Shown here piece after piece: positions 1-64,000 of a stretch of 64,000 nucleotides of DNA. The notes under the pieces were generated by a model. That model was not told the DNA's origin, ran no database searches, and saw only the letters and a list, made by a program, of their open reading frames with translations. The DNA comes from a virus (Duplodnaviria > Heunggongvirae > Uroviricota > Caudoviricetes): positions 24,579 through 88,578 of IMG/VR virus record IMGVR_UViG_3300028591_000102. One strand, written 5' to 3'. How positions within the stretch are numbered: position 1 is the stretch's first letter; every line of letters begins with the position of its first letter. The translations under genes were made by a program, and so were the position numbers.

Positions 1-172
1 GTTTAAGAATTAATTCTTCATCTTCTTCTCTATATTTGAAACTTTCTTCCATTCCATCTACTACCATTGTTTGATTATTTAAATCTACTGCTATAATATA
101 TTTAGGGTTTAATTTATAACTGTACATTACAGTTCCCGCCATGCTCATAACGGCGCCATAAATCCATTTCAT
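1..172 (-). CDS. Hypothetical protein, partial (runs off window edge)
   Basis: ATG at 172 overlaps the stop of the upstream gene; frame MKWIYGAVMSMAGTVMYSYKLNPK... stays open to position 1. Confidence 0.6.
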   Translation of the reverse strand, partial: MKWIYGAVMSMAGTVMYSYKLNPKYIIAVDLNNQTMVVDGMEESFKYREEDEELILK

Positions 173-438
173 TCCATTACCTCTTCATAGGTCTCTTCAA
201 ATATATCTCGTGCACATGGATAAAATTCTCCACGTACTCCTTTAATGATATAATCTCCTTGTTTTGCATACATATCTCCTTCTAATGTATGAATAACCAA
301 TTTTACATTGGTCGGATTATTTTCATCATATAGAAATCTTGCATCATGACAAAAATTTATTATCTCTGCGCGATTCATACCAGTCCATTGTAGGGCATGA
401 ATCAGTACTGGTTTCTTTACGTATACTTTACTCATCAT
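169..438 (-). CDS. Conserved phage protein (PGDYG-like)
   Basis: Motif YVKKPV..HALQWTG...HTLEGDM.AK.GDYIIKGV.GEFYPC..DIFEETYE recalled as a common phage family. Confidence 0.75.
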   Translation of the reverse strand: MMSKVYVKKPVLIHALQWTGMNRAEIINFCHDARFLYDENNPTNVKLVIHTLEGDMYAKQGDYIIKGVRGEFYPCARDIFEETYEEVME

Positions 439-898
439 TATTTACCTCAATTGTAGGATATGTCTTTTCTTGAAATACTTGTTTCATTTCAGCAGATGTC
501 CCACATTTTTTATGCGGGATTCCGCGTATATTCTCAACCATTTCTAGATGTTCTGGGTCTTTTACTAATAAAATATTATTAATCATATCTTCTACCACCG
601 CACGTGGTTTAAGATATTTTTTATATTTCTTTTGGACTTTGGCAAATTCTTCCTCGCGGTCTTTTACCGTAATATTTTGCCATGCGCACTTTTCTAATAC
701 TACATTTTTTCTTTCGCCGCACGTAATACAGATATATGGTTCTATAATTTCATATTGAGCCGTATTCTTTGCTCCATTATACTCTACTTCCATATACCAA
801 GGAAGGTCTTTCCATGTATGCTCATGTTTAATTTCTGGAATTGCTAATTCATATGTGGGCAGTTGATCTACTATTTTTTTTCTATGAAAAATACCCAT
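428..898 (-). CDS. Hypothetical protein with CxxC motif
   Basis: 156 aa ORF with AGGAG RBS, translationally coupled to its neighbours. Confidence 0.7.
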   Translation of the reverse strand: MGIFHRKKIVDQLPTYELAIPEIKHEHTWKDLPWYMEVEYNGAKNTAQYEIIEPYICITCGERKNVVLEKCAWQNITVKDREEEFAKVQKKYKKYLKPRAVVEDMINNILLVKDPEHLEMVENIRGIPHKKCGTSAEMKQVFQEKTYPTIEVNNDE

Positions 899-899
899 A

Positions 900-1223
900 T
901 TAGCGCTCCTGTAAAATCTTTAGCTTGGTACGGAAAGTCTTACATGGATTTAAAGGATCTTTGTCCTTTACATTAGTTTCAATAATAATTAGATCCTCTG
1001 CAAGAATCTGATTTACTAGCTGCTCTACTAAATCTTTACGTATCATTTCATCCATAGCAGCTGGACTCATATTATCAGTCTCATTTTTACTAATGGTGGT
1101 TTCCGCTCCCAGTGTAATTACATCTTCGTTTTTATATTTACTTATTAAACCATTAGAAGTACTAGTGAATTCTGTTGGAAACATTAATATATCTTCCCAA
1201 TTAAAAGTATTATATTCGTTCAT
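900..1223 (-). CDS. Hypothetical protein
   Basis: 107 aa ORF, RBS AAGGAG, TAA stop. Confidence 0.7.
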   Translation of the reverse strand: MNEYNTFNWEDILMFPTEFTSTSNGLISKYKNEDVITLGAETTISKNETDNMSPAAMDEMIRKDLVEQLVNQILAEDLIIIETNVKDKDPLNPCKTFRTKLKILQER

Positions 1224-1227
1224 TTTA

Positions 1228-1473
1228 TTACTCCTTTACCTCTATTTTATATATTGGTGTCATTGGATCACCACTATATAGCATTTCTATATCATTCATA
1301 ATTGCGCGTAGAATGGTAAAAGTGGCTGGTTTTTTAATACCTTCTTTATCTGTAATCCATGTATGAATTTCTAGTGTATAGGTGCCATCCCCATTGGCAT
1401 ATCCTGTGAATTCATCTACATCCTTTAAATCACAAGATACTGATGAGTATCCTGTTGAATTATGCAACGTCAT
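1228..1473 (-). CDS. Hypothetical protein
   Basis: 81 aa ORF downstream of a TTGACT/TATAAT promoter (~1503-1531). Confidence 0.65.
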   Translation of the reverse strand: MTLHNSTGYSSVSCDLKDVDEFTGYANGDGTYTLEIHTWITDKEGIKKPATFTILRAIMNDIEMLYSGDPMTPIYKIEVKE

Positions 1474-1535
1474 TTAATCATCCCTTTATCTATTTCTGTA
1501 ATAATTATAGCATAATTTTAAAAAAAGTCAAGATT

Positions 1536-1889
1536 TTAATCTTGACTATAAGGTACAATTTTATATATTAATCCTTCTTTAGATCGAATTTCATAATTTT
1601 CTAGAAGTTGCACTGGCGAAGTTTCATCAGATATTGTGACTTCATAGATAGTTTCTTGCCAATTAATTCCACTAACAATTAACATAACTGCGCCAATTAA
1701 TGCAGCAATACATACTAGAATAATAATAAAATTAGATAAACATACTTTTTTATTTTCTATACTCTCTTGAATAGCAAAACCAAGAATTGCAATCGCGCCT
1801 ATAATTAATAGAATTCCTATAAGTATAGATGATCCACCACTACTTGCTATATGTGTATATTCATTTAATACTGTAATTCCAGGTAACAT
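1536..1889 (-). CDS. Putative membrane protein
   Basis: Two hydrophobic helices; RBS AGGAGG. Confidence 0.7.
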   Translation of the reverse strand: MLPGITVLNEYTHIASSGGSSILIGILLIIGAIAILGFAIQESIENKKVCLSNFIIILVCIAALIGAVMLIVSGINWQETIYEVTISDETSPVQLLENYEIRSKEGLIYKIVPYSQD

Positions 1890-1898
1890 ACGCCCTCC

Positions 1899-2099
1899 TT
1901 AAAATATAAATAAATCTAAATAATCGGGTTCAAGCCCGAGGTCATAGTGTAGAATGTCCTCTGCCTCATTAAGATTTCCATTATAGAAAGCATGTTCCAT
2001 GTCCGCGGCAGCATCACGTACTTCAATAAGTGCTTCTTCATAACTAATACCATCACGTCTTGCAATCATTTGGGCAAGTTCTTCAAGTGTTCTTGGCAT
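1899..2099 (-). CDS. Hypothetical protein
   Basis: 66 aa ORF with AAGGAG RBS. Confidence 0.65.
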   Translation of the reverse strand: MPRTLEELAQMIARRDGISYEEALIEVRDAAADMEHAFYNGNLNEAEDILHYDLGLEPDYLDLFIF

Positions 2100-2240
2100 T
2101 TTTATTTCTCCTTTAAATAAAAAAATAGACGCGGCCGCTTGGTGAAAATGATTGAAAGAACGACGGTCGCGTCAGCCGAAAGAGTGTACGCGCTACTTTT
2201 CCTCTTTCTATATATATTATACATGAAAATTAAAAAAAAG

Positions 2241-2549
2241 TCAAATATTTAATTTATTATTTTTAAATTCTTTTGGACAGATTAAATGATCTGGGCATCT
2301 AATGTTTGTCCAGTCTATACGTACCATTTTTTCTTTACCTTCATATTCTAGATGTACTACATCATATCCGAGTGCGCGCAGCGCATCTATCACATGATTA
2401 TTAATTTCACCCGCATATAATAGATGGGTACCACCATGCTGTACGCTATCAAGAATACGAACCTCAATATGTGTATAAATAGACCAATCTATTGGGTCTG
2501 TTAGATAAGAAATTGCGCGGGCTTCAAGCGCGGTAAATAACGTTAGCAT
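2241..2549 (-). CDS. Hypothetical protein
   Basis: 102 aa ORF overlapping the end of the upstream gene. Confidence 0.6.
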   Translation of the reverse strand: MLTLFTALEARAISYLTDPIDWSIYTHIEVRILDSVQHGGTHLLYAGEINNHVIDALRALGYDVVHLEYEGKEKMVRIDWTNIRCPDHLICPKEFKNNKLNI

Positions 2550-3184
2550 ACGCTTTCACCTTTTATACTAAATATTGTATTAATATTAAATTCAAAAAGA
2601 TCATATAAAGGAAAAAGTTCAGAAGGAACCCATCCTGGTGATAAACAAATATATACATAATCAAAATTAACAAAGTCAATAACACTAATATCGCTAGATT
2701 GAGTAAATTTATGAAAACGATTAAATACTTCATTATTAATTTCTTTATATGAATCTTTATTATTAATCCATGTATACTCATTTAATCCGTCACAAAAAAT
2801 AACCCAATTACCGCATCCAAGCTCTTGTCTATCAACATCATCAAGTGATGAAATATGATAGCCGCAATCATGATGATGGTCTATATTATATATATTATAT
2901 TTTTTATCTTTAAGATTCCATACATTTTCAATAGCGTCTACGATATCTGTATGTTCTGTACGAAATACTATTCTATCTTTATTAGGTAGAAATTTAACTA
3001 TATTATTAACATATACTAAAAGCTGTTTAATTTTTTTATAATCTGGTTTAACTGTTATGCCGGGACAACGTTTTAACCAATCATCTAATAGTATACGTGA
3101 ATCTGCAATTTCATTATAAAATTCAATACTTGGTTCCATAACCCAGTCAAAATCTATACTGAGAATATTAATATTACGTTCCAT
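2543..3184 (-). CDS. UPF0489-like (ureohydrolase-fold) metal-binding protein
   Basis: Motifs LSIDFDW, NIDHHHD, CGNW and CLSPGWVP. Confidence 0.6.
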   Translation of the reverse strand: MERNINILSIDFDWVMEPSIEFYNEIADSRILLDDWLKRCPGITVKPDYKKIKQLLVYVNNIVKFLPNKDRIVFRTEHTDIVDAIENVWNLKDKKYNIYNIDHHHDCGYHISSLDDVDRQELGCGNWVIFCDGLNEYTWINNKDSYKEINNEVFNRFHKFTQSSDISVIDFVNFDYVYICLSPGWVPSELFPLYDLFEFNINTIFSIKGESVC

Positions 3185-3192
3185 TTATTTTT

Positions 3193-3414
3193 TTACTCCT
3201 CATTTTCTCTTTGCCACATTTGAATAGCAAACTCACGAGTCGGCGCAGAAGAACCCTCGTGCCCACATTCTGGACATTCAATCCACCAGCAATTACTCAC
3301 TTCAGGTGCTAATTGATGATGAATATTATATTTTCCGCATACGCACTTTGGACAATACATGTTGCCCAGCCACGCATGACGTGTTTCAATTTCTTCTACA
3401 AAGGTCATTTTCAT
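3193..3414 (-). CDS. Lar-like (restriction alleviation) Zn-ribbon protein
   Basis: CPKC...IECPECG....PTREFAIQMWQRE resembles the Lar family pattern CxxC...CxxCG...AixxWNrR. Confidence 0.5.
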   Translation of the reverse strand: MKMTFVEEIETRHAWLGNMYCPKCVCGKYNIHHQLAPEVSNCWWIECPECGHEGSSAPTREFAIQMWQRENEE

Positions 3415-3667
3415 TTTGTAATCCACGCTCCTTTATAAGAGTTAATATTTTCTAATATAATTCGTTATTAGAAGTATCTTCTTCTATCTCATCTTCCCAC
3501 CATCTACCTCCAATAATAATATCTGGTGGATTCTAGTTTATTATTAATTCTTCATAATTACTTACGATACTGCCGCAATAAGGGCAGGTTGTCTATGGTT
3601 CAGCGAATGACATTCTGCACTCTGCACAATAAAAGCCATGCGCTCCTTCTTTAAATGTAGTTGTCAT
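3386..3667 (-). CDS. Zn-ribbon protein (TAG read-through)
   Basis: Absent from the ORF track. RBS GAGGTG, MTTTFKEGAHGFYCAECRMSFAEP[TAG]TTCPYCGS; the two CxxC halves are joined only by reading TAG; 3 in-frame TAG, TGA stop. Confidence 0.7.
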
Positions 3668-3676
3668 TTGCTCACC

Positions 3677-4177
3677 TCAATCCCATAAGTCATAGAAATG
3701 TTTTCCGATTTGAGTCATTGCAATTTCTAAATTATCCGCCGCGTCTTCACCGATTTCTTGCAACCGATTATAATAATCTTCATCCATTTTAGTTACACGG
3801 ATATCATCTTTATCAAATAGATGTTCCATATATTCCTTATAATATTCGTTACATTCATTCTGCTTATCTTCAAGGCCGCTTTCAATAAGGTCTGCCATTT
3901 TATACAGCCATTCGTGCCATCTTTCGGGCGTTTCAAATGGTTCATGTCCAGGGTAAGCGCAGCCATGGTCCGCCATATAACGAAGCATAGAGGGAAAAGT
4001 ATTCATAATCCATATATCCATATCCCATACATCGCCATAGGTCCAGCCATACTTCGCGCGCCGATATGCATCACGAATATTCATACCAAGATGCTTAAAC
4101 CATTTCCAAGGATGAGTTATATAATATCTTTTAGTATAGGGCCAATTCCATACACTAAACCCCTTATCTTTCTTCAT
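3677..4177 (-). CDS. Hypothetical phage protein
   Basis: 166 aa ORF with RBS. Confidence 0.75.
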   Translation of the reverse strand: MKKDKGFSVWNWPYTKRYYITHPWKWFKHLGMNIRDAYRRAKYGWTYGDVWDMDIWIMNTFPSMLRYMADHGCAYPGHEPFETPERWHEWLYKMADLIESGLEDKQNECNEYYKEYMEHLFDKDDIRVTKMDEDYYNRLQEIGEDAADNLEIAMTQIGKHFYDLWD

Positions 4178-4181
4178 ATCC

Positions 4182-4409
4182 TTATTCTCCTTCTTTTATA
4201 TGCTTCGGTGGGCATGGTAGCTTTTGCCATGCTTGTACACCCAAATAAGAGCTGCTAAACTTAAAATCATCCACAATCCAATAATCATGTTTCCATTCGG
4301 CAATTTCATAATATTCTTTATTATCTTTATAACGATAAATTAAGTAGACGCCGTCCTCTTCTGGAGAAGTATAGCGCCAATAAGGAAAAATTTCACATTT
4401 ATAATTCAT
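4182..4409 (-). CDS. Small protein, DUF551-like
   Basis: PEEDGVYL...V.AWQKLP.PP pattern; promoter at ~4441-4470. Confidence 0.55.
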   Translation of the reverse strand: MNYKCEIFPYWRYTSPEEDGVYLIYRYKDNKEYYEIAEWKHDYWIVDDFKFSSSYLGVQAWQKLPCPPKHIKEGE

Positions 4410-4512
4410 GATATTAACTCCTATATTTTTTTTACATTTATATTATATATTAATTTTGGGTATTTGTCAAATTATTATTTATATCCATACATTTTTATAT
4501 ATACTCATCTTC

Positions 4513-5058
4513 TTATTCAATGCGTTGCCACATGTATACTGTTAGATAAGGCGGCATATTATTATGTGCCTCTCCGCCGCCTTTTGCTCCAATCGTACCT
4601 GATGGAGTATGTCCACCCGCGCTTGATGTAGTAACAGCGTCTTGTGCGGGAGTTGTATCATTAGAAGCAACTGCATTCGCTACGTGTCCACTAAAGTTTT
4701 GGTCATCTGTTCCTGAGTGACGATTAAATGTATGGGTGTGCCCTGCTACTGCATTACCTGTAAAAGTATGGTTATGCGATGGCATTTCACTTTCAGTTAA
4801 TGTGTGCGTAGCTTCGCCGCCGGTGGCGCCAGCTGTGTATGTTGTTCCAGCGGCAAGTAAAAATGTGTCCTAAATACGTTGCCAAGTACCTCCAATAAAA
4901 GTACCAGGGTCGGTGCTATTAATGCTCATATATATGCTACCTACTGGGAACATAGCTAATTTTGCTGCATTAATTGCAGCCTAAACCTATAGTGAAGTTT
5001 GGTATGAACCAACACAAGCATCAATTTGTGTACCTGTATACTATGATGTATATGACAT
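4513..5058 (-). CDS. Tail fibre/baseplate tip paralog 4 (Gp10 C-terminal/tail-collar-like), TAG=Gln
   Basis: MSYTSSQYTGTQID...FPVGSIYMSINSTDPGTFIGGTWQRIQDTFLLAAG...NNMPPYLTVYMWQRIE; open only with TAG read-through. Confidence 0.8.
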
Positions 5059-5071
5059 ATATTATTCCTCC

Positions 5072-5590
5072 TTATGCTATACGCTACCACATATAAACAG
5101 CAAGATAAGGTGGCATATTGTTATGAGCACCACTGCCACCAGTATCCAACATGGTCATTGTAAACTCAGAGCCTTGATATGCATTATATGCTGATAGTGA
5201 TGCCTAGGCTCCGGAACCTCCATAACATCCGAATATAGTTGGTCCATCTGCGATATGATAAGAATCTTTATAATATGTTCTAAAATTATGCTTATGTGTG
5301 GGCATTTCTGTGACAGTTAATGTGTGTGTAGCTTCACCACCAGTACTACCCGCCGTATATGTTGAATCCTGGGCTAATAAAAACTTTCCTTGAATTGGAG
5401 TCCACGTTCCTCCTATAAAGGTTCCTGGGTCAGTATTTACTGTACTCGTATATATAGAGCCTATGGGAAACATTGCTAATTTAGTTGCGGCAATTGCCTA
5501 TTCAATTGCGGCCTATACTTGTGCGGAAGTTTGATAATTATTTACACAGTTATCTATTTCAGAACCTGTGTGCGTACTTGTATATGGCAT
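5072..5590 (-). CDS. Tail fibre/baseplate tip paralog 3, TAG=Gln
   Basis: MPYTSTHTGSEID...FPIGSIY...GGEATHTLT..EMPTHKH...NNMPPYLAVYMW[TAG]RIA. Confidence 0.8.
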
Positions 5591-5638
5591 TATATATCAC
5601 TTCCTTTATGTAGTTGTTTTTATCATAATATTACTTCT

Positions 5639-6187
5639 TTATGCTGTTCTTTTCCAAACATAAACTGCTAGGTATGGCGGCATATTTGAAGTTTCAGATG
5701 TTGTTGTTGATACCTGTGGATGTGTATGTCCTCCACCACCGCCAGTATCTAACTATGTTAAACAATTATTATTTCCATTATAAGCATGATATGGTGCTAA
5801 TATTATATTATTAGTACCAGATAAAGTTATATAAGCACCATATATATTTGGTCCAGTTGCACCATATTGATTTGAAAAATTGTGTTTATGCGCAGGCATT
5901 TCCGCAACAGTTAATGTGTGACTACCTGTTGTAGTTGCCACTGTGGTATGCGTATGACTGGTATTCCCACCAGTAGTTCCACCACTATATGTACTACCAG
6001 CGCATAATAAAAACGTATCCTAAATCTATTCCCATGTGCCTCCAAATAATGTTGCTGGAGATACACTGTTTACACTCATATAAATAGAGCCTATTGGATA
6101 TATTAGATTTAATAATGCAGCAGTCTGTACTGCTCCATCTACCAAGGTATCAAGTTGCTATCCTGTATGAGTTGATGTATAAGGCAT
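5639..6187 (-). CDS. Tail fibre/baseplate tip paralog 2, TAG=Gln
   Basis: MPYTSTHTG[TAG]QLD...YPIGSIYMS...SNMPPYLAVYVWKRTA. Confidence 0.8.
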
Positions 6188-6199
6188 ATATGTACCTCC

Positions 6200-6760
6200 T
6201 TACGCTGTACGTTTCCAAATATAAACTGTGAGATAGGGCGGCATATTGTTGTGAGATTCGCCGCCACCATATGAGGATGTGGCGCCAGTCCAGTTGCGAG
6301 ACGCATCAAAACCAGTAGCATTTGAATAACTTGAACCTGCATTAGTAGTGGTATTAGCACTCCAACAAACTGCTCTTCCGTCATTATAACCATAAAAAGC
6401 GCCACTAGTTACATTAATAATATACATACCAGCACTACCATCTCCCCAACCATTATGATGCGTTCCTGTAATATTCATAGTGCCTCTGGTATGTGTGTGA
6501 GCTGGAACTTCGCTTTCCTATAATGTATGTGTTGCTTCACCGCCAGTTCCACCAGCAGTATAGGTTGTACCTGCTGCTAATAAAAATCTATCCTAAATCC
6601 TTTCCCATGTTCCACCAATAAAAGTACTTGGACTTACGTCATTTACACTCATATAAATGGAACCTACTGGGTATATTAAATTTAATAAACCAATAGCTTG
6701 TACTGCACCATCTACTAGCGCATCTAGCTGTTGTCCGGTGTGTGTTGATGTATACGGCAT
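6200..6760 (-). CDS. Tail fibre/baseplate tip paralog 1, TAG=Gln
   Basis: MPYTSTHTGQQLD...YPVGSIYMS...TWERI[TAG]DRFLLAAG...NNMPPYLTVYIWKRTA. Confidence 0.8.
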
Positions 6761-6772
6761 TTGTGTCACCCC

Positions 6773-7219
6773 TTATTTCCATGATCCCCAGGCCATTAAA
6801 CCAAATGTTACAGTAACATCTGTATAAGAATTATAATAAAAAGGCATAATATTGCAGGTTTTTGTAGCAGAAGTACTATTACCGGTACCAACCCATAACC
6901 AATTTGCACCAGATGTACTCTAAATTGTAATAGATAATGTTGGTGTTGCATTAAATAATCCAGAAGGAAAAGTCCAACATGGGTCTGAGCCCGCGGCATA
7001 ATAAACATTTCCCGCCGCGGCGCCGCTACGTTTTGAAGTAGCATTACCATAACAACATGCTATACCATTAGACCATTTAATATAATGCCAGGTCATATTA
7101 CTTCCTGTCCCTGAAACAGTACCTGTTGCAGTACCTTTTTCAATAATTGTTGCGTTTTCAATAGCTGCAATTCTTGCATTAGTATTTTTATCTGGAGTGA
7201 TATTGGTTGTTCCGATCAT
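6773..7219 (-). CDS. Putative tail fibre tip/receptor-binding accessory protein, TAG=Gln
   Basis: WHYIKWSNGIACCYG...FPSGLF pattern resembles siphophage fibre C-terminal domains; one TAG at 6920, TAA at 6773. Confidence 0.55.
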
Positions 7220-7385
7220 ATTTTTCGCCCCTTAAATAAAATGAGGTAAATATCGGGATTTTTCTCCCTATATTACTACCTCGTTTAAATAATTTTAAAT
7301 TAAAATAAAATTAGAAGGGGTGGGGTTTCGGGCCACTCCTTCTATTATATATATTCAAATTATCTATTTGAAAATGAAATTGAAA

Positions 7386-9038
7386 TTATACTATAACACG
7401 GAACTTTTCTCGCACTTTAGTAATATATTGCGGCCATTGTTCTAAGTCTTTTAATGTTGCCTATTTTTCTGCAACGGTTATCCCCGCCTCAGCAAACATG
7501 GTGGTGCATCCACGTAAAGAACTAATGGCATGTCTTGATTTATCTCTAATTCCCATAGCTTTAAAGTCTTGTAATAATGCTTCTTGCGCGGGGCCCTTAA
7601 GTGGAATACCTTTCCATCGCTCCGCTATTTCAATAATAAGTTCGCGCTAATTTTCCATACGGACCTGCGCAGGGTCAATTAACTAAGGAGTTGCGCCCAA
7701 ATATGAGTACATTTCGCGCACAGCTTCCTCAGTATTATCCATTAAATGTAAATAATCTTTATGGTCCTTTAATAAGTGTAAGTATGCTTGCTCATTCACT
7801 TCATATTTTTTTATACCATTATCACATTTTTTCTCTGTAATATATTTAATCTTAAACTATGCTCCCTTAAGTAAACCATACTATTTTGCAAGCTCTATCT
7901 AATTACCTTCAGCCTACAATTTCCTAAAATGTGCGAACATATCTGATTGAATTTGAAAATCTCTTCTCGCATTATTAGGATTAAAGATGATGAAAAGCTA
8001 ATCAAGATTGCCGCGGAAGCGCCCAACCTTCTATCTAATCTCAACCTCTCCATATCCATCAATAATCATATAGTCTATCTTAGGAAAGGTAAGTGACATA
8101 CCTTCTTGCAGCGTATCAGTTACAATAAGAATATAAATATCATCAGGTAAATGCTCATTTCTAAGTGCTTCAAAAAGTGATTCCTTACCATCAGCAATAC
8201 GCTATTTATCCGCCATATCCTATAAATCTGCGAGGGTAAGGCCGCTCTATCCATCACTTAATTCAATTAGTAGGTCTTTTGCGGCAATAGCGGCCTGGTT
8301 GGTATCCAGTGAAAGAGCCGTCTAATTTGCGCGCGATACTAGCATTGCAACTCCTTTTTTCTAATCAAGCAACTTAAAGTACCAATCTTTAACCTTACTC
8401 GCGCTTTTAAGAAACACAATGCCTCGCTTACCTTCCTACTAATTCAAAAAATAATCAAGTGTCATATTAGTATTCTTAGTCTTTATAAACTATATCTCCT
8501 TTACATACGTATTACTAACATACTTAGTAAAATCTGGAAATAAGTAAATAAAATTACTCTCATCAGAGAAAAATTCTTTTGAAAGTTCATCAAAATATTC
8601 ATCATTTGCGGTAATAAAAATGATGTGCTATTTAGTACGTGCATTTTTTATCCAGTCACCTATAATTGTTGTATCTTCCGCAAATGAAGCTTCACTAAAT
8701 AAACCATGACACTCGTCAATTACAATCCAGTCGTAGTCTACGGTTCCTTTCTTTATCATATTAGCGAATCCCATTCTCTAACAGACATCTGTTTCACCAT
8801 ACTTATGCCGCAGCTACTCTACTGTAATACTGCGGCTTTCTACCACTAACATTGTTTGTAATTTACCAAACTTATGGTCAAGTTCTGCGAGTACGCTATT
8901 CATAATAGCTGTGGTTTTGCCTACACCTGTACCGCCATTTAACACCAAGAAGGTATTTATGTCAGACAGGTCTGTTTCTTTTACAAGTCGAATAATATCA
9001 TCAACTGCGAATTCTTTAACCTACTGATGTTTTCTCAT
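7386..9038 (-). CDS. SF2 (DExH) helicase, 550 aa, TAG=Gln
   Basis: Missing from the ORF track. Walker A GGTGVGKTT, DECH, ITAN, TDTLQEGMS and QKVGRFR (Q from TAG) motifs in one frame with no TAA/TGA until 7386. Confidence 0.88.
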
Positions 9039-9116
9039 TCTATCACCTCTACAATTATATTATAGCATGAAATTACATCAAAGTCAAATATCTATTTTGG
9101 TAACAAATAGCGTACT

Positions 9117-9215
9117 CCGTCCATACCCTCGCTCGCTATCGAGCGCACCACTCGGTCGTCGCTGCGCTCCGACCGAGTGTATGTGCGCTCTATCGCTTAC
9201 GCGAGGGTTGGTCGG
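9117..9215. other. GC-rich long imperfect hairpin (~100 nt)
   Basis: Nested arms CCCTCGC/GCGAGGG, GAGCGCAC/GTGCGCTC, CACTCGGTCG/CGACCGAGTG. Confidence 0.7.
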
Positions 9216-9246
9216 TACAATATTTATTGGGAGGTGGTTATAAAAA

Positions 9247-9516
9247 TTAACTATGCATCTCATATTTTGTATGTGGGGCCGCATTCAATCCTCTCATGGT
9301 ATGTACAAACTCCATTGCATCCTCATACGTATCATATATCTTATACTATTCCTAATCTTTTTCCGCGCCAATCCGCAGCGGTAATTTCGGTCTACCCCAT
9401 TTCATATACACTTCTTTAATCGCATACATATTTCCATTTATTTCAAATACGTATCTACTATGTTCTCTATCAAATATATCGAATTTATTATATGTATCAA
9501 TAATAAAGGCAGTCAT
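9247..9516 (-). CDS. Hypothetical protein, TAG=Gln
   Basis: MTAFIIDTYNKFD...AEKD[TAG]E[TAG]YKIYDTYEDAMEFVH...; RBS GGAG. Confidence 0.55.
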
Positions 9517-9804
9517 AATTTTTTCAACTCCGTAAAATAAAATGTTGTAAGAAAAAATGTAAGTATCGTACATTTAAGTCAGTAAAAGAGAAGATATAAT
9601 ATATATGTATAGTTAATGTCGTCCTGACTTAAAGGTGTTCTATGTCTATTCCGAAGGTATCATCGGGAACATCGGTATAGAAGGGTAGTTTTGAGGGGTG
9701 TGCGCCAAATTTCAACTTTTGTCAAATATTTAAAAATATTAAAAATAAAAAAATTTTTTTTAAATATTTACTTTTTTTTCATTATATCATAAGGAAAAAT
9801 TATT

Positions 9805-10298
9805 TGTCAAGTATTTGACAATGCCTCTAAAAATACCCAACATAATGCTGCGGCTCCCTTAACAGGCGCGTTTGATATATATATAGAATATGCGCCCGTT
9901 AGAGGGGATAAGACGCAGCTTCCTATTGCGGAATACAATTTACCAGCTTATTTTATGCAGCTTATTTTAACTCTTATAGATATAAAAATTAGTCATGACA
10001 ATTTAATGGACTATAGATACAGTTCGCTTTTCGCGCCCGGTGTTGCTAATACCCGGAAACAGGCACAAATGAAAAAATTATCAAACGCGCCCGAAAAGGG
10101 GTACAGAAAGGTTTCAGGAGGGGCAAGTGCAGCTTGTATACAGTATCCAGTATTTTGGATACAAAATAAAATTGTATACAGTATACGCCGTAACTGCGCA
10201 GCTTGTACTGTAAGGCGCAGCTTATTACAGCTTCTCAGCTTTTCCAGCTTATTGGCGCCCAGCTTATAAGGCGTAGTGAAGCTGTCAAATACTTGACA
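9805..10298. repeat. Non-coding repeat-rich segment (candidate origin/terminus)
   Basis: 10 same-strand CAGCTT, repeated GCGCCC and TGTATACAGTA; bounded by an inverted 16-mer TGTCAAGTATTTGACA (9805) / TGTCAAATACTTGACA (10283). Confidence 0.5.
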
Positions 10299-10427
10299 AG
10301 TCTGTGAACAGCCTGTGCTAAGGCACGAATCCGAATATTTTTGAATTGTATACTGTATACATTCGGATGCACACGAACATTTTATTTGTCAAGTAATAAG
10401 TTAGATGTTGAACATCTAAAATACGGA

Positions 10428-10455
10428 TTGACTTTTTCTGTATTTAGAGTATAAT
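10428..10455 (+). promoter_or_regulatory. sigmaA-type promoter (example of the palindrome-linked promoters)
   Basis: TTGACT-16-TATAAT, 8 nt after the palindrome; a divergent TTGACA lies 8 nt on the other side (10387-10392). Confidence 0.8.
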
Positions 10456-10485
10456 ATAGATATCAAAGAGAAAGGACGTAAAAAT

Positions 10486-10923
10486 ATGAAGATTGTTGAT
10501 ATTTATAATAAGGTAGAGGACATTCCCGGATATGAACATATTCCTGTAGATTGTAATGGTGGCATTTTATTTGATAATGGATATTTACTTGTAGACCATC
10601 ACGATCAGGATTGTTGTGAAAATGTTTATGCTGATTGGGGCCATTTACAAGATGAAGCGGGTATTATGGATGATGAATTTTCGCCCTTAACTATTCAATA
10701 TAAAAAGGTAGGAGTAACTATTAAAGGTAAGCATAGATATTTCTTGCCTTGTTATAATGAACAGAATGGGTATTATAATGATCGTCTTGATTTAGTATTG
10801 CTTGATACACATAAAACAGTTAATACTTGTATCGGATGGAGTAATAGTCATAAACTGTACGCTCCTAAGTTCAAAGAACTCACGCGGTGGGAATCTGTTC
10901 CTACTAAAGATGATATCTATTAA
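10486..10923 (+). CDS. Hypothetical phage protein
   Basis: 145 aa, HDQDCCENVYADW and YNEQNGYY motifs; RBS AAGGA. Confidence 0.8.
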   Translation: MKIVDIYNKVEDIPGYEHIPVDCNGGILFDNGYLLVDHHDQDCCENVYADWGHLQDEAGIMDDEFSPLTIQYKKVGVTIKGKHRYFLPCYNEQNGYYNDRLDLVLLDTHKTVNTCIGWSNSHKLYAPKFKELTRWESVPTKDDIY

Positions 10924-11018
10924 GGTATCATCTTATATAAATTAGATGTTAAACATCTAAAAGTGGAGATTGACTTTTAGTTTATTCTTTGATATACTTA
11001 CTATGTGAGGTGAAAGGA

Positions 11019-11270
11019 ATGGCTGAAATTCGTAAGTTTAATTTCGACGAACTTTATGCTCATACGCCAAATATACCGGACAATTGGTATGTTCCTGCGA
11101 AAGACTTATGGAAAATGGCGGCATGGTGCTTTATGGAATTACGAAACAAAAGTTATGTTCGTAATGATAAAGATATGGCACATTTTGTTCATCATGTGGA
11201 AGATTGGATAGAAAATCATTCGGTTTCAATTAGAAAGGAGCAAGAGAATGAGAATACGAGTAGCAACTAA
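11019..11270 (+). CDS. Hypothetical protein
   Basis: RBS GAAAGGA before ATG 11019; follows palindrome and promoter. Confidence 0.7.
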   Translation: MAEIRKFNFDELYAHTPNIPDNWYVPAKDLWKMAAWCFMELRNKSYVRNDKDMAHFVHHVEDWIENHSVSIRKEQENENTSSN

Positions 11271-11658
11271 AGAAGATTATCAGTGGATAGTTCGAGTTAT
11301 GGGTAAAAAAAAGATACCCTATTTAACCAGTAGTCATGTAAAGGATGACTATAATTGGTATCGGCTATATGCGGTTGTAGATAATAAAGATAGGGTTCTT
11401 GCTACATTCTCACTTGTTGCTGATGATAAGTATGATTATGTTGCAATAAAGCGGTTGTGCGTTCTGAATAAGAAAAATCGTGGTAAGGGAATTGCTCGGT
11501 TTGCTATCCATGAGATACTGCGGTATCTACATAACTGCAAAGTTGGTGTAACTCCATGGGAAGATAACTATGCGATTCGCCATATACTTGAAGCAGAAGG
11601 TTTCAAGATGGAATATAAGTTTATGGGGCACTGGTGCTTCTATTCAAAGGAGATGTAA
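11248..11658 (+). CDS. GNAT-family acetyltransferase
   Basis: IRVAT.ED; IKRLCV...NRGKGIA acetyl-CoA motif; N.AIR..LE..GF. Confidence 0.8.
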   Translation: MRIRVATKEDYQWIVRVMGKKKIPYLTSSHVKDDYNWYRLYAVVDNKDRVLATFSLVADDKYDYVAIKRLCVLNKKNRGKGIARFAIHEILRYLHNCKVGVTPWEDNYAIRHILEAEGFKMEYKFMGHWCFYSKEM

Positions 11659-11660
11659 TT

Positions 11661-11996
11661 ATGAAACAAATTACCTTTAAAGAAGCCAATTATATTATGC
11701 GGAGAACGAAACCGCATAGATTAGAACGTATACTTTGCTATTGGGTTATTCAGAAAGAAAATAATAATAGCGGTTGGATACGTTGTTATATGAAATGGTG
11801 GGCATATATCCTCTTCTTTATTCCTGCTCATGTATTAAATTTCATTTGTTGTTTATGGGATGGTGGACTAAAAGAATTTCGTATTGAACCACGACAGATT
11901 TATAGTTATGCCATTGTAGGATTAACAAGTGATGATGCTCGGACAGAGTTTGGACGTTTTAAGTCAGTATGGGAGAAAAATAATGAAAAAGATTAA
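11661..11996 (+). CDS. Hypothetical protein
   Basis: RBS AAGGAG; short hydrophobic segment. Confidence 0.7.
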   Translation: MKQITFKEANYIMRRTKPHRLERILCYWVIQKENNNSGWIRCYMKWWAYILFFIPAHVLNFICCLWDGGLKEFRIEPRQIYSYAIVGLTSDDARTEFGRFKSVWEKNNEKD

Positions 11997-12264
11997 AGTA
12001 AAGCGTTTAGTGTATTACCATTTGGGAACACATGAGGTTCATTATGGTGGATTTGAATATGACAGTAATCTGACCAATGAAAACATTCTTGGTGCAGTGT
12101 TTACTGTTGGTAAGCATGAATGGCATCCCGGTATGGAAGGTATCTATCAGTTAAATGCCAATGGTGAATTGGCATATAGAATAACCGTAGAAACATTCTA
12201 TCGGTATCAGAAGTCGTGGTATGATTTGCTTGTGGATAATATAAAAAGAATCCTGTGGATATAA
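11983..12264 (+). CDS. Hypothetical protein
   Basis: Coupled ORF followed by hairpin TCCTG..CAGGA and a T-tract. Confidence 0.65.
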   Translation: MKKIKVKRLVYYHLGTHEVHYGGFEYDSNLTNENILGAVFTVGKHEWHPGMEGIYQLNANGELAYRITVETFYRYQKSWYDLLVDNIKRILWI

Positions 12265-12440
12265 TCCGCAGGACTTTTTATTAGATGTTTAACATCTAAA
12301 ATATTATAATAAAAAAGAACCCAAGACTTAAATCCTCACGCTGGCGGCTACATCTTGGGTTTTCGGCACCGAATTACCCTACGGCTCGGGAATGTTCCTT
12401 GTTTATAAGGGTCGAGTCACATTAAACTTAGACCACACGA

Positions 12441-12552
12441 TGGTGGAATGTGGGAGAATTGAACTCCATCCTTACGGATCGACATTTGCAATGCCTACGT
12501 TATCATCTTGCGATTTACCTCGGTGGCTACCCTGATGCCACTTTCACATCCC
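12441..12552 (-). tRNA. Non-canonical tRNA-like RNA (112 nt; 8/4 acceptor/T stems, GCA anticodon loop, long variable arm, expanded D region)
   Basis: GGGATGTG pairs with CACATTCC-ACCA; T arm GGAG-TTCAATT-CTCC; GGCA-TTGCAAA-TGTC; variable hairpin ATCC-GTAA-GGAT; encoded CCA. Confidence 0.6.
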
Positions 12553-12641
12553 ATAAAAGAAGGGGTTTAGGAAACCCCTTGGAAACAATTGGCGGTTAGT
12601 GCGATTGTCTAACCTTTAAGAGTGACGTGCTTAACTCACCA

Positions 12642-12980
12642 TTACGCCCTACGGTAAGTGTTCGGCTTGCCTGGAATCTTAACGATTTCATCCTGCCACA
12701 GATTATTCAGAGCATACTGAACATTGTGGCGGGTCATGCCCTTGGCGGTAACTTCGCCTTCGATTTCGCCCCACAGGTCAGCACAAGTCATAGGACTGTT
12801 GGTCAGATTGTCCACAATGACATCGTGAATGCCTTCATAGGCGGCGGCACGAGCCGCCTTTTCTTCGGCGCCCTTGTTCAGTTCGGCTTCTACTTCTTCC
12901 AGAACGCCGGGATAGCCGTCAGAAAAACTGGGAATGTCGTGCAGAACCTTGGAGATAGTTTCGAGAGTCGCTTTCTTCAT
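12642..12980 (-). CDS. Winged-helix-like DNA-binding protein (paralog 1)
   Basis: SPMTCADLW...TRHNVQYALNNLW...KPNTYRRA; similar to 15532-15852. Confidence 0.6.
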   Translation of the reverse strand: MKKATLETISKVLHDIPSFSDGYPGVLEEVEAELNKGAEEKAARAAAYEGIHDVIVDNLTNSPMTCADLWGEIEGEVTAKGMTRHNVQYALNNLWQDEIVKIPGKPNTYRRA

Positions 12981-13242
12981 AGCGATAATTCCTTTCTGGT
13001 TTTTAAGAGTGTCCTTCTCTTTATCTTTCGTAGTTATTGTATCACAATTTTAAGTGCTTGTCAAGAGGAACTTGCAAGTGAGGTTTGCTTTTGACCTTGG
13101 GAACTCTTTAACCCTTTCCACTTATGTTAGGACAGGCGGCCCAATGTTCTTTTCCTCTCCCTCTGACAATTATTATTATACTCAGATTTGAGTGAAAGTC
13201 AATGCCCTGACTTAGATGTTAAACATCTAATATGTTCTTCGG

Positions 13243-13689
13243 TCACTCATGGCCGAAGAAGTATTTTTCAAATTGTTTAGCGATGGAACGGTTCTGCGGT
13301 TGCAGTAACCAACATACTGCCCATTGAGTTGCTATCTGTTCAAAAGGATTTTGCATATACTGTTCCATAGTATGGGCATTTTGGTTAATTTTATAATAAG
13401 CGGTTATATCAAATACAGACCGAGTTTCCCAATGTCCATACTCATGGAGTATTGCAATAGTTACATTACTGAAACCCCTTGTAACCTTGTTTATACTTTC
13501 CATATTTTTGCGGAACAGTTTATCGTTATCATCATTGGTGAGTAGGTCTTTGGGAATAAGTAACCGAGGGGTTTTATTTTCCGGATTCAAGTCCATACCC
13601 CAGTTTTCTACTAACCGTTTACGAGCGATAGTAACAGGAGATTCTGTGATTTGGTTGGCAAACCAACGAATTGCCTGTATTTTAGTCAT
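13243..13689 (-). CDS. HExxH putative metallopeptidase-like protein
   Basis: ILHEYGHWET...PFEQIATQWA. Confidence 0.55.
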   Translation of the reverse strand: MTKIQAIRWFANQITESPVTIARKRLVENWGMDLNPENKTPRLLIPKDLLTNDDNDKLFRKNMESINKVTRGFSNVTIAILHEYGHWETRSVFDITAYYKINQNAHTMEQYMQNPFEQIATQWAVCWLLQPQNRSIAKQFEKYFFGHE

Positions 13690-14020
13690 CTTTCTGCTCC
13701 TTCTGCGCTTCGCGCTTGGCTTTATCAGCAGCGACTTTTTCAGCTTTCTTCTTAGCCTTTTCAGCTTTAGCATCCTGCTTTGCCTGATAAGCGTCAATTT
13801 CAGACTGCATCAGCTCTTTAGCGGTCATGTCCTCACGCAGTTCGGCAACAATAGCGCCGATACGGACATACCGCTGTTCACCATTGGAGTCGGTCAGTAG
13901 AATACCATACTGACGGTCATTGATTTTCACGAAATCATCTTTACATCCATTTTCCATGATACGATAAAATACTTCTTCACGCAGTTCCTTATCCACAATC
14001 GTCTTGGAAACCTTAGCCAT
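13682..14020 (-). CDS. Hypothetical protein with Lys/Ala-rich coiled tail
   Basis: Paralog of 15026-15367. Confidence 0.75.
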   Translation of the reverse strand: MAKVSKTIVDKELREEVFYRIMENGCKDDFVKINDRQYGILLTDSNGEQRYVRIGAIVAELREDMTAKELMQSEIDAYQAKQDAKAEKAKKKAEKVAADKAKREAQKEQKDD

Positions 14021-14125
14021 TCTAATCACTTTCCTTTCTCTCTCGGTTCATGTATATTATATCACTTTTATATACAAAGTCAATAGTAGTTCTTAGATGT
14101 TAAACATCTAAGGGGAAATGGGCGA

Positions 14126-14566
14126 TTACTCGCCCACTACCTCAAGACCCCATTCTTCCACGATGCGACAGGCTTCAAGTTCAATCATCTTTTTGATGAA
14201 CTGCTCAGGAGCACCCTGATACCTATCGCACATAACTTTAGTTACACAGTTGACAAGCAGGGCAAGGTCTTTTTCAGACAGACCGCGCTTGCCATTGACA
14301 GTAATGACGATGGATTCCATTTCATCTTCACCGGAAACCTTTTCTTCATCCTCGTCCTCAACTTTTCTCTCATCATCCATGAGGTTGGGGTCAATCTTGA
14401 AATCAACTCCGAGGGCTTCCATAGCCTTGTCGAGAGCATGGGCATATTCGGCAATGAGGTCGGTATTGATGTCATCATCATCCCATCCATTGTCACGAGC
14501 GGCATCAATGAGAGCGGCGGCAACCTTGTGTCCATCAGCAACGGTCAGAGTCAGAGAAGTTTTCAT
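14126..14566 (-). CDS. Acidic hypothetical protein
   Basis: 146 aa, own promoter and terminator. Confidence 0.75.
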   Translation of the reverse strand: MKTSLTLTVADGHKVAAALIDAARDNGWDDDDINTDLIAEYAHALDKAMEALGVDFKIDPNLMDDERKVEDEDEEKVSGEDEMESIVITVNGKRGLSEKDLALLVNCVTKVMCDRYQGAPEQFIKKMIELEACRIVEEWGLEVVGE

Positions 14567-14829
14567 AATATAGTTTCCTTTCTGGTTTTAGAGCGTTATT
14601 CCTTCGCTTCATCTTACATAGTAATTATATCACGGATTTCTGCTTTTGTCAAGCATTTTTGTTCCTTAAGGACTTGCAAGTGAGGTTGTCTGTGAGGAAT
14701 ACTTATCCTGAATGACTTATCAGGGGCCTCGTTCCGTTTTCCTCTCCCCTTGGAACAATTATATTATATCAGATATTAGAAAAATTGCAAGTGTTTATTT
14801 AGATGTTGAACATCTAAGTTGTAAAAGTG

Positions 14830-15042
14830 TTAGTTAAGTCTAACACTTTCTCCGTCTTGCGGAATCATCCACCGATTTACTTTATCAGTTATTTTTTCAA
14901 AACCGGAATAGAATTGTCCGCAATAATAATAGCCATCAACAACAGTTCCATCATGGAGTTCAAGTTTTAGGGCATAGCAAGAGAGTACCGGACACTCTCT
15001 TGCCTGTCCTTTATGATAGAATACTTTACTCTTCACTCTCAT
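14830..15042 (-). CDS. Hypothetical protein
   Basis: 70 aa ORF coupled to the upstream gene. Confidence 0.6.
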   Translation of the reverse strand: MRVKSKVFYHKGQARECPVLSCYALKLELHDGTVVDGYYYCGQFYSGFEKITDKVNRWMIPQDGESVRLN

Positions 15043-15367
15043 TTTTCTTTTTACCTTTTTCGGCTTCTTTCATGGCTTTTTTTACGGCACGTTCCTGCGC
15101 TTTGGATTCCTGTTCCAAACGGTATTCTTCTGCGGCTTCATATCCATCATAAGGAATGTAACCGCCTTCACCATTGCGAGTGCCACGAGGAATGGAAATT
15201 TTAATTTTAGGATATTTATCATTTCCTTCCGCATCGGTTACGGGAATAGAGATTTCACCGCTACCGACTACAATAGCGTTTACATCAAAATGAGCTTCAA
15301 GTGCATCAATAACGACTTGCATGATTTCAGACCGCAGAGCATTTTCCAAACTTGCCTTACTTGCCAT
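15026..15367 (-). CDS. Hypothetical protein with Lys-rich tail
   Basis: Paralog of 13682-14020. Confidence 0.75.
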   Translation of the reverse strand: MASKASLENALRSEIMQVVIDALEAHFDVNAIVVGSGEISIPVTDAEGNDKYPKIKISIPRGTRNGEGGYIPYDGYEAAEEYRLEQESKAQERAVKKAMKEAEKGKKKNESEE

Positions 15368-15531
15368 ACACAGACTCCTTTCGGTTTACAGTTTTCCTTC
15401 TGTTTCTGTAAAAATTATATCATAAATTTTGACTTTTGTCAACTATGTATTCTGTATACAATTAGATGTTTAACATCTAAGGTACCATAGAAAAATCCCT
15501 ACCGCTTTGGCGGTAGGGATGAAAGGAGGGA

Positions 15532-15852
15532 TTAGGCGAGAGTGTAGGTGTTCGCCTTGCCGGACTTGTCCACGGTCACTTCGGCAGACCACAGATTGGT
15601 CAGACCGTAGACAATCTTGCCACGGCTCAGACCGGTGGCATCCGCAATCTCCTGCGCGGTCACAGGGGCATTAGCGGAACGGATGGTGTCGATGACCGTA
15701 TCGTGCATATCCGCATACACGGCGCGGTTGGCTTCGGCTTTCGCCTTGCCCTTATCCAGTTCAGCGACAATCGCTTCACGGATTTCATCGGCGTTCTCAA
15801 TGGCATTGCCATCGAGCAGGGAAACGAGGGACTCAAGATACGCTTTCTTCAT
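15532..15852 (-). CDS. Winged-helix-like DNA-binding protein (paralog 2)
   Basis: APVTAQEIADATGLSRGKIVYGLTNLW HTH pattern; start ATGAAGAAAGCG shared with paralog 1. Confidence 0.7.
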   Translation of the reverse strand: MKKAYLESLVSLLDGNAIENADEIREAIVAELDKGKAKAEANRAVYADMHDTVIDTIRSANAPVTAQEIADATGLSRGKIVYGLTNLWSAEVTVDKSGKANTYTLA

Positions 15853-16265
15853 AGCGTTAGCCTTTCTGGTTTGTGAGGTTTTCCTTCCTCTTTTCATATA
15901 TATCTTACCACATTTTGTGGAAGATGTCAAGTGTTTTTTTGTTCCAAGGGAGGTTTCCCTTTGTTGCGTTTCCGCCACGGTTTTACCCTTCGTTTACTCC
16001 GCTCAAGTTATCACCTTTCGTCCCTTGGAACATCCTTATTATAGCACAGGATTTGCTTCTTGTCAAGAGGAAATTTTTTCGGAAACCAAATGGAGTTGCC
16101 TACTAATCCGATTCTTCGGACTCCAATGGGGAACTTTATCGTGTTCTCTCACGCTCCCTCTGACAGTTATAATTATACTCAAAATTTATGAAATGTCAAG
16201 CATTTGACTTAGATGTTTAACATCTAAGGTATTGGGTTTAGGTGGGACAAAAACGTCCCACCTTC

Positions 16266-17018
16266 TTATTTGCTCTTGAAGTTGTACGTATCGTTGCGTA
16301 CATATTTCTTGAGGTATTCGCCTTTGAACACTTCAACTCCATCCATCTTTACCGTGAAAGGATGAAGCACTGGACGAGTCAGAATCTTATTTGCTTTATA
16401 TCCTGTTGCGAGTGAAGCGCCACGGTTAACACAAGCAAAGAGAATTTCTGTTTCAATCTCTGAATCAAACAACCCCATGTGTTCTTCAATGAAGTCGGGA
16501 TTATCGGTCAGAAACTGATAGACTACTTCGGCACTCCCTTTATAATTCCCTGTATCCGTGAATCGGGAGTTATCTTCACAGAATTTCTTATAGTCGGCGG
16601 TATTGGTGATATATTCGCTTGCATATCCCCAAATATCATATACTGGGATAGTTTCAATTGGATTATTACACTTGAACCAATCGCAGTTAAACTTGATTAC
16701 TTTATCATCAAAATCGGAGTTGTACGCATAAATTCCAGTTACATCATATTTCTTAATGTCCTCTTTCAGCTTACGCATAATGTAACCCCATTTATCCATC
16801 GTGGCATCATGCTTACGCATCATGTCAATATACTTTGTGCGCTTTTCTTTATAGTATGCACTTTCAAACAAGGGCAAGTTATGCCAAACTTGTTCAACAA
16901 CATTCATTTTGAAGTCAATGACCATCTGTTCGTCAGTATCCACGATACACCATGAAATGTCATAACAGAATGGCTTGTCGAGGTTTGTAGTTTCCGTGTC
17001 CAGTACGATAATATTCAT
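16266..17018 (-). CDS. DEDDh 3'-5' exonuclease (DnaQ-like)
   Basis: VLDTETT, AYNSDFD, EHMGLFDSEIE motifs. Confidence 0.85.
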   Translation of the reverse strand: MNIIVLDTETTNLDKPFCYDISWCIVDTDEQMVIDFKMNVVEQVWHNLPLFESAYYKEKRTKYIDMMRKHDATMDKWGYIMRKLKEDIKKYDVTGIYAYNSDFDDKVIKFNCDWFKCNNPIETIPVYDIWGYASEYITNTADYKKFCEDNSRFTDTGNYKGSAEVVYQFLTDNPDFIEEHMGLFDSEIETEILFACVNRGASLATGYKANKILTRPVLHPFTVKMDGVEVFKGEYLKKYVRNDTYNFKSK

Positions 17019-17165
17019 TCGTAACTCCTTTGGTTTGTGGGGTTATTCCTTCCCCTATTTCTCCATGATTATATCACATGATTCGGAATTTGTCAAATAT
17101 GGAACTTAGATGTTGAACATCTAAGACATCAAAAATAAAATTAGGGGAGTCTAACTCCCCTAATT

Positions 17166-18698
17166 TTAACCGAAAGCAATCGTCAATGCTCGGGTAACAT
17201 TTTTAATGAGTTCTTCGGTATAGTTTTTTGTCACTACAACTTTGGTTGAAGTGAAACCGCCATCAATATAAGTTTCATTATCGGGGTCGGTAATCAGAGT
17301 AGTCTGTTTCATATCGAATACTCCAAACCGTTTACGGTAAGAGTCTATACCACGAAGGTCATGATTGTTGCACATTGCGTCACCATCGAAGAGGATAATG
17401 TTATAGTTACAAGTATTCTGTTTCTGTAAATCTAACAGAATCTGTTTCATTTCGGGTGGAATACGATTGCCACCATACGCATCCATTTTACGGTCACGGA
17501 TGGTTTTACAAGGATGCAATTCATGATTGATGAATAATACGTCCATAGAGAAATTCCGGTTCTTACGCTCGACTTCAGACAGAACGGAAAGAATACCATT
17601 AGTCAGAGGAACATTATCGGAGTAACTGCCCGAACAATCAATGATGAGGTTCAGATGGCAAGTGCCGAATTTGTTGTTGCCCTGTGTTGACATTGACCGT
17701 TCAAAAAACCGGTAATCTTTTCGGGCAACCGCTCTTGGATTGAACACACCCGAATAAGTATTGATTCCCGAACCACCGGAGTTCTTCTTATTGAAGTTTC
17801 CAATAATGGTTTCAACCGTTTTTTGAAACTCATTCAGTTTTTCCTGTTGGCTCTCAGATAAATCGGGTTTTTTACTCAGAGAAGCTCCAACCATGCGCTT
17901 AATTTGCTCTGCATTTGCTTCGATTTCATGTTCGGGATCGCCAATGGAAGCGGGCATATTTTCTTCGCCTTCTTCCTGCCCCTCGCCGTTTTGCTTTTCG
18001 CCATTTTGATTCTGATTGCCATTCTGTTGCTGATTTTTCAAAGAATCCATCTGTTGCATTTCACCATTTCCATTACCCGACTGGGGTTGAAATGCTTCGG
18101 GATTATCAGCAAATTCTTGATTGATTAAATCATATAGACGGCGAATGTCATAGACATAATGATTTACATCATAAATGCCATCATAGCTATAATAGGGAGT
18201 CGCACGATTGATAGTAGAAGCCTTTTTAATAATACGATTGATTTCCTTTAAGACTTTTCCTGTACCAAGACCGAAGCGAACCGCATTATAGAATGCTTTG
18301 ATTGCAGAATCCGCTTTTGGCGGTTGACCACCATGAAGGTCATACAACTGTTTACGGAAATCTACGTTATGATAGTAGTTACGAAGAACGGATTCAATAC
18401 GCTCATCTTCAAAGATATTTACAATATCTTCTGCTTTCATTTCCTGCGGAGTGAGGATAGCATGGGATACTTCATGGTACAGCATGGCACGAACTGCACC
18501 CTCTTCATCTGTTCCTGCGGTCATCTTCTTGCAACGTTCAGCGATAATAGGATATGAGATAACAATCGTATCTTCCATTGGAGAATAGAAAGAGGTAGAT
18601 TCTTTTGCATCCAATGAAATAGCAATTCTTCTGCCTGTATAATATCCAATAGGCAGAGTATTCATAATCTGTTCGCATCTTGCAAAGGTCAGTTCCAT
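17166..18698 (-). CDS. HExxH metallopeptidase-like + VWA domain protein
   Basis: LYHEVSH and NIFEDERIE; Gln/Asn/Glu linker; MIDAS IIDCSGS, GGN, LFDGD. Confidence 0.8.
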   Translation of the reverse strand: MELTFARCEQIMNTLPIGYYTGRRIAISLDAKESTSFYSPMEDTIVISYPIIAERCKKMTAGTDEEGAVRAMLYHEVSHAILTPQEMKAEDIVNIFEDERIESVLRNYYHNVDFRKQLYDLHGGQPPKADSAIKAFYNAVRFGLGTGKVLKEINRIIKKASTINRATPYYSYDGIYDVNHYVYDIRRLYDLINQEFADNPEAFQPQSGNGNGEMQQMDSLKNQQQNGNQNQNGEKQNGEGQEEGEENMPASIGDPEHEIEANAEQIKRMVGASLSKKPDLSESQQEKLNEFQKTVETIIGNFNKKNSGGSGINTYSGVFNPRAVARKDYRFFERSMSTQGNNKFGTCHLNLIIDCSGSYSDNVPLTNGILSVLSEVERKNRNFSMDVLFINHELHPCKTIRDRKMDAYGGNRIPPEMKQILLDLQKQNTCNYNIILFDGDAMCNNHDLRGIDSYRKRFGVFDMKQTTLITDPDNETYIDGGFTSTKVVVTKNYTEELIKNVTRALTIAFG

Positions 18699-18819
18699 TT
18701 TAAGTCCTCACTTTCTGTTCCTCTTGGAACAATAAGAGTATATCAAATAATGTTTATTTTGTCAACTTATTATCTTAGATGTTAAACATCTAAGGTGACT
18801 TGGAGAAAAAGGATGCGGA

Positions 18820-19794
18820 TTACTCCGCATCCATCCCGATGATGGATTTCGCCAACTGCTCAGCAGTAAGGACGAACTCTTTGGCATCAGAGCAACGGTC
18901 GACCAACGGCTCGGGCAAACCGTAGACCATACCGCCAAGAGAGAGGTTCATAGTCCCGATGATTTGGAAACCATCTTTGATGTGAACAGGACGGTTCTTA
19001 TAGTAGAACTCCGTCTTACCATCCACAATACCCTGCAAGAATCGCAAGGAATCAAAGGGGAGAAGGTTAATTTCATCGAGGACAATTGTTTTGCCCTGTT
19101 CCATACAATCCCAAAGAAGGGAAGGATTAAAGTCGGGGTTGCCATCTTTGAAGATAAAATCTTCCATGAGGTCGGCAGGAAGCATGGAACTATTACACAC
19201 GATACAACGATTATCACTTTCGGTTTGTGCAATAGTGGTCTTGCCTGTTCCTGCACTACCATAATAAACCTTAAAGCGACTGTTAATATGGTTGGTGGGC
19301 TTGCCATACTGGGCAATATCTTTTACAATCTGCCCAAACTCTGTGCTCTTAATCTTCTGCTCGACTTCCTTAACATAGGAAGAATCCATCAGCGCAAAGT
19401 AGTTACGCACATAGTCACAAGCCGCTTTCTTACTTTCGCAAGCCATGAAAGCAAAAGTGTTCGTGAAGCGGAAAGAAGGAGTAAAGGAGAACTCGCTGAA
19501 GAAATCCATCAGCTTCGTGATACCTTCAAGCAGGACTTCTTTCGGGTCACGCACCGGAGCAGCTTCCGGTGTAGCCGTCCCGAAGATAGTCGGATAGCGA
19601 TTATTGATAATCATTTCCTTGACAGCCTTCGGGCGCTCATTGAATGGAGTTGAACGCATTACATTGTAGAATCCATCATAAATGGAATATTCGGGATGGG
19701 ATACTTCGATAACGTAAGGAACGCTATTCTTTTCTCCATAGAACGCACCATCGGTGCTACGCTTGGTGATGCTCATGTTTTCGTTTACTTTCAT
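18820..19794 (-). CDS. MoxR-like AAA+ ATPase
   Basis: Walker A GSAGTGKT, Walker B VLDEIN, GTMN, LPEPLVDR. Confidence 0.88.
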   Translation of the reverse strand: MKVNENMSITKRSTDGAFYGEKNSVPYVIEVSHPEYSIYDGFYNVMRSTPFNERPKAVKEMIINNRYPTIFGTATPEAAPVRDPKEVLLEGITKLMDFFSEFSFTPSFRFTNTFAFMACESKKAACDYVRNYFALMDSSYVKEVEQKIKSTEFGQIVKDIAQYGKPTNHINSRFKVYYGSAGTGKTTIAQTESDNRCIVCNSSMLPADLMEDFIFKDGNPDFNPSLLWDCMEQGKTIVLDEINLLPFDSLRFLQGIVDGKTEFYYKNRPVHIKDGFQIIGTMNLSLGGMVYGLPEPLVDRCSDAKEFVLTAEQLAKSIIGMDAE

Positions 19795-19914
19795 TTTAGT
19801 TACCTCTTTCTCTTGTTTGTTGTTATTGTTGTTCCGTTCCCCTCGGAACAATGATAGTATATCAAAGATAATAGTATTTGTCAATAAAATCTATTAGATG
19901 TTAAACATCTAAAG

Positions 19915-20153
19915 AAAAGAGTTGGTAGTAAGCCGATTCTTACTACCTGCGGTTGGAGCAAGCACTCTCCGTCTTACCGCCCTGCATTGTTCAGTTCTTC
20001 CTCTTTAGAACCCGCCCGGAAGGATAGGGCAAATCGTCAAGCATCACATTTTTCTTTCTTTCAGGAGAAGTACGCTCACAAACTCCCCAGTTACTCCAGT
20101 ACTCACGGGATTACCCCAACGGTGCTTGTCGGGACTGACCTTTTCCTCGGGAA
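19915..20153 (-). ncRNA. Candidate non-coding RNA cassette
   Basis: Palindrome, promoter (~20163-20188) and terminator GGTAGTAAG..CTTACTACC enclose ~240 nt with no ORF longer than ~17 codons. Confidence 0.4.
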
Positions 20154-20234
20154 CAATTATATTATAGCATAAATTTGATAAAAATCAAGTATTTGAGTTA
20201 GATGTCTGACATCTAATTTGTACGGACAAGGGAA

Positions 20235-20693
20235 TTATCCCTTGTCGATGAGTTCTTTCAGAACAGAGAGAATTTTATCGGGAGTATACGCATCTCCATC
20301 CCATTCATTCCGAATTTCTTCGTTGTCATCGAAAAGAATGTCATCGGATGCGGTCATCCATACTTCTTTCGGTACACCATAGACCGTGATATGGATTGCA
20401 TCGAATGTAACCGAGCTGAGGTGCTGACGTAACCAGTTCAGTTTAACTTCCGTTACAGCCTTGTCATACTCTGTATTGGAACATTTACTGAGCCAGCTAA
20501 TGATACCGATACGGTATCCCATTTTTTGTAGCTTATTCAGATACCGAGCCAGCAGACTCATGTTGTGCATGACTTCAGCTTCAGCATAGGGGGAAGGGTC
20601 AAAAGACCGCAGTTTAGGCAACCAATCGGGAACATCATAGAACCGATTCAAAGTACCGTCCATGTCAAACCATATTGTTCTCATACGATGCAC
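20235..20693 (-). CDS. HAD-superfamily 5'-nucleotidase-like phosphatase
   Basis: WFDMDGTL, IISWLS, ILFDDNE motifs. Confidence 0.85.
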   Translation of the reverse strand: MHRMRTIWFDMDGTLNRFYDVPDWLPKLRSFDPSPYAEAEVMHNMSLLARYLNKLQKMGYRIGIISWLSKCSNTEYDKAVTEVKLNWLRQHLSSVTFDAIHITVYGVPKEVWMTASDDILFDDNEEIRNEWDGDAYTPDKILSVLKELIDKG

Positions 20694-20825
20694 TCCTTTC
20701 TTTCACCATAGACATTGTATCATAAGATATGGGATTTGTCAACATATCATTTAGATGTTTAACATCTAAATTTTAGGATTGATATTTGGAGTATAAAATG
20801 GTATACTATACACGAGGTGAGAGAA

Positions 20826-21149
20826 ATGACGGAGTTAGAAGAAAGACAGACAGTTGTAGAATTAGTTAAAAAATTTGTTAAGCAAAATGAATATGACCGA
20901 TTCTTTTGTCTAATTGATAGTCTTGATACACTAAATCAAACATGGTTTTTACATTTCATTAACCTGTTTATTAATGATGAGGAACATGAATGGATTATTT
21001 GGGATACCGAACCGCAAGAATATTTAAATCTGTTTAATGAAATATTTGAAATTCTTGAGGGACATTATTGGTATTATAAGATACCCGATGATCTTCCAAG
21101 GGGTCTAAGGGCGAGGTGGATAATATATAAAATAGATGAAGAGGATTAA
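20826..21149 (+). CDS. Hypothetical protein (divergent cassette)
   Basis: Promoter TTGATA/TATACT after palindrome 20751; RBS GAGGTG. Confidence 0.7.
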   Translation: MTELEERQTVVELVKKFVKQNEYDRFFCLIDSLDTLNQTWFLHFINLFINDEEHEWIIWDTEPQEYLNLFNEIFEILEGHYWYYKIPDDLPRGLRARWIIYKIDEED

Positions 21150-21264
21150 ACCTCTTCATTTTATTTTGGGATTCTTTTTGAATATATATTTAGATGTTTA
21201 ACATCTAAATTTATAAAATAAAATTACCCCTCTCTAATTGGAGAGGGGTTCTTAGTTACACCAA

Positions 21265-21753
21265 TTAAGCCTTGGTGTAGTAGGACTTCTTGTCGCCGTC
21301 CTTGGTGCCGACAACGAGCACACCCTTTTCGACAAGGCGCTTGGCGCTCTGACCCACGTTCATGGGGGTAAGAGTGAAGGCAACCTTACCTTCGATGGCG
21401 TTCATAATGTCGGTAGCAGTGCAATCCGTGAAGGAAGGCATAGCGCCGATAACGGCATCAAGTTCGTCACGGCGGGCCTGCGCTTCGGGGTTAGGACCCT
21501 TGACCTTAACGGGCTTGTTAGCCTTTTCGGCTTCACGAAGAGCCTTCTCGGCTTCATAAGCCTTGTATTCGGCAATAGCCGCTTCGGCATTAAAAGCCTT
21601 GTGATTCTTGGTGTCCTTGGCAAGAGCCGCACCCACGGCGACCTTGGCAAAGCCTTCATCGGTCGGAATGACCACGAAGTTGGTCTTGTTGGCACGGGCC
21701 ATCTGCGCACCGGGGATAGCGAGGATAGTGTTGAGGATTTCGTTCGTATTCAT
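21265..21753 (-). CDS. Two-domain protein with C-terminal winged helix
   Basis: TATDIMNAI...TPMNVGQSAKRLVEKGVL; GC3-rich codons. Confidence 0.7.
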   Translation of the reverse strand: MNTNEILNTILAIPGAQMARANKTNFVVIPTDEGFAKVAVGAALAKDTKNHKAFNAEAAIAEYKAYEAEKALREAEKANKPVKVKGPNPEAQARRDELDAVIGAMPSFTDCTATDIMNAIEGKVAFTLTPMNVGQSAKRLVEKGVLVVGTKDGDKKSYYTKA

Positions 21754-22115
21754 AGTTACTCCTTTTACACACGGTTTTCAGTATACGGCAGACCGCTAAC
21801 TGCACAAATTTTTGTTTTCTGTCTTTCGACATTTTTATTATATCAGAATTTTTGCACTTTGTCAAGTACTAAATTCTGTTATTTTTTTAGTGAGTGAGCG
21901 TGATGGTATTCCACGCAATCCGTTGATTTTCATTTCGCAATGCTCTCGTCAGAGTTTAATCACTCACTGTGTTCCTTGGCTGGGAACTTCCTCAAACATT
22001 TGGCGCCTTCGTTTGAGGTTTGTTTCCCTTGGAACAATTATTATTATACTCGGATTTCGGAAAAAGTCAAATAATAAATTAGATGTTCGACATCTAAATT
22101 TATTAAGGCGGGACA

Positions 22116-22253
22116 TTAGTCCCTGCCCCTAAGAGCGGTGGCGATTGCAACCACGCACGCGAATACAATACCGTAGATAGAAACAGCAGTGCCGGAAACG
22201 ACGCCACAGAGGTTTAAAATTGCGAGTACAATCATTACAAGGTCCATAAGCAT
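22116..22253 (-). CDS. Small membrane peptide
   Basis: MLMDLVMIVLAILNLCGVVSGTAVSIYGIVFACVVAIATALRGRD; RBS GGAGG. Confidence 0.55.
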   Translation of the reverse strand: MLMDLVMIVLAILNLCGVVSGTAVSIYGIVFACVVAIATALRGRD

Positions 22254-22254
22254 A

Positions 22255-22458
22255 TTATTCCTCCATCATATCATATCTGGTAAGGATACGTTCGATTTTT
22301 TCCACATCCTTATCATTGCAGGTAATAGGGACTTTAATGGTATCAGCAGCTTTCATCGGCTTAATATCGCCGATAGAACAGCCTACGCGCTTAATCATAT
22401 AGTTGAGCACATGAATAGAGATACGATTCTTGGGGAGATAATAGGTGCGAGTAGTCAC
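22255..22458 (-). CDS. Hypothetical protein
   Basis: 67 aa ORF in a small operon. Confidence 0.65.
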   Translation of the reverse strand: MTTRTYYLPKNRISIHVLNYMIKRVGCSIGDIKPMKAADTIKVPITCNDKDVEKIERILTRYDMMEE

Positions 22459-22461
22459 AGC

Positions 22462-22608
22462 TCATTCCACCTTTCCAAAGCGCACTTCATAGGTTTCTAC
22501 GTGCTTCTGCTCCCATTCGGGCAGGGTCTTGATGAACTCAGCACGCTTAACTTCATCTTTGAAATAATGATACCGACCGAAGGTTTTTGCCACAAACAAA
22601 GTTTCCAT
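22462..22608 (-). CDS. Hypothetical protein
   Basis: RBS AAAGGAGAG before METLF. Confidence 0.6.
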   Translation of the reverse strand: METLFVAKTFGRYHYFKDEVKRAEFIKTLPEWEQKHVETYEVRFGKVE

Positions 22609-22718
22609 CGTAACCTCTCCTTTCGTGTTCCTCTTGGAACAATTATATAATATCATAAGTTATGGGATAATGCAATAGATAAATTTAGATGTTTAACATC
22701 TAAAATCTGTGAAGTGGA

Positions 22719-22955
22719 TTACTCCACTTCCCATTCCTTAATATAATATCTGGAATGTTCATAATTGGGATAGTGCCAACAATCTGCGCACTCCCAAGTG
22801 TCATAGTCCTTAGTCAAAAGAAGTACGGGTTCAAGCCCATCACAAGCGCACCCACGCATGGCACTTTCTGCTTTCTCTTCTGATTCATAAATACCATAGA
22901 GATATGGGCTATTGTCATAATCATTAGGATCGATTGTTAGGGTATAGACTTTCAT
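22719..22955 (-). CDS. Hypothetical protein
   Basis: MKVYTL start after GGAGG RBS. Confidence 0.65.
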   Translation of the reverse strand: MKVYTLTIDPNDYDNSPYLYGIYESEEKAESAMRGCACDGLEPVLLLTKDYDTWECADCWHYPNYEHSRYYIKEWEVE

Positions 22956-22956
22956 A

Positions 22957-23115
22957 TTATTCCTCCTCACACGCACAAGGCCAGAAAAAGAAGCCCGGAT
23001 TATCCCGCTCCAGCTCATAGCTGAGCTGTTCAGCTCGTTCTTCGGTTGCTACGATTCTACATGGCGTTGCGGTATTAGAGTCTTCCAGCTCCTGCATAAT
23101 TACCCATTTTACCAT
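22957..23115 (-). CDS. Small hypothetical protein
   Basis: 52 aa, coupled; not in the ORF track. Confidence 0.55.
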   Translation of the reverse strand: MVKWVIMQELEDSNTATPCRIVATEERAEQLSYELERDNPGFFFWPCACEEE

Positions 23116-23261
23116 TACTCCCACTCCTTCAGCTTATATTTTGGTTTCTTGTTACGCTTGTCGGGGATAACACGAGTTACGCAATATCCCTGTGGAAATT
23201 GTTTGCGCTCAGATTGGAATACTTCGACCCAAGTTTTGGGTTTCCGATTCTTCTTACTCAT
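23115..23261 (-). CDS. Small basic protein
   Basis: MSKKNRKPKTWVEVFQSERK...; 48 aa; RBS GGAAGGGA. Confidence 0.55.
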   Translation of the reverse strand: MSKKNRKPKTWVEVFQSERKQFPQGYCVTRVIPDKRNKKPKYKLKEWE

Positions 23262-23354
23262 AATATCCCTTCCTTTCGATATTATTATATCATAATTTTA
23301 GGATATGTCAAATATTAAAATAGATGTTTGACATCTAAGGAGTATAAAAGGGAA

Positions 23355-23639
23355 TTACTTCCCTTCGGTCAGATGCTGAATCGCTTCGGCATGATTGAGA
23401 ACTGTGACATCTCCATTGTCCCACGGCATACAATAGGACTCAAGATAACCATGACGAGCGCCATATGTGCCGCCATGCAAGGCAATATCACCACCAGGGA
23501 ACTTATCAAAAGTCCACTGGTATCCTTCATAGAGAGGATGCCATTCAAATTTGATACCAGCTTTCTTCAGCTTGTGGTTAAATCTACGGCGGTCATTGCC
23601 AAAGTTACGAGTAATGCCCATCATCTTTTTCATTTCCAT
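23355..23639 (-). CDS. Hypothetical protein
   Basis: 94 aa ORF. Confidence 0.7.
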   Translation of the reverse strand: MEMKKMMGITRNFGNDRRRFNHKLKKAGIKFEWHPLYEGYQWTFDKFPGGDIALHGGTYGARHGYLESYCMPWDNGDVTVLNHAEAIQHLTEGK

Positions 23640-23959
23640 ATCGTTTTGCCCCTCTCTGTATACTTGCTCTGATTGCGGTCTACTTTTTTGCGTAGAAACG
23701 CAGGAATCTTACTTGCTCCACCAAAGACAGCTACCAGCTCTTTCTGTGTGGTAACATACATTGTAATGATTTTTTCTTTGGGCTCATCTTTGACAATGGT
23801 AATACCAGTGTCAGTAAGGCAAACCCAGCGCCCAGCTTGCTCCAAACTGAAGCGAGTATACTTTTCTTTGATAATTTGACCAATACCAATCTCATCTATG
23901 ATATGTTGTACTCGATTTGCTCTTTGAACTGCTACATGGTAAGTCATTTGTTCCTTCAT
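23630..23959 (-). CDS. Hypothetical protein
   Basis: 109 aa ORF, RBS AGGAGAG. Confidence 0.7.
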   Translation of the reverse strand: MKEQMTYHVAVQRANRVQHIIDEIGIGQIIKEKYTRFSLEQAGRWVCLTDTGITIVKDEPKEKIITMYVTTQKELVAVFGGASKIPAFLRKKVDRNQSKYTERGKTIWK

Positions 23960-24056
23960 GATAATCTCTCCTTTCGCTATTATAATATCATATAGTTATG
24001 GGAAAGTCAATAATTATAATTAGATGTTAAACATCTAAATAATTGGAAAATGTGGT

Positions 24057-24209
24057 TTATTCAACCACATTTCCAAACACAATGAGTCCCCACGCAACAA
24101 TGGCACAAATAAGGCTAACAGTATATTGAAAATTAAACTTACCATTTTCATCTGTAAATGAGCCATGCCAAATCATAGACAGAGATAACAGAATCAGAAT
24201 CGCTTTCAC
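24057..24209 (-). CDS. Small membrane peptide
   Basis: GTG start, 50 aa, two hydrophobic segments. Confidence 0.5.
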   Translation of the reverse strand: MKAILILLSLSMIWHGSFTDENGKFNFQYTVSLICAIVAWGLIVFGNVVE

Positions 24210-24212
24210 AGC

Positions 24213-24440
24213 TTACACCTCTTTCGCATAGTAGGCAAGGTTCATACCTGTTTCCGGGGAGCAGTTGTAATAGAAGACTGCATCGCATACCTTGTCAAAG
24301 GTATCCATAAACATGGGTTCAGAAGGTTTAGAAATCCAGCTTGCCAACGGGCTGTTCGGCTTGATACGATTCGGTATAATCATAATTTCTTCGCCGTTGT
24401 CGTACATCTTGCGCGCGAGTGCCTTTGTAATCTTTACCAT
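24213..24440 (-). CDS. Hypothetical protein
   Basis: 75 aa cassette ORF. Confidence 0.7.
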   Translation of the reverse strand: MVKITKALARKMYDNGEEIMIIPNRIKPNSPLASWISKPSEPMFMDTFDKVCDAVFYYNCSPETGMNLAYYAKEV

Positions 24441-24581
24441 CTTGCTACCGCCTTTCTGTTCTCTCTTGGAACAATATCATTATATCATATTGAGATAGAA
24501 TGTCAATATAGTCTTTTAGATGTTTGACATCTAAATATAGGCGCTTAGGTATGTGCGCCATAGGATTTAAAATCATTATTC

Positions 24582-24800
24582 TTACCAATAAATATGAATA
24601 CGTCCTAATTCAAGTAGATGTTGAAAAGATTTACTATTTTTTACTCTTCGCTCTTTCCATAAATTTCTATAGCCCCAAACGAAAGGATAGTCCTTGTTAT
24701 TTCGTATGATTTGACAAAATTCTCCAATCCAAAAATGCCATGAACCAGAAGTATATTTATGATAGGCAAACCATCGATTTTCCCATTCTTTTTTCTTCAT
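24582..24800 (-). CDS. Hypothetical Trp-rich protein
   Basis: 72 aa cassette ORF. Confidence 0.6.
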   Translation of the reverse strand: MKKKEWENRWFAYHKYTSGSWHFWIGEFCQIIRNNKDYPFVWGYRNLWKERRVKNSKSFQHLLELGRIHIYW

Positions 24801-24918
24801 CTTAATTATCCTTTCTGCCTCCTTTGGGACAATATTATTATATCATATTGGGATAAAATGTCAACTATAATAGTTAGATGTTTAACATCTAAATAGAAAA
24901 TGAAATTAAAGCAAGGGA

Positions 24919-25155
24919 TTACTCCCTTGCCATAACTTCTTCTTCAGTAAGGCCAAGCCAGTCACAGATGTCCTCAAACTGGAACCACATCCAGTCATTG
25001 ATTTCCGTGGTGCTCCAAGGCTCATCATCGCCAATAATTTCTTCCAGCTGTTCCTCCAGCGTGTCCAGCTCTTCGGGAGTCAGTTTGGCGGCATTGGTAG
25101 CGGCACCGCCCCAAAAGGTGAAATCTCTCAGTTTCTTTTCAATCGTCATTGTCAT
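24919..25155 (-). CDS. Acidic hypothetical protein
   Basis: 78 aa cassette ORF; acidic (possible DNA mimic, inference only). Confidence 0.7.
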   Translation of the reverse strand: MTMTIEKKLRDFTFWGGAATNAAKLTPEELDTLEEQLEEIIGDDEPWSTTEINDWMWFQFEDICDWLGLTEEEVMARE

Positions 25156-25283
25156 GGTATTATCACTTTCCTTTCTTTATCTTGGAAGGCTTTCTTTCCC
25201 TTCCGCATTATTATAATATCATATTTTGAAATATGTGTCAATTATTTAATTAGATGTTCGACATCTAAGTTATATAGGGAGGA

Positions 25284-25490
25284 TTACTCCTCCTCATTAA
25301 CTCCGGCGCAATCAGAACAGTAAGTATAACCGTTATCGTCAATCCATGCCGAAGGAATTGCCATTGTCATTTCACAACAAGTACAACGTACTACCATTGG
25401 ATAACCATGCTGGTTAAACCAACTGCCGGGGATTTCTTTTTCGGGGATTTCAATACTGCGATCACGTACATACTCAGTAAAACTTTTCAT
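25284..25490 (-). CDS. Small Zn-finger-like protein
   Basis: CTCC...YCSDC. Confidence 0.65.
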   Translation of the reverse strand: MKSFTEYVRDRSIEIPEKEIPGSWFNQHGYPMVVRCTCCEMTMAIPSAWIDDNGYTYCSDCAGVNEEE

Positions 25491-25655
25491 TGGATTTTCC
25501 TTCCTTTCTGTCTCTTAGGACATTATTATAATATCACATTATGGGATAATATGCAACTATAATTATTAGATGTCCGACATCTAAGTTTGGAAATAAAATA
25601 ATTGCCCTATTAAAATTATAGGGCGGTGGACGTGGATTATTAGGCCGGACATAAA

Positions 25656-25895
25656 TTAACACGAAATCAGCACCTCCCCGTGCTTGGCAATGTACTCTTC
25701 AAAGGCGCGAGGTCCCAGCTCGCACATCTGCTGAGTCCAGCTGGCCATCAGATACACCTTGCCAGCTCTTTTACCCAGCCAGCTGGTAGCCAGCTTCAGC
25801 AGGGCACGGCGAGACTTGATGCTCTTCGGCACAACCAACTGTCCATCATTTCCCATAGGAATCCATCCGAGACGGTCAGCATAGAATAAGTACAT
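25656..25895 (-). CDS. Hypothetical protein
   Basis: 79 aa cassette ORF. Confidence 0.65.
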   Translation of the reverse strand: MYLFYADRLGWIPMGNDGQLVVPKSIKSRRALLKLATSWLGKRAGKVYLMASWTQQMCELGPRAFEEYIAKHGEVLISC

Positions 25896-26006
25896 TGTTT
25901 CAATCTCCTTTCTTGTTCCTCTCTGAGGACAATACTATTATATCATATATCTATATATTGTCAAGTTCTATTTTAGATGTCGAACATCTAAGTTAATGGT
26001 GTGGCC

Positions 26007-26240
26007 TCAAACGAGGCCACACAGTTCCCGATAAGAGATATCCGGGCCGTACCAGTTGGCGACTAGCTTCGGGGCCTTGCCCAGCGCTTTGGCCAGCCGG
26101 GCCATCTCCCGACAGCCATCCTCGAAGCTCGTCTGATGATGCATAACCAGCGTGCCAGTATCAATGTAGATGTTGGCATAATTCATGGGATTGTTCATGC
26201 CATAGTTGGTAATGGTGATGCTTACAAACGTTTCTTTCAT
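26007..26240 (-). CDS. Hypothetical protein
   Basis: 77 aa; weakly similar to 26355-26594. Confidence 0.65.
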   Translation of the reverse strand: MKETFVSITITNYGMNNPMNYANIYIDTGTLVMHHQTSFEDGCREMARLAKALGKAPKLVANWYGPDISYRELCGLV

Positions 26241-26354
26241 TGGGAATCCCTCACTTTCTCTTTGTCCCCTTCGGGCAAGTATATTATCTCATATATATAT
26301 GTAATTGTCAATAGGTATATTTAGATGTTTAACATCTAAGATAATAGGGGCGCC

Positions 26355-26594
26355 TTAATGGCGCGCCCAGTATTCCACATCCACGTGGGCAATGGAGTTC
26401 CTAAACATATTGGCGACAACCGTGCGGGTGGCACCGGCTTTGACCAGCTCCCACTGCATTTTCCGAGCTTTATCGTAGCTCAGCTTGCGGGAAGTCATTT
26501 CCCCGTCATCTACTCGTTCATACAGAGTGCAATTCGGGGTGTAGTGAGGATTGGAATAGGTGGAGATACAGAGACTGATGTAAATGTGCTTCAT
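26355..26594 (-). CDS. Hypothetical protein
   Basis: 79 aa cassette ORF. Confidence 0.65.
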   Translation of the reverse strand: MKHIYISLCISTYSNPHYTPNCTLYERVDDGEMTSRKLSYDKARKMQWELVKAGATRTVVANMFRNSIAHVDVEYWARH

Positions 26595-26710
26595 ATTGGA
26601 TTCCTTCCTTTCTGTCTCCTTCTTGGTACACTCTTATTATATCACTTTTATATATAATTGCAACCTTTTTCTTAGATGTTTGACATCTAAGATAAATGAA
26701 AGATTCGAAG

Positions 26711-27052
26711 TTACTTTTCAGTAACTTCGAGAATGTACATGGCAAGTTCATGTAACTCAAGACTTCCATTATATTCTGCTCCAACAATTTCATCATGGGT
26801 GTAATCATCATCAAAGCCGAACAACCGCAATGTAGCAATGTCGCCGATGTGCCATTCATCCTCGTCATAGAACTCCCACAGCTCACCATTATTATCAAGG
26901 CATTCCAGCTTGATACAGTCAGGCTCCAGCTCTATGCCTACGATAACTGTATCCAGCGTGTAGGCGGCTTCAGCATCGGCAGGGATGGCGAACGCCATAG
27001 AAACAATGATAGCAACGGTGATAGCGGTGGCGATAGCAATAATCTTTTTCAT
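26711..27052 (-). CDS. Secreted/membrane-anchored protein
   Basis: Signal peptide MKKIIAIATAITVAIIVSMAFAIPADA. Confidence 0.7.
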   Translation of the reverse strand: MKKIIAIATAITVAIIVSMAFAIPADAEAAYTLDTVIVGIELEPDCIKLECLDNNGELWEFYDEDEWHIGDIATLRLFGFDDDYTHDEIVGAEYNGSLELHELAMYILEVTEK

Positions 27053-27168
27053 GTTCTTTCTTCCTTTCTGTCCTCTTTGGACAATCTTATTATATCATAA
27101 TTGTATAAAAAAGCAAGTTGTTTTTTAGATGTTTGACATCTAAGAAAATATAAAGCGCCTGAGGGCGC

Positions 27169-27399
27169 TTAATGGTTGTCGTACAGTTCGAGGTCTTCGG
27201 GCCGGATCACATTGCCGAAGTCCTTATCAATGAAGTCGAAACCGGCTTCTTTGGCTTCGGTCAGCAGGACGTGCATCCGGAGCCGGTATTCGTCGGCTTC
27301 TTCTTTGCGCTTACGGACACGACGGGCTTCGTTAATTACCATGGTCAGGTCTTCCGTGGTCATGCTGTCAAGGTCAATAATTGTGCGTCCGATTCTCAT
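27169..27399 (-). CDS. Hypothetical protein
   Basis: 76 aa cassette ORF. Confidence 0.7.
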   Translation of the reverse strand: MRIGRTIIDLDSMTTEDLTMVINEARRVRKRKEEADEYRLRMHVLLTEAKEAGFDFIDKDFGNVIRPEDLELYDNH

Positions 27400-27509
27400 G
27401 TTTTTCTTCCTCTCTTTCTGTCCCTTGGGACATTATTATAATATCATATTATTGATATAATTGCAATATCTATAGTTAGATGTTTGACATCTAAGTTTCG
27501 GGAACCGGG

Positions 27510-27794
27510 TTAACCCCGGTTCCGGCACTCGCCGGTATAGATGTTAAATTCCTTATTGTCAAGGTACAGCTGTTTGGCCAGCTGGTAGGTGAAACCCCGC
27601 TCCCGCATGAACCAGCCGATATGCTTGATCGTGGTCATGCTGTAAGTCCCCGTGCAATGGAGCCAGCCTTCCGGCGTGATAATAATAACCGGGGTGGTGT
27701 AGCTTATCAAGGCCACTGTTCCGTCAAAATAGTGATATTCCTGTGCCTGTGCATGGTTGTGGCCCGCTACCGCTTTACTGTACTCAATATTCAT
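27510..27794 (-). CDS. Hypothetical phage protein
   Basis: 94 aa; LISYTTPV...YSMTTIKHI motif. Confidence 0.7.
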   Translation of the reverse strand: MNIEYSKAVAGHNHAQAQEYHYFDGTVALISYTTPVIIITPEGWLHCTGTYSMTTIKHIGWFMRERGFTYQLAKQLYLDNKEFNIYTGECRNRG

Positions 27795-27919
27795 TGTTCA
27801 ATCCCTCTTTCTTTTATTTCTTGTCCCTTAGGACAAGTATATATTATCATACCCCTGTTAATATGTCAATACTCTAAGTTAGATGTTTAACATCTAAATA
27901 TCAATAAGGCCCGAAGGCC

Positions 27920-28228
27920 TTAACAGTAAACCAACTTGAAACCCTTCCACCGGAGAACAGAGATTTGATTGCACCGGCGGCCGATCTCCATCGCTTCTTT
28001 TTTCGTATTGACGCGGATGGAGTGATCAATATAGTAGATGCCGCTGCTGAACCAGATGCCGCAATTGCCGCCCAGCTCGCGCACCAGCTTGATTGCGGCT
28101 TCTGGAGTCGTCACCTGATAGCCGTAGTCAGCTACCTGCCAGCCGCTTTTATAAGTGATGATATGGCCCGACTTCAGAGTAAGGCCGTCATCATCCCTCA
28201 GTTTCCGGATAGTACGCACGTTAATCAT
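27920..28228 (-). CDS. Hypothetical protein
   Basis: 102 aa cassette ORF. Confidence 0.7.
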   Translation of the reverse strand: MINVRTIRKLRDDDGLTLKSGHIITYKSGWQVADYGYQVTTPEAAIKLVRELGGNCGIWFSSGIYYIDHSIRVNTKKEAMEIGRRCNQISVLRWKGFKLVYC

Positions 28229-28328
28229 TTGAACAATCTCCCTTCCCTTTGATGATATAATTATATACTATCCTTATATATCTGTCAAGTATTTTTCTTA
28301 GATGTATAACATCTAAGTTTCGGGAACC

Positions 28329-28520
28329 TCAGGATTTCTCCTGAGGCGCGAAAACTTTTACGAATTCATTTTCTAATATAACAATTTCGTAATTATCATC
28401 CAGAACCCACTGGCTGATATATTCTTTAGCCTGCTCTTTCGGGATTGGCCAAGAACCCCACGGGCAGCAGTAACGATAGACTTTTGCGGATTTAATGTAG
28501 CGGATGCATCTTTCTTCCAT
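28329..28520 (-). CDS. Hypothetical protein
   Basis: 63 aa cassette ORF. Confidence 0.55.
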   Translation of the reverse strand: MEERCIRYIKSAKVYRYCCPWGSWPIPKEQAKEYISQWVLDDNYEIVILENEFVKVFAPQEKS

Positions 28521-28643
28521 GTTTTGTTCCTCTCTTTCATGTCTGGGTTTCGGGTACCGGGGCTACCCCGATTATATAAAAAAAAGAATGAAAAGTCAAT
28601 ATGAAATTTAGATGTTATACATCTAAGGTTTCGGGGTGAAGGC

Positions 28644-28778
28644 TTACGCCTTCTCCCACTCTTTTTTCTTTTCATCTGCTTTGGTTTTGGTCTTAAACCA
28701 TTCACGGGTTACGTTTGGTCCAATGCGCTTTTCAACATAGTAACCTTTGTTCAGTTTGATGATATTCACGGTTTTCAT
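28644..28778 (-). CDS. Small basic protein
   Basis: MKTVNIIK start after GAAAGGAG RBS. Confidence 0.55.
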   Translation of the reverse strand: MKTVNIIKLNKGYYVEKRIGPNVTREWFKTKTKADEKKKEWEKA

Positions 28779-28925
28779 GGTTTCGGGTCTCCTTTCGTGG
28801 GGTTCTACCCCTTTCTTGATGATACAATTATAAATGAAATTGTTGAATCTGTCAACACTCAAATTTAGATGTCTAACATCTAAGTTTATATGAGTGACCG
28901 AAGCCACTCCGTTATGGGAAAGTTT

Positions 28926-29087
28926 TTACTTCATGTAACTATAAATCTGCCAACCGCCTTCAGAATCAAATTGACCGTAATCGCGCATCAGAATCCAGTC
29001 GCGCGCTGCCATGTAAGAGATGAAACCTTCGTTAATAATACGATGGGTATTAATAGTAACGATGCGGTAACGAGTGACCTTTTTCAT
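28926..29087 (-). CDS. Hypothetical protein
   Basis: MKKVTR start after AGGAGG RBS. Confidence 0.55.
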   Translation of the reverse strand: MKKVTRYRIVTINTHRIINEGFISYMAARDWILMRDYGQFDSEGGWQIYSYMK

Positions 29088-29234
29088 AATGTAACCCTCC
29101 TGTTTTGGGAATGTAACCATCCCCGAATCTTCATCTAATTATATCAAATTTGAAAATGAAATACAATAGTTTATTTAGATGTCTAACATCTAAGTAATGG
29201 GATTCCCCGTAACCTTCCGGTTACGGGAATTTTT

Positions 29235-29525
29235 TTACCATTCAATTTTTAAAGTGTTCTTTCCGTAATGATTTTCTAATACGGTAAAGCCGGCATCTTC
29301 AAAAGTTTTAGTAAACAGTTGCTGTGCATATTCCAGAGCCTTGACCGTAGTGAAACGGGATTTTTCATAGGGACAAAATGTAGCTTGAGTGTAACCGTTT
29401 TTGGAATGAAATTCAATGCTTTTGCTCATCATTTCGGTCAGCTCATTGACTTTAGCTTCAATATCAGCAAGGATTGCGGCTTCATAGTTGATGGCATTGG
29501 CGCGGGCTTCAGTGGCGTTAATCAT
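29235..29525 (-). CDS. Hypothetical protein
   Basis: 96 aa, RBS AGGAGG. Confidence 0.7.
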   Translation of the reverse strand: MINATEARANAINYEAAILADIEAKVNELTEMMSKSIEFHSKNGYTQATFCPYEKSRFTTVKALEYAQQLFTKTFEDAGFTVLENHYGKNTLKIEW

Positions 29526-29645
29526 GGGTTAATCCTCCTTTAGTTTCGGGTTCTTGTTCAATCCCTTTTCTATGATCTTATTATATCAAACTGGGAATGA
29601 AATTGCAATAGGGTAAGTTAGATGTTCAACATCTAAGAAAGTGGG

Positions 29646-29861
29646 TCATTTGACCCGCTTCCGGATAATAATATAATTCCATTTATCGCTTGACTCCATG
29701 TAATACTTACCGCAATAACGCTCCATATAAGCGAAGATGCGGTCAATTTTGTTTTCTGCATACATAGAAGGGACAGTCAGGCGGACCTCTGCTTCAGTGT
29801 CGAGACGGTGCGCGATATGGCGCGCGGTGCGAGCGATACGACCTTCATGGATAGTCTTCAT
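29646..29861 (-). CDS. Hypothetical protein
   Basis: MKTIHE start after GGGAGG RBS. Confidence 0.65.
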   Translation of the reverse strand: MKTIHEGRIARTARHIAHRLDTEAEVRLTVPSMYAENKIDRIFAYMERYCGKYYMESSDKWNYIIIRKRVK

Positions 29862-29957
29862 AGTGATTACCTCCCTCTCTTGATGATAGTAGTGTATCAT
29901 ATGATAGTCATAAACACAAGAGTGGTTCTTAGATGTCTAACATCTAAAAAGGAAGGG

Positions 29958-30122
29958 TCATTTGACCCCAAGATCACGCGTAAAAGCGCGGACTTCATCA
30001 AGTGATGAACTGGCAAAAATATCCTCTTCCATACCGTCAGAAATTTCCACAACAACCCATCCGTGAAAATTGACAGTATCCACCCGCCGCACTTCATAAG
30101 AATAGGTAACTTCAATAGACAT
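29958..30122 (-). CDS. Small hypothetical protein
   Basis: MSIEVTYSYEVRRVDTV..., 54 aa, RBS GGAGG; not in the ORF track. Confidence 0.55.
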   Translation of the reverse strand: MSIEVTYSYEVRRVDTVNFHGWVVVEISDGMEEDIFASSSLDEVRAFTRDLGVK

Positions 30123-30235
30123 AGTGTGTAACCTCCACTACTTAATTTGTCCCTTCGGACAAGTATATACTATCATAATTTGCACGAAAAAGCAAATCTT
30201 TTCTTAGATGTTTGACATCTAAGTTTTCCTATGGC

Positions 30236-30430
30236 TCAATAGCCATAGGGTGGATACTGATTCAGCTTGCAGCTGGCAGCTGTCCTGGTTCTAGCTGCCC
30301 TAGCTGTCTCAGCTATCACAGCCGCACCGAAGCCAGCCGCGGCAAGACCAAGCAATAACCATATAGAGCCACTAACAGCCCCCAATATCATTCCACACAT
30401 GACCAATCCCCCTGCGATACCGATAACCAT
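30236..30430 (-). CDS. Small membrane protein
   Basis: Two hydrophobic segments. Confidence 0.55.
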   Translation of the reverse strand: MVIGIAGGLVMCGMILGAVSGSIWLLLGLAAAGFGAAVIAETARAARTRTAASCKLNQYPPYGY

Positions 30431-30583
30431 GCCCGCGGCCTCCCTTCTAATGATACTTATTATATACCAATAGTGACATGACTGTCAAGAAAAAACTTAG
30501 ATGTCTAACATCTAAGTTATATAACGGTTACATCAAAAAGTGCGGTGGTTACTTCCACCGCACCATGTACAATTCTCCTCCTC

Positions 30584-30820
30584 TCAGTGTTGAAAGTAGA
30601 TGCAGGGTTGACCCTTGTAATTTTCGAAGGCGTACCACTTCGTGACCCCGTCCCGACAGAAACCGAAGTTAAGGCTTTCACCAAGGAGGCAGATTGGGCT
30701 GTAGATGTTCCAGTAACCAATTTCTTCAGCATCTTCAAGCCACTCTTCCCGGGTATCGTAGCCGTCCGCCTTCGCCACCATTGTTTGAATCTGTTCGATA
30801 GTCATCACGATGCGTTTCAT
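30584..30820 (-). CDS. Hypothetical protein
   Basis: MKRIVM start after AGAGGAG RBS. Confidence 0.65.
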   Translation of the reverse strand: MKRIVMTIEQIQTMVAKADGYDTREEWLEDAEEIGYWNIYSPICLLGESLNFGFCRDGVTKWYAFENYKGQPCIYFQH

Positions 30821-31054
30821 AGCTTGTTTCTCCTCTCTTTTTTGGTGCTTTGTCCTTCTCAATGGGGTTTGGGAGGGAATTTCACCCTCCCTATGGCGTG
30901 TTTGCTCTCGCAGGTTGCCGTCCTCGCCCGTTTAACTTTTGTGGGCTCGCATAGCTACCGTTGCCCTTTACCGTCCCCGAGACCCCGTAGCCGTGGCACC
31001 CTCGGCAGGACACTTGAGCTCCCTTGGGAATCATCCCCCTTCTCTCGCCCTGGC

Positions 31055-31381
31055 TCACTCATCGAGCCAGGGCTTGCCGCAGTAGGCGTTGTAGGTCATG
31101 CCGCAGGATGCGGCGCACCACTCCAGATAGTCCTCATCGGTAATCTCGAAGTCATCATCCGCCATGTCGAGTTCGAGCTCATCGTCATCGTCGAAGAAGG
31201 CTTCGAGGTCGGCAGAGGAGGACTCATTGTCCTCCTCCTCGAACACCTCAACAAACTCGTTATCCTTCTTGACATAGTGATCAAGCCAATTCATGGCGGC
31301 AAGGTAGCTTGTGAAGCCAGTGGCGATCACGTGGGTGTCATAGGTGCTGTCGAGCGTGGCGAGCTTCTTGATGCTGTACAT
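31055..31381 (-). CDS. Acidic hypothetical protein
   Basis: Asp/Glu-rich tract; GC-rich codons. Confidence 0.7.
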   Translation of the reverse strand: MYSIKKLATLDSTYDTHVIATGFTSYLAAMNWLDHYVKKDNEFVEVFEEEDNESSSADLEAFFDDDDELELDMADDDFEITDEDYLEWCAASCGMTYNAYCGKPWLDE

Positions 31382-31411
31382 AATTTTTTTCTCCTTTCTG
31401 TCGTGGGGACC

Positions 31412-31627
31412 TCAGTGGCGAGGTCCCCGGTAGGTGGTCAGCTTGCAGGTGATACCCTCAGCTTCCAGTACGAGGGCGGCACTCTCAAGGTCATCGGACT
31501 GACCCCAGAAGGTCAGCCACTTGCGACCGTGGCAGATTTCCATGAGCCAGAACGCATGTATACAGGACATCATCAGCTCATGACTCACCGTTTTTTCAAC
31601 GGCCAGCTTGTAATATACCTTTTTCAT
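31412..31627 (-). CDS. Hypothetical protein
   Basis: 71 aa, RBS AAGGAGAG. Confidence 0.6.
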   Translation of the reverse strand: MKKVYYKLAVEKTVSHELMMSCIHAFWLMEICHGRKWLTFWGQSDDLESAALVLEAEGITCKLTTYRGPRH

Positions 31628-31656
31628 AATGTTCTCTCCTTTGTTTTTGTTGTTGA

Positions 31657-32411
31657 GGAAGCTATGCCCTTACGAGGACGGCGGTTTGGTTAGGTTGGGC
31701 AGGGCTTTCGCCCTGCCCCTGTGGTCAGCGCTCCCACCGAGGGTCACGCCCGAGGACGTTGGTGCAGAAGTCCCAGAGACACATCGCCCGAGGGTCACTC
31801 TGCAACCCTGCCCAGAACTGCTTGATATACATGCTCTGGATGTTGATAGCGGTCCGAGTTGAGTTGTTGAACTTTGTAGCTGTTTCCCAACCGCTACCAC
31901 GACTGCCGTGGCAATATTCCTCAAGCATATCGAGGAAATCTTCCCGAGTGGCAACCATGTAGCCCTGCGCCATCTTAAAGCGATTGGTGAGGTCAGCTTT
32001 GACACGATAAACCACGTAGTCAACACCGACCAAACACAGGTCACGGTCACGCTCATCGAAGCAGTCCATGTCGAGGTTGCAAGCATAGGCAATAGAGCCA
32101 CCGCCGTGCTTGACCTCGATGGTCAGCTTATTGCCGTAGCGGTCACGGGTGCAAATATCGTCCCGATTCGCGCCACGAGCGCGCAGGTCGCCGGAGCGGG
32201 TGATACCCTCAACGTTGAGCATATCCCGCAAGTCACGCTCAGCCCTCTTAGCATCCACGCCAGTGGACGCCTTTGCCTTTTCGGCAATGAAACGAGCGTC
32301 GGACAGCTCCCACTCAGCGGAGCGGTTGGAGTTGGTCAAACGAACAGATTTAATCATGAGATAATCCCCTTTCATCTTTTCGTAGCTCGCCCTCGTAAGG
32401 GCATAGCTTCC
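31657..32411. repeat. 21-bp perfect inverted repeat pair flanking one gene
   Basis: GGAAGCTATGCCCTTACGAGG at 31657-31677 and its reverse complement at 32391-32411. Confidence 0.9.
31725..32357 (-). CDS. Putative PD-(D/E)XK nuclease-fold protein
   Basis: E(RDLR)...RDDICTRD...TIEVKHG spacing fits the restriction-endonuclease-like catalytic motif. Confidence 0.5.
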   Translation of the reverse strand: MIKSVRLTNSNRSAEWELSDARFIAEKAKASTGVDAKRAERDLRDMLNVEGITRSGDLRARGANRDDICTRDRYGNKLTIEVKHGGGSIAYACNLDMDCFDERDRDLCLVGVDYVVYRVKADLTNRFKMAQGYMVATREDFLDMLEEYCHGSRGSGWETATKFNNSTRTAINIQSMYIKQFWAGLQSDPRAMCLWDFCTNVLGRDPRWER

Positions 32412-32699
32412 CCATGAAATTCTGTAGACTGTGCAGTTGTCAAGGTTCAGGCTGATTTTTCACGCTTCAGTCTATGCCAAGCGATTTCCGACTTTGCCTT
32501 CGGGGCGTTTGCCCTTCCGACAGTGACAGTATATAGCCGTTTGCCCCATTTGTCAAACATCTAAACCGAGCCGAGCCGACTTGTCTTTTTTGGTAGCGTT
32601 TTTGACCATATCCCCCATATTTTTGGGATTTTGAACGACACATGCGAACGCGGCAGGGGGGCCCTCCCACATTTCCACCGCAGAATTCAAATTTAATAT

Positions 32700-32729
32700 T
32701 TGACAACATAACCTTTAAAATGTTATAAT
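32700..32729 (+). promoter_or_regulatory. sigmaA-type promoter for the morphogenesis operon
   Basis: TTGACA-18-TATAAT with TG extended -10, upstream of RBS AAGGAGG. Confidence 0.6.
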
Positions 32730-32750
32730 AAAAGAAAGGAGGTGGAAGCC

Positions 32751-34097
32751 TTGAGAAAACAATATTCATTAGATTATTCAATTGAGCGCGATACAGACCG
32801 CGTCGCCGCAATTTACGAAATCTTAGACGGCTTGGAAAAAGACCCAAATCCAACCGACTTAGAACAAATGGCATCATATATATTATATGGCAAGGATGAG
32901 AATGGGAAAAATTCCATTCAAAGAAACGAAACCACAGACGACGGTCAAAAACGCTACAATACATTCCAACGTGCATCCGAAAAAGTAATGTCATTAGATG
33001 AATTGTTGGAAAATCCACTATTTGACCATGAACAAATAAAGTCGCCGCATAAGCGTGATCCATATAAAAAACCAACCCGTACAATCCATCGTCCAAAGTA
33101 CGACAAGAAAACTGGCGAAATGATAGATCCCGGTGACTCCGATATTCCCGGTATGGTACAACTATGGGACAGTATCGATCGTCTTGATAAATGGATTATG
33201 CAACTAGAAGGTAAGATTCCGCCAGATGAAGATACCCTACTATTTGATGATTCGTACCGCTTATATCGTTTAAAGCACTCATTGGTGGATTTGCGCCGAA
33301 CCCAATACGACCTACTCGACAGCTATAAACCCGTATTACATTTCCAAAATATGGATCATCCAAAAACCCAATTCTATGATTTAAGTTCAGATTCATTCTA
33401 CTGGGTTTCACCAGAATTATGGCAAAAGAAAGTTACTGAAGCTTATTCAAGCCGCGTATCAAAAGATATAAGGGACTATGAAACAAGAATTAATGAGAAG
33501 GGTGAAACAGAAATTAAATGGGTTGTATATAGACATACTTTCGATTGGCGCGACCCCAAACACGTTTTAGCCTTTATTAATAATTATTCGGAATTGAAGT
33601 TGCAAGTATGGGAAAAATTAGATACGTATTCACGCACTCTTTTTTGGGACTTTGATCGTTATCGTAAGCTTGCGGGTATATCTCCAATAAAAAATTTTAT
33701 GCTTGATTGCAAATTGCAAAAGATTCCCTACGAAGATATTATTGAAGAGGTACAACGTATATTTGGAGTAGATTTTCACTTAAATCATTTATCAACAATT
33801 TTTACAAATGAGATTCCACGTAAAATCTCACGAATTGCGGCAAAACTTCAAATGGAATAGGAAACGCCAGAAGAAGAAAAAATTGAATGTTAGAGATGCG
33901 GAAAAAAATTTCCCTTGGATCCTTTGTTTTTTAGTTACAATAGAGCAAGGAAAACTGGCTTTGCACGATATTGTAAAGACTGTGAAAAATTAATTAGAAT
34001 AGAAAAGGGAGTTGTTGCAGAACATGACAAACGTGAAAAAATGTCTCAAGTGCAAATAGGAGAAACCTATAGAAGCCTTCCAAAGCACTCCATCTAA
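32751..34097 (+). CDS. Hypothetical protein with C-terminal Zn finger, TAG=Gln
   Basis: TTG start; reading two TAGs extends the ORF to C[TAG]RC...CKDC and TAA at 34095. Confidence 0.8.
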
Positions 34098-34962
34098 ATT
34101 CTTTCCAGGCGGAAAATGTTATATTTGTACACCATGTCTTGAGACAATGGTGAAGCAGGATAATTTGGGCGAGGTTGACCGTTTGATGAGATGGCTTGAC
34201 CTCCCATTTGACCTCAATAAGTGGACACAGCTTTATGCGCAACACCAAGACCATACGCTTACCGCATACTTCAATTTATTATATGATGACCACTACGAGC
34301 CTTTGCGTTGGGCTGATGAGAATGAAAGATGGCGGCTCGCGCGCGAAGCTGATACCATTAATGATGAAATTAAAGTACTTGGAGAAGCAAAATTAAAATA
34401 GTTAAGAAAAGTTTGGTCAGGTGCTTATAAGCCCGAATAGTTATTATGGTTAGAGAATTTTTATAATAATATTGTTGCTACATAGAATGTATCTACCCCT
34501 ATATTGTAGGAAAAAGCAAGAGACTTCTGTGAATTGCAATTACATATTAAGGAAGGACTACGTAATAACGTTGATGTATCGAAAATGATGAAATAGGCAG
34601 ACGATATTGTAAAGACATATAATTTTACTGCAAATAATGCAAAATCTGCGGCCGATTTCGAATCAGTTGGAGAGTTAATGGTTTATTATGGCAAGAAAGG
34701 ATGGCATCCAAATTGGCATACAGAACCGCAAGATTCCATAGACTTCATGATGGAAAATATTTAGAATTATTTGAAGCGGTTGGTAATAAATGAGGGTAAT
34801 TTTGCAGAACAAGTTGAAGATAAGAAAGCAAGATATAATATGACGGAAAGATTAGAAGAGATAGAAAACGAAAAAGTGGAATTTGACGAAACAGCAGATA
34901 TTGAATATGAAGGTGATGATGATCTAGCCACCGAACTGTAGGGAGGGGGTATAGATGAATGA
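34024..34962 (+). CDS. Zn-finger protein, possible terminase small subunit, TAG=Gln
   Basis: MTNVKKCLKCK[TAG]EKP...CYICTPC; directly upstream of and overlapping the large terminase; function inferred from position. Confidence 0.6.
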
Positions 34963-36736
34963 TTTTGGCGAAATTGTTATGCGAGATGGAATACCAATTG
35001 AAAAAGGTATAGTTCTCACAAAAGAATATTTAGATAATAATTAGGAATTGTTTACTAAATATTTAAATTTTTGGATTAAATATCCAGACTTATTTTTAGA
35101 CGCAATCTAGGACTCAACTGATGCAATTAATTTTCATTTAAAGCCCTTCCAACGTATTGCTTTGCGTGCAAGTATGCGTTACAGATATCATTTTTGGACA
35201 GCGACACGTGCAACATCCAAGTCGTTTACAGCGTATCTTAGTGCGCTAGTTCGTGCCGTATTGCTACCAAACTCAACCCTAATGATTGTATCTGATACAA
35301 AGGGTACAGTTATTAAGATTGCAGAAGCAAAGTTTGAAGAAATTTTTCGCCATTGGCCCTTACTTCGTAATGAATTAAAAACAAGAGCAGATGATGGTAA
35401 AACAGGTATTAAATCTAGTTCTAACTATTATGAGATTTATTTAAAGAATGGAAGCATGATTAGTGTTATTTCTAAAGATACTTCTCGTGGTCTTCGTGCT
35501 ACTGGAGCGGTCCTGGAAGAGTGCGCTCTAATTGATGAAGTGCCATTCAACGAAGTTATTTGGCCGCAAATGAACATTCCAAGAGTTGAAGTTGATGGAA
35601 CTAGAAATCCTGATGAGCCTGCGGCGTCTCAGACTTTTATTACCACTGCGGCAGAACGTACTGTATTTATGTATTAGAAATTAATTGAAATTACTGTTAA
35701 TGCTGTATTGCGCCCGAAAGAATATTTTAGCTGGGGTCTATCATATGAGGTACCCCTACATTATGGGCTTTTAAGTAAAGAGACCCTAATGGACTAGCGT
35801 TATTCTAATACCGTTAGTGAAGATTCATTCGCGCGCGAATCATTATCAATTTGGTCTGGTAACTCAAAAGATGCGTGGTTAGATTCAAAACGTTTAAATC
35901 GACATCGTTCTTTACTTAAATGTGAAAGACAGGCAATTACATTACCACCCGGCGCATTTTATTTAATTGGATGCGACGTTGGCCGTTATAGCGCGAATAC
36001 TGCTATTATGGTAATTAAGGTATTGCCTGGGGACCAGCGTTTTAGGAAAAATGTAGTCTATACAGAAGTTATTAATGGTGCCAACTATATCACAGAATAG
36101 GCACCACGATTAAAGAAATTAATTTAGCTGTATAATCCGCGTGAAATTGTTATTGACGGTAATGGGCCTGGTATTGGATTAATGGATGCTATGGTTCTTC
36201 CTTCAACCGATGCGAAGACTGGCGAATCTTTTCCAGCATATTATACATTTAATGATGAAAATCATTTGCCGCCAGAATTACGTGAGGAAGAAAGTGAACC
36301 GGTTGAAAAATATAACGCTATTATATATGATATAAAAGCAGGCGCATCAAATGAAGATGCAATTAATTCTGCATTTGTATCATCTATAAATAATGGTTCT
36401 ACCTCATTTTTAGCACATGAGCGCGTGGTTAAAGATAAATTAATGAAAACAAAAAAAGGACAAAAAATGACATCTTATGATAGGCGTAAGTTTTTACTTC
36501 CGTATGAAATGACATCTCGATTGATGGATGAACTTAACAACTTGCGGCTTAAGGCTACGGGTGTAGAAAATAAATATAAAGTTGAACGAATCTCAAAAAC
36601 TCTTGAAAAAGATAGATTCTCTGCTTTAGAGTATGCGCTTTATAGAATAAAATATTATGAAGACAAAGAAATTTTAAAGAAACGAAGAAAAAAGGTAATT
36701 TAGTATGCTTTCTTCAGTCCTAAAAATAGGGGGTGA
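34955..36736 (+). CDS. terL: Terminase large subunit, TAG=Gln
   Basis: ATPase motifs TATRATSKSF and VLEECA; RuvC-like IGCDVGR, IVIDGNGPG, KDRFSALEY in a single frame. Confidence 0.9.
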
Positions 36737-36741
36737 GAATT

Positions 36742-38289
36742 TTGGAAAATCAGAATAAAAATAGATTTCAAAATTTTTAGTCTATGGCTAAAAGATATTA
36801 GATTACACACGTGCCAATGGACAGCCGCCAATATATTGGACGCTGGGGCAACTTTAGAGGAAATAGTGTTGCTAGACGAGAATTTACTGTTGAAGAAATA
36901 GAAGAAATTATTCGTTCTGGAAGTGTTGAAGAATTAAGAGAATTATCTAGATATTTCTATAGAACAAATAGTTTATATCGTATGAATATAGATATTCTTG
37001 CAAGTCTTCCTCTATATTATACCATGGTCACCCCTATTTTCGAGAATGGTAAAGGTTCTTAGACACAAATTATTAAAGCATTTTATAATGCTTGTATGTT
37101 TGTGGAAAAACTTGATGTAAGAAACACATTATTTAGAATTACTAAAGAATGGCTTAAATAGGGGTTATATTGCGGTATTCTTCAAGAAAAGGATGGAAAA
37201 GTGGTATTAGTAGATTTACCTATCAGTCATACACGAACTCGTTTTAAAGATTTTAATAATTTAAATGTATTGGAATTTAATCTTACATATTTTAATTTTA
37301 AATATTCTGACGAAACAGAGCGTGAATAGGCGGTTCTTACTTTTCCAGAAATTGTGCAGAAAGCATGGCGCGATTGGAAAAAGGGTAGAATGGAAGATTC
37401 GTGGATTATGATTCCTGCGGCAAGTGGCGGTGTTAGCTTTTGTTTTGCTGAAGATCAATCTCCAATCCTTATTGCAGCTTTACCATCATTGGTTCATTTA
37501 AAAGATGCTGAAGGACGTGAAGAGCGGCGTGATGAAAATGAATTATATAAATTATTAATTCAACAAATGCCAATTGATAGTAATGGTGAATTAGTATTTG
37601 AATTAGAAGAAATTGAACAAATTCATGCAGGAGTGGCAGAAATGTTGCAGTAGCTTGATACAGTTGATGTATTAACTACAGTAGGCGAAGCCAGATTAGA
37701 AAATTTATAGGATTCTTCTGCTGCGACTCAATCTGCTAATCGTATTGAAAAATATGATAAGTAGGCTTGGGATAATCTTGGCCGTAGTTCATTATTATTT
37801 AATGCAAACAATAGTTCATCACTAGCTTATGCAATTAAAAAAGACGAAAGTCTAATGAAGGGATATTTAACCGCATATGATACTTGGATTAGATTCTTAA
37901 TTAATCAAAGATTTGCAAGAACAGGCCTTACATTTGACTTTGAAATTTTGCCTATTACTATTTTTAATCAAAAAGAATATCATGCAGATGCATTATCCGG
38001 TGCTCAATTTGGATATTCTAAAATGAAGGCGGGAGTAGCTTTAGGAATAAAACAAATTAATCAATTAAGTTTAATTACATTTGAAAATGAATTTTTAAAG
38101 ATGCATGAAAAAATGATTCCTCTTATGTCATCATATACACAAGGTGGAAATGAAAAAAATAATTCTACAAAAGAAAAAAGTAGTAATAGTGGCGGCGGAA
38201 AAAACATAACTAATACAGGAGGTCGTCCAGAGCTTCCCGATGAAGAAAAATCAGAAAAAACCCGCGCGAATATTGATTCAATGGGTTAA
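36742..38289 (+). CDS. Portal protein, TAG=Gln
   Basis: ~515 aa in one frame (ORF fragments 36811, 37354, 37855 share it); lies between terL and scaffold; C-terminal GGRPELPDEEKS motif. Confidence 0.8.
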
Positions 38290-38301
38290 GGAGGCATATG
38301 T

Positions 38302-39609
38302 ATGAGTAAAAGAACAATTCCAGTTTACTTTGATAATGCAATTATCATGTCTCCCGTAGAACAAATAGCAGAGGGAAGTGGCTTAAACCGTTTAAGAGTT
38401 GGGGTATTTACAAAATACGGCAATCGCAATGGTTCCTATATTACTGATGCTGTTGCAGAACGTTTAATTGAAAGCGCGACAAAGGGAGATACACCAGTCG
38501 TTGGATTTTTTGATCCAGAGTCTAAGGGCTGGGCAGGTCATACTGGACCTACATTAGCCAATGGTTATGGTTATGTAGAAAATTTTGAAGGGTGGGAACC
38601 TTTCCAAGATAGCGATGGAATTACACGCGATTATGCAGTATTTTCCGTTGTATTATTCACAAGATATTTTGATGAGGCCAATTTTGTAATTGGTCAAAAT
38701 CAAAGTATGGAATTAGATATTAACTCAATCGAGGGCGATTGGGCTGATATAGATGGTATTGAGTATTTCGTTTATACTCAAGCTGATATTATGGGTTTAT
38801 GTATTATTGGTAATCATGAACCTTGCTTCTCGGTATCTGCTTTCTTTGAGAAGAAAGATAGCGAGTATGCAACACAATATGAGAAGTTCTCTTCACTTCT
38901 AGCTGATGTTAAGGCGCGAGTAGAAGAGGCTGAAAAGAATCTAGAAGGAGGGGAACATCAGATGGAAAATGAACTCAATCCCGAAGTAAACACTGAGACC
39001 ACTCCTGAGCAGGAACCTGTTCAAGAGCCTGCTAACCAGGAGCCAGAAGCTCCAGCTGATCCTCAAGAGGAACCAGCGGCAGAACCTGCAGCAGAGCCTG
39101 CTGCTGAACCTGTCCAAGAACCTGAAGAAAATTCTGAAGGTCAGGAGCCAGAGCAAGAAGAAGAGCAAGAAGAGCCAGAAGATGCGGCCGCAAACGCAGA
39201 TTTCGAAGCACAGATTGCTGAACTTCAAACTCAATTAAATGAACTAACTACTAATTATGAAAACGCACAAAACCGTATTGCAGAGTTAGAAGCCCAGATT
39301 ACATCCGCGTCTGAGACTGAAACCGCACTACGTAATGAGATTGCTACTTATGAAGCAGAGCGTTCTCGTCTAGAAGTAGAACAAAGAAATGCACTCGTTG
39401 CACGCTATGAGAATGAATTAGATACAGAGTCTCTCGCAGAGGTGCGTGAGCATCTAAATGAATATTCTCTAGAAGCATTAGAGAGCAAATTGGCAATTAT
39501 GTATGCCAATAAACACATGGCTGGCAGTGCTAACAATGATGTAGTTCCACTACCAGAACCCGTTGTTGATGAATTCGCGTTATTTATGCAAAAATATCGC
39601 AAGAACTAA
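38302..39609 (+). CDS. Prohead protease/scaffold protein
   Basis: N-terminal globular domain (QSMEL, GLCIIG..EPCF), acidic Pro-rich linker, coiled-coil C-terminus; no TAG. Confidence 0.7.
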   Translation: MSKRTIPVYFDNAIIMSPVEQIAEGSGLNRLRVGVFTKYGNRNGSYITDAVAERLIESATKGDTPVVGFFDPESKGWAGHTGPTLANGYGYVENFEGWEPFQDSDGITRDYAVFSVVLFTRYFDEANFVIGQNQSMELDINSIEGDWADIDGIEYFVYTQADIMGLCIIGNHEPCFSVSAFFEKKDSEYATQYEKFSSLLADVKARVEEAEKNLEGGEHQMENELNPEVNTETTPEQEPVQEPANQEPEAPADPQEEPAAEPAAEPAAEPVQEPEENSEGQEPEQEEEQEEPEDAAANADFEAQIAELQTQLNELTTNYENAQNRIAELEAQITSASETETALRNEIATYEAERSRLEVEQRNALVARYENELDTESLAEVREHLNEYSLEALESKLAIMYANKHMAGSANNDVVPLPEPVVDEFALFMQKYRKN

Positions 39610-39622
39610 GGAGGAATAAATC

Positions 39623-40264
39623 ATGGGTAAATATGCAAGATTTCCTATTACCAATGTTGTGGGCGATCTAGTTGCACAGCATCGTGATCCCGATGAAAAG
39701 CTCTATGCCAGCCTCGAACTAAACCAAGTAGCTTTCCCAAAGACTGGTATGGTTGTTTCTCAGACTCCACTTGGAACTGCTTTTACGAAGGCTGCTCCTT
39801 GTGAGAATGGTATGTGGGTCGTAGGCGATAAGGCCGCTGGTGTGATTAATCCACCCGCCAATGCAACCGACGCTCCAATTGGTATTGTTTATACTACAGA
39901 AAAAGAATATGATCGTGAACATTATGGTCTACAACGCTTCGGCCGCAAGATCGCTGGGGATTATCCTCGTGTTGGTCTATTCGGCATTGGCGATACAGTA
40001 ACTACTAACTGCTTACAGTATAGTACTGATAATTTCGCTAACGAAGCAGCATTATTAAATGCTTTAAAGGCAGATTTAACCAAGGCTGCTACTGCTCTAT
40101 ATGTAGTTCCTGGCGTAAATTCTGATTTAGCTGATGCTTCTGCAAAGGCTGTTCCAGAAATCGTTAAGAGCGCTCCACAGAGTGGTATTTATGGCCGTAT
40201 TACTAAATTCTATACGATTCCTAACGGCGGCATCGGCGTTAAGTATCAGATTATTAGAGTATAA
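39623..40264 (+). CDS. Capsid decoration/minor head protein
   Basis: Between scaffold and major capsid gene; ELNQV, CENGM motifs. Confidence 0.6.
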   Translation: MGKYARFPITNVVGDLVAQHRDPDEKLYASLELNQVAFPKTGMVVSQTPLGTAFTKAAPCENGMWVVGDKAAGVINPPANATDAPIGIVYTTEKEYDREHYGLQRFGRKIAGDYPRVGLFGIGDTVTTNCLQYSTDNFANEAALLNALKADLTKAATALYVVPGVNSDLADASAKAVPEIVKSAPQSGIYGRITKFYTIPNGGIGVKYQIIRV

Positions 40265-40279
40265 TTGGAGGTGCGACTT

Positions 40280-41377
40280 ATGAATAGACTACAAGCTTTA
40301 ATGAACGGCGTATTCGGTCGTGCCGTTCCTGCGGAATTTTCTGCAGAAGAATACGATTATGAAGCCGCTCTCCGTGATGAATTAGCGAAGCTAATGACTA
40401 AGGATGGCGTACACTTCAATCGTCACGTCTTCAATCGTAATAAGGAAGACGTATTTGAACTCTTAGAAGAGAATCTATAGGAAGTTTTACCACAGAACGT
40501 AAAGAGTGCTCTCGATATGTTCGTTGAGGTAAAGAATTATGCTCAGGGCACTCGCCCAGAGTTCCGTGTAATTCGCGGAAAGCAACGCGGCAAGCAGTTC
40601 GTTACTCGTGCTACCGAATCTGGTAACTATGAGACCTTCCGTCTTGATCGTGACCGTTTTGACGTATATATCCAGGCTATCGGTGGCGCTGGATACGTAG
40701 ACTTCGAGCGTTATCTCGATGGTCTTGAGTCCATGACCGATATCTACGAAGTAATCCAAGAGGGTATCGTAGATCGTCTATTCGAAATGGTACAGGAATG
40801 CTTACTAGCTTCTTGGAATGCTGCTGGTCGTCCAGTACGCAACAAGGTTGCCGCTAATAGCTTCAATCCTGTAGCTATGAAGAAACTCTGCAACACCGTT
40901 GCACCATATGGCAGCCCAATCATTTACTGCACTCCTGAGTTTGCAGCTGAAATGGTTAATGCTATTATCTATAACAACACCACCAAGATTTCTGATGTTG
41001 ATATGCAGGAAGTTCGCGATCGTGGTTACATCGGCAAGTTCCAGGGCGTTCCAGTTGTTGTAATGCCTCAGTCCTTCACCGATGAGAAGAATGAGAAATT
41101 ACTCTTCAACCCATCTTTCGCATACGTACTACCAGCTGGCAAGGAAAAGATTATCAAGATGGCTTTCGAAGGCTCTCCTTACTTCCGTGAGTGGGATGAC
41201 CATGAGGGCGATAATCAGTTCACCTTACAGGGCTACGTAAAAGTTGGTGTTGGTCTATTCACTACTCCTAATTATTGGGGTATCTATTACAATAGTGCTC
41301 TCGATGATGGTTCTGGCTGGGAAGAATATAACCAGGCTCTAGTTCCTACCTTCGATGATGGTACTGCTAATTCTTAA
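40280..41377 (+). CDS. Major capsid protein (HK97-like), one in-frame TAG
   Basis: Fragments 40265 and 40517 share a frame, joined across TAG 40478; 365 aa; GYIGKFQGVPVVVMPQSF motif. Confidence 0.85.
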
Positions 41378-41386
41378 TGAATTGTA

Positions 41387-41410
41387 AGGGGAGGGAGTAA
41401 TCCCTCCCCT
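41387..41410 (+). terminator. Hairpin terminator after the capsid gene
   Basis: GGGGAGGGA-GTAA-TCCCTCCCC. Confidence 0.65.
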
Positions 41411-41438
41411 ATTTGGAGTTAAAAGGAGGATTTTATCT

Positions 41439-41876
41439 ATGATTAAAATTACAAATGTGAGCACATCTTTAGTATCATTATATGTGCCAGAAATTAAATT
41501 AAATAGGGACCTAGTTCCTGGGCGTACAATTACTGTTACTCCCGAAGAATATGAAGAGTTAACTTTTGATGCCGGTTTTAATGCTCTTGCGCGCGGTCAT
41601 TATATTAAGATTGAAGGCGTAGAAGAGAATAAGCAGGTTGAAGTTATTAAGAATGTAGTCGATGCAAAGACTATTGAGAAGATGCTATTAAAGGGCGATG
41701 TTACTGCTTTTGCTAAGTTCATTCCACACGCTACTGAAGCAGAGAAAGACAGCGCTGTAACATTAGCCGTTGAACATAAAATTACAAATCCGGGTATTAA
41801 CGCCTTAATTAAGAAATACTGCGATGTGGATGTTATTAATGCTATTAGCATGAAGCATGATGCAGAAGAGAAGTGA
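41439..41876 (+). CDS. Hypothetical virion-associated protein
   Basis: 145 aa, RBS AGGAGG. Confidence 0.75.
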   Translation: MIKITNVSTSLVSLYVPEIKLNRDLVPGRTITVTPEEYEELTFDAGFNALARGHYIKIEGVEENKQVEVIKNVVDAKTIEKMLLKGDVTAFAKFIPHATEAEKDSAVTLAVEHKITNPGINALIKKYCDVDVINAISMKHDAEEK

Positions 41877-41882
41877 TGAGAT

Positions 41883-42353
41883 ATGGCAACACCCTTCTTA
41901 AAGGTTTATGACGCGTTTTTGGCGCGAATCACAGCCGATGAATGGACGTTAGAAGAAGAGTTAGCTATTGTCGAAAGAGACTGGCAAGAGCTTCTTAAAA
42001 TGGCTATTGCTCGGTTTAAATATCCTCGTATAAGTCTGGATTTTGAAGAATGCGATTGTGATGGACCCGCACATTACTATGCATTTAAAGAAGATTTAAC
42101 TAATGATGAAATACAAATGCTTGCGCTTTATATGAAGCATGAGTGGATTAAGCGTTGTATTGCTAGTTGGGAAAATATTCGATAGCTGTATGTAGATTCA
42201 GACTTTAGTTAGGCAAATCATTTAGATAAATTAAATAAATTATAGACTGAAGTAGCATTAGAGGTTCGAAAGAATGAAGGAGTGTATGATAGATCGCGTG
42301 GTCACAGTCCCGCGGAAATATTCAGAAGACTCGCTGGAAAGAACCATCATTGA
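41883..42353 (+). CDS. Putative head-tail adaptor, TAG=Gln
   Basis: MATPFLKVYDAFL...; continues through 3 TAGs to TGA 42351. Confidence 0.65.
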
Positions 42354-42618
42354 TGAGACTTTCGAAGGGTATAAAAATAAATTAAAGGGTCGTTTATTTG
42401 GTTTATTGTGTGAGAGAGAAAAGAATGGGGAATGGGAAAAGTTTCTTGATTCTATCATTTTAGAACTTCGCGGACTCGGCGCAAATTCCATTAACTGGTG
42501 GCCGCTGATGGGAAAACTCGGAGTTTTACGTTATCTTTCTTATGAGTATTTTAGAAAAACTATTTTTGAATGCATGAATTTAATTGGTAAATTGGAGATT
42601 CCAGATGAATTATCTTGA
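42274..42618 (+). CDS. Hypothetical neck-region protein (start uncertain, possibly ~42349)
   Basis: ORF track; overlaps the previous gene. Confidence 0.55.
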   Translation: MKECMIDRVVTVPRKYSEDSLERTIIDETFEGYKNKLKGRLFGLLCEREKNGEWEKFLDSIILELRGLGANSINWWPLMGKLGVLRYLSYEYFRKTIFECMNLIGKLEIPDELS

Positions 42619-43801
42619 TGTATATTTTTCTAGAATAAATCATGGTGGCGAGACTACTGCTGAACGTATTCGTGATGGTAGTATTCGTTCTTTTGAAAGA
42701 TGGATAGCAGAGTCTCCTCATACAGTAGAGGATTTGTCGGTTGAGCGAGGGATATATTTTAGCGGGATTTTATTAACACATAAGGATAAAGAATATCAAA
42801 AGTTTTTAAAATTACATGTGGCTAATGATATTCCAATTAAAGTTGGAGATATTATGAATTGGCGACAAGATGATGGTTCAGTAGAAAAATGGATTTTACT
42901 TTCTGAACATAAGAAAGTTAACGGGCCTTATAAAACTTTTGAAATATTAAAATGTAATTATTTGGTTAAATGGATAGATGCAAATGGACATTTATAGAGT
43001 TCATGGTCTTATGTATTAAGTTCTACCGACGATAAAATTAAAGGTAATTTTAGAACTTGGCATAATCTTATTTCTCCTTAGCCGAATAAGTATGCAGAAT
43101 TAGTTATGCCACGAATTATAATAGATCGTGGCACTAATTTCATTATTGAAGATGAAAGCTGGCAATTAGTTGAATATGATCATACCAGCGTTGATGGTAT
43201 TATTTATTTATCTGTAACAGAAAATAAAGTTAATTTAATTTATGATGATTTAAAGAATGATATTGCTGATACAGATAAATTAGCAAGATATCGTCTAGAT
43301 TTACCTCAAGTTGATTAGATATTTAAAGTTGGTGATACAATTAATCCGGTATATACTTTAATGAAAGATGGAAAAATATATGATGGCGCGGTTACCTGGA
43401 GTTCTTCTGATAAAAAAATTGTAAAAGTTATCGATGGTCAATTAACTGCAATTTCTGAGGGTACAGTAACAATTACCGCTTCATTAGAGGAATATCCAGA
43501 GCTATAGCAATCAATGGAGATTACAATAGGCTCATAGGAACAAGAATTTTCTGCTTACATTAAAGGCAATGATTCTATTAAATTAGATAGATATTGCGAT
43601 TATGAATTAGTTGGAACCACATCTATAGATGGGGTAGAATATAGATTAGAGACAACTGAATTGGCTATCATTTCAGATATCTCTGATAATAAATGTATAA
43701 TACATGCTAATAAAAAGAATAAATTAGGTTCTATTACTTTAGTCGCGTCTTATAATGGAACAGATTATACTAAAGAAATATAGATAGTACCATTATGGTG
43801 A
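42605..43801 (+). CDS. Head-closure-like protein with Ig-like (Big_2) domain, TAG=Gln
   Basis: Single frame; VTWSSSDKKIVKVIDGQLTAISEGTVTITA is a Big_2-type motif. Confidence 0.7.
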
Positions 43802-43811
43802 GGTGAGTTAA

Positions 43812-44315
43812 ATGGCGGATAAAACTCCTACATAGCGCCGCTTTGCTGTATTGGGCGAAAACGTATTTAATGTTGCTAATAAATTAATGTAGAATTAGCG
43901 TCTTTGTCGCCTTCTTAAATATCAAGTACGAGATCCTTTTAATAAAGAAAGACCAGATGTGGATGGTGTAGATTTAATGAATAAATAGATTCTCATCATT
44001 CCAAAAATATTTGATGATAGCACTGAGAAAATGTCTTATGTAACTGCAATTTTTACAGATTTTGTTACTAATGCTCTTAATCCAGATTTTAAATTAACAC
44101 GTATTCGTTTTGACATAGCATGCCCTTATGATGAATGGGTGTTAGATGAAAGTTCTTTACGTCCCTATCTTATTATGTAGGAAATTGATACGATGTTTAA
44201 TTAGGCTAAGATGTCTGGCATTGGAACATTACAGTTTGTACGAGCAGATGCATTAACATTAACACCATGGATTGGTGGCTTTTCAATGCTTTATTCTATT
44301 AATGAATTTAACTGA
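43812..44315 (+). CDS. Putative tail terminator/completion protein, TAG=Gln
   Basis: Absent from the ORF track; MADKTPT[TAG]RRFAVLGEN...RLCRLLKY...RPYLIM[TAG]EID. Confidence 0.65.
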
Positions 44316-45078
44316 TTCTGATACTTTAAAATTTTTAAAAGGAACTCCTGTATTGTTTGAAGATATATGCGCTGTTTATCCAGTTACATTGGGTGAAATA
44401 GTAGATGAGGGGTACGACAGGTTTGAATAGTATTTAGGTATTCTTACTATGACAAAGCCCACTACAATACATGATAGTGATTAGGAATTAACTTAGTTAA
44501 TGTCAAAATTAACTGATTTTTAGTATATATTGATGTTGGCTATGTTAGACAAATAGGTTAATGCTGTATTAAAATAGGCATTGTATTTTTTTACGCACGA
44601 CGATGCAATTTTTTCATTGGATCCGCCGCAAATTATATTAGGTCCACTCCAAGAAAAACACATTTTAACCGAAGAGAAATTCTATGATTTTTAGAGACTT
44701 TTACGTAGGATGTATTTTTTAGAGGTTGAGGGTGAAGAAATTATTATTTATGAAGATGATTCACCCGCGGTACGGCGTTTAAAAGAGCAAATGCGTGCAA
44801 ATCGTGAGAAAGTTAGAAGAGCTAAAGCTAGGCAAAATAAAAAAGATGGCTCAGATTTAAAACTTTCAGATTTAATTGGTAGTATGACTATCAATGATTG
44901 TGGCCTAAATATAGTAAATATTTGGGGTGTGACATATTATGCTTTTCATGACCAACTAAAGCGGATGGGATGGCGTGATTAGTTTAATATAAATTAGAAG
45001 GCTGCTCTTGCGGGAGCAAAACTTAAAAAATCAGAACTTAAGCATTGGATGCGGTCCATTGCGAGTTCAGACAAGTGA
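44302..45078 (+). CDS. Hypothetical tail-region protein, TAG=Gln
   Basis: One frame includes fragment 44710; TGA at 45076. Confidence 0.7.
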
Positions 45079-45101
45079 AAAATCAAAGGAGGTAAACTCA
45101 C

Positions 45102-46064
45102 ATGGCTGTAAATATTTTTGATAAATATGGCATTAAAGAGGTTGCTAATGTTTATTTTGAAGCATTAGATAGCGATGCAAAAGCTGGCGTTTATGCTGGT
45201 GATATCGTTCTATTCCTCGATACTTTAAAGGTTTCCACCATTGAAACCACTGCTGAAAATACCGCTGCACAGGGCGGCTGGGGCAATCCTAAACTAATCC
45301 AGTGGGACTATGGTAAGGAAATTAATATTACTCTAGAAGATGCTCTAATGTCTCTAGAGTCCTTACGTTTCATGCTTGGCGGTGCTATTAAGCAGAGCAA
45401 AGCAACTGAAAAGGTATTAGTTCGTTACAACGAAGAAGTCGTTTGTATCGCGGGCGGCGTAGTTCCAAAGCCAAAGGATCATATTACTGGTAGAATCTTA
45501 ACTCCAAAGCCAAGTACCACTCATCCTGTTAAGTTAATCAATTTAACTACTGGTGCTCGTACTCAGCTAACTAGTGGTGAATTCACCGGTAATAAGAAGA
45601 TTAACTTCAAGAATCCAGCTATGCTCGGTGACGACGAAGTAGCTACCGCTGAAGGCGACCACATTCGTATTTTCTGGGAAGAAGAAGTAGGCGCAGAAGG
45701 TACTGATGCTGCTAATGCAGTTGAAGTTACTATCTCTCCTGATACCTTCCCTGGAACCTATCGTGTTGTTGGCGATACCTTTATGCGTTCTGAGAAGACT
45801 GGTAAGGATGAACCATTCCAGTTTGTTATCAATAAGGCAAAGGTACAGAGCAACGTTACTATCACTCTACAAGCAGAAGGCGATCCTTCTACTTTCGAGA
45901 TGACTCTAAACGTACTACGCTCTACTAATGAGAAGGGCGAAAACGAAATGATGAAACTCATTCGTTATAGCTTTGAATCCGATGAAGAATCCGAAGAGGA
46001 TGATGACATTGGTTCTCTTGGTACTGCTAGCTCTGCTTCTGGTGGCGCAACCGGTACTCCATAA
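45102..46064 (+). CDS. Major tail (tube) protein
   Basis: 320 aa, no TAG; GGWGNPKLIQWDYGKE, TITLQAEGDPSTFEMTL. Confidence 0.75.
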   Translation: MAVNIFDKYGIKEVANVYFEALDSDAKAGVYAGDIVLFLDTLKVSTIETTAENTAAQGGWGNPKLIQWDYGKEINITLEDALMSLESLRFMLGGAIKQSKATEKVLVRYNEEVVCIAGGVVPKPKDHITGRILTPKPSTTHPVKLINLTTGARTQLTSGEFTGNKKINFKNPAMLGDDEVATAEGDHIRIFWEEEVGAEGTDAANAVEVTISPDTFPGTYRVVGDTFMRSEKTGKDEPFQFVINKAKVQSNVTITLQAEGDPSTFEMTLNVLRSTNEKGENEMMKLIRYSFESDEESEEDDDIGSLGTASSASGGATGTP

Positions 46065-46085
46065 TTGAATTAAATGGAATAAATG

Positions 46086-46115
46086 CCTAGGGGCTTGTAT
46101 GCCCCTAGGCTTTTT
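46086..46115 (+). terminator. Rho-independent terminator
   Basis: GCCTAGGGG...CCCCTAGGC-TTTTT. Confidence 0.75.
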
Positions 46116-46136
46116 CTATTAAGGTGGTGAGCCTAA

Positions 46137-47021
46137 ATGATTGACCAATATTTTGGACATAAAGAGCTATATGAAGTGGCTCTTAAAGCAAAAGTTCCTA
46201 TGAAATTTGGCAATCGTTATATTGAAGAGGGCGAACCTGTTCTCTATTTTGAAAATGTAAATATGTCTACTTTAACTGAGCGTAATTCTGCAATATTTGC
46301 GCGTGGTGGGTGGGCAAATTAGCCTAGAGTTACTTGGGAGGACAGGTCTGAAGTGGTCTTTTAGATGACAGAAGGTGTTATGTCCTCTGTGGGTATGGGC
46401 ATTCTTTTAAGTGCAAATGTTACTAGTCCAGAATAGGAGTAGCCTATTGCTGTTAATAAGCGTGAAGGCCCATATGAAATTATTGAATTAACAATTGACA
46501 ATAAAAAGGAACAAGGATTTTATATTTAGCATAAACCTATTATGTATCCGAAGAAAAAAGTGTTTATTATGGAGTATAGTAGAAAGGCTGCTTAGCAAAA
46601 GGTTTATGGTAAATTAATTGAAAGAGATACACCATTTGGAATAAAATATTTTATTAGTGTGTATCAAGATAAGGATTTGACAATTCCTGTGGATATTAAT
46701 AAAGAGTATGTAGTAGATTATTACTATGAGTATGGAGATGAAGCGTTAATCTATACAATATAGAAAGAGCGTTTCAATGGATTATTCACTTTAGAAGCAA
46801 AATTTTATTCTAAGGATGAAAATGAGGGCATAAATTATACAAACATATTATATATGCCTAAAGTTAGAGTAGTAAGTAATATAAACTTACGCTTGGGAGA
46901 AAGGGCAGACCCAACAGTATCCACGTTTAATATAATAGGACTCCCGGAAAACGTGGGGTCAAGCAAGGATTTAATAGTTGAGATGACAAGATTAAGTTAG
47001 GATATAGATACTGACGTTTAA
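46137..47021 (+). CDS. Tail-tube-related protein, TAG=Gln
   Basis: ARGGWAN[TAG]PRVTWED parallels AQGGWGNPKLIQWD of the tail tube; TAA at 47019. Confidence 0.65.
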
Positions 47022-47052
47022 GCCACTTTCTGAGGAAAGTGGCTCTTTTTTT
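47021..47052 (+). terminator. Rho-independent terminator
   Basis: AGCCACTTTC-TGAG-GAAAGTGGCT followed by a T-tract. Confidence 0.8.
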
Positions 47053-47077
47053 ATTTGTTTAAAAGGAGTTGAGGATT

Positions 47078-50000
47078 ATGGCAACTGAAATTAAACTTCC
47101 AGTACGACTAGAAGTATTGTAGGAATCTATTGCTGCAATTAAATAGATTCTTGATAAATTAAAACCAGAGTCTAGCAGTTGGAAAGAATTATAGGGTATT
47201 TTAAGAAACATGGAAAAAGCCGCTTAGAATTTATAGGTAACCATGTCAAAGCCGTTTGATTCACAAAATCAATTTAAAACTGCAGAAAAGAGTGTTGAAA
47301 AACTTGATGACGCATTATCAAAGGCTAAAATTACCTTAAGCAGTATTAAGTTTTCTGATATAAAACTAGATGCGAATTAGCTATCTATTTTAAAGAATTT
47401 TCAAGATCAATTAAAAGATATCGAGGGCGAGGTTACTAGATTTAAGTCTACATTAAAAGAAGAATTAAAAACTAGTGATCTTTGGGCCGATATAGAATAG
47501 ATAGATCCAAGTGCGGTTACACACTCCTTTGATTAGATTATAAAGACGGTTGAATCTAGGGTTGGCACGTTAAAGCGTACTATGGAAAAATCAAAGAAAG
47601 AATTAGATGATTTTTAGAATTAGCAATCGCGTGCTGATATTACTGCAAAATTTTTCGGTGCAGGAGCAGAGAAGGCTCTAACTAAGCAAGGATTAGGAGA
47701 AGATATATTTAATAGATTTTTTACTAGTACTGGTGGTTTTAAAGCAAAATAGAAAGGGCCATTTTATGATTGGATAAAAGAAAATTTAATGATAGATAGC
47801 GCTCAATTAGATTCTCTCGTTGGCTTATCTGTTAATTAGTTAAAAGAAAAATTAAAAGAATTAGATTTTGAAAAAATATTAAAAAGTGCAAGTGCATTAT
47901 AGGAGACAGGGGCCACAAAAGCAAATAAAGCTACAGCGGATACAGCAGCTTATGAATAGGCTCGAAAAGTACTGGAAGCACTTGCTATAGAAATGGGTAA
48001 AGTAGATGAAAAAGCATCGTCACTTTAGCCAAGAACTCAACAAATTACAAACGCACTTAATTCATATAAAGAGTCAGTGGCTAACTCTACTCGGGCAGAA
48101 CTATAGAGTGTTGCTAGTAAATCTGAATTATAGAATCAACTATAGCAATTAAGTCGTACTTTAAGTTAGGCAAACGCGAATTTCTTAAAAACCCAAAGAG
48201 TGATGCAGTCATTTAATTAGATGAAAATGGCTGTAGTTAATTTTATGGGATTTAATTAGGTTTTAAATCTTACTAGACAGGCAGTTAAGAATGCATTAAC
48301 GCATATTAAAGAATTAGATACTGTAATGAATAAGATCTCCATTGTTACGGATATGAGTACTGGAGAATTATGGAATTAGGTTGATGCTTATAGTAAAATG
48401 GCGCAATCATATGGTGTGTCTATTAAGGGAGCTTATGAAGTTTCATAGATTTACTATCAACAAGGTTTAAAGACTGCAGATGTTCTAACCTTAACGAATG
48501 AAACATTAAAATTAGCAAAAGTTTCTGGTCTAGATTATGCTAATGCAACAGACTACATGACTACCGCATTACGTGGTTTTAAGATGGAAATGTCTGAAGC
48601 GTCTACAGTTGTTGATGTTTATACCGCATTGGCTGCGAGTACGGCTGTTTCTTCGGAAGAATTAGCAGTCGCTATGTCTAAAACTGCTTCTTCTATGGGA
48701 TCTGTTGGTTCAACATTCTAGGAAACGTCCGCTATGATTGGCACAATGGTTGCAGTTACTCGTGAATCTGCAACAAACATTGGTTCTGCTTTAAAGTCAA
48801 TTGCTGCTCGTTATGGTGAAATGAAAAAAGCTCCAGAGGCATTAATAGATGAAGATGGAGAACTATTAGCCTATAATAAGGTTGATGCTGCATTACAATC
48901 TGTTGGCATTTCATTAAAAGATACTGATGGACAATTCCGTGAATTTACTGATGTTGTTGTTGAATTAGGTGAAAAATGGGATTAGTTAGAATCTACACAA
49001 TAGCGTTATATTGCTACTTAGTTTGCTGGTAATAGACAACAATCGCGTTTTTTGGCATTAGTAAGTAACGTTGATTTATTAAAATCTAATATTGATGTAG
49101 CTGAAAATAGCGAAGACACTGGTACATTATAGGCTTTAAAAGCATTAGACTCTATTGAGTCTAAATTAGAACAAGTAAAAGTTGCCTATTAGCAATTTTA
49201 TACTACTATTGGCGTTGAGAGTGTCTGGAAGGGCGCTTTAGACGGATTAAAAAATTATATTAATATGCTTAATAGTTTACCAAAATTATTTGGTAAAATT
49301 CCTGTTGGCGCGATTGCTATGATTATGAATCTTGTAGAATTGATTCGTAATATAGGAACAAGAGCTATTGAGGGTATTGCTAATATTTGGAATCACGTAT
49401 TACCAACTGATGAAATAGCCACGAAAATGGCGGATGCTGGTGAAAAGAATGCCTAGGCTTATGTTGATGCATTAAAGCAGGTTTTAATTGATAGTAAAAT
49501 TGGTGAACAAATTCCTTAGGATATGGCTAAGGAGGCTAAAAAATCTTCTGAAGATAAAAACAAGCCCGCGGCTAAAACAGAAACTATAGAAACTACTGCA
49601 AAACCAGCAGAAGAAACCGCAAAAGAAGCAGTCACTGCTATCTAGGCTGGCGTTCAAGTCAGTAATGAACTAGCTGGTGCAACACAAGCAGTCGCGGACG
49701 GTTTCAAATAGGGGGCCGATGCTACTGAAAGAATAAAGGAAAATCTCGCCGCAGCAACAGAAGCCGCGCAATTCCAGAAAAATGCAACAGGAATTGATTT
49801 AAATCCTGAGGAAATTAGTGAAAAGTTTGTAGCGTTACGTGAAAAATTAAATAATTTAGGATTAAAAGAAACTTTAGAATCAGAGGTTACAAAAATTGAC
49901 TTTAGTTCTAATGATGCTCCAGCATAGATTGATAAATTTTGTAATACTTTAATTAATAAATCTGGAGATAATAAAGCTGAAGTCACCGCGGCATTTAAGG

Positions 50001-53000
50001 AACTTGGCTTAATTGGAATTGGTGAGGCAACCGCATAGGGAATTGCTAGTGGTACCGGTAGTGCTGTAAATGCAGCAACAGCCTTGGGTAAAGCAACATT
50101 ACAAGCTCTTTAGATAGCGATTAATGCGCACTCTCCATCTCCTACGGTTATTGCTTTATTTAAAAATGGTGTTGGCGATGCAATTGAAATTGGCTTAGAA
50201 TCGTCTATAGATAGTGTAAAAGCCGCAGCCATGAAACTGGGCTTAACAATTCCAGAACAATTAAAACAAGCAATGGAATCATAGGAAAAGATTAATTTAA
50301 GTGATTTCTTTGAAGCTGGTGAAGCGTAGTCAATGGTTAACTAGACAGCTTTACTTGAGCGTTCAAGATTAAATAAACTTATAAATGATTTAGAGCATAA
50401 ATCGATTGATGCTGCATTTTTCCCGCAGAAGTTCTCCGGAGAAAATACAAAGTCAATTGAACAACAAATAGATTAGATAAAAACATTACGAGATAAGGCT
50501 GCTGCGGTTACCGGACGTATTCCATTTATACAATATGAAGGAATCCCCACTGATTATATGGTTGCTTCTCATAATTTTAGTCCTGATAATCTTGAAGCTA
50601 TGGCGGGATGGGGTGCGATACCAAGCCCATCTATAGCAGTAAAGGCGATGTTTGATCGTATTTGGACCGAATTTGCAGATGCTACACTCTTTTTTGGCCG
50701 TAATATTATCGACCCACGAAATGAATTAAGTCGATCTTATACTGGAGATGCCTATACTCCAAGCTTAGGAAATGTAGATAATCCGACTTTAGAGCAAGCT
50801 AGAAAAGAATTAGATAGTCAGCCAGAAACAGTATTAGATCGCGGTGATATAACTGCATTTATTCGAGACGCCACGCATTTGTATAGTTTAACTCAAATGA
50901 GTGAACAACTAGCATTACGAGCATAGATGCCATTTAATGGTCAGCATAGACAAACTCCATCTAGAAATATTGAAGTTACTGATACAATGGAAAAATCTAT
51001 TACTGATATGCTTTAGTATTATATCCGAAAAGGTGGATTCGCGGATGATTCTACTTATAGACTTAATATTCCTAAATCTGAAGCAGAAATGAGCGGATAT
51101 GATGCCTTAGGTACGGCAATGTATCAAACCGCCGATTAGATGCGTAAACTAATGGCAGATGGAATAAAAATGTCTGCTAAAGAACAAGATATATTAATGC
51201 GTGAAAACTTATATAAGAGTTTTCGTGATAAGGCAAATATTGAAGTTGGTACACAGTTTAAAGATCGCAATTCTGATTTTATTATTGAAGACGCATTAAA
51301 TTTTATAGAATTCTTGCGGAAAAATCCTGGTTCAGATATGCTTGAATCTAAGCCAATTGGCAATGTAAAATTTGATCAATTAGCTGGTGCATTGTTGCCG
51401 GATTATACCTCTCCTCAGGCGTTAAAGGCAGCACTAAATGCTGGATTAGATCCAAAAAGAACTTTATTATTCCGTAACACTGCGGAGCCTAATGCAATTG
51501 ATAGCCGATCTTCTATGTATCAGTATATGATGCATAATATGCCTGGTGTTGCCTTTAGTGAAAAAGGTGATTTAGTCACAGATTAGCTAAAACAATTTGA
51601 TTCTGGTGATATTCTTTCTGCATTGGCGCCATTTAATTAGATTAAAGCAGAAATTCCTCAAGCAATGGCAGAATTAGCAGAACAAGTTTCACAAGAAGGA
51701 ATTGGCTAGGTTTTAATTAATTCATTAATGGCTTCGCTTTCGAATGTAGATTATAATTCTACTGATGCGGTGCCATAGATAGAAAATATTTTAAGATTTT
51801 TTGCGGTTTAGTTTAATAGAACTACTGATACTTTTTCGGGTTTTGGTACTGCTGGTATTAGGGTTGCTGAATAGTTAACTTCTGCTATAGCACTAAGTTT
51901 AAATTCAGAACTTCCTAATTTAATGAAGAATAGTGATTCATTAATGGATTCTATAATTGGTCCATTAACAAAAAATATTGATATTTCTTCAACTGATTAT
52001 ACTAAAGAAACATTTGCAAAGAGACTATACTCTACTCCTATTGATGATATGGAAACTCTACCATATATTGAAGAATAGATTGCGCAACTCTAGACTACAG
52101 ATTTGGGTAGAGAATTATAGGACAGTTTATCAAATACACTTAGCAAATTTGATTTTACTTAGGATAACATGGGCGGATGGTTAAATAGTGTTTTAGATCA
52201 ATTTGCCGACCAGTTAGAAGTTAATGCGTAGAGTATGGGCTTAGAAGAAATGGGCTTCAATACTGCTCGTTAGATTGTTGCGGGTTTATCTTTAGGATTG
52301 TCTGCTAATATTGCCGAAGCTGTATAGAGCGGAAATGCAGCAGGTCAAGCTGTTATTGCTGCAATAAACACTGGTGCGGGTGTTGCTTCTCCTTCTGTAT
52401 ATGCAATGTTATCTGGACAAAATATTATTGCCGGATTAGTTTAGGGTATGTCAGAACATCTATCTGAAGCCATGTAGAGCGGTTCAGAGGCCGGTAAAGC
52501 GGTTGTAGAAAGTCTAGAAAAAAGCTTAAAGATGGATGAAGGCGTCTTTGAAGAATTAAAAGCCAGTATAATAAAAGGGTTAGAATCTCTAGATGACGCT
52601 ACTGTAGCACCAAATATAAAAGAAAAATTGGTACAGTAGATTCAAGGTCAAACTTGGCAAGATTTTAAATCTGGAAATGCCAATGCAATGTTCTATGAAG
52701 CTGCGATTTAGCGCTAGCGTGGCATGGAAGATTTAATTGATTTTGGAAAAGGACAAAGTCGTGTTCTTGCATTGGCAGAAGGAGAGCGTAATCCTAGTAA
52801 AGAAAAATATATTAAATCTTTAACTTATGATAAGTATTTAGAAGCTTAGACAAAAGATGATTTAAGTCCTCGTGCACAAAATCTAATTAATGCAATTCGT
52901 AGACAGCCAGAATCTAAAGATAAAGATGGGTGGAGTTTACCGTCTAAATCTAATATTTAGACTGATGTAGCTTTAGGTGATAGAAAAGATTATCCATTAC

Positions 53001-56000
53001 AAGATCCTTCGGCCTATGTACGAGAGGAAGCACGCCGTGCTAAAATGGAAGACATTTTAGATGAAAGACGTAGAAATGCATTGGCTAGAGAAGATCGTGA
53101 AGAAAAAACGAGGGAAGCATAGGCTCAAGAAGAGGCAAAGGCAAGAGAAGCCGCGCGAATTGCTGCTGAAAAGCAACAGCAAGAAAAAGAAGAGTCTGCA
53201 TCAGTTACTTCTGATAAATATGCTAGATTAACTCCAGAATATATTGCTTAGGCTTCTAAAGAAGAATTAGATGAACTTGAATAGCTATCTGATTAGAGAA
53301 GATTAGAGAAATCAAATATTCCTACTAATAAAGAAGATGCAATGGCCTTATATAATAGTCTTAAGACTCTTAAAAGTCATTCGGAGTTTGATGCAGCTGC
53401 GAGACGTTTTTATGGTGGATGGGAGTTTGATACTTAGGCAAATCTTATTTAGAAACCAGCCTATCGTGTATCTAGTGATAATATTGCAGCAAATAACGAA
53501 AGATTTGAGATTTCAAGATTAATTGAAGCTAGAAGGCAGCAGTTAGAGGATGAATCAATTTAGTTGAAAGTTTAGGCTGATACAGAAGGTTCTAAAGAGG
53601 AAGGAACTAAAGCTGGAGAAAGTTTTAAAGAAGGTGCGGAATCTGTTGAATCTACATAGGATGCAACAACTTTAGAGCAAACAGTATAGGATGCTGTAAA
53701 GCCAGTAGAGGTAACTACTGAAGAATAGATTAGTATGATGAAAGAGTCTATGACTTCTTCTTATGAGAATCCGGAATAGTGGCAATCTCTTATTGCTAAT
53801 AAAACTAATGAAGAATTATAGCAGTGGTCGTAGAATCTTGCTCATACTGGCACGATAGATACTGATACGGCTTTAGAGGCTCTTAGATAGTTACGTACAG
53901 AAGCGTAGGAAGCATTAAAATTAAAGGCTAGTGTTGATACTGAATCTGCCCAAGCGGCTGGTGAATAGGCAACTAAAGTAGCTGAAGAAGCAGCAAAACC
54001 CGTGGAATTAAAGGCGGCTGCACCCGGTGCTGGTCCTGGTGCTGGTCCTGGCGGTGGTCCTCCTACTGCACCCGGTGCTGGTCCTGGCCCTGGAGGTGGT
54101 CCTCCTATTGCATCTGGCGGTGCTGGTCCTGGTGGACCTCCTGGTGGACCGCCAAACAATACTGAAACTGCGGCTGCTGTATTACCATTATTAACAAATA
54201 GTAAATATAATGTATATAACACTGCTAATGAAGAATTTAAACCAGAAACTAGAGAAAGTATTGAATAGCTAATAAATGAAGTTGGCAAAGTTAATCCTGC
54301 AGTTACGGCAGCAAAAGAATCATTATTACAATTATATGATACAAAACCGCCAGCTGAATTTGTTGATGCTTGGAATAAGTTAACTGGTGCTGGAGAAGTT
54401 CAAGTAGGAAATGAACGTAATGATAATGCAGATCTTTATTTACAACAAATATATGATTAGGTACATGGTTCTAAAGATGGAACTTAGATTCCTGTAGAAC
54501 CTGTTATTAGTAATCCTGAAAATATTAGTGAATAGATAACTAATGCAGTTTAGGAAACAAAACCAGAAGTTTAGATAAGTTTAGAAGAAGCCAAAGCTTA
54601 GTTAGATGAATTAAAGTCCGCTTATACCTTTAATAAAGATATGGGACAATATATCCCTAATGATCCAACTTCTGAAAAATATGGAATGGCATTAAGTACT
54701 GATGAATATAATGCTCAACTTCAATCAATTTAGGGAGTTATTGATAGCTTACAACAGAAGAAGCAGGCTGCGGCAGAGAGTTCATCTGAATATAAGATGG
54801 GAGCTCTTGAAGAAGATGCTGCGGAAGAATAGACCCAAGGTAAGATTCAATAGACTATTTCTAAATTATAGGAAAAGGCTTAGGCTTTAAAGGGCTCCGG
54901 TCAGTCTATTTCTTCTTTTGGTAGTGCGCTATCTACAATTACAAGTGTACTTGATAAGTCTTCTGCAGGAGGCCGTATATTTTCCGGAGTTATGACTTCT
55001 GTTGCTGGTGCGATTAAAGTTGTTGGTGCTTTAATGACAAAAAATCCTTGGATGGCACTTGCGACTGGTATTGTTACAATTATTAATGGTATTTCATTAG
55101 CTATTGAAGATGACGCGGAAAGACTTGAAAGGTTAACTAAAGAAGCCGAAGAAGCTGGTAATAAGGCCAAGGAATTAAAAGCTAATTATAATATTCTTGA
55201 TAAAGGTAAAAAGAAATTAGAAGATTTAGAAAAGAAGCGTTATGATAGTGCAGAAGCTGCAGAGGAATATTAGTCTGCGGTTGACGAATTAGCGGAAAAA
55301 TTCCCCTCTTTAATTACTGGTTTTGATGAAGCAGGTAATGCTATAATTGAAACCGCGAGTATGGAAGATGCCTTAGCCTCTGCGCGCGATAAGAGTGCAG
55401 CAGCGACATATGCTGCGTTGAAGGCTGAATAGGCTAAACTTCAAGAAGAAACTAAAGCTAAATTAAAGGATGCAAAAACATAGGTAAATGAATTACCATC
55501 TTCATATGCACAATTAAGAGGTGTTCAAGACGCAGGAAGCACTGCTGTATATGATTATTTAATTAGCAATAGTAAGCGTGAAGACGGTACTTAGAGAAAA
55601 GATAATATCATAAATACTCTTGAACGTATGTCCATAGGTGAATTTAATCCAACACTGTATGCTGGCGGAATGGGATTTACTGCCGAAGGATATTTAAATG
55701 CGTTAGGCGCTGCTGCAAAATTTTATAATAGTAATCCCGATTTATTAAAATTTGATTCTGATGTTGAAGAAAGCTAGTAGGAGTCTTTTAAATAGTTATT
55801 AGCTGATTTAAATAATGCTTGGGTTGAAGATGAAGATGGATAGATTACTTTAGATCATAAAGAAGCACTTAAAGCATTAGAAAATAATAATAGTTATGAG
55901 GCATCTTAGTTAATTAAAGCATTACAATTATCAACTGCAGATACTACAGATTATACTAATATTTTATAGTCATAGGCTGATGAATTAAATGCTGCATTAG

Positions 56001-59000
56001 ACAGTGGAGATATGTCTAAGATTAGTGCGGCATATAATAATTTAAAAGAAACAGTTGTTGCAATTTAGCATACTGCGGCGGGAGATACTGATCTTACAGA
56101 CTTTGCCGCAAACTTTCTTACTTCATTTGATGACATTTCTACTGCGGTTAGGGATTATGAAGAAAAAATTGAACAAGAAGCAAGAAATAGTAAAGAATTA
56201 ATTAATGCTTATTTTAGAACTACTTATAAAGATAGTGAATTTATTCAAGATAAAAGTGGTTTATTAGATATTATTGGAAGTTCTTTTGATGCTAAATATT
56301 AGGATGCATATAAAAAAGCAAAAGAAAAAGGCGAATCATACAGTCAAGATGACTTTGTATCTCAGTATTTTGCGGACATGGAAACTGCGGCAACTTACGC
56401 AGAAACGTTCTGGCTTAACCTTTCTACTATGGGTTCATCTGTAGTAGATTAGTTTTAGTCTATGATTAAAGATTCTTCCAAATATCGTAAGGAAATGTTT
56501 GCATAGAAATTTGGTAAAATTGATGGTTTTGATAAGATTGAGCAATATATAATAGAAAAAGCTGATGAAAGAATTAAAAATATTAATGATAATTTAATTG
56601 AATATTTTAAATAGTCTGATAAGAATAGAAAAAACATCTCTTCTGATAATATTTTATAGTTTACTGCGAATCGTGTTGCGGCTGAAGGTCGTAAAGAAAA
56701 TGTTCAAACTTATGCGGAAGCACAACTTCTTAAAGATATATATTCATAGAGCGAAGATTTAATTAGTAAAGGTTATATTGAAGAATATACTCAATATTCT
56801 GACGCGGCGTATAATTTATTTGATTAGATGTTAGGTTTACCAGCGCAGGCATACAGCTTAATGTTTGATTATTACGGTAAATATGGAATGAAATCTAAAT
56901 CAGATATTAATAGTATGATTGATGCTATTAAAGGAGATACAAATATAGAAAATGATGCATTAATTCCTTTATTAGAACTTATCCGTGATAATATGCGTGA
57001 TAATGTTGCTCTTGCGATGGAAGCTTATAGGGATACGCTAGCAGAAGAGTGGAAAGATAAGAGTAAATTATTTAAGAGTTTAACTTCTGGTATTGATATA
57101 GGTGACATTGATACTATAATTGCTGAAGCTAAGGGTATGGGCATCGAAGATATCGGTGTTGATGATTTTGTTGCCAGCGGCGATAAATTAGTTTTAGATG
57201 CAGATAAGGCTTTAGAATATTATAAAAAATATTTTGAAAAATAGACGGATAAAATTAATGAATTTAGAGATAAAATAGATGTCGATTATAATGGCAATAA
57301 ATTAAAGACGGATGAAAACGGTCAATTAGATTTAGATTGGATAGATGACGCAGATGAATTAACATAGCAACAATATGATTATTTTGAAACTACACTTGGC
57401 GTAAAAGATCTTTAGACTTTCTATACTAAAAATGAAAAAACTGGCAAATATAAATGGACCGGTAGTAAACACGCGGACTTTTTAAAAAATGTTCAAGAAG
57501 CTTGGGATACTCGTCATGAAGTTTTAGGTTTATTATATAAATCAATTGAACAAGAAGAAATTGAAATTGTCAAAGATATATAGTGGAAACAAGGAGATTA
57601 TTCTTCATTAAAAGATTATATCGGTGATAAATCTATACTTGATATAATGAAGATGAGTAATAAAAATATTAGTAATGACTATAAAAAATCTCCAGATGTT
57701 AAAAATGCGGTTGACCGAGCTCGTAAAGCCACTTAGAATCTTATTAATGATTTAATATCAAAGCCACTTAGTGAAATTGATTTTTCTGAGTATCAAGATC
57801 TTCCCGCTGAAATTTTAACAGAAATTAAACAATTAGGTCATAATGGTGTTTATGCTTTTGTTAAAAAATATACCGAATACTTAGGACTTGGCGTTGATGC
57901 TACAAATGATTTAATACTTGAGGCTTATAATAAAAAGAATGAAAAAACTTCTAATAGTTTAATAAAAGATTTGTCATTCTTTGATTTTAATACTGTTGAA
58001 TTAACTGCCGAATAGTTAAAGAATTTAGCAAATACATTTGATGTTGATTTTGGACAATTGTTGAGTGTATTTGGCGGTAGTTTTGATGCGATCACCGGTA
58101 AAGCAAAAGTAGATATTGCCACGCTCATGTCAATGGGTATTGATTTGACCAGCGTCGATGGATTTATGGAAACCGTTTAGGAATCCATTAATAATCTATT
58201 TAAAAATTTAGCAACTTATATATCAAATGCTATTAAAGGTAACTTAAGTGCAGAAAATGCAAAAGAACTATAGAATTTTGCTACAGAACGTGGCTTGGGT
58301 AAATTAAACTTTATATAGACTGCTGATGGGTTGAAATTAGCAAATGATGAGGCCATTAGATTGGTTAAATCATTGCAACAGGTTAATTCATTATAGGGTT
58401 AGGTTGTTTTTAAAGAATTGGCAGAAAATTTAATTAAAACAGACGATAGATTTAAATCTGTTGAATCAACTGCTGGTTATATTAAAAAAATCAAAGATGA
58501 AATGAATGACTTGAATAAAGAATCCGATTAGTTTATAATAGCACAAGAAGAATATGCAAAATTACTTAAAGAAGAATAGCCGCATATTGAAGCATTTGAT
58601 AAAGTAAATGGTAATGCTCATTTATATAATAGAAATTGGATTAATAACGCTGATGGTACATACTCAACTATTTTAGGTACCGAATATACAGATTGGGAAA
58701 TTGGTGAATAGGAAGCTCATATTCTGATGACACCTATTCCAGAATGGGCGGAAATCGAAGATGATATTCTTCCAATGGAAGAACTTGATAGTTATATTGA
58801 TGCATTAATGGAAAAGAATCCTATTGATGTTAATGCATTATTAGAGTTAGATGCAAAAGGTTTAGAATTGAATGGTAAACATCTTTCTAATATGATTATT
58901 GATATTAAAGATGCTACTGAAACCTCTGCAGATGAATTTCATAATGAAGCAATAGAACTGCATGAATGGAGTAATGCATGGGAATCGATTCGTTAGGGCG

Positions 59001-62000
59001 TTGAAGTACCAGACAATAGTGAACGTTTAGCCGCGCTAGAGGAAGAATTGTCTCTTGCTCAATAGATTCAAGCAATTCGCGGAACAAGAGAAGATAGCAC
59101 GTTTAAATTCATGGAATAGAATATTCCAGCTGGTCAAAATAATCCATTAAATTACTGGGAAAATTGGCGTAAAGCATATGATGCAATTAATGAATCAGTT
59201 AACGGTGATAAAAATAATAAAGGATACATGGGTTATCAAGACTTCTATAATATTATTACCGAAATGGGTAACCTTTCCGATATGATGGGAGGAAAGGGGA
59301 TTAAAATAGGTGAAAACTTAGAAGTCACTTCAGAAAAGGTAGCTTCATTAATTGAAAAAGCCGGTCGAAATATGGAAGTCGCCGCGGATGGATCTTTAAA
59401 AATTAATCTTGAAGGAATTGGAGTGGATTTTGCTTCTAGTGCGGATAGCATGGCAGCAGACGTAGATACTGGTATCAAGGAGATGGCGTAGTCTCAAATT
59501 GATATGCTTGATGGATTAATAGCGTTACTTGAAACAATAGTGGCGATGGAAGAATTAAGTGATATCGATATAGAGGGCGATGGAATTGATATTGGTAATA
59601 TTCTATCTGTTAATTGGGATTCAGAGGGAAACCCAGTCGATGATGCTGAATTTACTGAAGGTTACAATAGATGGCGTCAAAGTATTATTGAACAAATTAC
59701 AGAATATAACGAAGACGGCAGTAAAAATGCTAAATTTAATAAAGATTTAGCAGATGCAATGGGTAAAATTAAGCTTGATGGCCATATATTATCTGATATT
59801 ATTTCTTGGGATGCCAATGACCTCGCAAATATGGGTAAAGAATTTAACGAATCTTACGCTAAGCTTATGGATGCAATGGTCAAGGCTGCTGTATCAGGAG
59901 ACTATGATTTAGATAATATTGCAGAGAGTGTACAATAGATTCTAGCACAATCGGGAGTTACTGATATTACTATTGATGTTGGAGATACAACACTGGTATT
60001 AACTGGTGGAGAAATTCGTCAAGTTAATTGGAACCTTGCTGATTCTTAGGATGCTTTGGCAAGAGCTATCTAGGATGGTATGGCCAAGGATAAACAAGAG
60101 GCTAAAGATTATATTACTGAGAAAATGGCCGCATATGATAAGGGTGAGAAACTCGATGAGCGTGACTTATCATATGTAATGGAAGTAAATCATCATATTA
60201 AATTTGTTAATGGTCAGACTGTAGTTACTTGGAATGGTAAAGAATATGTTGATGGTTCAGACGGTTTTGCACAGGCTATTGCTGCGAATCGTCTATTAGA
60301 CGCCGGTATAGAATTAGAAGAAAATTGGAAGCCTGAGGATCATACAGGAGAAACTACTGTTACTACGACTACGATAATTGGTAGTAAAGAGGATATAAAG
60401 GTAGAATCAGATGGATATAGTATTACTTTCTATAGTCCTGATGGAACTGGTTACGCTTCTAAAGATGCATTATTACATGGTGAATATTAGAAATATTTTG
60501 ATGAGCATAATGGTAAATCAGATTCTGAAGGTCATTAGTTAAAGGTTTAGACTTATGAAGAATGGTTATATGCAAATTATAATATTCGTACAAAGATTTT
60601 AACTAAGTTTACTGATGAGAATGGAGAAGAAGTAGATTTATCTCAGGATGTTGGGACACGCGCAGAAGTAAATAGATTATTAAATACATCCAATGATGCA
60701 ATTGTTAAGATGTTTGAAGAGGGCGCGGATGCTTAGGGTAACTATCATCTTACATTAGATAATGGTGTATAGATTGATTTTAGTGGAGACGATGTTGCGG
60801 TTAATGGAACACTAGATCCTGAATTAGTAAAAGCTAAATTAAGGGAAGCGTTGGGACTTGATTCTGCATTAGCTGATACTATTACAACTGGAATTACGAA
60901 TGCCATTCCAGGCATTATTTCCTCTTTAACCGAAGTTGATGCGGGTCCATTAGAAAAGGTTGCGACCGCTTTAGCAAATATATTATCAAATATTTAGGCA
61001 TTAGCTGGAGCAGATTATACATCTATAGCGAATGGTTTAAATTCGCTAAATGAACCGGGTGAAGTTACTGTTGAAACCTCTACTGGAGATAATACAGTTG
61101 AAATTGATACAACCGCAATTGAACAAGCTGGAAATACAGTTTAGGAAACCGGCGGGAAATTTACTACCGCGGGTGAAAAAGCTGCTGAAGCCGGTACAAA
61201 GGCGGAAGAATTTGCAACTGGAACAAATGTTGCAGGAACCAATGCCAGCAGTGCTTAGACTTAGATTGAAGGTTTAAGTAATGCTGAATTAAATGCTGGA
61301 ACAAATGCTCTTATGTCTACTCCTTCAGTTGAGTCCTTGTCTGTTTCTACTGGAAATATGGGAGCGTCCGCCGCGAGTGCGGCATCTCCGGTATCAACCG
61401 CAGCTTCTAATATTGAAAGATTGGCTTCAGCAATCCGTAGTATTCCTGCAAGCACAACACATTCTGTTACTATTAGCGTAAGAGAATCTAGTGCAAAAGG
61501 TAATGTTCAAATCGTTAGTGGTAAAACTGGAAAATTATTCTCATTTGCTAAAGGTAATGCTTTTGCTGGAGGAAAATCAACGCTAATGGGGGAACTCGGA
61601 CCAGAATTAGTAGTATCTAATGGCGGATATTATATTGTTGGTCAAAATGGTTCTGAAATGGTTGATTTGCCAAAAGATGCAATAGTTTTTAATCATTAGT
61701 AGACTGAGTAGTTATTAACAAAAGGCAAAGCCGGAAGAGGTAAACCATTTACTAGTGAAGATAATGCAATTTCTTTTGCTAAAGGTAGTTTTAGTGGTGG
61801 CCCAGCAATGGCTTCTGCTAGTGCTGCGCTAGCCGCATTAAAACAATTACGTGCAATGTGGGAGTCTTTATAGAACGCCTCTGTTAAAAATCTCGCCGGT
61901 AAAGGCGGCGGCGGTGGTGGCGGTGGCGGCGGCAACAAGGAAGTTCAAGCCGCATGGATTGCCCAAGTAGAACGTTGGTATAACTTAATGCAGAAGATTG

Positions 62001-64000
62001 CATAGCTTGAAAAAGATATTACATATGAAGAGACGTTGCGTAGCAAATTATCTTCTGATATTAATAAAAATGGTAAAGCTTATTATGCAAGTTAGAAACG
62101 TTCACTTAAAGCCATTGAAGACTAGATGATTGCACAAGAGACGCTTGTTATTAGTCAAGAAGAATATTTTAAACAACGTCGTGATTAGTTAAATAATAGT
62201 ATATTTAATAAGTTCTATACATTTGATGAAAATGGATAGCTTAAGTATTCTAATTATAAAGATCCCGAGGGTGGATATAGCTTCTTAGCTGATCTAATGT
62301 CATAGGATGATTTTGGTAAAGCAAAATATACTGCAGAAGAGCAATATAATAAATTGCTATAGGCTGGCTTTGGAGCATATATGCAATATAATTCCAATGG
62401 TGAAAAAATTGAAGCTGATGATGAAGGCAACTTTGATTATTCTGCCGCGGTTGAAGCTTTCTGGAATTAGGTCGATAGTCAGAGAGAAGAAATGCAATCT
62501 CTTCATGATGATATTGAGGACGGTAAAAATAGCTTACTTGAGCTTGAGAGTGCACGTAATGAAATATTACAAGAAATTCGCGATAATCAAATGAAAGTTG
62601 AATAGAACGTTTTGAAAGCAGTAGAAGCTTAGAGACAAAGAGCTATTGATAATTTATCAGAAGAGCGAGAAGCATTACAAGAATCTAGTTAGAAGTATAT
62701 TCAAGGTTTAAATGATGCATTAAGTAAAGAACGCTCAATGTATGAAGACTAGTAGAATGAACAAGAATTACAAAAATTGTACCGTTAGCTTGATATTTTA
62801 AAACGTTCGGGAGGCTCCGGTAGTCAAATTAGAAGTCTTGAAAGTGAAATAAAGACTAAAGAACAAGAATCATATTTTAATCAATGGCAAGAACAAATTG
62901 ATGCTATCCAAGAAGCATCTGACTTAGAATTAGAACGTTTGGATACATAGATTGACTTAATGACATAGACATTAGAATATGAGAAGGAACATGGTTTATT
63001 GTGGGCTGATGTTTATACTGTAATGTCCTAGTCTCCAGAAGAAATTATGGCCTTTATTACTGCACATGATGAAGAATATTGGGGTAACTCTCCATTACAA
63101 AATGATGAAAACTTCCGTCAGGCAATGTTTGAAGCAGATTAGTGGGGAGAGTTTCAGAGAGATGCCGCGGCGGCTACTGCAGATTAGATGGCTGCTAATG
63201 CATCTATCGAATCTAATATTGCTAGTGCAGTATATGGTTAGGATAGTGGCGCTTATCAATGGAATATCTTTAATCAAGCTATGACTGATTTATATGGTAA
63301 TCAATGGAGTAATATTGCCGATACTGTAAAGGATCAATTTTTACAGCAATATTCTAAAACAGGCGATATTAATGCTGCATCAGAAGCTATTACTGGAGGA
63401 ATCAATTCTTTAAGTGAAACATTGGTTGGAATGATGGAATCATTTAATAATCAAGGAGTCGAGGAAGTTCCTTCCGTCGGTGGCGCTGGAGATAGTGATG
63501 ATAGCGGTAGTAGTGATAGTGGTAGCAAGACTGGAAGTCCTAAAGGCGGTGGTGGAAAAACTACTTGGATGGATAAGGCTTGGAAGTCTGCTCAGACCGC
63601 AGCCGCATCTGCTACTGCTACTGCGGCAGATGCAGTCAAAACAGTGGCTAAGGCTTTAAATGTTGCTGGAGTAGTATCGGCCGCTTCTGTAAAAACTGGA
63701 GCATATAAACCACATACACCTAAAAAACTTAGTGTTACCGGTAATGCTCTAGCTGAAGGCACATTAATGGGTGAGCTTGGTCCAGAACTATATGTTTCTG
63801 GTGGTTAGACCCATCTGGCTGGTCGTTATGGCGCAGAAATGGTTGACTTGCCAAATGATGCTATTGTATTTAATCATTTATAGACATAGCAATTATTAAA
63901 GGCTGGTTATTCTACTGGTAGGGGTAAATCTATAATTAATGATTATATTTCTGCGGGAATGCACAAGACTCATCGTTCGCTTGCATATGGTATAGGTAAT
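47078..64000 (+). CDS. Giant tail tape measure protein (>5,641 aa, partial), TAG=Gln
   Basis: All plus-strand protein-like fragments from 48734 to 63281 share one frame; manual scan found no in-frame TAA/TGA; TP901-type TMP core at ~48300-49100 (ELDTVM..ISIVTDMS...ESATNIGSALKSIAARY). Confidence 0.88.

Follow-up and report, generated by a model that had tools for sequence, protein, structure and literature searches.

The cassette array

The window, by which we mean the whole 64,000-nucleotide stretch of viral DNA analysed, contains an array of small gene cassettes in which a single 19-bp palindrome recurs (Table 1). The palindrome, which we call PAL, has the form TTAGATGT-N3-ACATCTAA, with 8-bp arms around a 3-nt centre (8-3-8, often 9-1-9) that usually reads T(T/A)A. 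There are 35 exact copies and one, at 23320, with a single mismatch (ATAGATGT); 71 of the 72 half-sites are identical. All 36 are intergenic and lie within one 20-kb region, with a spacing between neighbours of 257-1669 bp (median 443). The expectation in shuffled sequence is 0.00 exact copies, and 0.68 with up to three mismatches; the sole further match in the window, at 2348, has three. No copy with one mismatch or fewer was found outside the array in the whole 152,578-bp phage record. The original prediction of 36 intergenic copies with near-invariant arms, and none in full outside 10.4-30.5 kb, is therefore confirmed.

Table 1. Features of the array and its left border (PAL, 19-bp palindrome; coordinates from the first nucleotide of the window).
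Feature	Coordinates	Strand	Remarks
Putative early-gene cassette array	10401..30515	.	limits are the first and last PAL copies
PAL starts (each 19 bp), part 1	10401, 10942, 12281, 13212, 14093, 14799, 15462, 16209, 17106, 18775, 19894, 20198
PAL starts, part 2	20751, 21190, 22079, 22685, 23320, 24020, 24516, 24874, 25250, 25566, 25973, 26321		1 mismatch at 23320
PAL starts, part 3	26672, 27125, 27476, 27879, 28298, 28608, 28865, 29175, 29618, 29929, 30204, 30497
Control region, gene-free, ~900 bp	9517..10400	.	left border of array
Plus-strand block, five genes (10486-12264)	10420..12280	+	internal PAL-promoter at 10942
Promoterless PAL at convergent junction	12281..12299	.	no promoter next to copy
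Main minus-strand cassette run	12300..30496	-	from gene calls, motif logo and promoter reading
Winged-helix paralogue A, 112 aa	12642..12980	-	own PAL-less promoter, -35 at 13064
Second palindrome, TGTATAC-N-GTATACA type (TGTATTCTGTATACA)	15446..15460	.	between PAL 15462 and its -35
Winged-helix paralogue B, 106 aa	15532..15852	-	PAL-less promoters, -35 at 15930 and 16066
Inverted single ORFan cassette	20751..21208	+	gene 20826-21149, 107 aa
162-aa protein, related C-terminal winged HTH	21265..21753	-	PAL-less promoter, -35 at 21865

Anatomy of the cassettes and their promoters

Each cassette of the main minus-strand run is ordered as PAL, a gap of 8-9 nt, promoter, leader, a strong Shine-Dalgarno sequence, one to three small ORFs, and a GC-rich hairpin with a T-run. 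The hairpin and T-run, the putative terminator of the preceding cassette, abut the next PAL and occupy positions -24 to -4 of the motif logo. For about 32 of the 36 copies the gap of 8-9 nt leads, as predicted, to a sigmaA -35 box; this is TTGACA-like and is followed after 16-18 nt by (TG)nTATAAT. The promoters are near-consensus (TTGACA-17-TGnTATAAT, with an extended -10), the same pattern is found in relatives, and PAL is placed at about -63 to -45. A 5' hairpin had been expected in every unit; one of the TTGTYCC-N4-GGRACA type is present in about half of the window cassettes and missing from the rest. Across relatives 19% of leaders fold at -6 kcal/mol or below, compared with 2% of shuffles.

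The array holds about 45 genes, all of them without in-frame TAG codons and without a TAG stop. Almost all the cassette proteins lack a family assignment, and the roles in host takeover and anti-defence suggested in the original prediction would be putative. The phage is large, uncultivated and from the rumen; it appears to be lytic, with a Bacillota host, and to read TAG as glutamine.

The plus-strand block is flanked by PAL 10401 and by PAL 12281, a promoterless copy; relatives, too, have its families in the opposite orientation to the main run. Divergent promoters had been assigned to the copies at 10401 and 20751. The latter is truly divergent, with promoters on both sides, but PAL 10401 has a good promoter on the plus side only; on the minus side there is a TTGACA-like -35 at 8 nt with no -10 at 16-18 nt. 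The copies at 12281 and 21190 do sit between convergent ends, and both are promoterless. PAL 20751 and PAL 21190 delimit the inverted ORFan cassette, and no homologue of its 107-aa product was found in any fetched locus.

There are two classes of promoter. Alongside those headed by PAL, strong sigmaA promoters without it occur in the replication module, in the left flank and at five places within the array, and these have an A-tract instead. The 19-nt gap at PAL 15462 had been taken for an extra helical turn. This is wrong, because the extra bases are a second conserved palindrome, in effect a putative second operator inserted between PAL and the -35. It is kept in the orthologous promoter of relatives, and further copies of its type lie at 10135, 10173 and 10347, making four in total against 0.29 expected. 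Those three fall within the control region at the left border, together with AAGCTG repeats, an A/T-only tract and a PAL-less minus-strand promoter with its -35 at 9810.

Conservation and variation among related phages

The same array is found in about 35 related IMG/VR contigs, with 787 exact PAL copies. Among 711 promoter-linked cases in these relatives the gap between PAL and the -35 is 9 nt in 544, 8 nt in 62 and 10 nt in 37. The gap sequence carries little information (0.05-0.8 bit per position), and we conclude that it is the distance that is conserved and not the sequence. Strict phasing is not universal, since the gap is 28-40 nt in some binned phage fragments (L131 and L193).

Within one genome the half-sites are 97-100% identical, and other lineages have near-pure half-site variants, TTAGGTGT, TTGGATGT or TTAGGTGG, throughout. 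Contig L236, though syntenic and 70-85% identical in nucleotide sequence to the window, has G at position 5 of every orthologous site; the window, L236 and a third closely related phage, L237, use three different variants. Mixed sites (n = 69) have the variant half-site more often in the promoter-proximal half (50 compared with 19), and pairing would be broken by 45 of them in the sense strand and by 33 in the antisense strand. In more distant relatives another 19-mer, TTAAYAGAATTGTAAYAAT, lies 8-9 nt from the -35, or there is an A/T tract only, as though this position were a slot in which operators can be swapped.

The palindrome as a probable cassette seam

At all 19 convergent (R-to-L) junctions across the arrays there is a promoterless PAL, and of the 26 divergent copies 19 have a promoterless copy as their neighbour. 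The promoterless copies at convergent junctions are perfectly conserved, and a pure promoter operator would have no need of them. Single inverted cassettes are flanked by two copies. Where the window has a copy, the inverted ORFan and a second copy, L236 has one PAL and no cassette. Ten of the 13 homology-block ends between the window and L236 fall at a PAL copy, and collinearity of the single-copy families that relatives share is no more than 55-90%. The original prediction had called for a comparison of cassette order with relatives; the order is not identical, and most block ends lie at PAL. Joints near PAL copies in the RNA contigs of the one metatranscriptome derive from repeats or from relatives, with short sides, and carry no weight as evidence for cassette minicircles.

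PAL reads the same on both strands, and no other stretch of homology links a cassette to the array whichever way round the cassette lies. This explains the inverted cassettes between two copies.

Function of the palindrome

We consider, with a probability of roughly 0.55, that PAL is the putative operator of one homodimeric, sequence-specific DNA-binding protein and also the seam between cassettes. Of the roles offered in the original prediction (operator, recombination joint, or the two combined), the sequence favours the combination, although it proves neither part. The features expected of the operator of a helix-turn-helix (HTH) dimer are present, namely the 8-3-8 form, half-sites about 11 bp apart from centre to centre, and the fixed 9-nt gap. 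The two half-sites vary independently of each other, as would be expected for binding by a dimer but not for a hairpin.

The zone from about -63 to -45 is where the C-terminal domains of the polymerase alpha subunits normally contact the UP element. From the observed anatomy, spacing, conservation, variant classes and cassette-exact rearrangements we infer that a protein binds PAL, and also the probable sign of its effect. Repression would be favoured over activation (about 60:40) and would amount to early shut-off by exclusion or trapping of the alpha domains. Pointers to this are that the promoters are already of consensus strength and that the PAL-less promoters of the array have an A-tract in the same zone.

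A tentative special case of the operator model is that the winged-helix proteins encoded in the array bind PAL and shut off early transcription in an autoregulatory loop, which their own genes would escape through PAL-less promoters. Theirs is the sole DNA-binding fold recognised among the approximately 45 array genes, and there are 2-5 paralogues per phage. Paralogue B combines a long helix at the N terminus with a winged HTH at the C terminus, and shows likeness to FaeA (E=5e-4), HTH_IclR (E=3e-3), and ArsR/SmtB, CzrA and AspA (E about 6e-3). Its predicted model (pLDDT 94.8) has a 40-residue helix suited to dimerisation and an ArsR/SmtB- or AspA-like winged HTH. A winged-helix gene comes first behind 54 of 211 PAL-less array promoters, compared with 30 of 639 PAL promoters. 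Residue 52 of paralogue B is T, A, V or I in phages with TTAGATGT and K or Q in those with a G variant, although with two concordant switches and one discordant (L241) the link is not significant. Against such binding, the recognition helices of A, B and the 162-aa form are identical in the window (A5), L236 (G5) and L237 (G5, G8), and the family is found with the same helices in relatives that lack PAL. No phage protein was found to co-vary with the PAL variants among the relatives compared.

It is unlikely that PAL is primarily a recombination site, the basis of an integron-like platform that cassettes of site, promoter, gene and terminator enter either way, with its link to promoters a by-product. 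The agent would be a dedicated, unrecognised site-specific enzyme or a phage short-homology recombination system. This would account for the perfect promoterless copies at 19 of 19 convergent junctions, the inverted cassettes between two copies, the cassette-exact indel relative to L236, the homology blocks ending at PAL and the reshuffled order, and gene conversion limited to the site could lie behind the near-pure variants within a genome. Precedents for recombination are documented, between short invariant palindromes in Cluster O phages (PMC4351075) and between the PeSLs of T4-like phages (PMC2839356). However, the phage record (79% complete) has no tyrosine or serine recombinase domain (PF00589, PF00239). 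The spacer to the -35 drifts in sequence at a constant 9 nt, a distance that recombination has no need of; the excess of variants in the promoter-proximal half is an asymmetry tied to the promoter. The geometry of PAL points to an HTH dimer instead. An 8-3-8 site with an odd, variable centre is typical of such dimers and not of known recombinase core sites.

That PAL is read by a host transcription factor, coupling early transcription to the state of the host, we regard as quite unlikely. In about 15 genomes of Neobacillus, Priestia and Bacillus, a small stand-alone DeoR-type winged-helix gene has a conserved exact PAL immediately downstream of its -10, and bacterial HTH proteins with such specificity therefore plausibly exist. 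The lack of a co-varying phage protein would also be consistent with a host factor. Yet the phage record contains neither a homologue of the DeoR-type protein nor a PF08220 domain. Scanning 185,579 species genomes gave about 118 matches, mostly single and near the approximately 140 estimated by chance for 16 fixed bases in 596 Gb; multi-copy matches were confined to short phage-like contigs. In 300 genomes from the order of the Acutalibacteraceae MAG, PAL with up to one mismatch occurs in 4, compared with about 35 for the reversed control. No host regulon with PAL was found in the genome scans, and the use of three variants by close phages also argues against a host reader.

Finally, it is very improbable that PAL acts as a nucleic-acid structure, either a small cruciform or a read-through RNA hairpin (terminator, processing site or insulator): it does directly follow the putative terminator of the preceding cassette, and being symmetric could act both ways at convergent junctions, but its RNA hairpin is weak (-5.8 kcal/mol), pairing is broken in the mixed sites as described above, GC-rich hairpins with T-runs already precede it with no T-run after it, and the exact arm sequence, beyond pairing, is kept across about 35 phages.

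Comparison with known systems

PeSL units of T4-like phages likewise occur by the dozen in an ORFan-rich, hyperplastic early region and combine a stem-loop terminator with A/T-rich upstream sequence and a strong early promoter of host type; the units mark the limits of indels between relatives and are proposed to drive modular shuffling, and minicircles have been shown for them (Arbiol et al. 2010, PMC2839356; Comeau et al. 2014, PMC4122927). Unlike the present array they have no invariant sequence-specific palindrome, the stem-loop being a GGGG...CCCC terminator at a variable position relative to the promoter. PAL is a separate A/T-rich element of 19 bp, exact in its copies, that stands at a constant distance of 9 nt from the -35 and differs between lineages as a whole set. 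The phage groups differ too, code-15 siphovirus-like phages of Bacillota here and T4-like myoviruses for the PeSLs. The window has no DNA match in the phage collection and its proteins are closest to those of large Bacillus siphophages, Enterococcus phages and phAss-1, which rules out membership of the T4-like class. The predicted likeness to PeSLs thus survives by analogy, for the early promoter and the unit-bounded indels.

Cluster O mycobacteriophages have a 17-bp palindrome, TGTTCGG-N3-CCGAACA, resembling PAL in its invariant short arms (7-8 bp), variable A/T-rich 3-nt centre and more than 30 copies per genome (Cresawn et al. 2015, PMC4351075). It does not occur in host genomes, indels have arisen where copies recombined with one another, and its authors suggested a dimeric protein site. 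Copies are genome-wide, a third inside genes and most away from promoters, and on these grounds a transcriptional role was thought unlikely (PMC4351075). In contrast, PAL copies are all intergenic, within 20 kb and about 90% phased with a promoter, which excludes a Cluster O-type dispersal.

The stoperators of Cluster A mycobacteriophages, P1 C1 and phiC31 CIR are systems in which one regulator acts at some 20-35 near-identical dispersed sites for joint silencing of many transcription units. The phages concerned are temperate and their immunity repressors have been identified, and stoperators are asymmetric and orientation-dependent. PAL differs in being symmetric and upstream of the -35, and no integrase was found in the phage record. 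A system of this type is ruled out by the symmetric site and by the lack of PF00589 and PF00239 domains in the record (79% complete). The sole HTH_3 protein in the record lies beside different iterons at a candidate origin.

At A2c/A3 of phi29, a p4 dimer upstream of the -35 contacts the alpha C-terminal domain, repressing strong early promoters and activating a weak one. It serves few promoters, from sites near -71 and -82, and offers by analogy a possible mechanism only. Integrons have the tyrosine recombinase IntI, long imperfect attC palindromes and promoterless cassettes; an integron is ruled out here by the lack of a tyrosine recombinase in the record (79% complete), the exact 19-bp site and a promoter for each cassette.

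Judged by one array protein in common (33% identity), the closest genomes in print are those of phAss-1 and the proposed Phassvirus, and phAss-1 is likewise a TAG-recoded (code 15) gut siphophage with a very long tape-measure gene (PMC10607447). Its early region is packed with sigmaA promoters preceded by A-tracts, and the 18 kb examined contained no PAL and no enriched palindrome of the PAL type. Promoters and repeats are unmentioned in the phAss-1 paper (PMC10607447).

Proposed regulation and exchange of early genes

The array would be a standard-code early region transcribed by the host RNA polymerase, and one dimeric regulator would set the output of about 32 early promoters jointly. The exchange of cassettes would occur at the same symmetric site as the operator. 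Judged from the arrays compared, early-gene cassettes appear to have been gained, lost and flipped at the PAL seam, probably by recombination.

The palindrome and its place in the cassette

The 19-bp palindrome that heads the early-gene cassettes (PAL; TTAGATGT-N3-ACATCTAA) is present in 35 exact copies in the window, every one within 10401-30515, and a mismatch-tolerant scan adds a single copy at 23320 (ATAGATGT). None was found in 100 dinucleotide-preserving shuffles of the window, and the repeat described in the original prediction is thus real. The same scan gave an unrelated match with three mismatches at 2348. The window comprises bases 24579-88578 of a virus record of 152,578 bp with an estimated completeness of 79%, and at up to one mismatch the whole record has no copies beyond the array, in agreement with the claim that full copies are confined to 10.4-30.5 kb.

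The flanks of the copies bear out the predicted order of palindrome, promoter, leader, ribosome binding site and small ORF. When all flanks were printed, about 32 of the 36 copies were found to be followed by a gap of 8-9 nt, a TTGACA-like hexamer, a spacer of 16-18 nt and an extended -10 element (TGnTATAAT), and downstream of this by a leader and then the small ORF with a strong Shine-Dalgarno site ahead of it. With the -35 hexamer placed at -35 to -30, PAL spans approximately -63 to -45 relative to the promoter. On the other side, a sequence logo shows that the GC hairpin and T-run of the upstream cassette usually abut PAL. One cassette at 19913-20197 (minus strand) has PAL, promoter and 5' hairpin, but its transcribed strand is devoid of ORFs; a possible RNA gene, it is kept at ~77% identity in a related locus (L236). 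Rfam and ARAGORN returned nothing over the window, including a proposed tRNA-like stretch at 12441-12552 (minus strand), whose folding energy of -33.8 kcal/mol is no better than that of shuffles (z = -1.35).

PAL arrays are found beyond the window. Scanning related phage contigs had been suggested as a check, and an exact-pattern scan of IMG/VR revealed about 35 contigs with arrays of 8-40 copies per 14-19 kb, 787 copies in total. In three contigs of ~165 kb the array runs across the contig ends. Of 711 promoter-linked cases, 544 have PAL and the -35 hexamer separated by 9 nt, 62 by 8 nt and 37 by 10 nt, while each gap position carries just 0.05-0.8 bit of information, so the length is kept and the sequence drifts. 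A minor mode at 19-20 nt corresponds to a single orthologous promoter, ahead of the 15026-15367 gene family, where a second palindrome, TGTATAC-N-GTATACA, lies between PAL and the -35 hexamer. The added bases, previously interpreted as an extra helical turn, are therefore a putative second operator. This second palindrome occurs four times in the window against an expectation of 0.29, with three copies clustered at 10135-10361. These three lie at the left edge of the array, in an apparently distinct control region whose arrangement is kept in L236. The TAAGCTG repeat shows no enrichment across the whole window.

Features of the array and its left border, in window coordinates
Feature	Position	Remarks
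Control region	9517-10400	~900 bp, without genes; left array border
A/T-only tract	about 9725-9780	in control region
Strong promoter without PAL	-35 at 9810	minus strand; in control region
AAGCTG repeat cluster	9944-10266	local; in control region
TGTATAC-N-GTATACA	10135, 10173, 10347	in control region
Promoters without PAL inside array	-35 at 13064, 14652, 15930, 16066, 21865
Noncoding leaders after PAL promoters	13030-13175, 14620-14760, 15895-16160, 21830-22040	minus strand
Winged-helix family	12642-12980; 15532-15852; C-terminal part of 21265-21753	paralogue A; paralogue B; 162-aa form
GNAT-like	11248-11658	weak or unrelated match
phrog_20187	16266-17018	weak or unrelated match
AAA_5	18820-19794	weak or unrelated match
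5'-deoxyribonucleotidase-like	20235-20684	weak or unrelated match
DUF7336	22719-22955	weak or unrelated match

Strong sigmaA promoters that have no PAL are numerous in a genome-wide scan. The replication module and the left flank contain them, as does the array itself at five positions, and an A-tract of the aaaaaacctc type fills the PAL position in these promoters. Four noncoding leaders (~110-300 nt) that follow PAL promoters precede a second promoter that has no PAL, and then a gene, which in three of the four is of the winged-helix family. The 5' motif TTGTCAGAGGGAG is common to two of the leaders and the 3' motif AACCTCACTTGCAAGT to two; a role as small RNAs or in regulation is possible for these leaders.

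A probable protein binding site that varies between lineages

PAL could act as a nucleic acid structure or as a binding site for protein. Among promoter-oriented sites with unlike half-sites (n = 69) the arms would mispair in 45 on the sense strand and in 33 on the antisense strand, and the variant half-site is promoter-proximal in 50, compared with 19 in the other half. As an RNA hairpin PAL has a folding energy of -5.8 kcal/mol. The mixed half-sites, the weak fold and the 8-3-8 geometry, which places the half-site centers 11 bp apart, disfavor a hairpin and fit the site of a homodimeric DNA-binding protein.

Within a genome the half-sites are close to uniform: the window has 71 of 72 alike, and for most contigs the figure is 97-100%. 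Relatives with other forms of PAL were found by protein search and not by motif search. The variant TTAGGTGT occupies all sites in about ten contigs, TTGGATGT is found in two contigs and TTAGGTGG in one, and in a further contig half-sites with A or G at arm position 5 (A5 and G5) are mixed 50:50. L236 (IMGVR 3300033463_000013) is collinear with the window over 10.3-24 kb at 70-85% nucleotide identity, and has G at position 5 in every site orthologous to a PAL of the window.

More remote relatives have the same cassette layout, with a different 19-mer, TTAAYAGAATTGTAAYAAT, located 8-9 nt from the -35 hexamer, or with just an A/T tract. In two of these (IMGVR 3300021387_001034 and 3300032030_000041) TTAAYAGAATTGTAAYAAT precedes each early promoter; it is a direct repeat of TAAYA at a separation of ~11-12 bp, a putative operator of a different type in the slot that PAL takes elsewhere. 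In phAss-1, a gut phage using genetic code 15, the promoters have A-tracts, and the 18 kb examined contain no palindrome of the PAL type. The PAL position thus behaves as a slot whose occupant varies by lineage. In the phAss-1 region (OQ749652.1:117922-135976) sigmaA promoters close to consensus are densely arrayed and have A-tracts, with a TTTGTGCAA motif recurring upstream of several of them; the genome paper is silent on promoters, repeats and this array (PMC10607447).

The palindrome as a probable cassette seam

PAL copies were classed by the presence of a promoter at the right, the left, both sides or neither. Each array is built of one long series of units that point the same way and a short series that points the other way. 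A promoterless PAL is found at all convergent junctions (19 of 19), and 19 of 26 divergent copies adjoin a promoterless one. Such a pair marks a lone cassette that lies inverted between two copies. The window provides an example in the ORFan 20826-21149, which is inverted between PAL 21190 and PAL 20751 and is without homologues in the loci fetched; at this site L236 has the same flanks and one PAL with a 2-nt center. An inverted cassette matches the array by PAL alone, and the seam therefore lies within PAL itself.

Comparison of cassette order between relatives had also been proposed, and the order is not identical. At most 21 single-copy families are common to the window and any other array, these being 55-90% collinear, and in the comparison with L236 a PAL coincides with 10 of the 13 ends of homology blocks. 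Contigs from a sheep-gut metatranscriptome match parts of the array exactly; transcript starts, strand and level are not derivable from contigs. The joints near PAL in these data have short sides and probably stem from repeats or relatives, and we take neither them nor the differences in depth as evidence.

Which protein might read the palindrome?

When ~45 array proteins were scanned against Pfam and PHROG, all matches were weak or unrelated. DUF8033 is listed for 27510-27794 in a precomputed Pfam record and is absent from a separate Pfam scan, and protein-atlas look-ups for 23630-23959 and 27920-28228 returned unnamed viral clusters only. The sole recognizable DNA-binding fold among the scanned array proteins is that of the winged-helix family, which has weak Pfam matches to FaeA and HTH_IclR. 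The predicted structure (pLDDT 94.8) has one short helix and one of 40 residues together with a winged HTH, and the closest solved structures are ArsR/SmtB, CzrA and AspA (E ~6e-3, TM ~0.46). Each phage has 2-5 paralogues, and metagenomes contain at least 189 unnamed clusters of the family. Over all arrays a winged-helix gene is the first gene after 54 of 211 promoters that have no PAL, compared with 30 of 639 PAL promoters; a regulator so placed would evade its own control. The genome encodes a second HTH type elsewhere (HTH_3).

We found no co-variation of motif class with the recognition helices of paralogues A and B or the 162-aa form. These helices are identical in the window (A5), in L236 (G5) and in another related locus, L237 (G5 and G8), and also in relatives that have no PAL. 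Residue 52 of paralogue B is T, A, V or I in TTAGATGT phages and K or Q in phages with G variants, with two concordant switches and one discordant on the tree. A predicted homodimer of paralogue B scored 0.37 (mark 0.42), which counts neither way. Since the co-variation test fails and residue 52 is the sole hint, we regard the winged-helix family as a doubtful candidate for the PAL binder. Twelve array families were screened for class-segregating columns, giving deep-divergence noise in the HExxH protein 13243-13689 and otherwise single columns; family 11 (23630-23959) has none. The HExxH protein (minus strand, 148 aa, motif HEYGH) is strongly divergent between phage lineages, and its motif suggests a small metallopeptidase.

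Alternatively, PAL might be read by a transcription factor of the host, which the types of promoter and ribosome binding site point to as a member of the Bacillota. In ~15 genomes of Neobacillus, Priestia and Bacillus, an exact PAL is kept just past the -10 element of a small winged-helix gene of the DeoR type (for example the stand-alone gene L150:4966-5343; PF08220, E = 2e-10), where it is probably an autoregulatory operator. Bacterial proteins of this specificity therefore probably exist. Against a host factor, PAL matches across 185,579 prokaryote species genomes are near the estimated chance level, and in the order of the Acutalibacteraceae MAG matches with up to one mismatch occur in 4 of 300 genomes, against ~35 for a reversed control. 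Multi-copy matches in the species genomes are confined to short contigs that resemble phage and were binned with MAGs of Acutalibacteraceae, Oscillospiraceae and Bacillota. A phage-borne version of the Neobacillus DeoR-type protein was rejected, as both homologue and domain are absent from the phage record.

Genetic code and relatives of the phage

Reading through TAG doubles long-ORF coverage in the phage, and one frame of 5,760 codons holds 171 TAGs; the phage uses TAG as a sense codon in many genes. The 45 array genes have neither in-frame TAGs nor TAG stops, ending in TAA (37) or TGA (8). The array is therefore the standard-code portion, with expected earliest expression. To its left, in-frame TAGs appear at once, two of them in the neighboring gene 9247-9516 and 21 in 7386-9059. 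By protein the closest published genomes, at ~30% identity, are phAss-1 and large Enterococcus and Bacillus siphophages. By megablast the array had no match in the phage collection, and no integrase or resolvase domain was found in the record (79% complete).

Discussion

We conclude, with a probability of a little over one half (about 0.55), that PAL is both the coordinating operator of a putative dimeric protein and a cassette seam. Multi-operator repressor systems and phi29 p4 provide analogies of mechanism, and repression would be the preferred direction. A more far-reaching proposal is that an unrecognized phage-encoded sequence-specific protein both regulates and recombines at PAL. The lytic phage would then have, in its early region, a platform for capture that resembles an integron, where promoter-bearing ORFan cassettes would enter, leave and flip at a symmetric 19-bp site, and site and reader would switch specificity jointly between lineages. 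We consider this improbable.

The array is a new form of already known kinds, the closest of which include the PeSL cassettes of T4-like phages (PMC2839356, PMC4122927). The PeSL model invokes homology over ~100 bp of directional sequence (PMC2839356), and a seam inside a symmetric palindrome goes beyond this. Cluster O mycobacteriophages have 34 copies of an invariant 7-3-7 palindrome of unknown function, and recombination between copies was noted (PMC4351075). A literature search on the motif and on palindromes at early promoters of phages yielded nothing relevant.

The main interest lies in the strict operator-promoter phasing, the lineage-wide switches in specificity and the orientation-free seam. 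The near-pure variants A5, G5, G3 and G8 (named by the base at that arm position) in close genomes form a natural series for co-change of regulator and site, and could yield orthogonal operator-promoter parts for Bacillota. The seam carries the PeSL idea into an unrelated phage group, and its symmetry offers a testable reason for cassette entry in both orientations. It bears on how phages acquire ORFan early genes, possibly for host takeover or anti-defense, although none such was identified in the array. If one protein reads PAL, the entire early program of a widespread clade of large phages from rumen and gut (~50 contigs) would be under its control, giving a simple master switch to phages that already time their late genes through TAG recoding.

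Follow-up and report, generated by a model that had tools for sequence, protein, structure and literature searches.

The locus at positions 12552-12441 on the minus strand of the window, by which we mean the whole 64,000-nt stretch of phage DNA that was analysed, raises the question of what kind of RNA it specifies: a tRNA of unusual shape, a derivative of tmRNA, a tRNA mimic with a task of its own, or a chance fold. The standard programs pass over it. ARAGORN at default settings found neither a tRNA nor a tmRNA, whether in the window or across the 152,578-base record, and the 79-nt Cys-like fold that it forced at relaxed thresholds was poor, its acceptor stem being broken, and was rejected. 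Rfam searches at the gathering score yielded no family at the RNA in the window, nor in the rest of the record, and a search with E values up to 10 of 601 nt around the locus returned only unrelated weak matches outside the RNA. RF00005 did not match the copies of the RNA in four related phage genomes (G001-G004). The initial annotation had named these programs as a check and an ordinary degenerate tRNA as the result that would speak against an unusual RNA; no canonical tRNA match was obtained. Similar DNA was not found in GenBank phages, and the exact 3' half of the RNA had no match in IMG/VR.

Homologues were found through the neighbouring gene. Relatives of the gene upstream of the RNA (12980-12642, 112 aa) occur in five IMG/VR contigs, and in one of these, L006, an evident homologue of the RNA occupies the corresponding position. 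A covariance model was built from the window RNA and this homologue, and pattern scans were run over viral, genome and metagenome collections, the later patterns being anchored on the D loop, the start of an extra hairpin and the T loop while the acceptor stem was left free. Applied to the pattern-scan matches, the model recognised 65 copies, 45 of them distinct, with scores of 55-134 bits and lengths of 105-158 nt. They come from rumen- and gut-type metagenomes and from phage contigs; one lies on a contig binned with an Acutalibacteraceae genome. The window RNA, 112 nt from G1 to the encoded CCA (12441-12552, minus strand), scores 131.5 bits (E 3e-28) and is the only copy in the 152.6-kb phage record. 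Each of the genomes G001-G004, three of which are more than 95% complete, likewise contains exactly one copy, and neither second copies nor variants with other loops were found within the same genome. The complete relative G005 lacks the RNA, which is therefore dispensable. The family is undescribed, absent from Rfam and seen across rumen and gut phages.

Covariation among phage homologues, which had been suggested as a check, supports the fold. Standard pairs occupy 98.1% of the cells in the alignment of 45 distinct sequences, compared with 87.8% in shuffles, and when the partners are slid by 1-3 columns pairing falls to only 37-62%. Fourteen of the 26 pairs have changed on both sides, and none of 500 shuffles reached the observed values. 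The both-sided changes affect five of eight pairs in the acceptor stem, three of five in the D stem, three of nine in the extra hairpin and three of four in the T stem. Because the alignment was fitted to the model, pairing is favoured somewhat, yet the margin is large and every helix contains compensatory changes. The fold energy of the single sequence is only mildly better than that of shuffles (z = -1.9), so that the tRNA-like fold is supported by the homologues and not by the energy. As judged by sequence comparison, the locus is a real, conserved phage gene for a tRNA-shaped RNA.

The RNA begins with the 5' strand of the acceptor stem (12545-12552, minus strand, as are all parts of the RNA), 8 nt that include the G of the G3.U70 pair and whose eight pairs are formed in 99.7% of cells, five having changed on both sides. 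A 3-nt linker leads to the D arm (12523-12541), in which a 5-bp stem, paired in all cells and changed on both sides at three of its five pairs, carries the 9-nt loop AUCRGGGNA. The loop is consistent with the usual A14, G18, G19 and A21; the motif is constant within the set, yet it was fixed beforehand by the search patterns behind most matches. The D arm is followed directly, with no linker, by an extra conserved hairpin of 25 nt (12498-12522; 94.7% paired). It consists of a 6-bp outer stem, GGUAA facing GAU, a 3-bp inner stem and usually a GNRA-type cap, and its inner stem covaries, an A-U pair being replaced by G-C in 14 copies and a U-A pair by C-G in 15. The GGUAA strand was fixed by most search patterns; GAU was left free, yet it is present throughout. 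We take GGUAA/GAU to be a UAA/GAN-like internal loop. Internal loops with UAA opposite GAN are an established motif engaged in tertiary contacts; the name UAA/GAN was not met in a literature search. A K-turn was also considered for this hairpin and rejected by inspection, as the bulge and the G-A positions do not fit. The oversized D region that had been described at the outset hence resolves into a normal D arm and one discrete conserved hairpin after it: the 25-30 extra nucleotides do exist as the single 25-nt hairpin at 12522-12498, but the GTGGC/GCCAC pairing assigned to them is the D arm itself.

The next hairpin (12481-12495, 15 nt) has 4 bp and, in the window, the 7-nt loop UUGCAAA; its likeness to a tRNA-Cys anticodon loop, pointed out in the initial annotation, is real, and the motif is conserved in the family as U-R-CAAA. 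It is followed by a third small hairpin (12468-12479, 12 nt) of 4 bp with a GUAA cap. A hairpin before the T arm, previously read as a class-II variable arm, is accordingly present in the window, but it is optional in the family, occurring in about 32 of 44 parsed copies and missing from the roughly 12 in which the pseudo-anticodon hairpin is longer. The T arm (12453-12467) has a 4-bp stem, paired in all cells with three of four pairs changed on both sides, and the loop UUCAAUU. The 3' strand of the acceptor stem (12441-12452) supplies U70, the discriminator A (43 of 45 distinct copies) and CCA (encoded in 41 of 45). The D loop with its GG and the T loop, of the form UUCRANY, are invariant in the set, both being partly fixed by the search patterns; given the expected A, GG and A in the D loop and a canonical T loop, a tRNA elbow should be able to form. 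At pair 8, 44 of the 45 distinct copies have G-C and one has A-U, and a fifth pair in the T stem is impossible because the base 5' of that stem cannot pair with the partner of G8. The 8/4 split is therefore real, and the 8-bp acceptor stem, 4-bp T stem, encoded CCA and discriminator A that were first noticed at 12552-12441 are kept in the homologues.

The acceptor end carries the clearest signature of function. Pair 1 is G-C in 44 and pair 2 in all of the 45 distinct copies. Pair 3, in a stem that the search patterns left free, is G.U in 42, A-U in two and G-C in one; G.U or U.G fills 93% of the cells at this pair, against about 1% at the other acceptor pairs, while pairs 4, 5, 6 and 7 switch freely among Watson-Crick types. 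The discriminator is A in 43 copies, G in two and never U. Among the three copies without G.U at pair 3, two have the G discriminator and the third lacks CCA. The main determinants are G3.U70 for AlaRS and U73 together with the GCA anticodon for CysRS (PMC5389517). All sequence features of an AlaRS substrate, G1-C72, G2-C71, G3.U70 and A73, are found in the family, and the U73 of a CysRS substrate with a GCA anticodon is not. The AlaRS identity set that had been noted in the single sequence is thus real and conserved (G3.U70 in 42 and A73 in 43 of 45). Alanine charging is predicted because G1-C72, G2-C71, G3.U70 and A73-CCA are all kept, and cysteine charging is not predicted because U73 is absent; by these identity rules, the RNA should take alanine, not cysteine. 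Alanine identity is the best-supported functional clue, although G3.U70 could serve a partner other than AlaRS.

A different picture emerges for the anticodon-like loop. U-R-CAAA occurs in 43 of the 45 distinct copies, with G at R in 34 and A in nine (the exceptions are L137 and L016), and only the wobble-like base varies, as it would in a genuine anticodon; both versions would read UGY. The arm that bears the motif has stems of 3-9 bp, some of them bulged, and loops of 6-18 nt across the family, and its distance from the elbow lacks the constancy that decoding requires; a canonical 5-bp stem with a 7-nt loop at a constant distance from the elbow does not characterise the family. A 7-nt loop on a stem of 3-4 bp is found in the window and its closest relative L118, both with 4 bp, and in L103. 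The D stem is continued, with no linker between, by the tetraloop-ended extra hairpin. The working Cys anticodon GCA proposed in the initial annotation is thus not borne out: since its distance from the elbow varies, the loop is regarded as a non-decoding pseudo-anticodon, and we infer that the U-R-CAAA arm is a variable-arm-like appendage. Those members with a 7-nt loop on a short stem (window, L118, L103) might nevertheless decode.

Codon usage in the phage was considered as well. TAG is a sense codon in its late genes, with 171 in-frame TAG codons in one frame of 5,760 codons, and replaces CAG. A role of the RNA as TAG suppressor was rejected: it has no CUA triplet, and a separate tRNA(CUA) exists in G005, which has no copy of the RNA, and in L190. 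The tRNA(CUA) genes of L176 (5318-5410, minus strand) and L190 (11608-11697, minus strand) are 90-93 nt long, a long-variable-arm size that is unexpected for a glutamine suppressor. The record that contains the window (G000; 152,578 bases, TAG-recoded, 79% complete) displayed no canonical tRNA in ARAGORN and Rfam searches. Related genomes have 18-28 ordinary tRNAs each; their arrays sit near the genome ends, and the arrays of G000 probably lie in the missing 21%.

Several known RNAs share parts of this design. The (8/4) allo-tRNAs and other bacterial and phage 8/4 tRNAs (Mukai et al., PMC5389517) have in common with it the 12-bp branch split 8/4. Such tRNAs occur in Clostridia, in the rumen and in phages; some have G3.U70 and are charged with alanine, and some are thought to be non-translating regulatory RNAs (PMC5389517). 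Compared by description and leaving aside the 'E-loop' 8/4 tRNAs, allo-tRNAs are built with one anticodon arm plus a long variable arm, whereas the phage RNA has an extra hairpin after the D arm, an ordinary tRNA-type D loop and an anticodon-like loop on an arm of variable length; the four-arm cloverleaf with long variable arm and functional anticodon arm is not seen in the family. Engineered allo-tRNAs whose variable arm bears a pseudo-anticodon or an aptamer (PMC7590224) resemble it in that a tRNA body carries an additional recognisable hairpin, with an anticodon-like loop off the decoding axis. They are laboratory designs with a working anticodon arm, unlike the natural family described here, in which a decoding arm is not evident.

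The tRNA-like domain of tmRNA shares G3.U70, A73, CCA and the T arm, and tmRNA is charged by AlaRS without decoding. It differs in its 7/5 branch, the lack of a D stem, the long helix leading to pseudoknots and the tag frame, none of which is present in the phage RNA. As a candidate tag frame, GCA opens a frame of five codons in the window, but in the relatives the frame stays open to the 3' end, and this reading was dropped. The full D arm, the lack of a conserved tag frame, the lack of a tmRNA match and the lack of an SmpB gene in the record all speak against the initial suggestion of a tmRNA-derived domain. Genes for AlaRS, FemAB and a CCA-adding enzyme were also not found in the record, which is 79% complete, so that partner genes may be missing from it. 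Canonical tRNA-Ala matches the RNA in the identity of the acceptor end and in the D and T loops, and UUGCAAA matches the anticodon loop of E. coli tRNA-Cys. In contrast to both canonical tRNAs, the RNA has an 8/4 instead of a 7/5 branch, five or six helices instead of four, a length of 105-158 nt, and A73 in place of the U73 needed by CysRS. Non-decoding partial imitation of tRNA is a feature that it shares with the bacterial Y RNA YrlA and with B. cereus tRNA-Other. The ends of YrlA lie in its Ro-binding stem, and its acceptor-like stem is closed; in the phage RNA the acceptor end is open and carries CCA, and the TROVE Pfam model detected no Ro gene in the record. tRNA-Other is charged by LysRS and not via the alanine set.

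The surroundings of the RNA bear on how it is made. In the window, a terminator-like hairpin of the upstream gene (12560-12580, minus strand) ends 7 nt before G1, and relatives of the same subgroup have the same hairpin, then U-rich sequence, then G1. The upstream 112-aa gene (12642-12980, minus strand), with a promoter-like site at 13064-13036, belongs to a winged-helix-like paralogue family, a member of which adjoins the RNA in 13 of 15 loci, mostly upstream and sometimes on both sides. One paralogue has weak HTH matches; the proteins neighbouring the RNA gave no informative Pfam or PHROG matches. The small proteins encoded at 12642-12980 and 15532-15978, both on the minus strand, are paralogues with a common C-terminal winged-helix-like end. 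One large subgroup of the RNA family has a consensus promoter of its own, in which TTGACA and TATAAT are separated by 17 nt and the latter ends 11 nt upstream of G1; the promoter of the next cassette follows directly. In the subgroup of the window, the RNA lies about 7 nt past the hairpin of the winged-helix-like gene, and in many members a strong terminator follows CCA within a few nucleotides. Four copies are members of tRNA arrays, where 3-8 nt separate them from same-strand tRNA genes. These flanks suggest that the RNA would be made and trimmed like a tRNA, often as a separate early unit.

Where tRNA genes occur nearby, one of them recurs. Of the eight loci with any tRNA in the vicinity, seven have tRNA-Lys(UUU) as the closest or next closest one, and in four of those seven it is the sole tRNA of the locus. 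In relatives, moreover, tRNA-Lys(UUU) genes (L177:1647-1781, plus strand; L180:588-735, minus strand; also in L186, L187 and L190) have anticodon loops that are interrupted after the third base by inserts of 62-75 nt. The inserts are themselves tRNA-like: their acceptor stem has 7 bp and in most of them G3.U70, their T arm has 5 bp, and they terminate in ACCA. ARAGORN missed the interrupted genes; those in L177 and L180 were matched by RF00005 at about 52 bits. A homologous element of 72 nt (L108:7059-7130, plus strand) lies 4 nt upstream of an intact tRNA-Lys(UUU). This element and another at L005:3522-3610 (plus strand) are short 8/4 tRNA-like elements with G3.U70 and no D arm, and the one in L005 fills the slot held in the window by the 112-nt RNA. 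In G004, an insert and a free-standing copy have identical acceptor sequences. The covariance model of the 112-nt family matches neither the tRNA-Lys inserts nor the 72-nt element. They nevertheless hint that alanine-type tRNA-like elements form a broader set among these phages. Beside the interrupted tRNA-Lys of genome G003, at L180:1-377 (minus strand), there is a ROOL RNA (RF03087, 177.7 bits, cut by the locus end), and ARAGORN reported in the related phage contig L187 (3714-3787, minus strand) a tRNA with a four-base anticodon (agtg).

Taken at even chances, the reading that we prefer is that of an alanine-chargeable, non-decoding tRNA mimic that is made early and probably acts on a host factor that recognises tRNAs. 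The parts needed for an L shape are kept, namely the 12-bp acceptor/T branch (8/4), the D arm and a T loop that could form the elbow. By the identity rules, RNase P would cut the 5' end as it does in tRNA and AlaRS, not CysRS, would charge the RNA with alanine; its geometry would keep it from decoding on the ribosome. A stable, highly expressed early mimic might then occupy or divert a host factor that recognises tRNAs, for example a defence nuclease directed against tRNA or a tRNA modifier, with the tRNA-Cys-like loop and the alanine acceptor end as the putative recognised surfaces. Among tRNAs, tRNA-Lys(UUU) is the one classically attacked by anticodon nucleases and by PARIS. Phage tRNAs counter tRNA-cutting defences (PMC11464382, PMC10264068). 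The link to such a conflict is drawn from the proximity of tRNA-Lys(UUU), from an RNA ligase gene encoded in the phage record and from the precedent of phage tRNAs as counter-measures (PMC11464382, PMC10264068). A decoy role by itself, judged from this context, we would put at about one in three.

Of the competing explanations, a decaying pseudo-tRNA or a chance fold would account for the failure of standard tRNA finders, yet it is scarcely credible: the family comprises 45 distinct copies, all four helices show compensatory changes, and the loops are invariant. A purely cis-acting element, either a tRNA-shaped signal at which RNase P cuts or a selfish element akin to the tRNA-Lys inserts, with no function as a free RNA, appears unlikely. 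The shorter alanine-type elements that interrupt the tRNA-Lys(UUU) anticodon loops of relatives, the one located 4 nt before an intact tRNA-Lys and the acceptor sequence common to the insert and the free-standing copy of G004 speak for it. However, in one subgroup the RNA stands apart as a cassette that is driven by a consensus promoter of its own and contains no gene in need of processing, and a separate early unit of this type argues against a mere cutting signal; in addition, conservation of the D loop, the extra hairpin and the loop motif greatly exceeds the requirements of RNase P, and each carrier genome has one copy.

Two further explanations were considered. In one, the RNA is a working missense tRNA that inserts alanine at UGY (Cys) codons and tolerates the extra hairpin as an insertion at position 26. 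The loop matches that of tRNA-Cys, and U33, C35, A36, A37 and A38 are constant while the wobble-like base alone varies; 8/4 tRNAs with G3.U70 insert alanine in E. coli (PMC5389517), and tRNAs bearing an additional hairpin can still translate (PMC7590224). The wide variation in the stem and loop of the arm opposes this reading, as do the ordinary tRNA-Cys(GCA) and tRNA-Ala(UGC) of both G001, a carrier, and G005, a non-carrier. Moreover, the zinc-ribbon CxxC motifs are intact in early and late genes and the use of Cys codons is unremarkable. Because Cys codons build these motifs, a wholesale reading of UGY as alanine is not credible, and the general Ala-for-Cys mischarging offered in the initial annotation finds no support; a missense tRNA has little probability. 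The other explanation, in which the RNA donates alanine without a template, is improbable to a similar degree; the RNA would act in rescue like a tmRNA that lacks a tag, serve as substrate in RqcH alanine tailing or block it, or supply a transferase. It draws on the alanine acceptor set in common with tmRNA, on the selection of tRNA-Ala by Firmicutes RqcH via an anticodon stem-loop with G35 (PMC8373112), on the loop, which reads U-G-C-A in another register, and on the use of TAG as sense in late genes, a setting in which ribosome stalling could matter. Against it are the full D arm at the place where SmpB would bind, the lack of a conserved tag frame and of a tmRNA match, the absence from the record of genes for SmpB, AlaRS and FemAB, and the nine of 45 copies that have A instead of the G relevant to RqcH.

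The mimic hypothesis can be extended to the shorter elements. One possible, though doubtful, generalisation is a new class of alanine-chargeable mimics directed against host tRNA-directed immunity or ribosome quality control, which would comprise free-standing forms and shorter inserts linked to tRNA-Lys(UUU), inside it or directly before it; the latter would be removed by tRNA-processing enzymes and the interrupted tRNA resealed by the phage RNA ligase. If the RNA is charged and does not decode, it would be a natural viral aminoacylated tRNA mimic beside tmRNA and the tRNA-like ends of plant viruses, and it would help to understand how host factors that read tRNA shape are dealt with by phages that have reassigned stop codons, large sets of tRNAs and RNA ligases. 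As the whole family is missed by standard tRNA finders and Rfam, it is absent from annotations of phages and of the rumen; the covariance model built here could seed its description. As a natural case of a tRNA body that accommodates a fifth and a sixth helix, the family is also relevant to tRNA engineering.

The intergenic region downstream of the RNA contains further conserved sequences. About 50 nt away, at 12311-12390 (minus strand), lies a second conserved non-coding element, which has no Rfam family. It consists of a short hairpin followed by a long terminator-like hairpin, the stem of which covaries while its interior is conserved in L002-L005, and it is found with or without the tRNA-like RNA. 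A 19-bp palindrome at approximately 12280-12300 (TTAGATGTT A AACATCTAA) ends the intergenic region; it is kept in most of L002-L006 and is probably the cassette palindrome of the early array.

Follow-up and report, generated by a model that had tools for sequence, protein, structure and literature searches.

Sequence evidence that TAG encodes glutamine in most virion and other late genes of a large siphovirus with an SPbeta-like structural module

Introduction

In E. coli suppression of the supE type, a tRNA-Gln with a CUA anticodon inserts glutamine at UAG in competition with RF1. Partial recoding of TAG has been described in gut phages of the crAss-like, Lak and 'gemstone' clades, in which a recoded homing endonuclease is found and a phage suppressor tRNA, of a kind often missed by tRNA finders, is the proposed trigger (10.1101/2021.08.26.457843; PMC9523058). 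The phage described here shares the recoded homing endonuclease, our model invokes the same trigger, and, as in those clades, TAG appears to stand for glutamine in structural and late genes while the replication genes keep to the standard code. It is unlike them in having an SPbeta-like structural module and probably a Bacillota host, and in that its five complete relatives yielded neither a release factor gene nor a synthetase gene.

A second described system is phAss-1 (the proposed Phassvirus, the NCBI 'Caudoviricetes code 15 clade'; Babkin et al. 2023, PMC10607447), for which glutamine was inferred from TerL alignments and tRNA-Sup(CTA) genes are present, with no synthetase. Like the phage studied here, it is a large siphovirus with a long tape measure, and TAG interrupts its TerL, portal, tape measure and fibre genes. 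The relationship is distant (TerL 33% and portal 26% identity), and phAss-1 is a human gut phage of 136 kb with a tape measure of 3,149 aa, against 5,755 aa here (PMC10607447). No tRNA was present in the phAss-1 locus that we examined.

The SPbeta-like, Enterococcus EF1/H1, Lactococcus 949/AM, Geobacillus E3 and Bacillus PBC2-type phages share homologues of TerL, the portal, the YonB-type capsid, the YomU-type tube and the long tape measure with our phage, which also has their common layout, in which leftward small early genes diverge from a rightward late operon. Those phages differ from it in using the standard code, and their identities to it are 23-36%. Code-15 phages are already known, and the phage analysed here is another member, from an SPbeta-like lineage.

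Results

The contig and its clade

The window, the 64,000-nucleotide stretch that was analysed, belongs to the IMG/VR contig IMGVR_UViG_3300028591_000102, which is 152.6 kb long and 79% complete. The contig is collinear with positions 22-165 kb of the complete relative G001, and the arc absent from it is the segment that holds the tRNA array in complete relatives. Its source is a large siphovirus whose complete genome would measure about 180-190 kb. The phage belongs to a rumen-associated clade that comprises at least 80 related IMG/VR contigs and hundreds of protein clusters; the rumen origin is based on Rfam 'cow-rumen' motifs present in the relatives. Judged by sequence, the structural module is related to those of SPbeta-like, Enterococcus EF1/H1-like and Lactococcus 949-like phages, with TerL, portal, YonB-type capsid and YomU-type tube in the same order (tblastn against phages, together with Atlas leads). 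The phage relatives, the Shine-Dalgarno sites and the extended -10 promoters point to a Bacillota host.

Late genes are whole when TAG is sense

Open reading frames of at least 100 aa cover 0.57 of the contig when TAG is a stop and 0.89 when it is sense, so the comparison of coding density under codes 11 and 15 that the earlier note had called for favours code 15. Between 32.7 and 64 kb, table 11 gives short reading frames, and reading TAG as glutamine gives a tight plus-strand operon. The features of this operon, followed by two TAG-bearing minus-strand loci, are:

32700..32729, plus strand: perfect promoter, TTGACA-18-TATAAT (with TG), ahead of the first plus-strand gene
32751..34097, plus strand: putative sigma-like/HTH regulator (phrog_5767 'sigma factor', E=6e-11), CxxC...CxxC zinc ribbon at the C-terminus, 2 TAG
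34012..34962, plus strand: phrog_3314 protein, 8 TAG, start uncertain
34883..36736, plus strand: large terminase (TerL; phrog_2), 7-9 TAG
36733..38289, plus strand: portal (phrog_2739, E=2e-68, residues 42-516), 8 TAG
38302..40264, plus strand: two head-module genes (435 aa and 213 aa), 0 TAG
40280..41377, plus strand: YonB-like major capsid protein (PF27364 YonB, score 0.98), 1 TAG (codon 66)
41439..45078, plus strand: neck/tail-completion genes, itemised in the following lines
41439-41876, plus strand: neck/tail-completion gene, 0 TAG
41883-42353, plus strand: neck/tail-completion gene, 3 TAG
42584-43801, plus strand: neck/tail-completion gene with an Ig domain, 6 TAG
43812-44315, plus strand: neck/tail-completion gene, 6 TAG
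44272-45078, plus strand: neck/tail-completion gene, 9 TAG
45102..46064, plus strand: YomU-like tail tube (PF27173 YomU_Tube, score 0.98; phrog_2729), 0 TAG
46137..47021, plus strand: tail gene, 294 aa, 8 TAG
47078..64345, plus strand: tape measure, extending past the window end; 5,755 codons, 171 TAG, 0 TAA/TGA
4513..7219, minus strand: four paralogous fibre-tip cassettes and one fibre gene, 1-4 TAG each
7386..9038, minus strand: 550-aa gene, 21 TAG, the densest in the window; weakly DEAD-helicase-like (PF00270, E=1e-5, below the cut-off)

The YonB and YomU scores are Atlas look-alike scores, to be taken as leads and not as alignments; in the capsid gene, phrog_4088 spans residues 21-341.

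The terminase, portal, neck and tail genes, the fibre cassettes and the tape measure become whole when TAG is sense, and the matches of TerL, portal and other structural families extend across TAG codons. TAA and TGA still terminate: the recoded genes contain 423 in-frame TAG and no in-frame TAA or TGA. The earlier claim that late genes are broken by TAG therefore stands for the terminase, portal, neck and tape measure, and fails for several late genes that need 0-1 TAG. The helicase and fibre genes that it also named do bear TAG, but they lie outside the 32751-64000 stretch to which it was assigned. In principle, the in-frame TAG could be sequencing or assembly errors or marks of decaying pseudogenes, and broken reading frames under table 11 are the sole support for this. 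We give it next to no credence, since such processes do not account for 423 TAG without any TAA or TGA in the same genes, nor for the identical pattern in 80 independent contigs.

In the region of the tape measure, the other two frames contain 229 and 720 TAA/TGA, so the stop-free frame cannot be chance. TAG makes up half of all Gln-like codons of the tape measure, its recognisable domains are PhageMin_Tail (440-654) and PBECR5 (1164-1255), and the G001 orthologue, of 5,227 aa, has 144 TAG. To our knowledge, a tape measure of 5,755 codons is among the longest such genes.

The first two TAG of the terminase may lie upstream of its true start. In the putative regulator the 2 TAG (codons 369 and 380) fall just before and inside the zinc ribbon, and orthologues in relatives have up to 12, spread over the whole length. 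Its predicted fold (pLDDT 74.7) had no significant PDB match and weak matches to sigma region 4/HTH proteins in AFDB; because these fold matches are weak, the name 'sigma-like' follows mainly from phrog_5767.

The inserted residue is probably glutamine

When the TAG codons of the window were compared with 80 relatives, they aligned to CAA 576 times, TAG 515, GAA 213 and CAG 195. This exchange profile matches that of CAA itself and is unlike those of Tyr, Trp, Leu and Ser codons. Some 10 sites alternate exclusively between Q and TAG among relatives; for sites 157 and 250 of the phrog_3314 protein this was seen in 66 relatives, and the single capsid site aligns to E/D/Q in 46 relatives. Glutamine has the best log-likelihood at TAG sites (-2.43, against -3.32 for glutamate). 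In alignments with the standard-code phages E3 and H1, Q stands opposite 21% of TAG sites and 23% of true Gln codons, with a background of 4.2%.

The paralogue pairs cited earlier (MW[TAG]RIA against MWQRIE and RI[TAG]D against PIQG), whose source is the fibre-tip cassettes, hold on alignment and are joined by a further pair, TG[TAG]Q against TGQQ. The zinc motif said to be completed across TAG (C-[TAG]-R-C ... C-K-D-C) is likewise present downstream of the first TAG in 32751-34097, and this zinc-ribbon stretch is coding in 61 relatives. The assignment of TAG to glutamine is thus strongly supported: on these comparisons, TAG is a glutamine codon in most virion and other late genes of this phage.

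Distribution of TAG among gene classes

The early array, which the earlier note had described as free of TAG, is the following feature:

13243..32357, minus strand: early array, about 40-43 small genes with Shine-Dalgarno sites, mostly with ATG starts

Called by strand block with Shine-Dalgarno sites taken into account, these 40-43 or so reading frames have no in-frame TAG and every stop is TAA or TGA; for these reasons the array reads alike under codes 11 and 15. Greedy longest-ORF calling under code 15 also gave plus-strand frames in this region, which are antisense to the early genes. Four TAG-bearing frames (15983-16126, 23605-23937, 26329-26454 and 28358-28705) were treated as spurious because they lack Shine-Dalgarno sites or overlap better TAG-free frames. 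A further frame, 30882-31034, has a TAG three codons ahead of its TGA and is of uncertain status. The array strand carries 13 perfect and 11 near-perfect sigma-70-type promoters, most of them with a palindrome upstream, and 99 promoter-like sites where 47 +/- 6 are expected. This enrichment supports the early status of the array. There is no such enrichment at 33-53 kb, and the promoter at 32700..32729 lacks the palindrome.

Expressed as TAG/(TAG+CAA+CAG), the use of TAG is 0.49 in the late operon and 0.55 in the fibre cassettes and helicase-like gene, against 0.006 in the replication block, 0 in confident early genes and 0.02 in abundant virion proteins (Fisher P 1e-13 to 1e-66 for the contrasts between gene classes). 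The late-gene bias noticed earlier is therefore real, and recoding falls mainly in structural and late genes, the early and replication genes being compatible with the standard code. The statement that replication genes are recoded did not hold: DNA polymerase, DnaB, primase, RecJ, topoisomerase II, NrdD and ligase, which are encoded outside the window, together have 2 TAG in 9,840 codons. The sole recoded replication candidate is the weakly helicase-like gene at 7386-9038, whose product had no match in PHROGs, NCBIfam or a PDB sequence search and none above threshold in Pfam; a recoded 938-aa protein (18 TAG) also received no name from Pfam, PHROGs, NCBIfam or a PDB sequence search. Recoded genes that are not obviously late are this helicase-like gene, PhoH, a RuvC-like resolvase, a GIY-YIG nuclease and the sigma-like regulator, the last of which lies behind a perfect host-type promoter. 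The exceptions also run the other way, as abundant virion proteins avoid TAG (capsid 1, tube 0, three others 0). The complete relative G001 has the same TAG mosaic.

Timing by itself cannot account for the pattern, given that TAG is avoided in several late genes, and its avoidance in the most abundant late proteins shows that expression level, too, shapes where TAG is placed. It is possible, though we consider it rather doubtful, that no timing device exists, and that once a suppressor was present CAG-to-TAG changes were fixed by drift wherever an AT-rich genome tolerated them, with selection purging TAG from very early or heavily translated genes and the early/late contrast arising as a by-product. 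This is consistent with the avoidance of TAG in abundant late proteins, which is as strong as in early genes, with the recoding of some non-structural genes, and with the poor conservation of TAG positions, which exchange freely with CAA and CAG among relatives, so that TerL orthologues have anywhere from 0 to 14. Drift does not readily explain why TAG is avoided as a stop too in early and replication genes: 0 of about 40 early genes end in TAG where about 13% would be expected from the trinucleotide content of the strand (P ~0.004, by arithmetic on the counts). TAG is also mildly enriched near the start of recoded genes, where it accounts for 50 of the 80 Gln-like codons that fall among the first 60 codons (39.7 expected, P=0.003), a weak trend that misplaced start codons could create or inflate. 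Drift and a timing switch are compatible and do not exclude each other.

The decoder

The absence of a CUA suppressor tRNA from the window, reported earlier, was borne out and extends to the whole contig, in which no tRNA of any kind was found: neither ARAGORN nor Rfam tRNA at E<=1 gave a candidate, and nor did scanning for a stem-closed YU-CUA-R loop with a T-loop; we attribute this to the truncation of the contig, which is without the tRNA-array arc. Searches for a release factor (PF00472) in the contig and the five complete relatives, for Gln/GluRS (PF00749) in those relatives and for GlnRS in the contig were also negative. Since the contig has no suppressor tRNA, release factor or GlnRS, we infer the decoder from the relatives. 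A tRNA(CUA) gene opens the tRNA array in four of the five (G001-G004), three of these scoring under the Rfam tRNA threshold; in G005 none was found, yet its TerL has 3 TAG. The arrangement in relatives is, in order, a host-type promoter (TTGACT-17-TATAAT), the orphan 'cow-rumen-4' RNA motif, whose hairpin followed by a U-run is attenuator-like, a Lys/Glu/Ala-rich small ORF and a long tRNA(CUA). Unlike the supE-type tRNA, this tRNA has an extra arm bearing an ordinary Gln anticodon (CUG or UUG), and it serves a codon used hundreds of times.

The form of these tRNAs raises the question of whether another residue, most obviously serine, is inserted. In their length of 85-95 nt, their extended variable region and their discriminator G73 they resemble class II tRNA-Ser, and a few long CUA tRNAs of other phages (L141, L204, L217) look Ser-derived. 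We nevertheless regard serine or any other residue as extremely unlikely, because TAG is almost never opposite Ser, Leu, Tyr or Trp codons and exchanges as glutamine does, because the acceptor stems resemble those of the phages' own tRNA-Gln (both G001 genes begin AGCCCCT and have G73), and because the extra arm shows a Gln anticodon in 20 of 25 long CUA tRNAs.

The same data bear on whether UAG is a glutamine codon in the host as well, in which case the phage would simply share its code and there would be no switch. The lack of a decoder in the contig leaves room for this idea; the relatives encode their own tRNA(CUA), and about 130 early, replication and small genes avoid TAG in either role, sense or stop, which would be pointless under a uniform code 15. 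We know of no described bacterium with code 15. The predicted hosts of recoded phages use the standard code (Borges et al., 10.1101/2021.08.26.457843), and a shared host code is in our judgement highly unlikely.

Discussion

The explanation that we favour, with a probability of roughly 85%, is that TAG encodes glutamine in late genes, that early and replication genes are kept free of TAG, and that a phage tRNA(CUA) out-competes RF1 late in infection. This model agrees with those of Borges et al. (10.1101/2021.08.26.457843), Peters et al. (PMC9523058) and the phAss-1 group (PMC10607447). On entry, host ribosomes would translate the code-neutral early and replication genes, and TAG-bearing messages would yield shortened proteins, since translation would be ended at TAG by host RF1. 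The phage tRNA(CUA), whose gene would lie in the missing 21% of the contig, would then be charged with glutamine by host enzymes, accumulate and out-compete RF1, allowing full-length late proteins to be made. Suppression is likely to be slower, or leakier, than ordinary decoding, and the proteins needed most (capsid, tail tube and scaffold-like proteins) would for that reason be kept almost free of TAG. A timing switch of this kind fits the gene layout, and the two contrasts, between early/replication and late genes and between abundant and rare late proteins, suggest that suppression at UAG comes with both a delay and a cost. We did not find the TAG-free abundant virion proteins discussed in Borges et al. 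or Peters et al.

More speculatively, the code switch might be a defined genetic unit, comprising the promoter, the cow-rumen-4 motif, the small ORF and the arm-bearing tRNA(CUA), whose parts are seen in relatives only and which would gate the TAG-laden sigma-like regulator with which the late operon begins. By virtue of the extra arm, host enzymes would be able to charge this tRNA with glutamine. Although we think it improbable that the unit works in this way, translation recoding would, if it did, control late transcription.

A practical consequence is that gene calls under table 11 shatter the late genes of the whole clade, tape measure included. The phenomenon itself is already established, and our finding mainly confirms and refines it, extending the code-15 phages to a Bacillota-type, SPbeta-like lineage and providing two clean internal contrasts, between early/replication and late genes and between abundant and rare late proteins.

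TAG is read as a sense codon

From 32.7 kb onward the plus strand yields scattered short ORFs under the standard bacterial code (table 11); once TAG is treated as sense, it forms a compact operon. Over the contig, ORFs of at least 100 aa cover 0.57 of the sequence under table 11 and 0.89 with TAG as sense; making TGA sense instead gives 0.63. The frame at 47078-64345 stays open for 5,755 codons, in which TAG occurs 171 times and TAA and TGA never, and the two alternative frames across it hold 229 and 720 TAA/TGA codons. Its product has PhageMin_Tail (tape-measure) and PBECR5 nuclease domains, and TAG codons are spanned by the PHROG profile alignments of large terminase, portal and several families of virion proteins. 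The ORF coverage, the uninterrupted frame, the profile alignments and the domains of the tape-measure ORF together confirm, far beyond chance, that TAG is a sense codon in this phage, and the comparison of coding density under the two codes bears out the earlier note's claim that the late genes are intact only on this reading.

The residue is glutamine

The contig (152,578 bp, linear, without a terminal repeat) is 79% complete by CheckV, and the window covers its positions 24579-88578. Its TerL and portal have only distant matches (23-36% identity), to large siphoviruses of Bacillota (Enterococcus EF1, H1 and VRE9, Geobacillus E3, Lactococcus 949 and AM, Bacillus PBC2 and Thrax, Brevibacillus Sundance) and likewise to phAss-1, a TAG-recoded human-gut phage. 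At least 80 IMG/VR contigs carry a TerL 67-88% identical, and five of these (G001-G005) are complete genomes of 179-190 kb.

Four independent lines of sequence comparison indicate that TAG in the late genes is read as glutamine. Codon-by-codon alignment of 14 late genes with orthologues in up to 76 relatives placed CAA (576), TAG (515), GAA (213), CAG (195) and AAA (151) opposite the TAG codons of the window, an exchange ranking that is that of true CAA codons and unlike the profiles of TAT, TGG, TTA or TCA. About ten sites vary solely between Q and TAG, among them:

TerL 304: Q 53, TAG 23
portal 325: Q 52, TAG 18
phrog_3314 (a late-operon protein family) 157: Q 57, TAG 9

Q also ranked first by a wide margin when residues at TAG sites were compared by likelihood. 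In alignments with E3 and H1, which use the standard code, Q stands opposite 21% of TAG sites and 23% of CAA/CAG sites, with a background of 4.2%. The paralogue pairs cited earlier for glutamine (MW[TAG]RIA and MWQRIE; RI[TAG]D and PIQG) were verified, and the zinc-ribbon motif C-[TAG]-R-C...C-K-D-C is indeed completed through TAG.

TAG is distributed by gene class

Genes were called by strand block with SD-aware choice of starts, and TAG was measured as TAG/(TAG+CAA+CAG).

TAG share of glutamine-like codons by gene class
late operon minus its abundant proteins: 0.49
fibre cassettes and helicase-like gene: 0.55
tail-fibre block upstream of the window: 0.28
resolvase / GIY-YIG block: 0.33
replication block: 0.006 (2 TAG in 9,840 codons)

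The suggestion that late and replication genes alike are recoded thus holds for the former and is wrong for the replication module, whose genes encode a PolIII-alpha-like polymerase (1,320 aa), DnaB, primase, RecJ, Sak4, topoisomerase II, NrdD and ligase; it had been based on a single gene, 7386-9038, with 21 TAG and a DEAD-box match below threshold. The rare TAGs of TAG-free blocks, in genome 112446-114041 (DnaB, outside the window) and 146134-146772, lie 4 and 11 codons ahead of a TAA/TGA stop. Such TAGs may be true stops for which the second stop serves as backup, in which case the onset of suppression would cost merely a short tail. Recoded genes of the contig (23 genes) show a mild enrichment of TAG among the glutamine-like codons of their first 60 codons (50/80, 39.7 expected; permutation P=0.003), a value that misplaced starts could inflate.

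Five late genes are nearly free of TAG (1 TAG in 1,478 codons in all; P=4e-13 against the remainder of the operon):

40280-41377 (+), YonB-type capsid
45102-46064 (+), YomU-type tail tube
38302-39609, 39623-40264 and 41439-41876 (+), further TAG-poor late genes

These are the proteins required at greatest copy number; very many tube subunits would be required for a tail whose length followed a 5,755-residue tape measure. That the highest-copy virion proteins are nearly TAG-free suggests that UAG suppression is costly or slow, and shows that expression level, besides timing, shapes the TAG pattern. The main rival to the proposed timing switch is that drift and selection on expression level may account for the pattern with no timing device; the two may also coexist.

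The tape-measure gene (47078-64000, continuing to 64345) has its PBECR5 nuclease-like domain at residues 1164-1255, and its orthologue in G001 has 5,227 aa. Tail length follows a rule of about 0.15 nm per tape-measure residue, which would imply a tail of about 0.8 micrometre if the entire protein sets length. Four tandem fibre-tip paralogues (4513-7219, minus strand; 45-59% identical) share an N-terminus and a C-terminal NMPPYL(T/A)VY-W motif around variable middles, and look like putative alternative receptor-binding tips.

The early array avoids TAG in both roles

The early array (13243-32357, minus strand) holds about 40-43 genes with GAAAGGAG-type SD sites upstream. Every one of them ends on TAA or TGA and is free of in-frame TAG, in agreement with what had been read from the sequence alone. 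By the strand's own trinucleotide content TAG is 12.7% of the three stop triplets, and by our own arithmetic the lack of TAG stops in about 40 genes has P ~0.004. The array avoids TAG both as sense and as stop, so its genes are readable under either code. Its sigma-70-type promoters include 13 perfect and 11 near-perfect ones, with 99 promoter-like sites where 47 +/- 6 are expected; the late region showed no excess above expectation in such a scan. This supports an early, host-polymerase-driven array.

The palindrome CTTAGATGTTAAACATCTAAG precedes the -35 box of most perfect early promoters (13036-30488, minus strand) by about 10 nt; the promoters at 21865, 16066 and 14652 are without it. Two unusually large genes lie within the array (17166-19794, minus strand), the 510-aa product of one has no family match, and that of the other, 324 aa long, contains an ATPase domain of the AAA_5 (dynein-related/MoxR-like) family.

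A candidate decoder would lie in the missing arc

ARAGORN, Rfam and a motif scan found no tRNA in the entire contig, extending the earlier statement that the window has no CUA suppressor. The contig is collinear with about 22-165 kb of G001, one of the complete relatives, and the arc it lacks is exactly the one that carries the tRNA array (18-28 genes) in G001-G005. A tRNA with a CUA anticodon heads this array in G001-G004, about 40 nt downstream of an ORF (about 113 aa) that is itself conserved.

Suppressor unit and tRNA(CUA) at loci from G001-G004
L113: unit 2678-3243; tRNA 3158-3243
L116: unit 3056-3631; tRNA 3547-3631
L115: unit ~3050-3616; tRNA 3529-3616
L111: unit 5310-5900 (minus strand); tRNA c5318-5410

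The unit, which is conserved in these relatives, consists, in order, of a sigma-70-like promoter (TTGACT-17-TATAAT), the cow-rumen-4 RNA (RF02948; a terminator-like hairpin with a U-run), an SD site and the Lys/Glu/Ala-rich ORF, a small hairpin and the tRNA. The orphan cow-rumen-4 motif thereby gains a genomic context as the putative leader of a suppressor unit. Together with cow-rumen-3 (RF03083) and ROOL (RF03087), also present in the relatives' tRNA arrays, it fits a rumen origin.

These tRNAs are 85-95 nt long, with an ordinary CU-CUA-AA anticodon loop and acceptor stems resembling tRNA-Gln of the same phages. In the extra arm, a short stem (2-5 bp, covarying) bounds a loop of 7 nt whose sequence is that of a Gln anticodon loop. 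Of 25 distinct long tRNA(CUA) genes, 20 have such an arm (CUG 18, UUG 2; the set also includes loci L139-L218), against 3 of 61 ordinary class II tRNAs. The arm may supply Gln identity for charging; our literature search found no paper on this design. Only one of the four tRNAs from G001-G004 passes the Rfam tRNA threshold, which fits the remark that many suppressor tRNAs evade detection (Borges preprint, 10.1101/2021.08.26.457843). The five complete relatives have no release factor or Gln/Glu-tRNA synthetase gene, so charging and competition with RF1 must rely on host factors.

Proposed translational control of late genes

TAG is glutamine in the late genes, the early and replication genes are code-neutral, and the relatives carry tRNA(CUA). 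If the missing arc of this phage encodes that tRNA too, RF1 would truncate the products of TAG-bearing genes early in infection, and accumulation of the suppressor would release late-protein synthesis. The first gene of the late operon is a sigma-like/HTH gene (32751-34097, plus strand; phrog_5767 match), whose sigma-factor identity is weakly supported. Its promoter (32700-32729) is perfect and host-type, without the early-array palindrome; a 'TTAATAT' upstream of the gene is similar to the promoter of the suppressor unit in the relatives. In this genome the gene has 2 TAG, just ahead of the zinc ribbon, so that without suppression its protein would lose the ribbon only; in relatives it has up to 12, along the gene from codon 12 onward. 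This arrangement would fit the translational gating of a late regulator.

The recoding layout matches the already published code-15 phage model, in which structural, lysis and homing-endonuclease genes are recoded and replication genes are not (10.1101/2021.08.26.457843; PMC9523058; PMC10607447). Useful refinements of that model are that the abundant proteins are spared and that early genes avoid TAG even as a stop.
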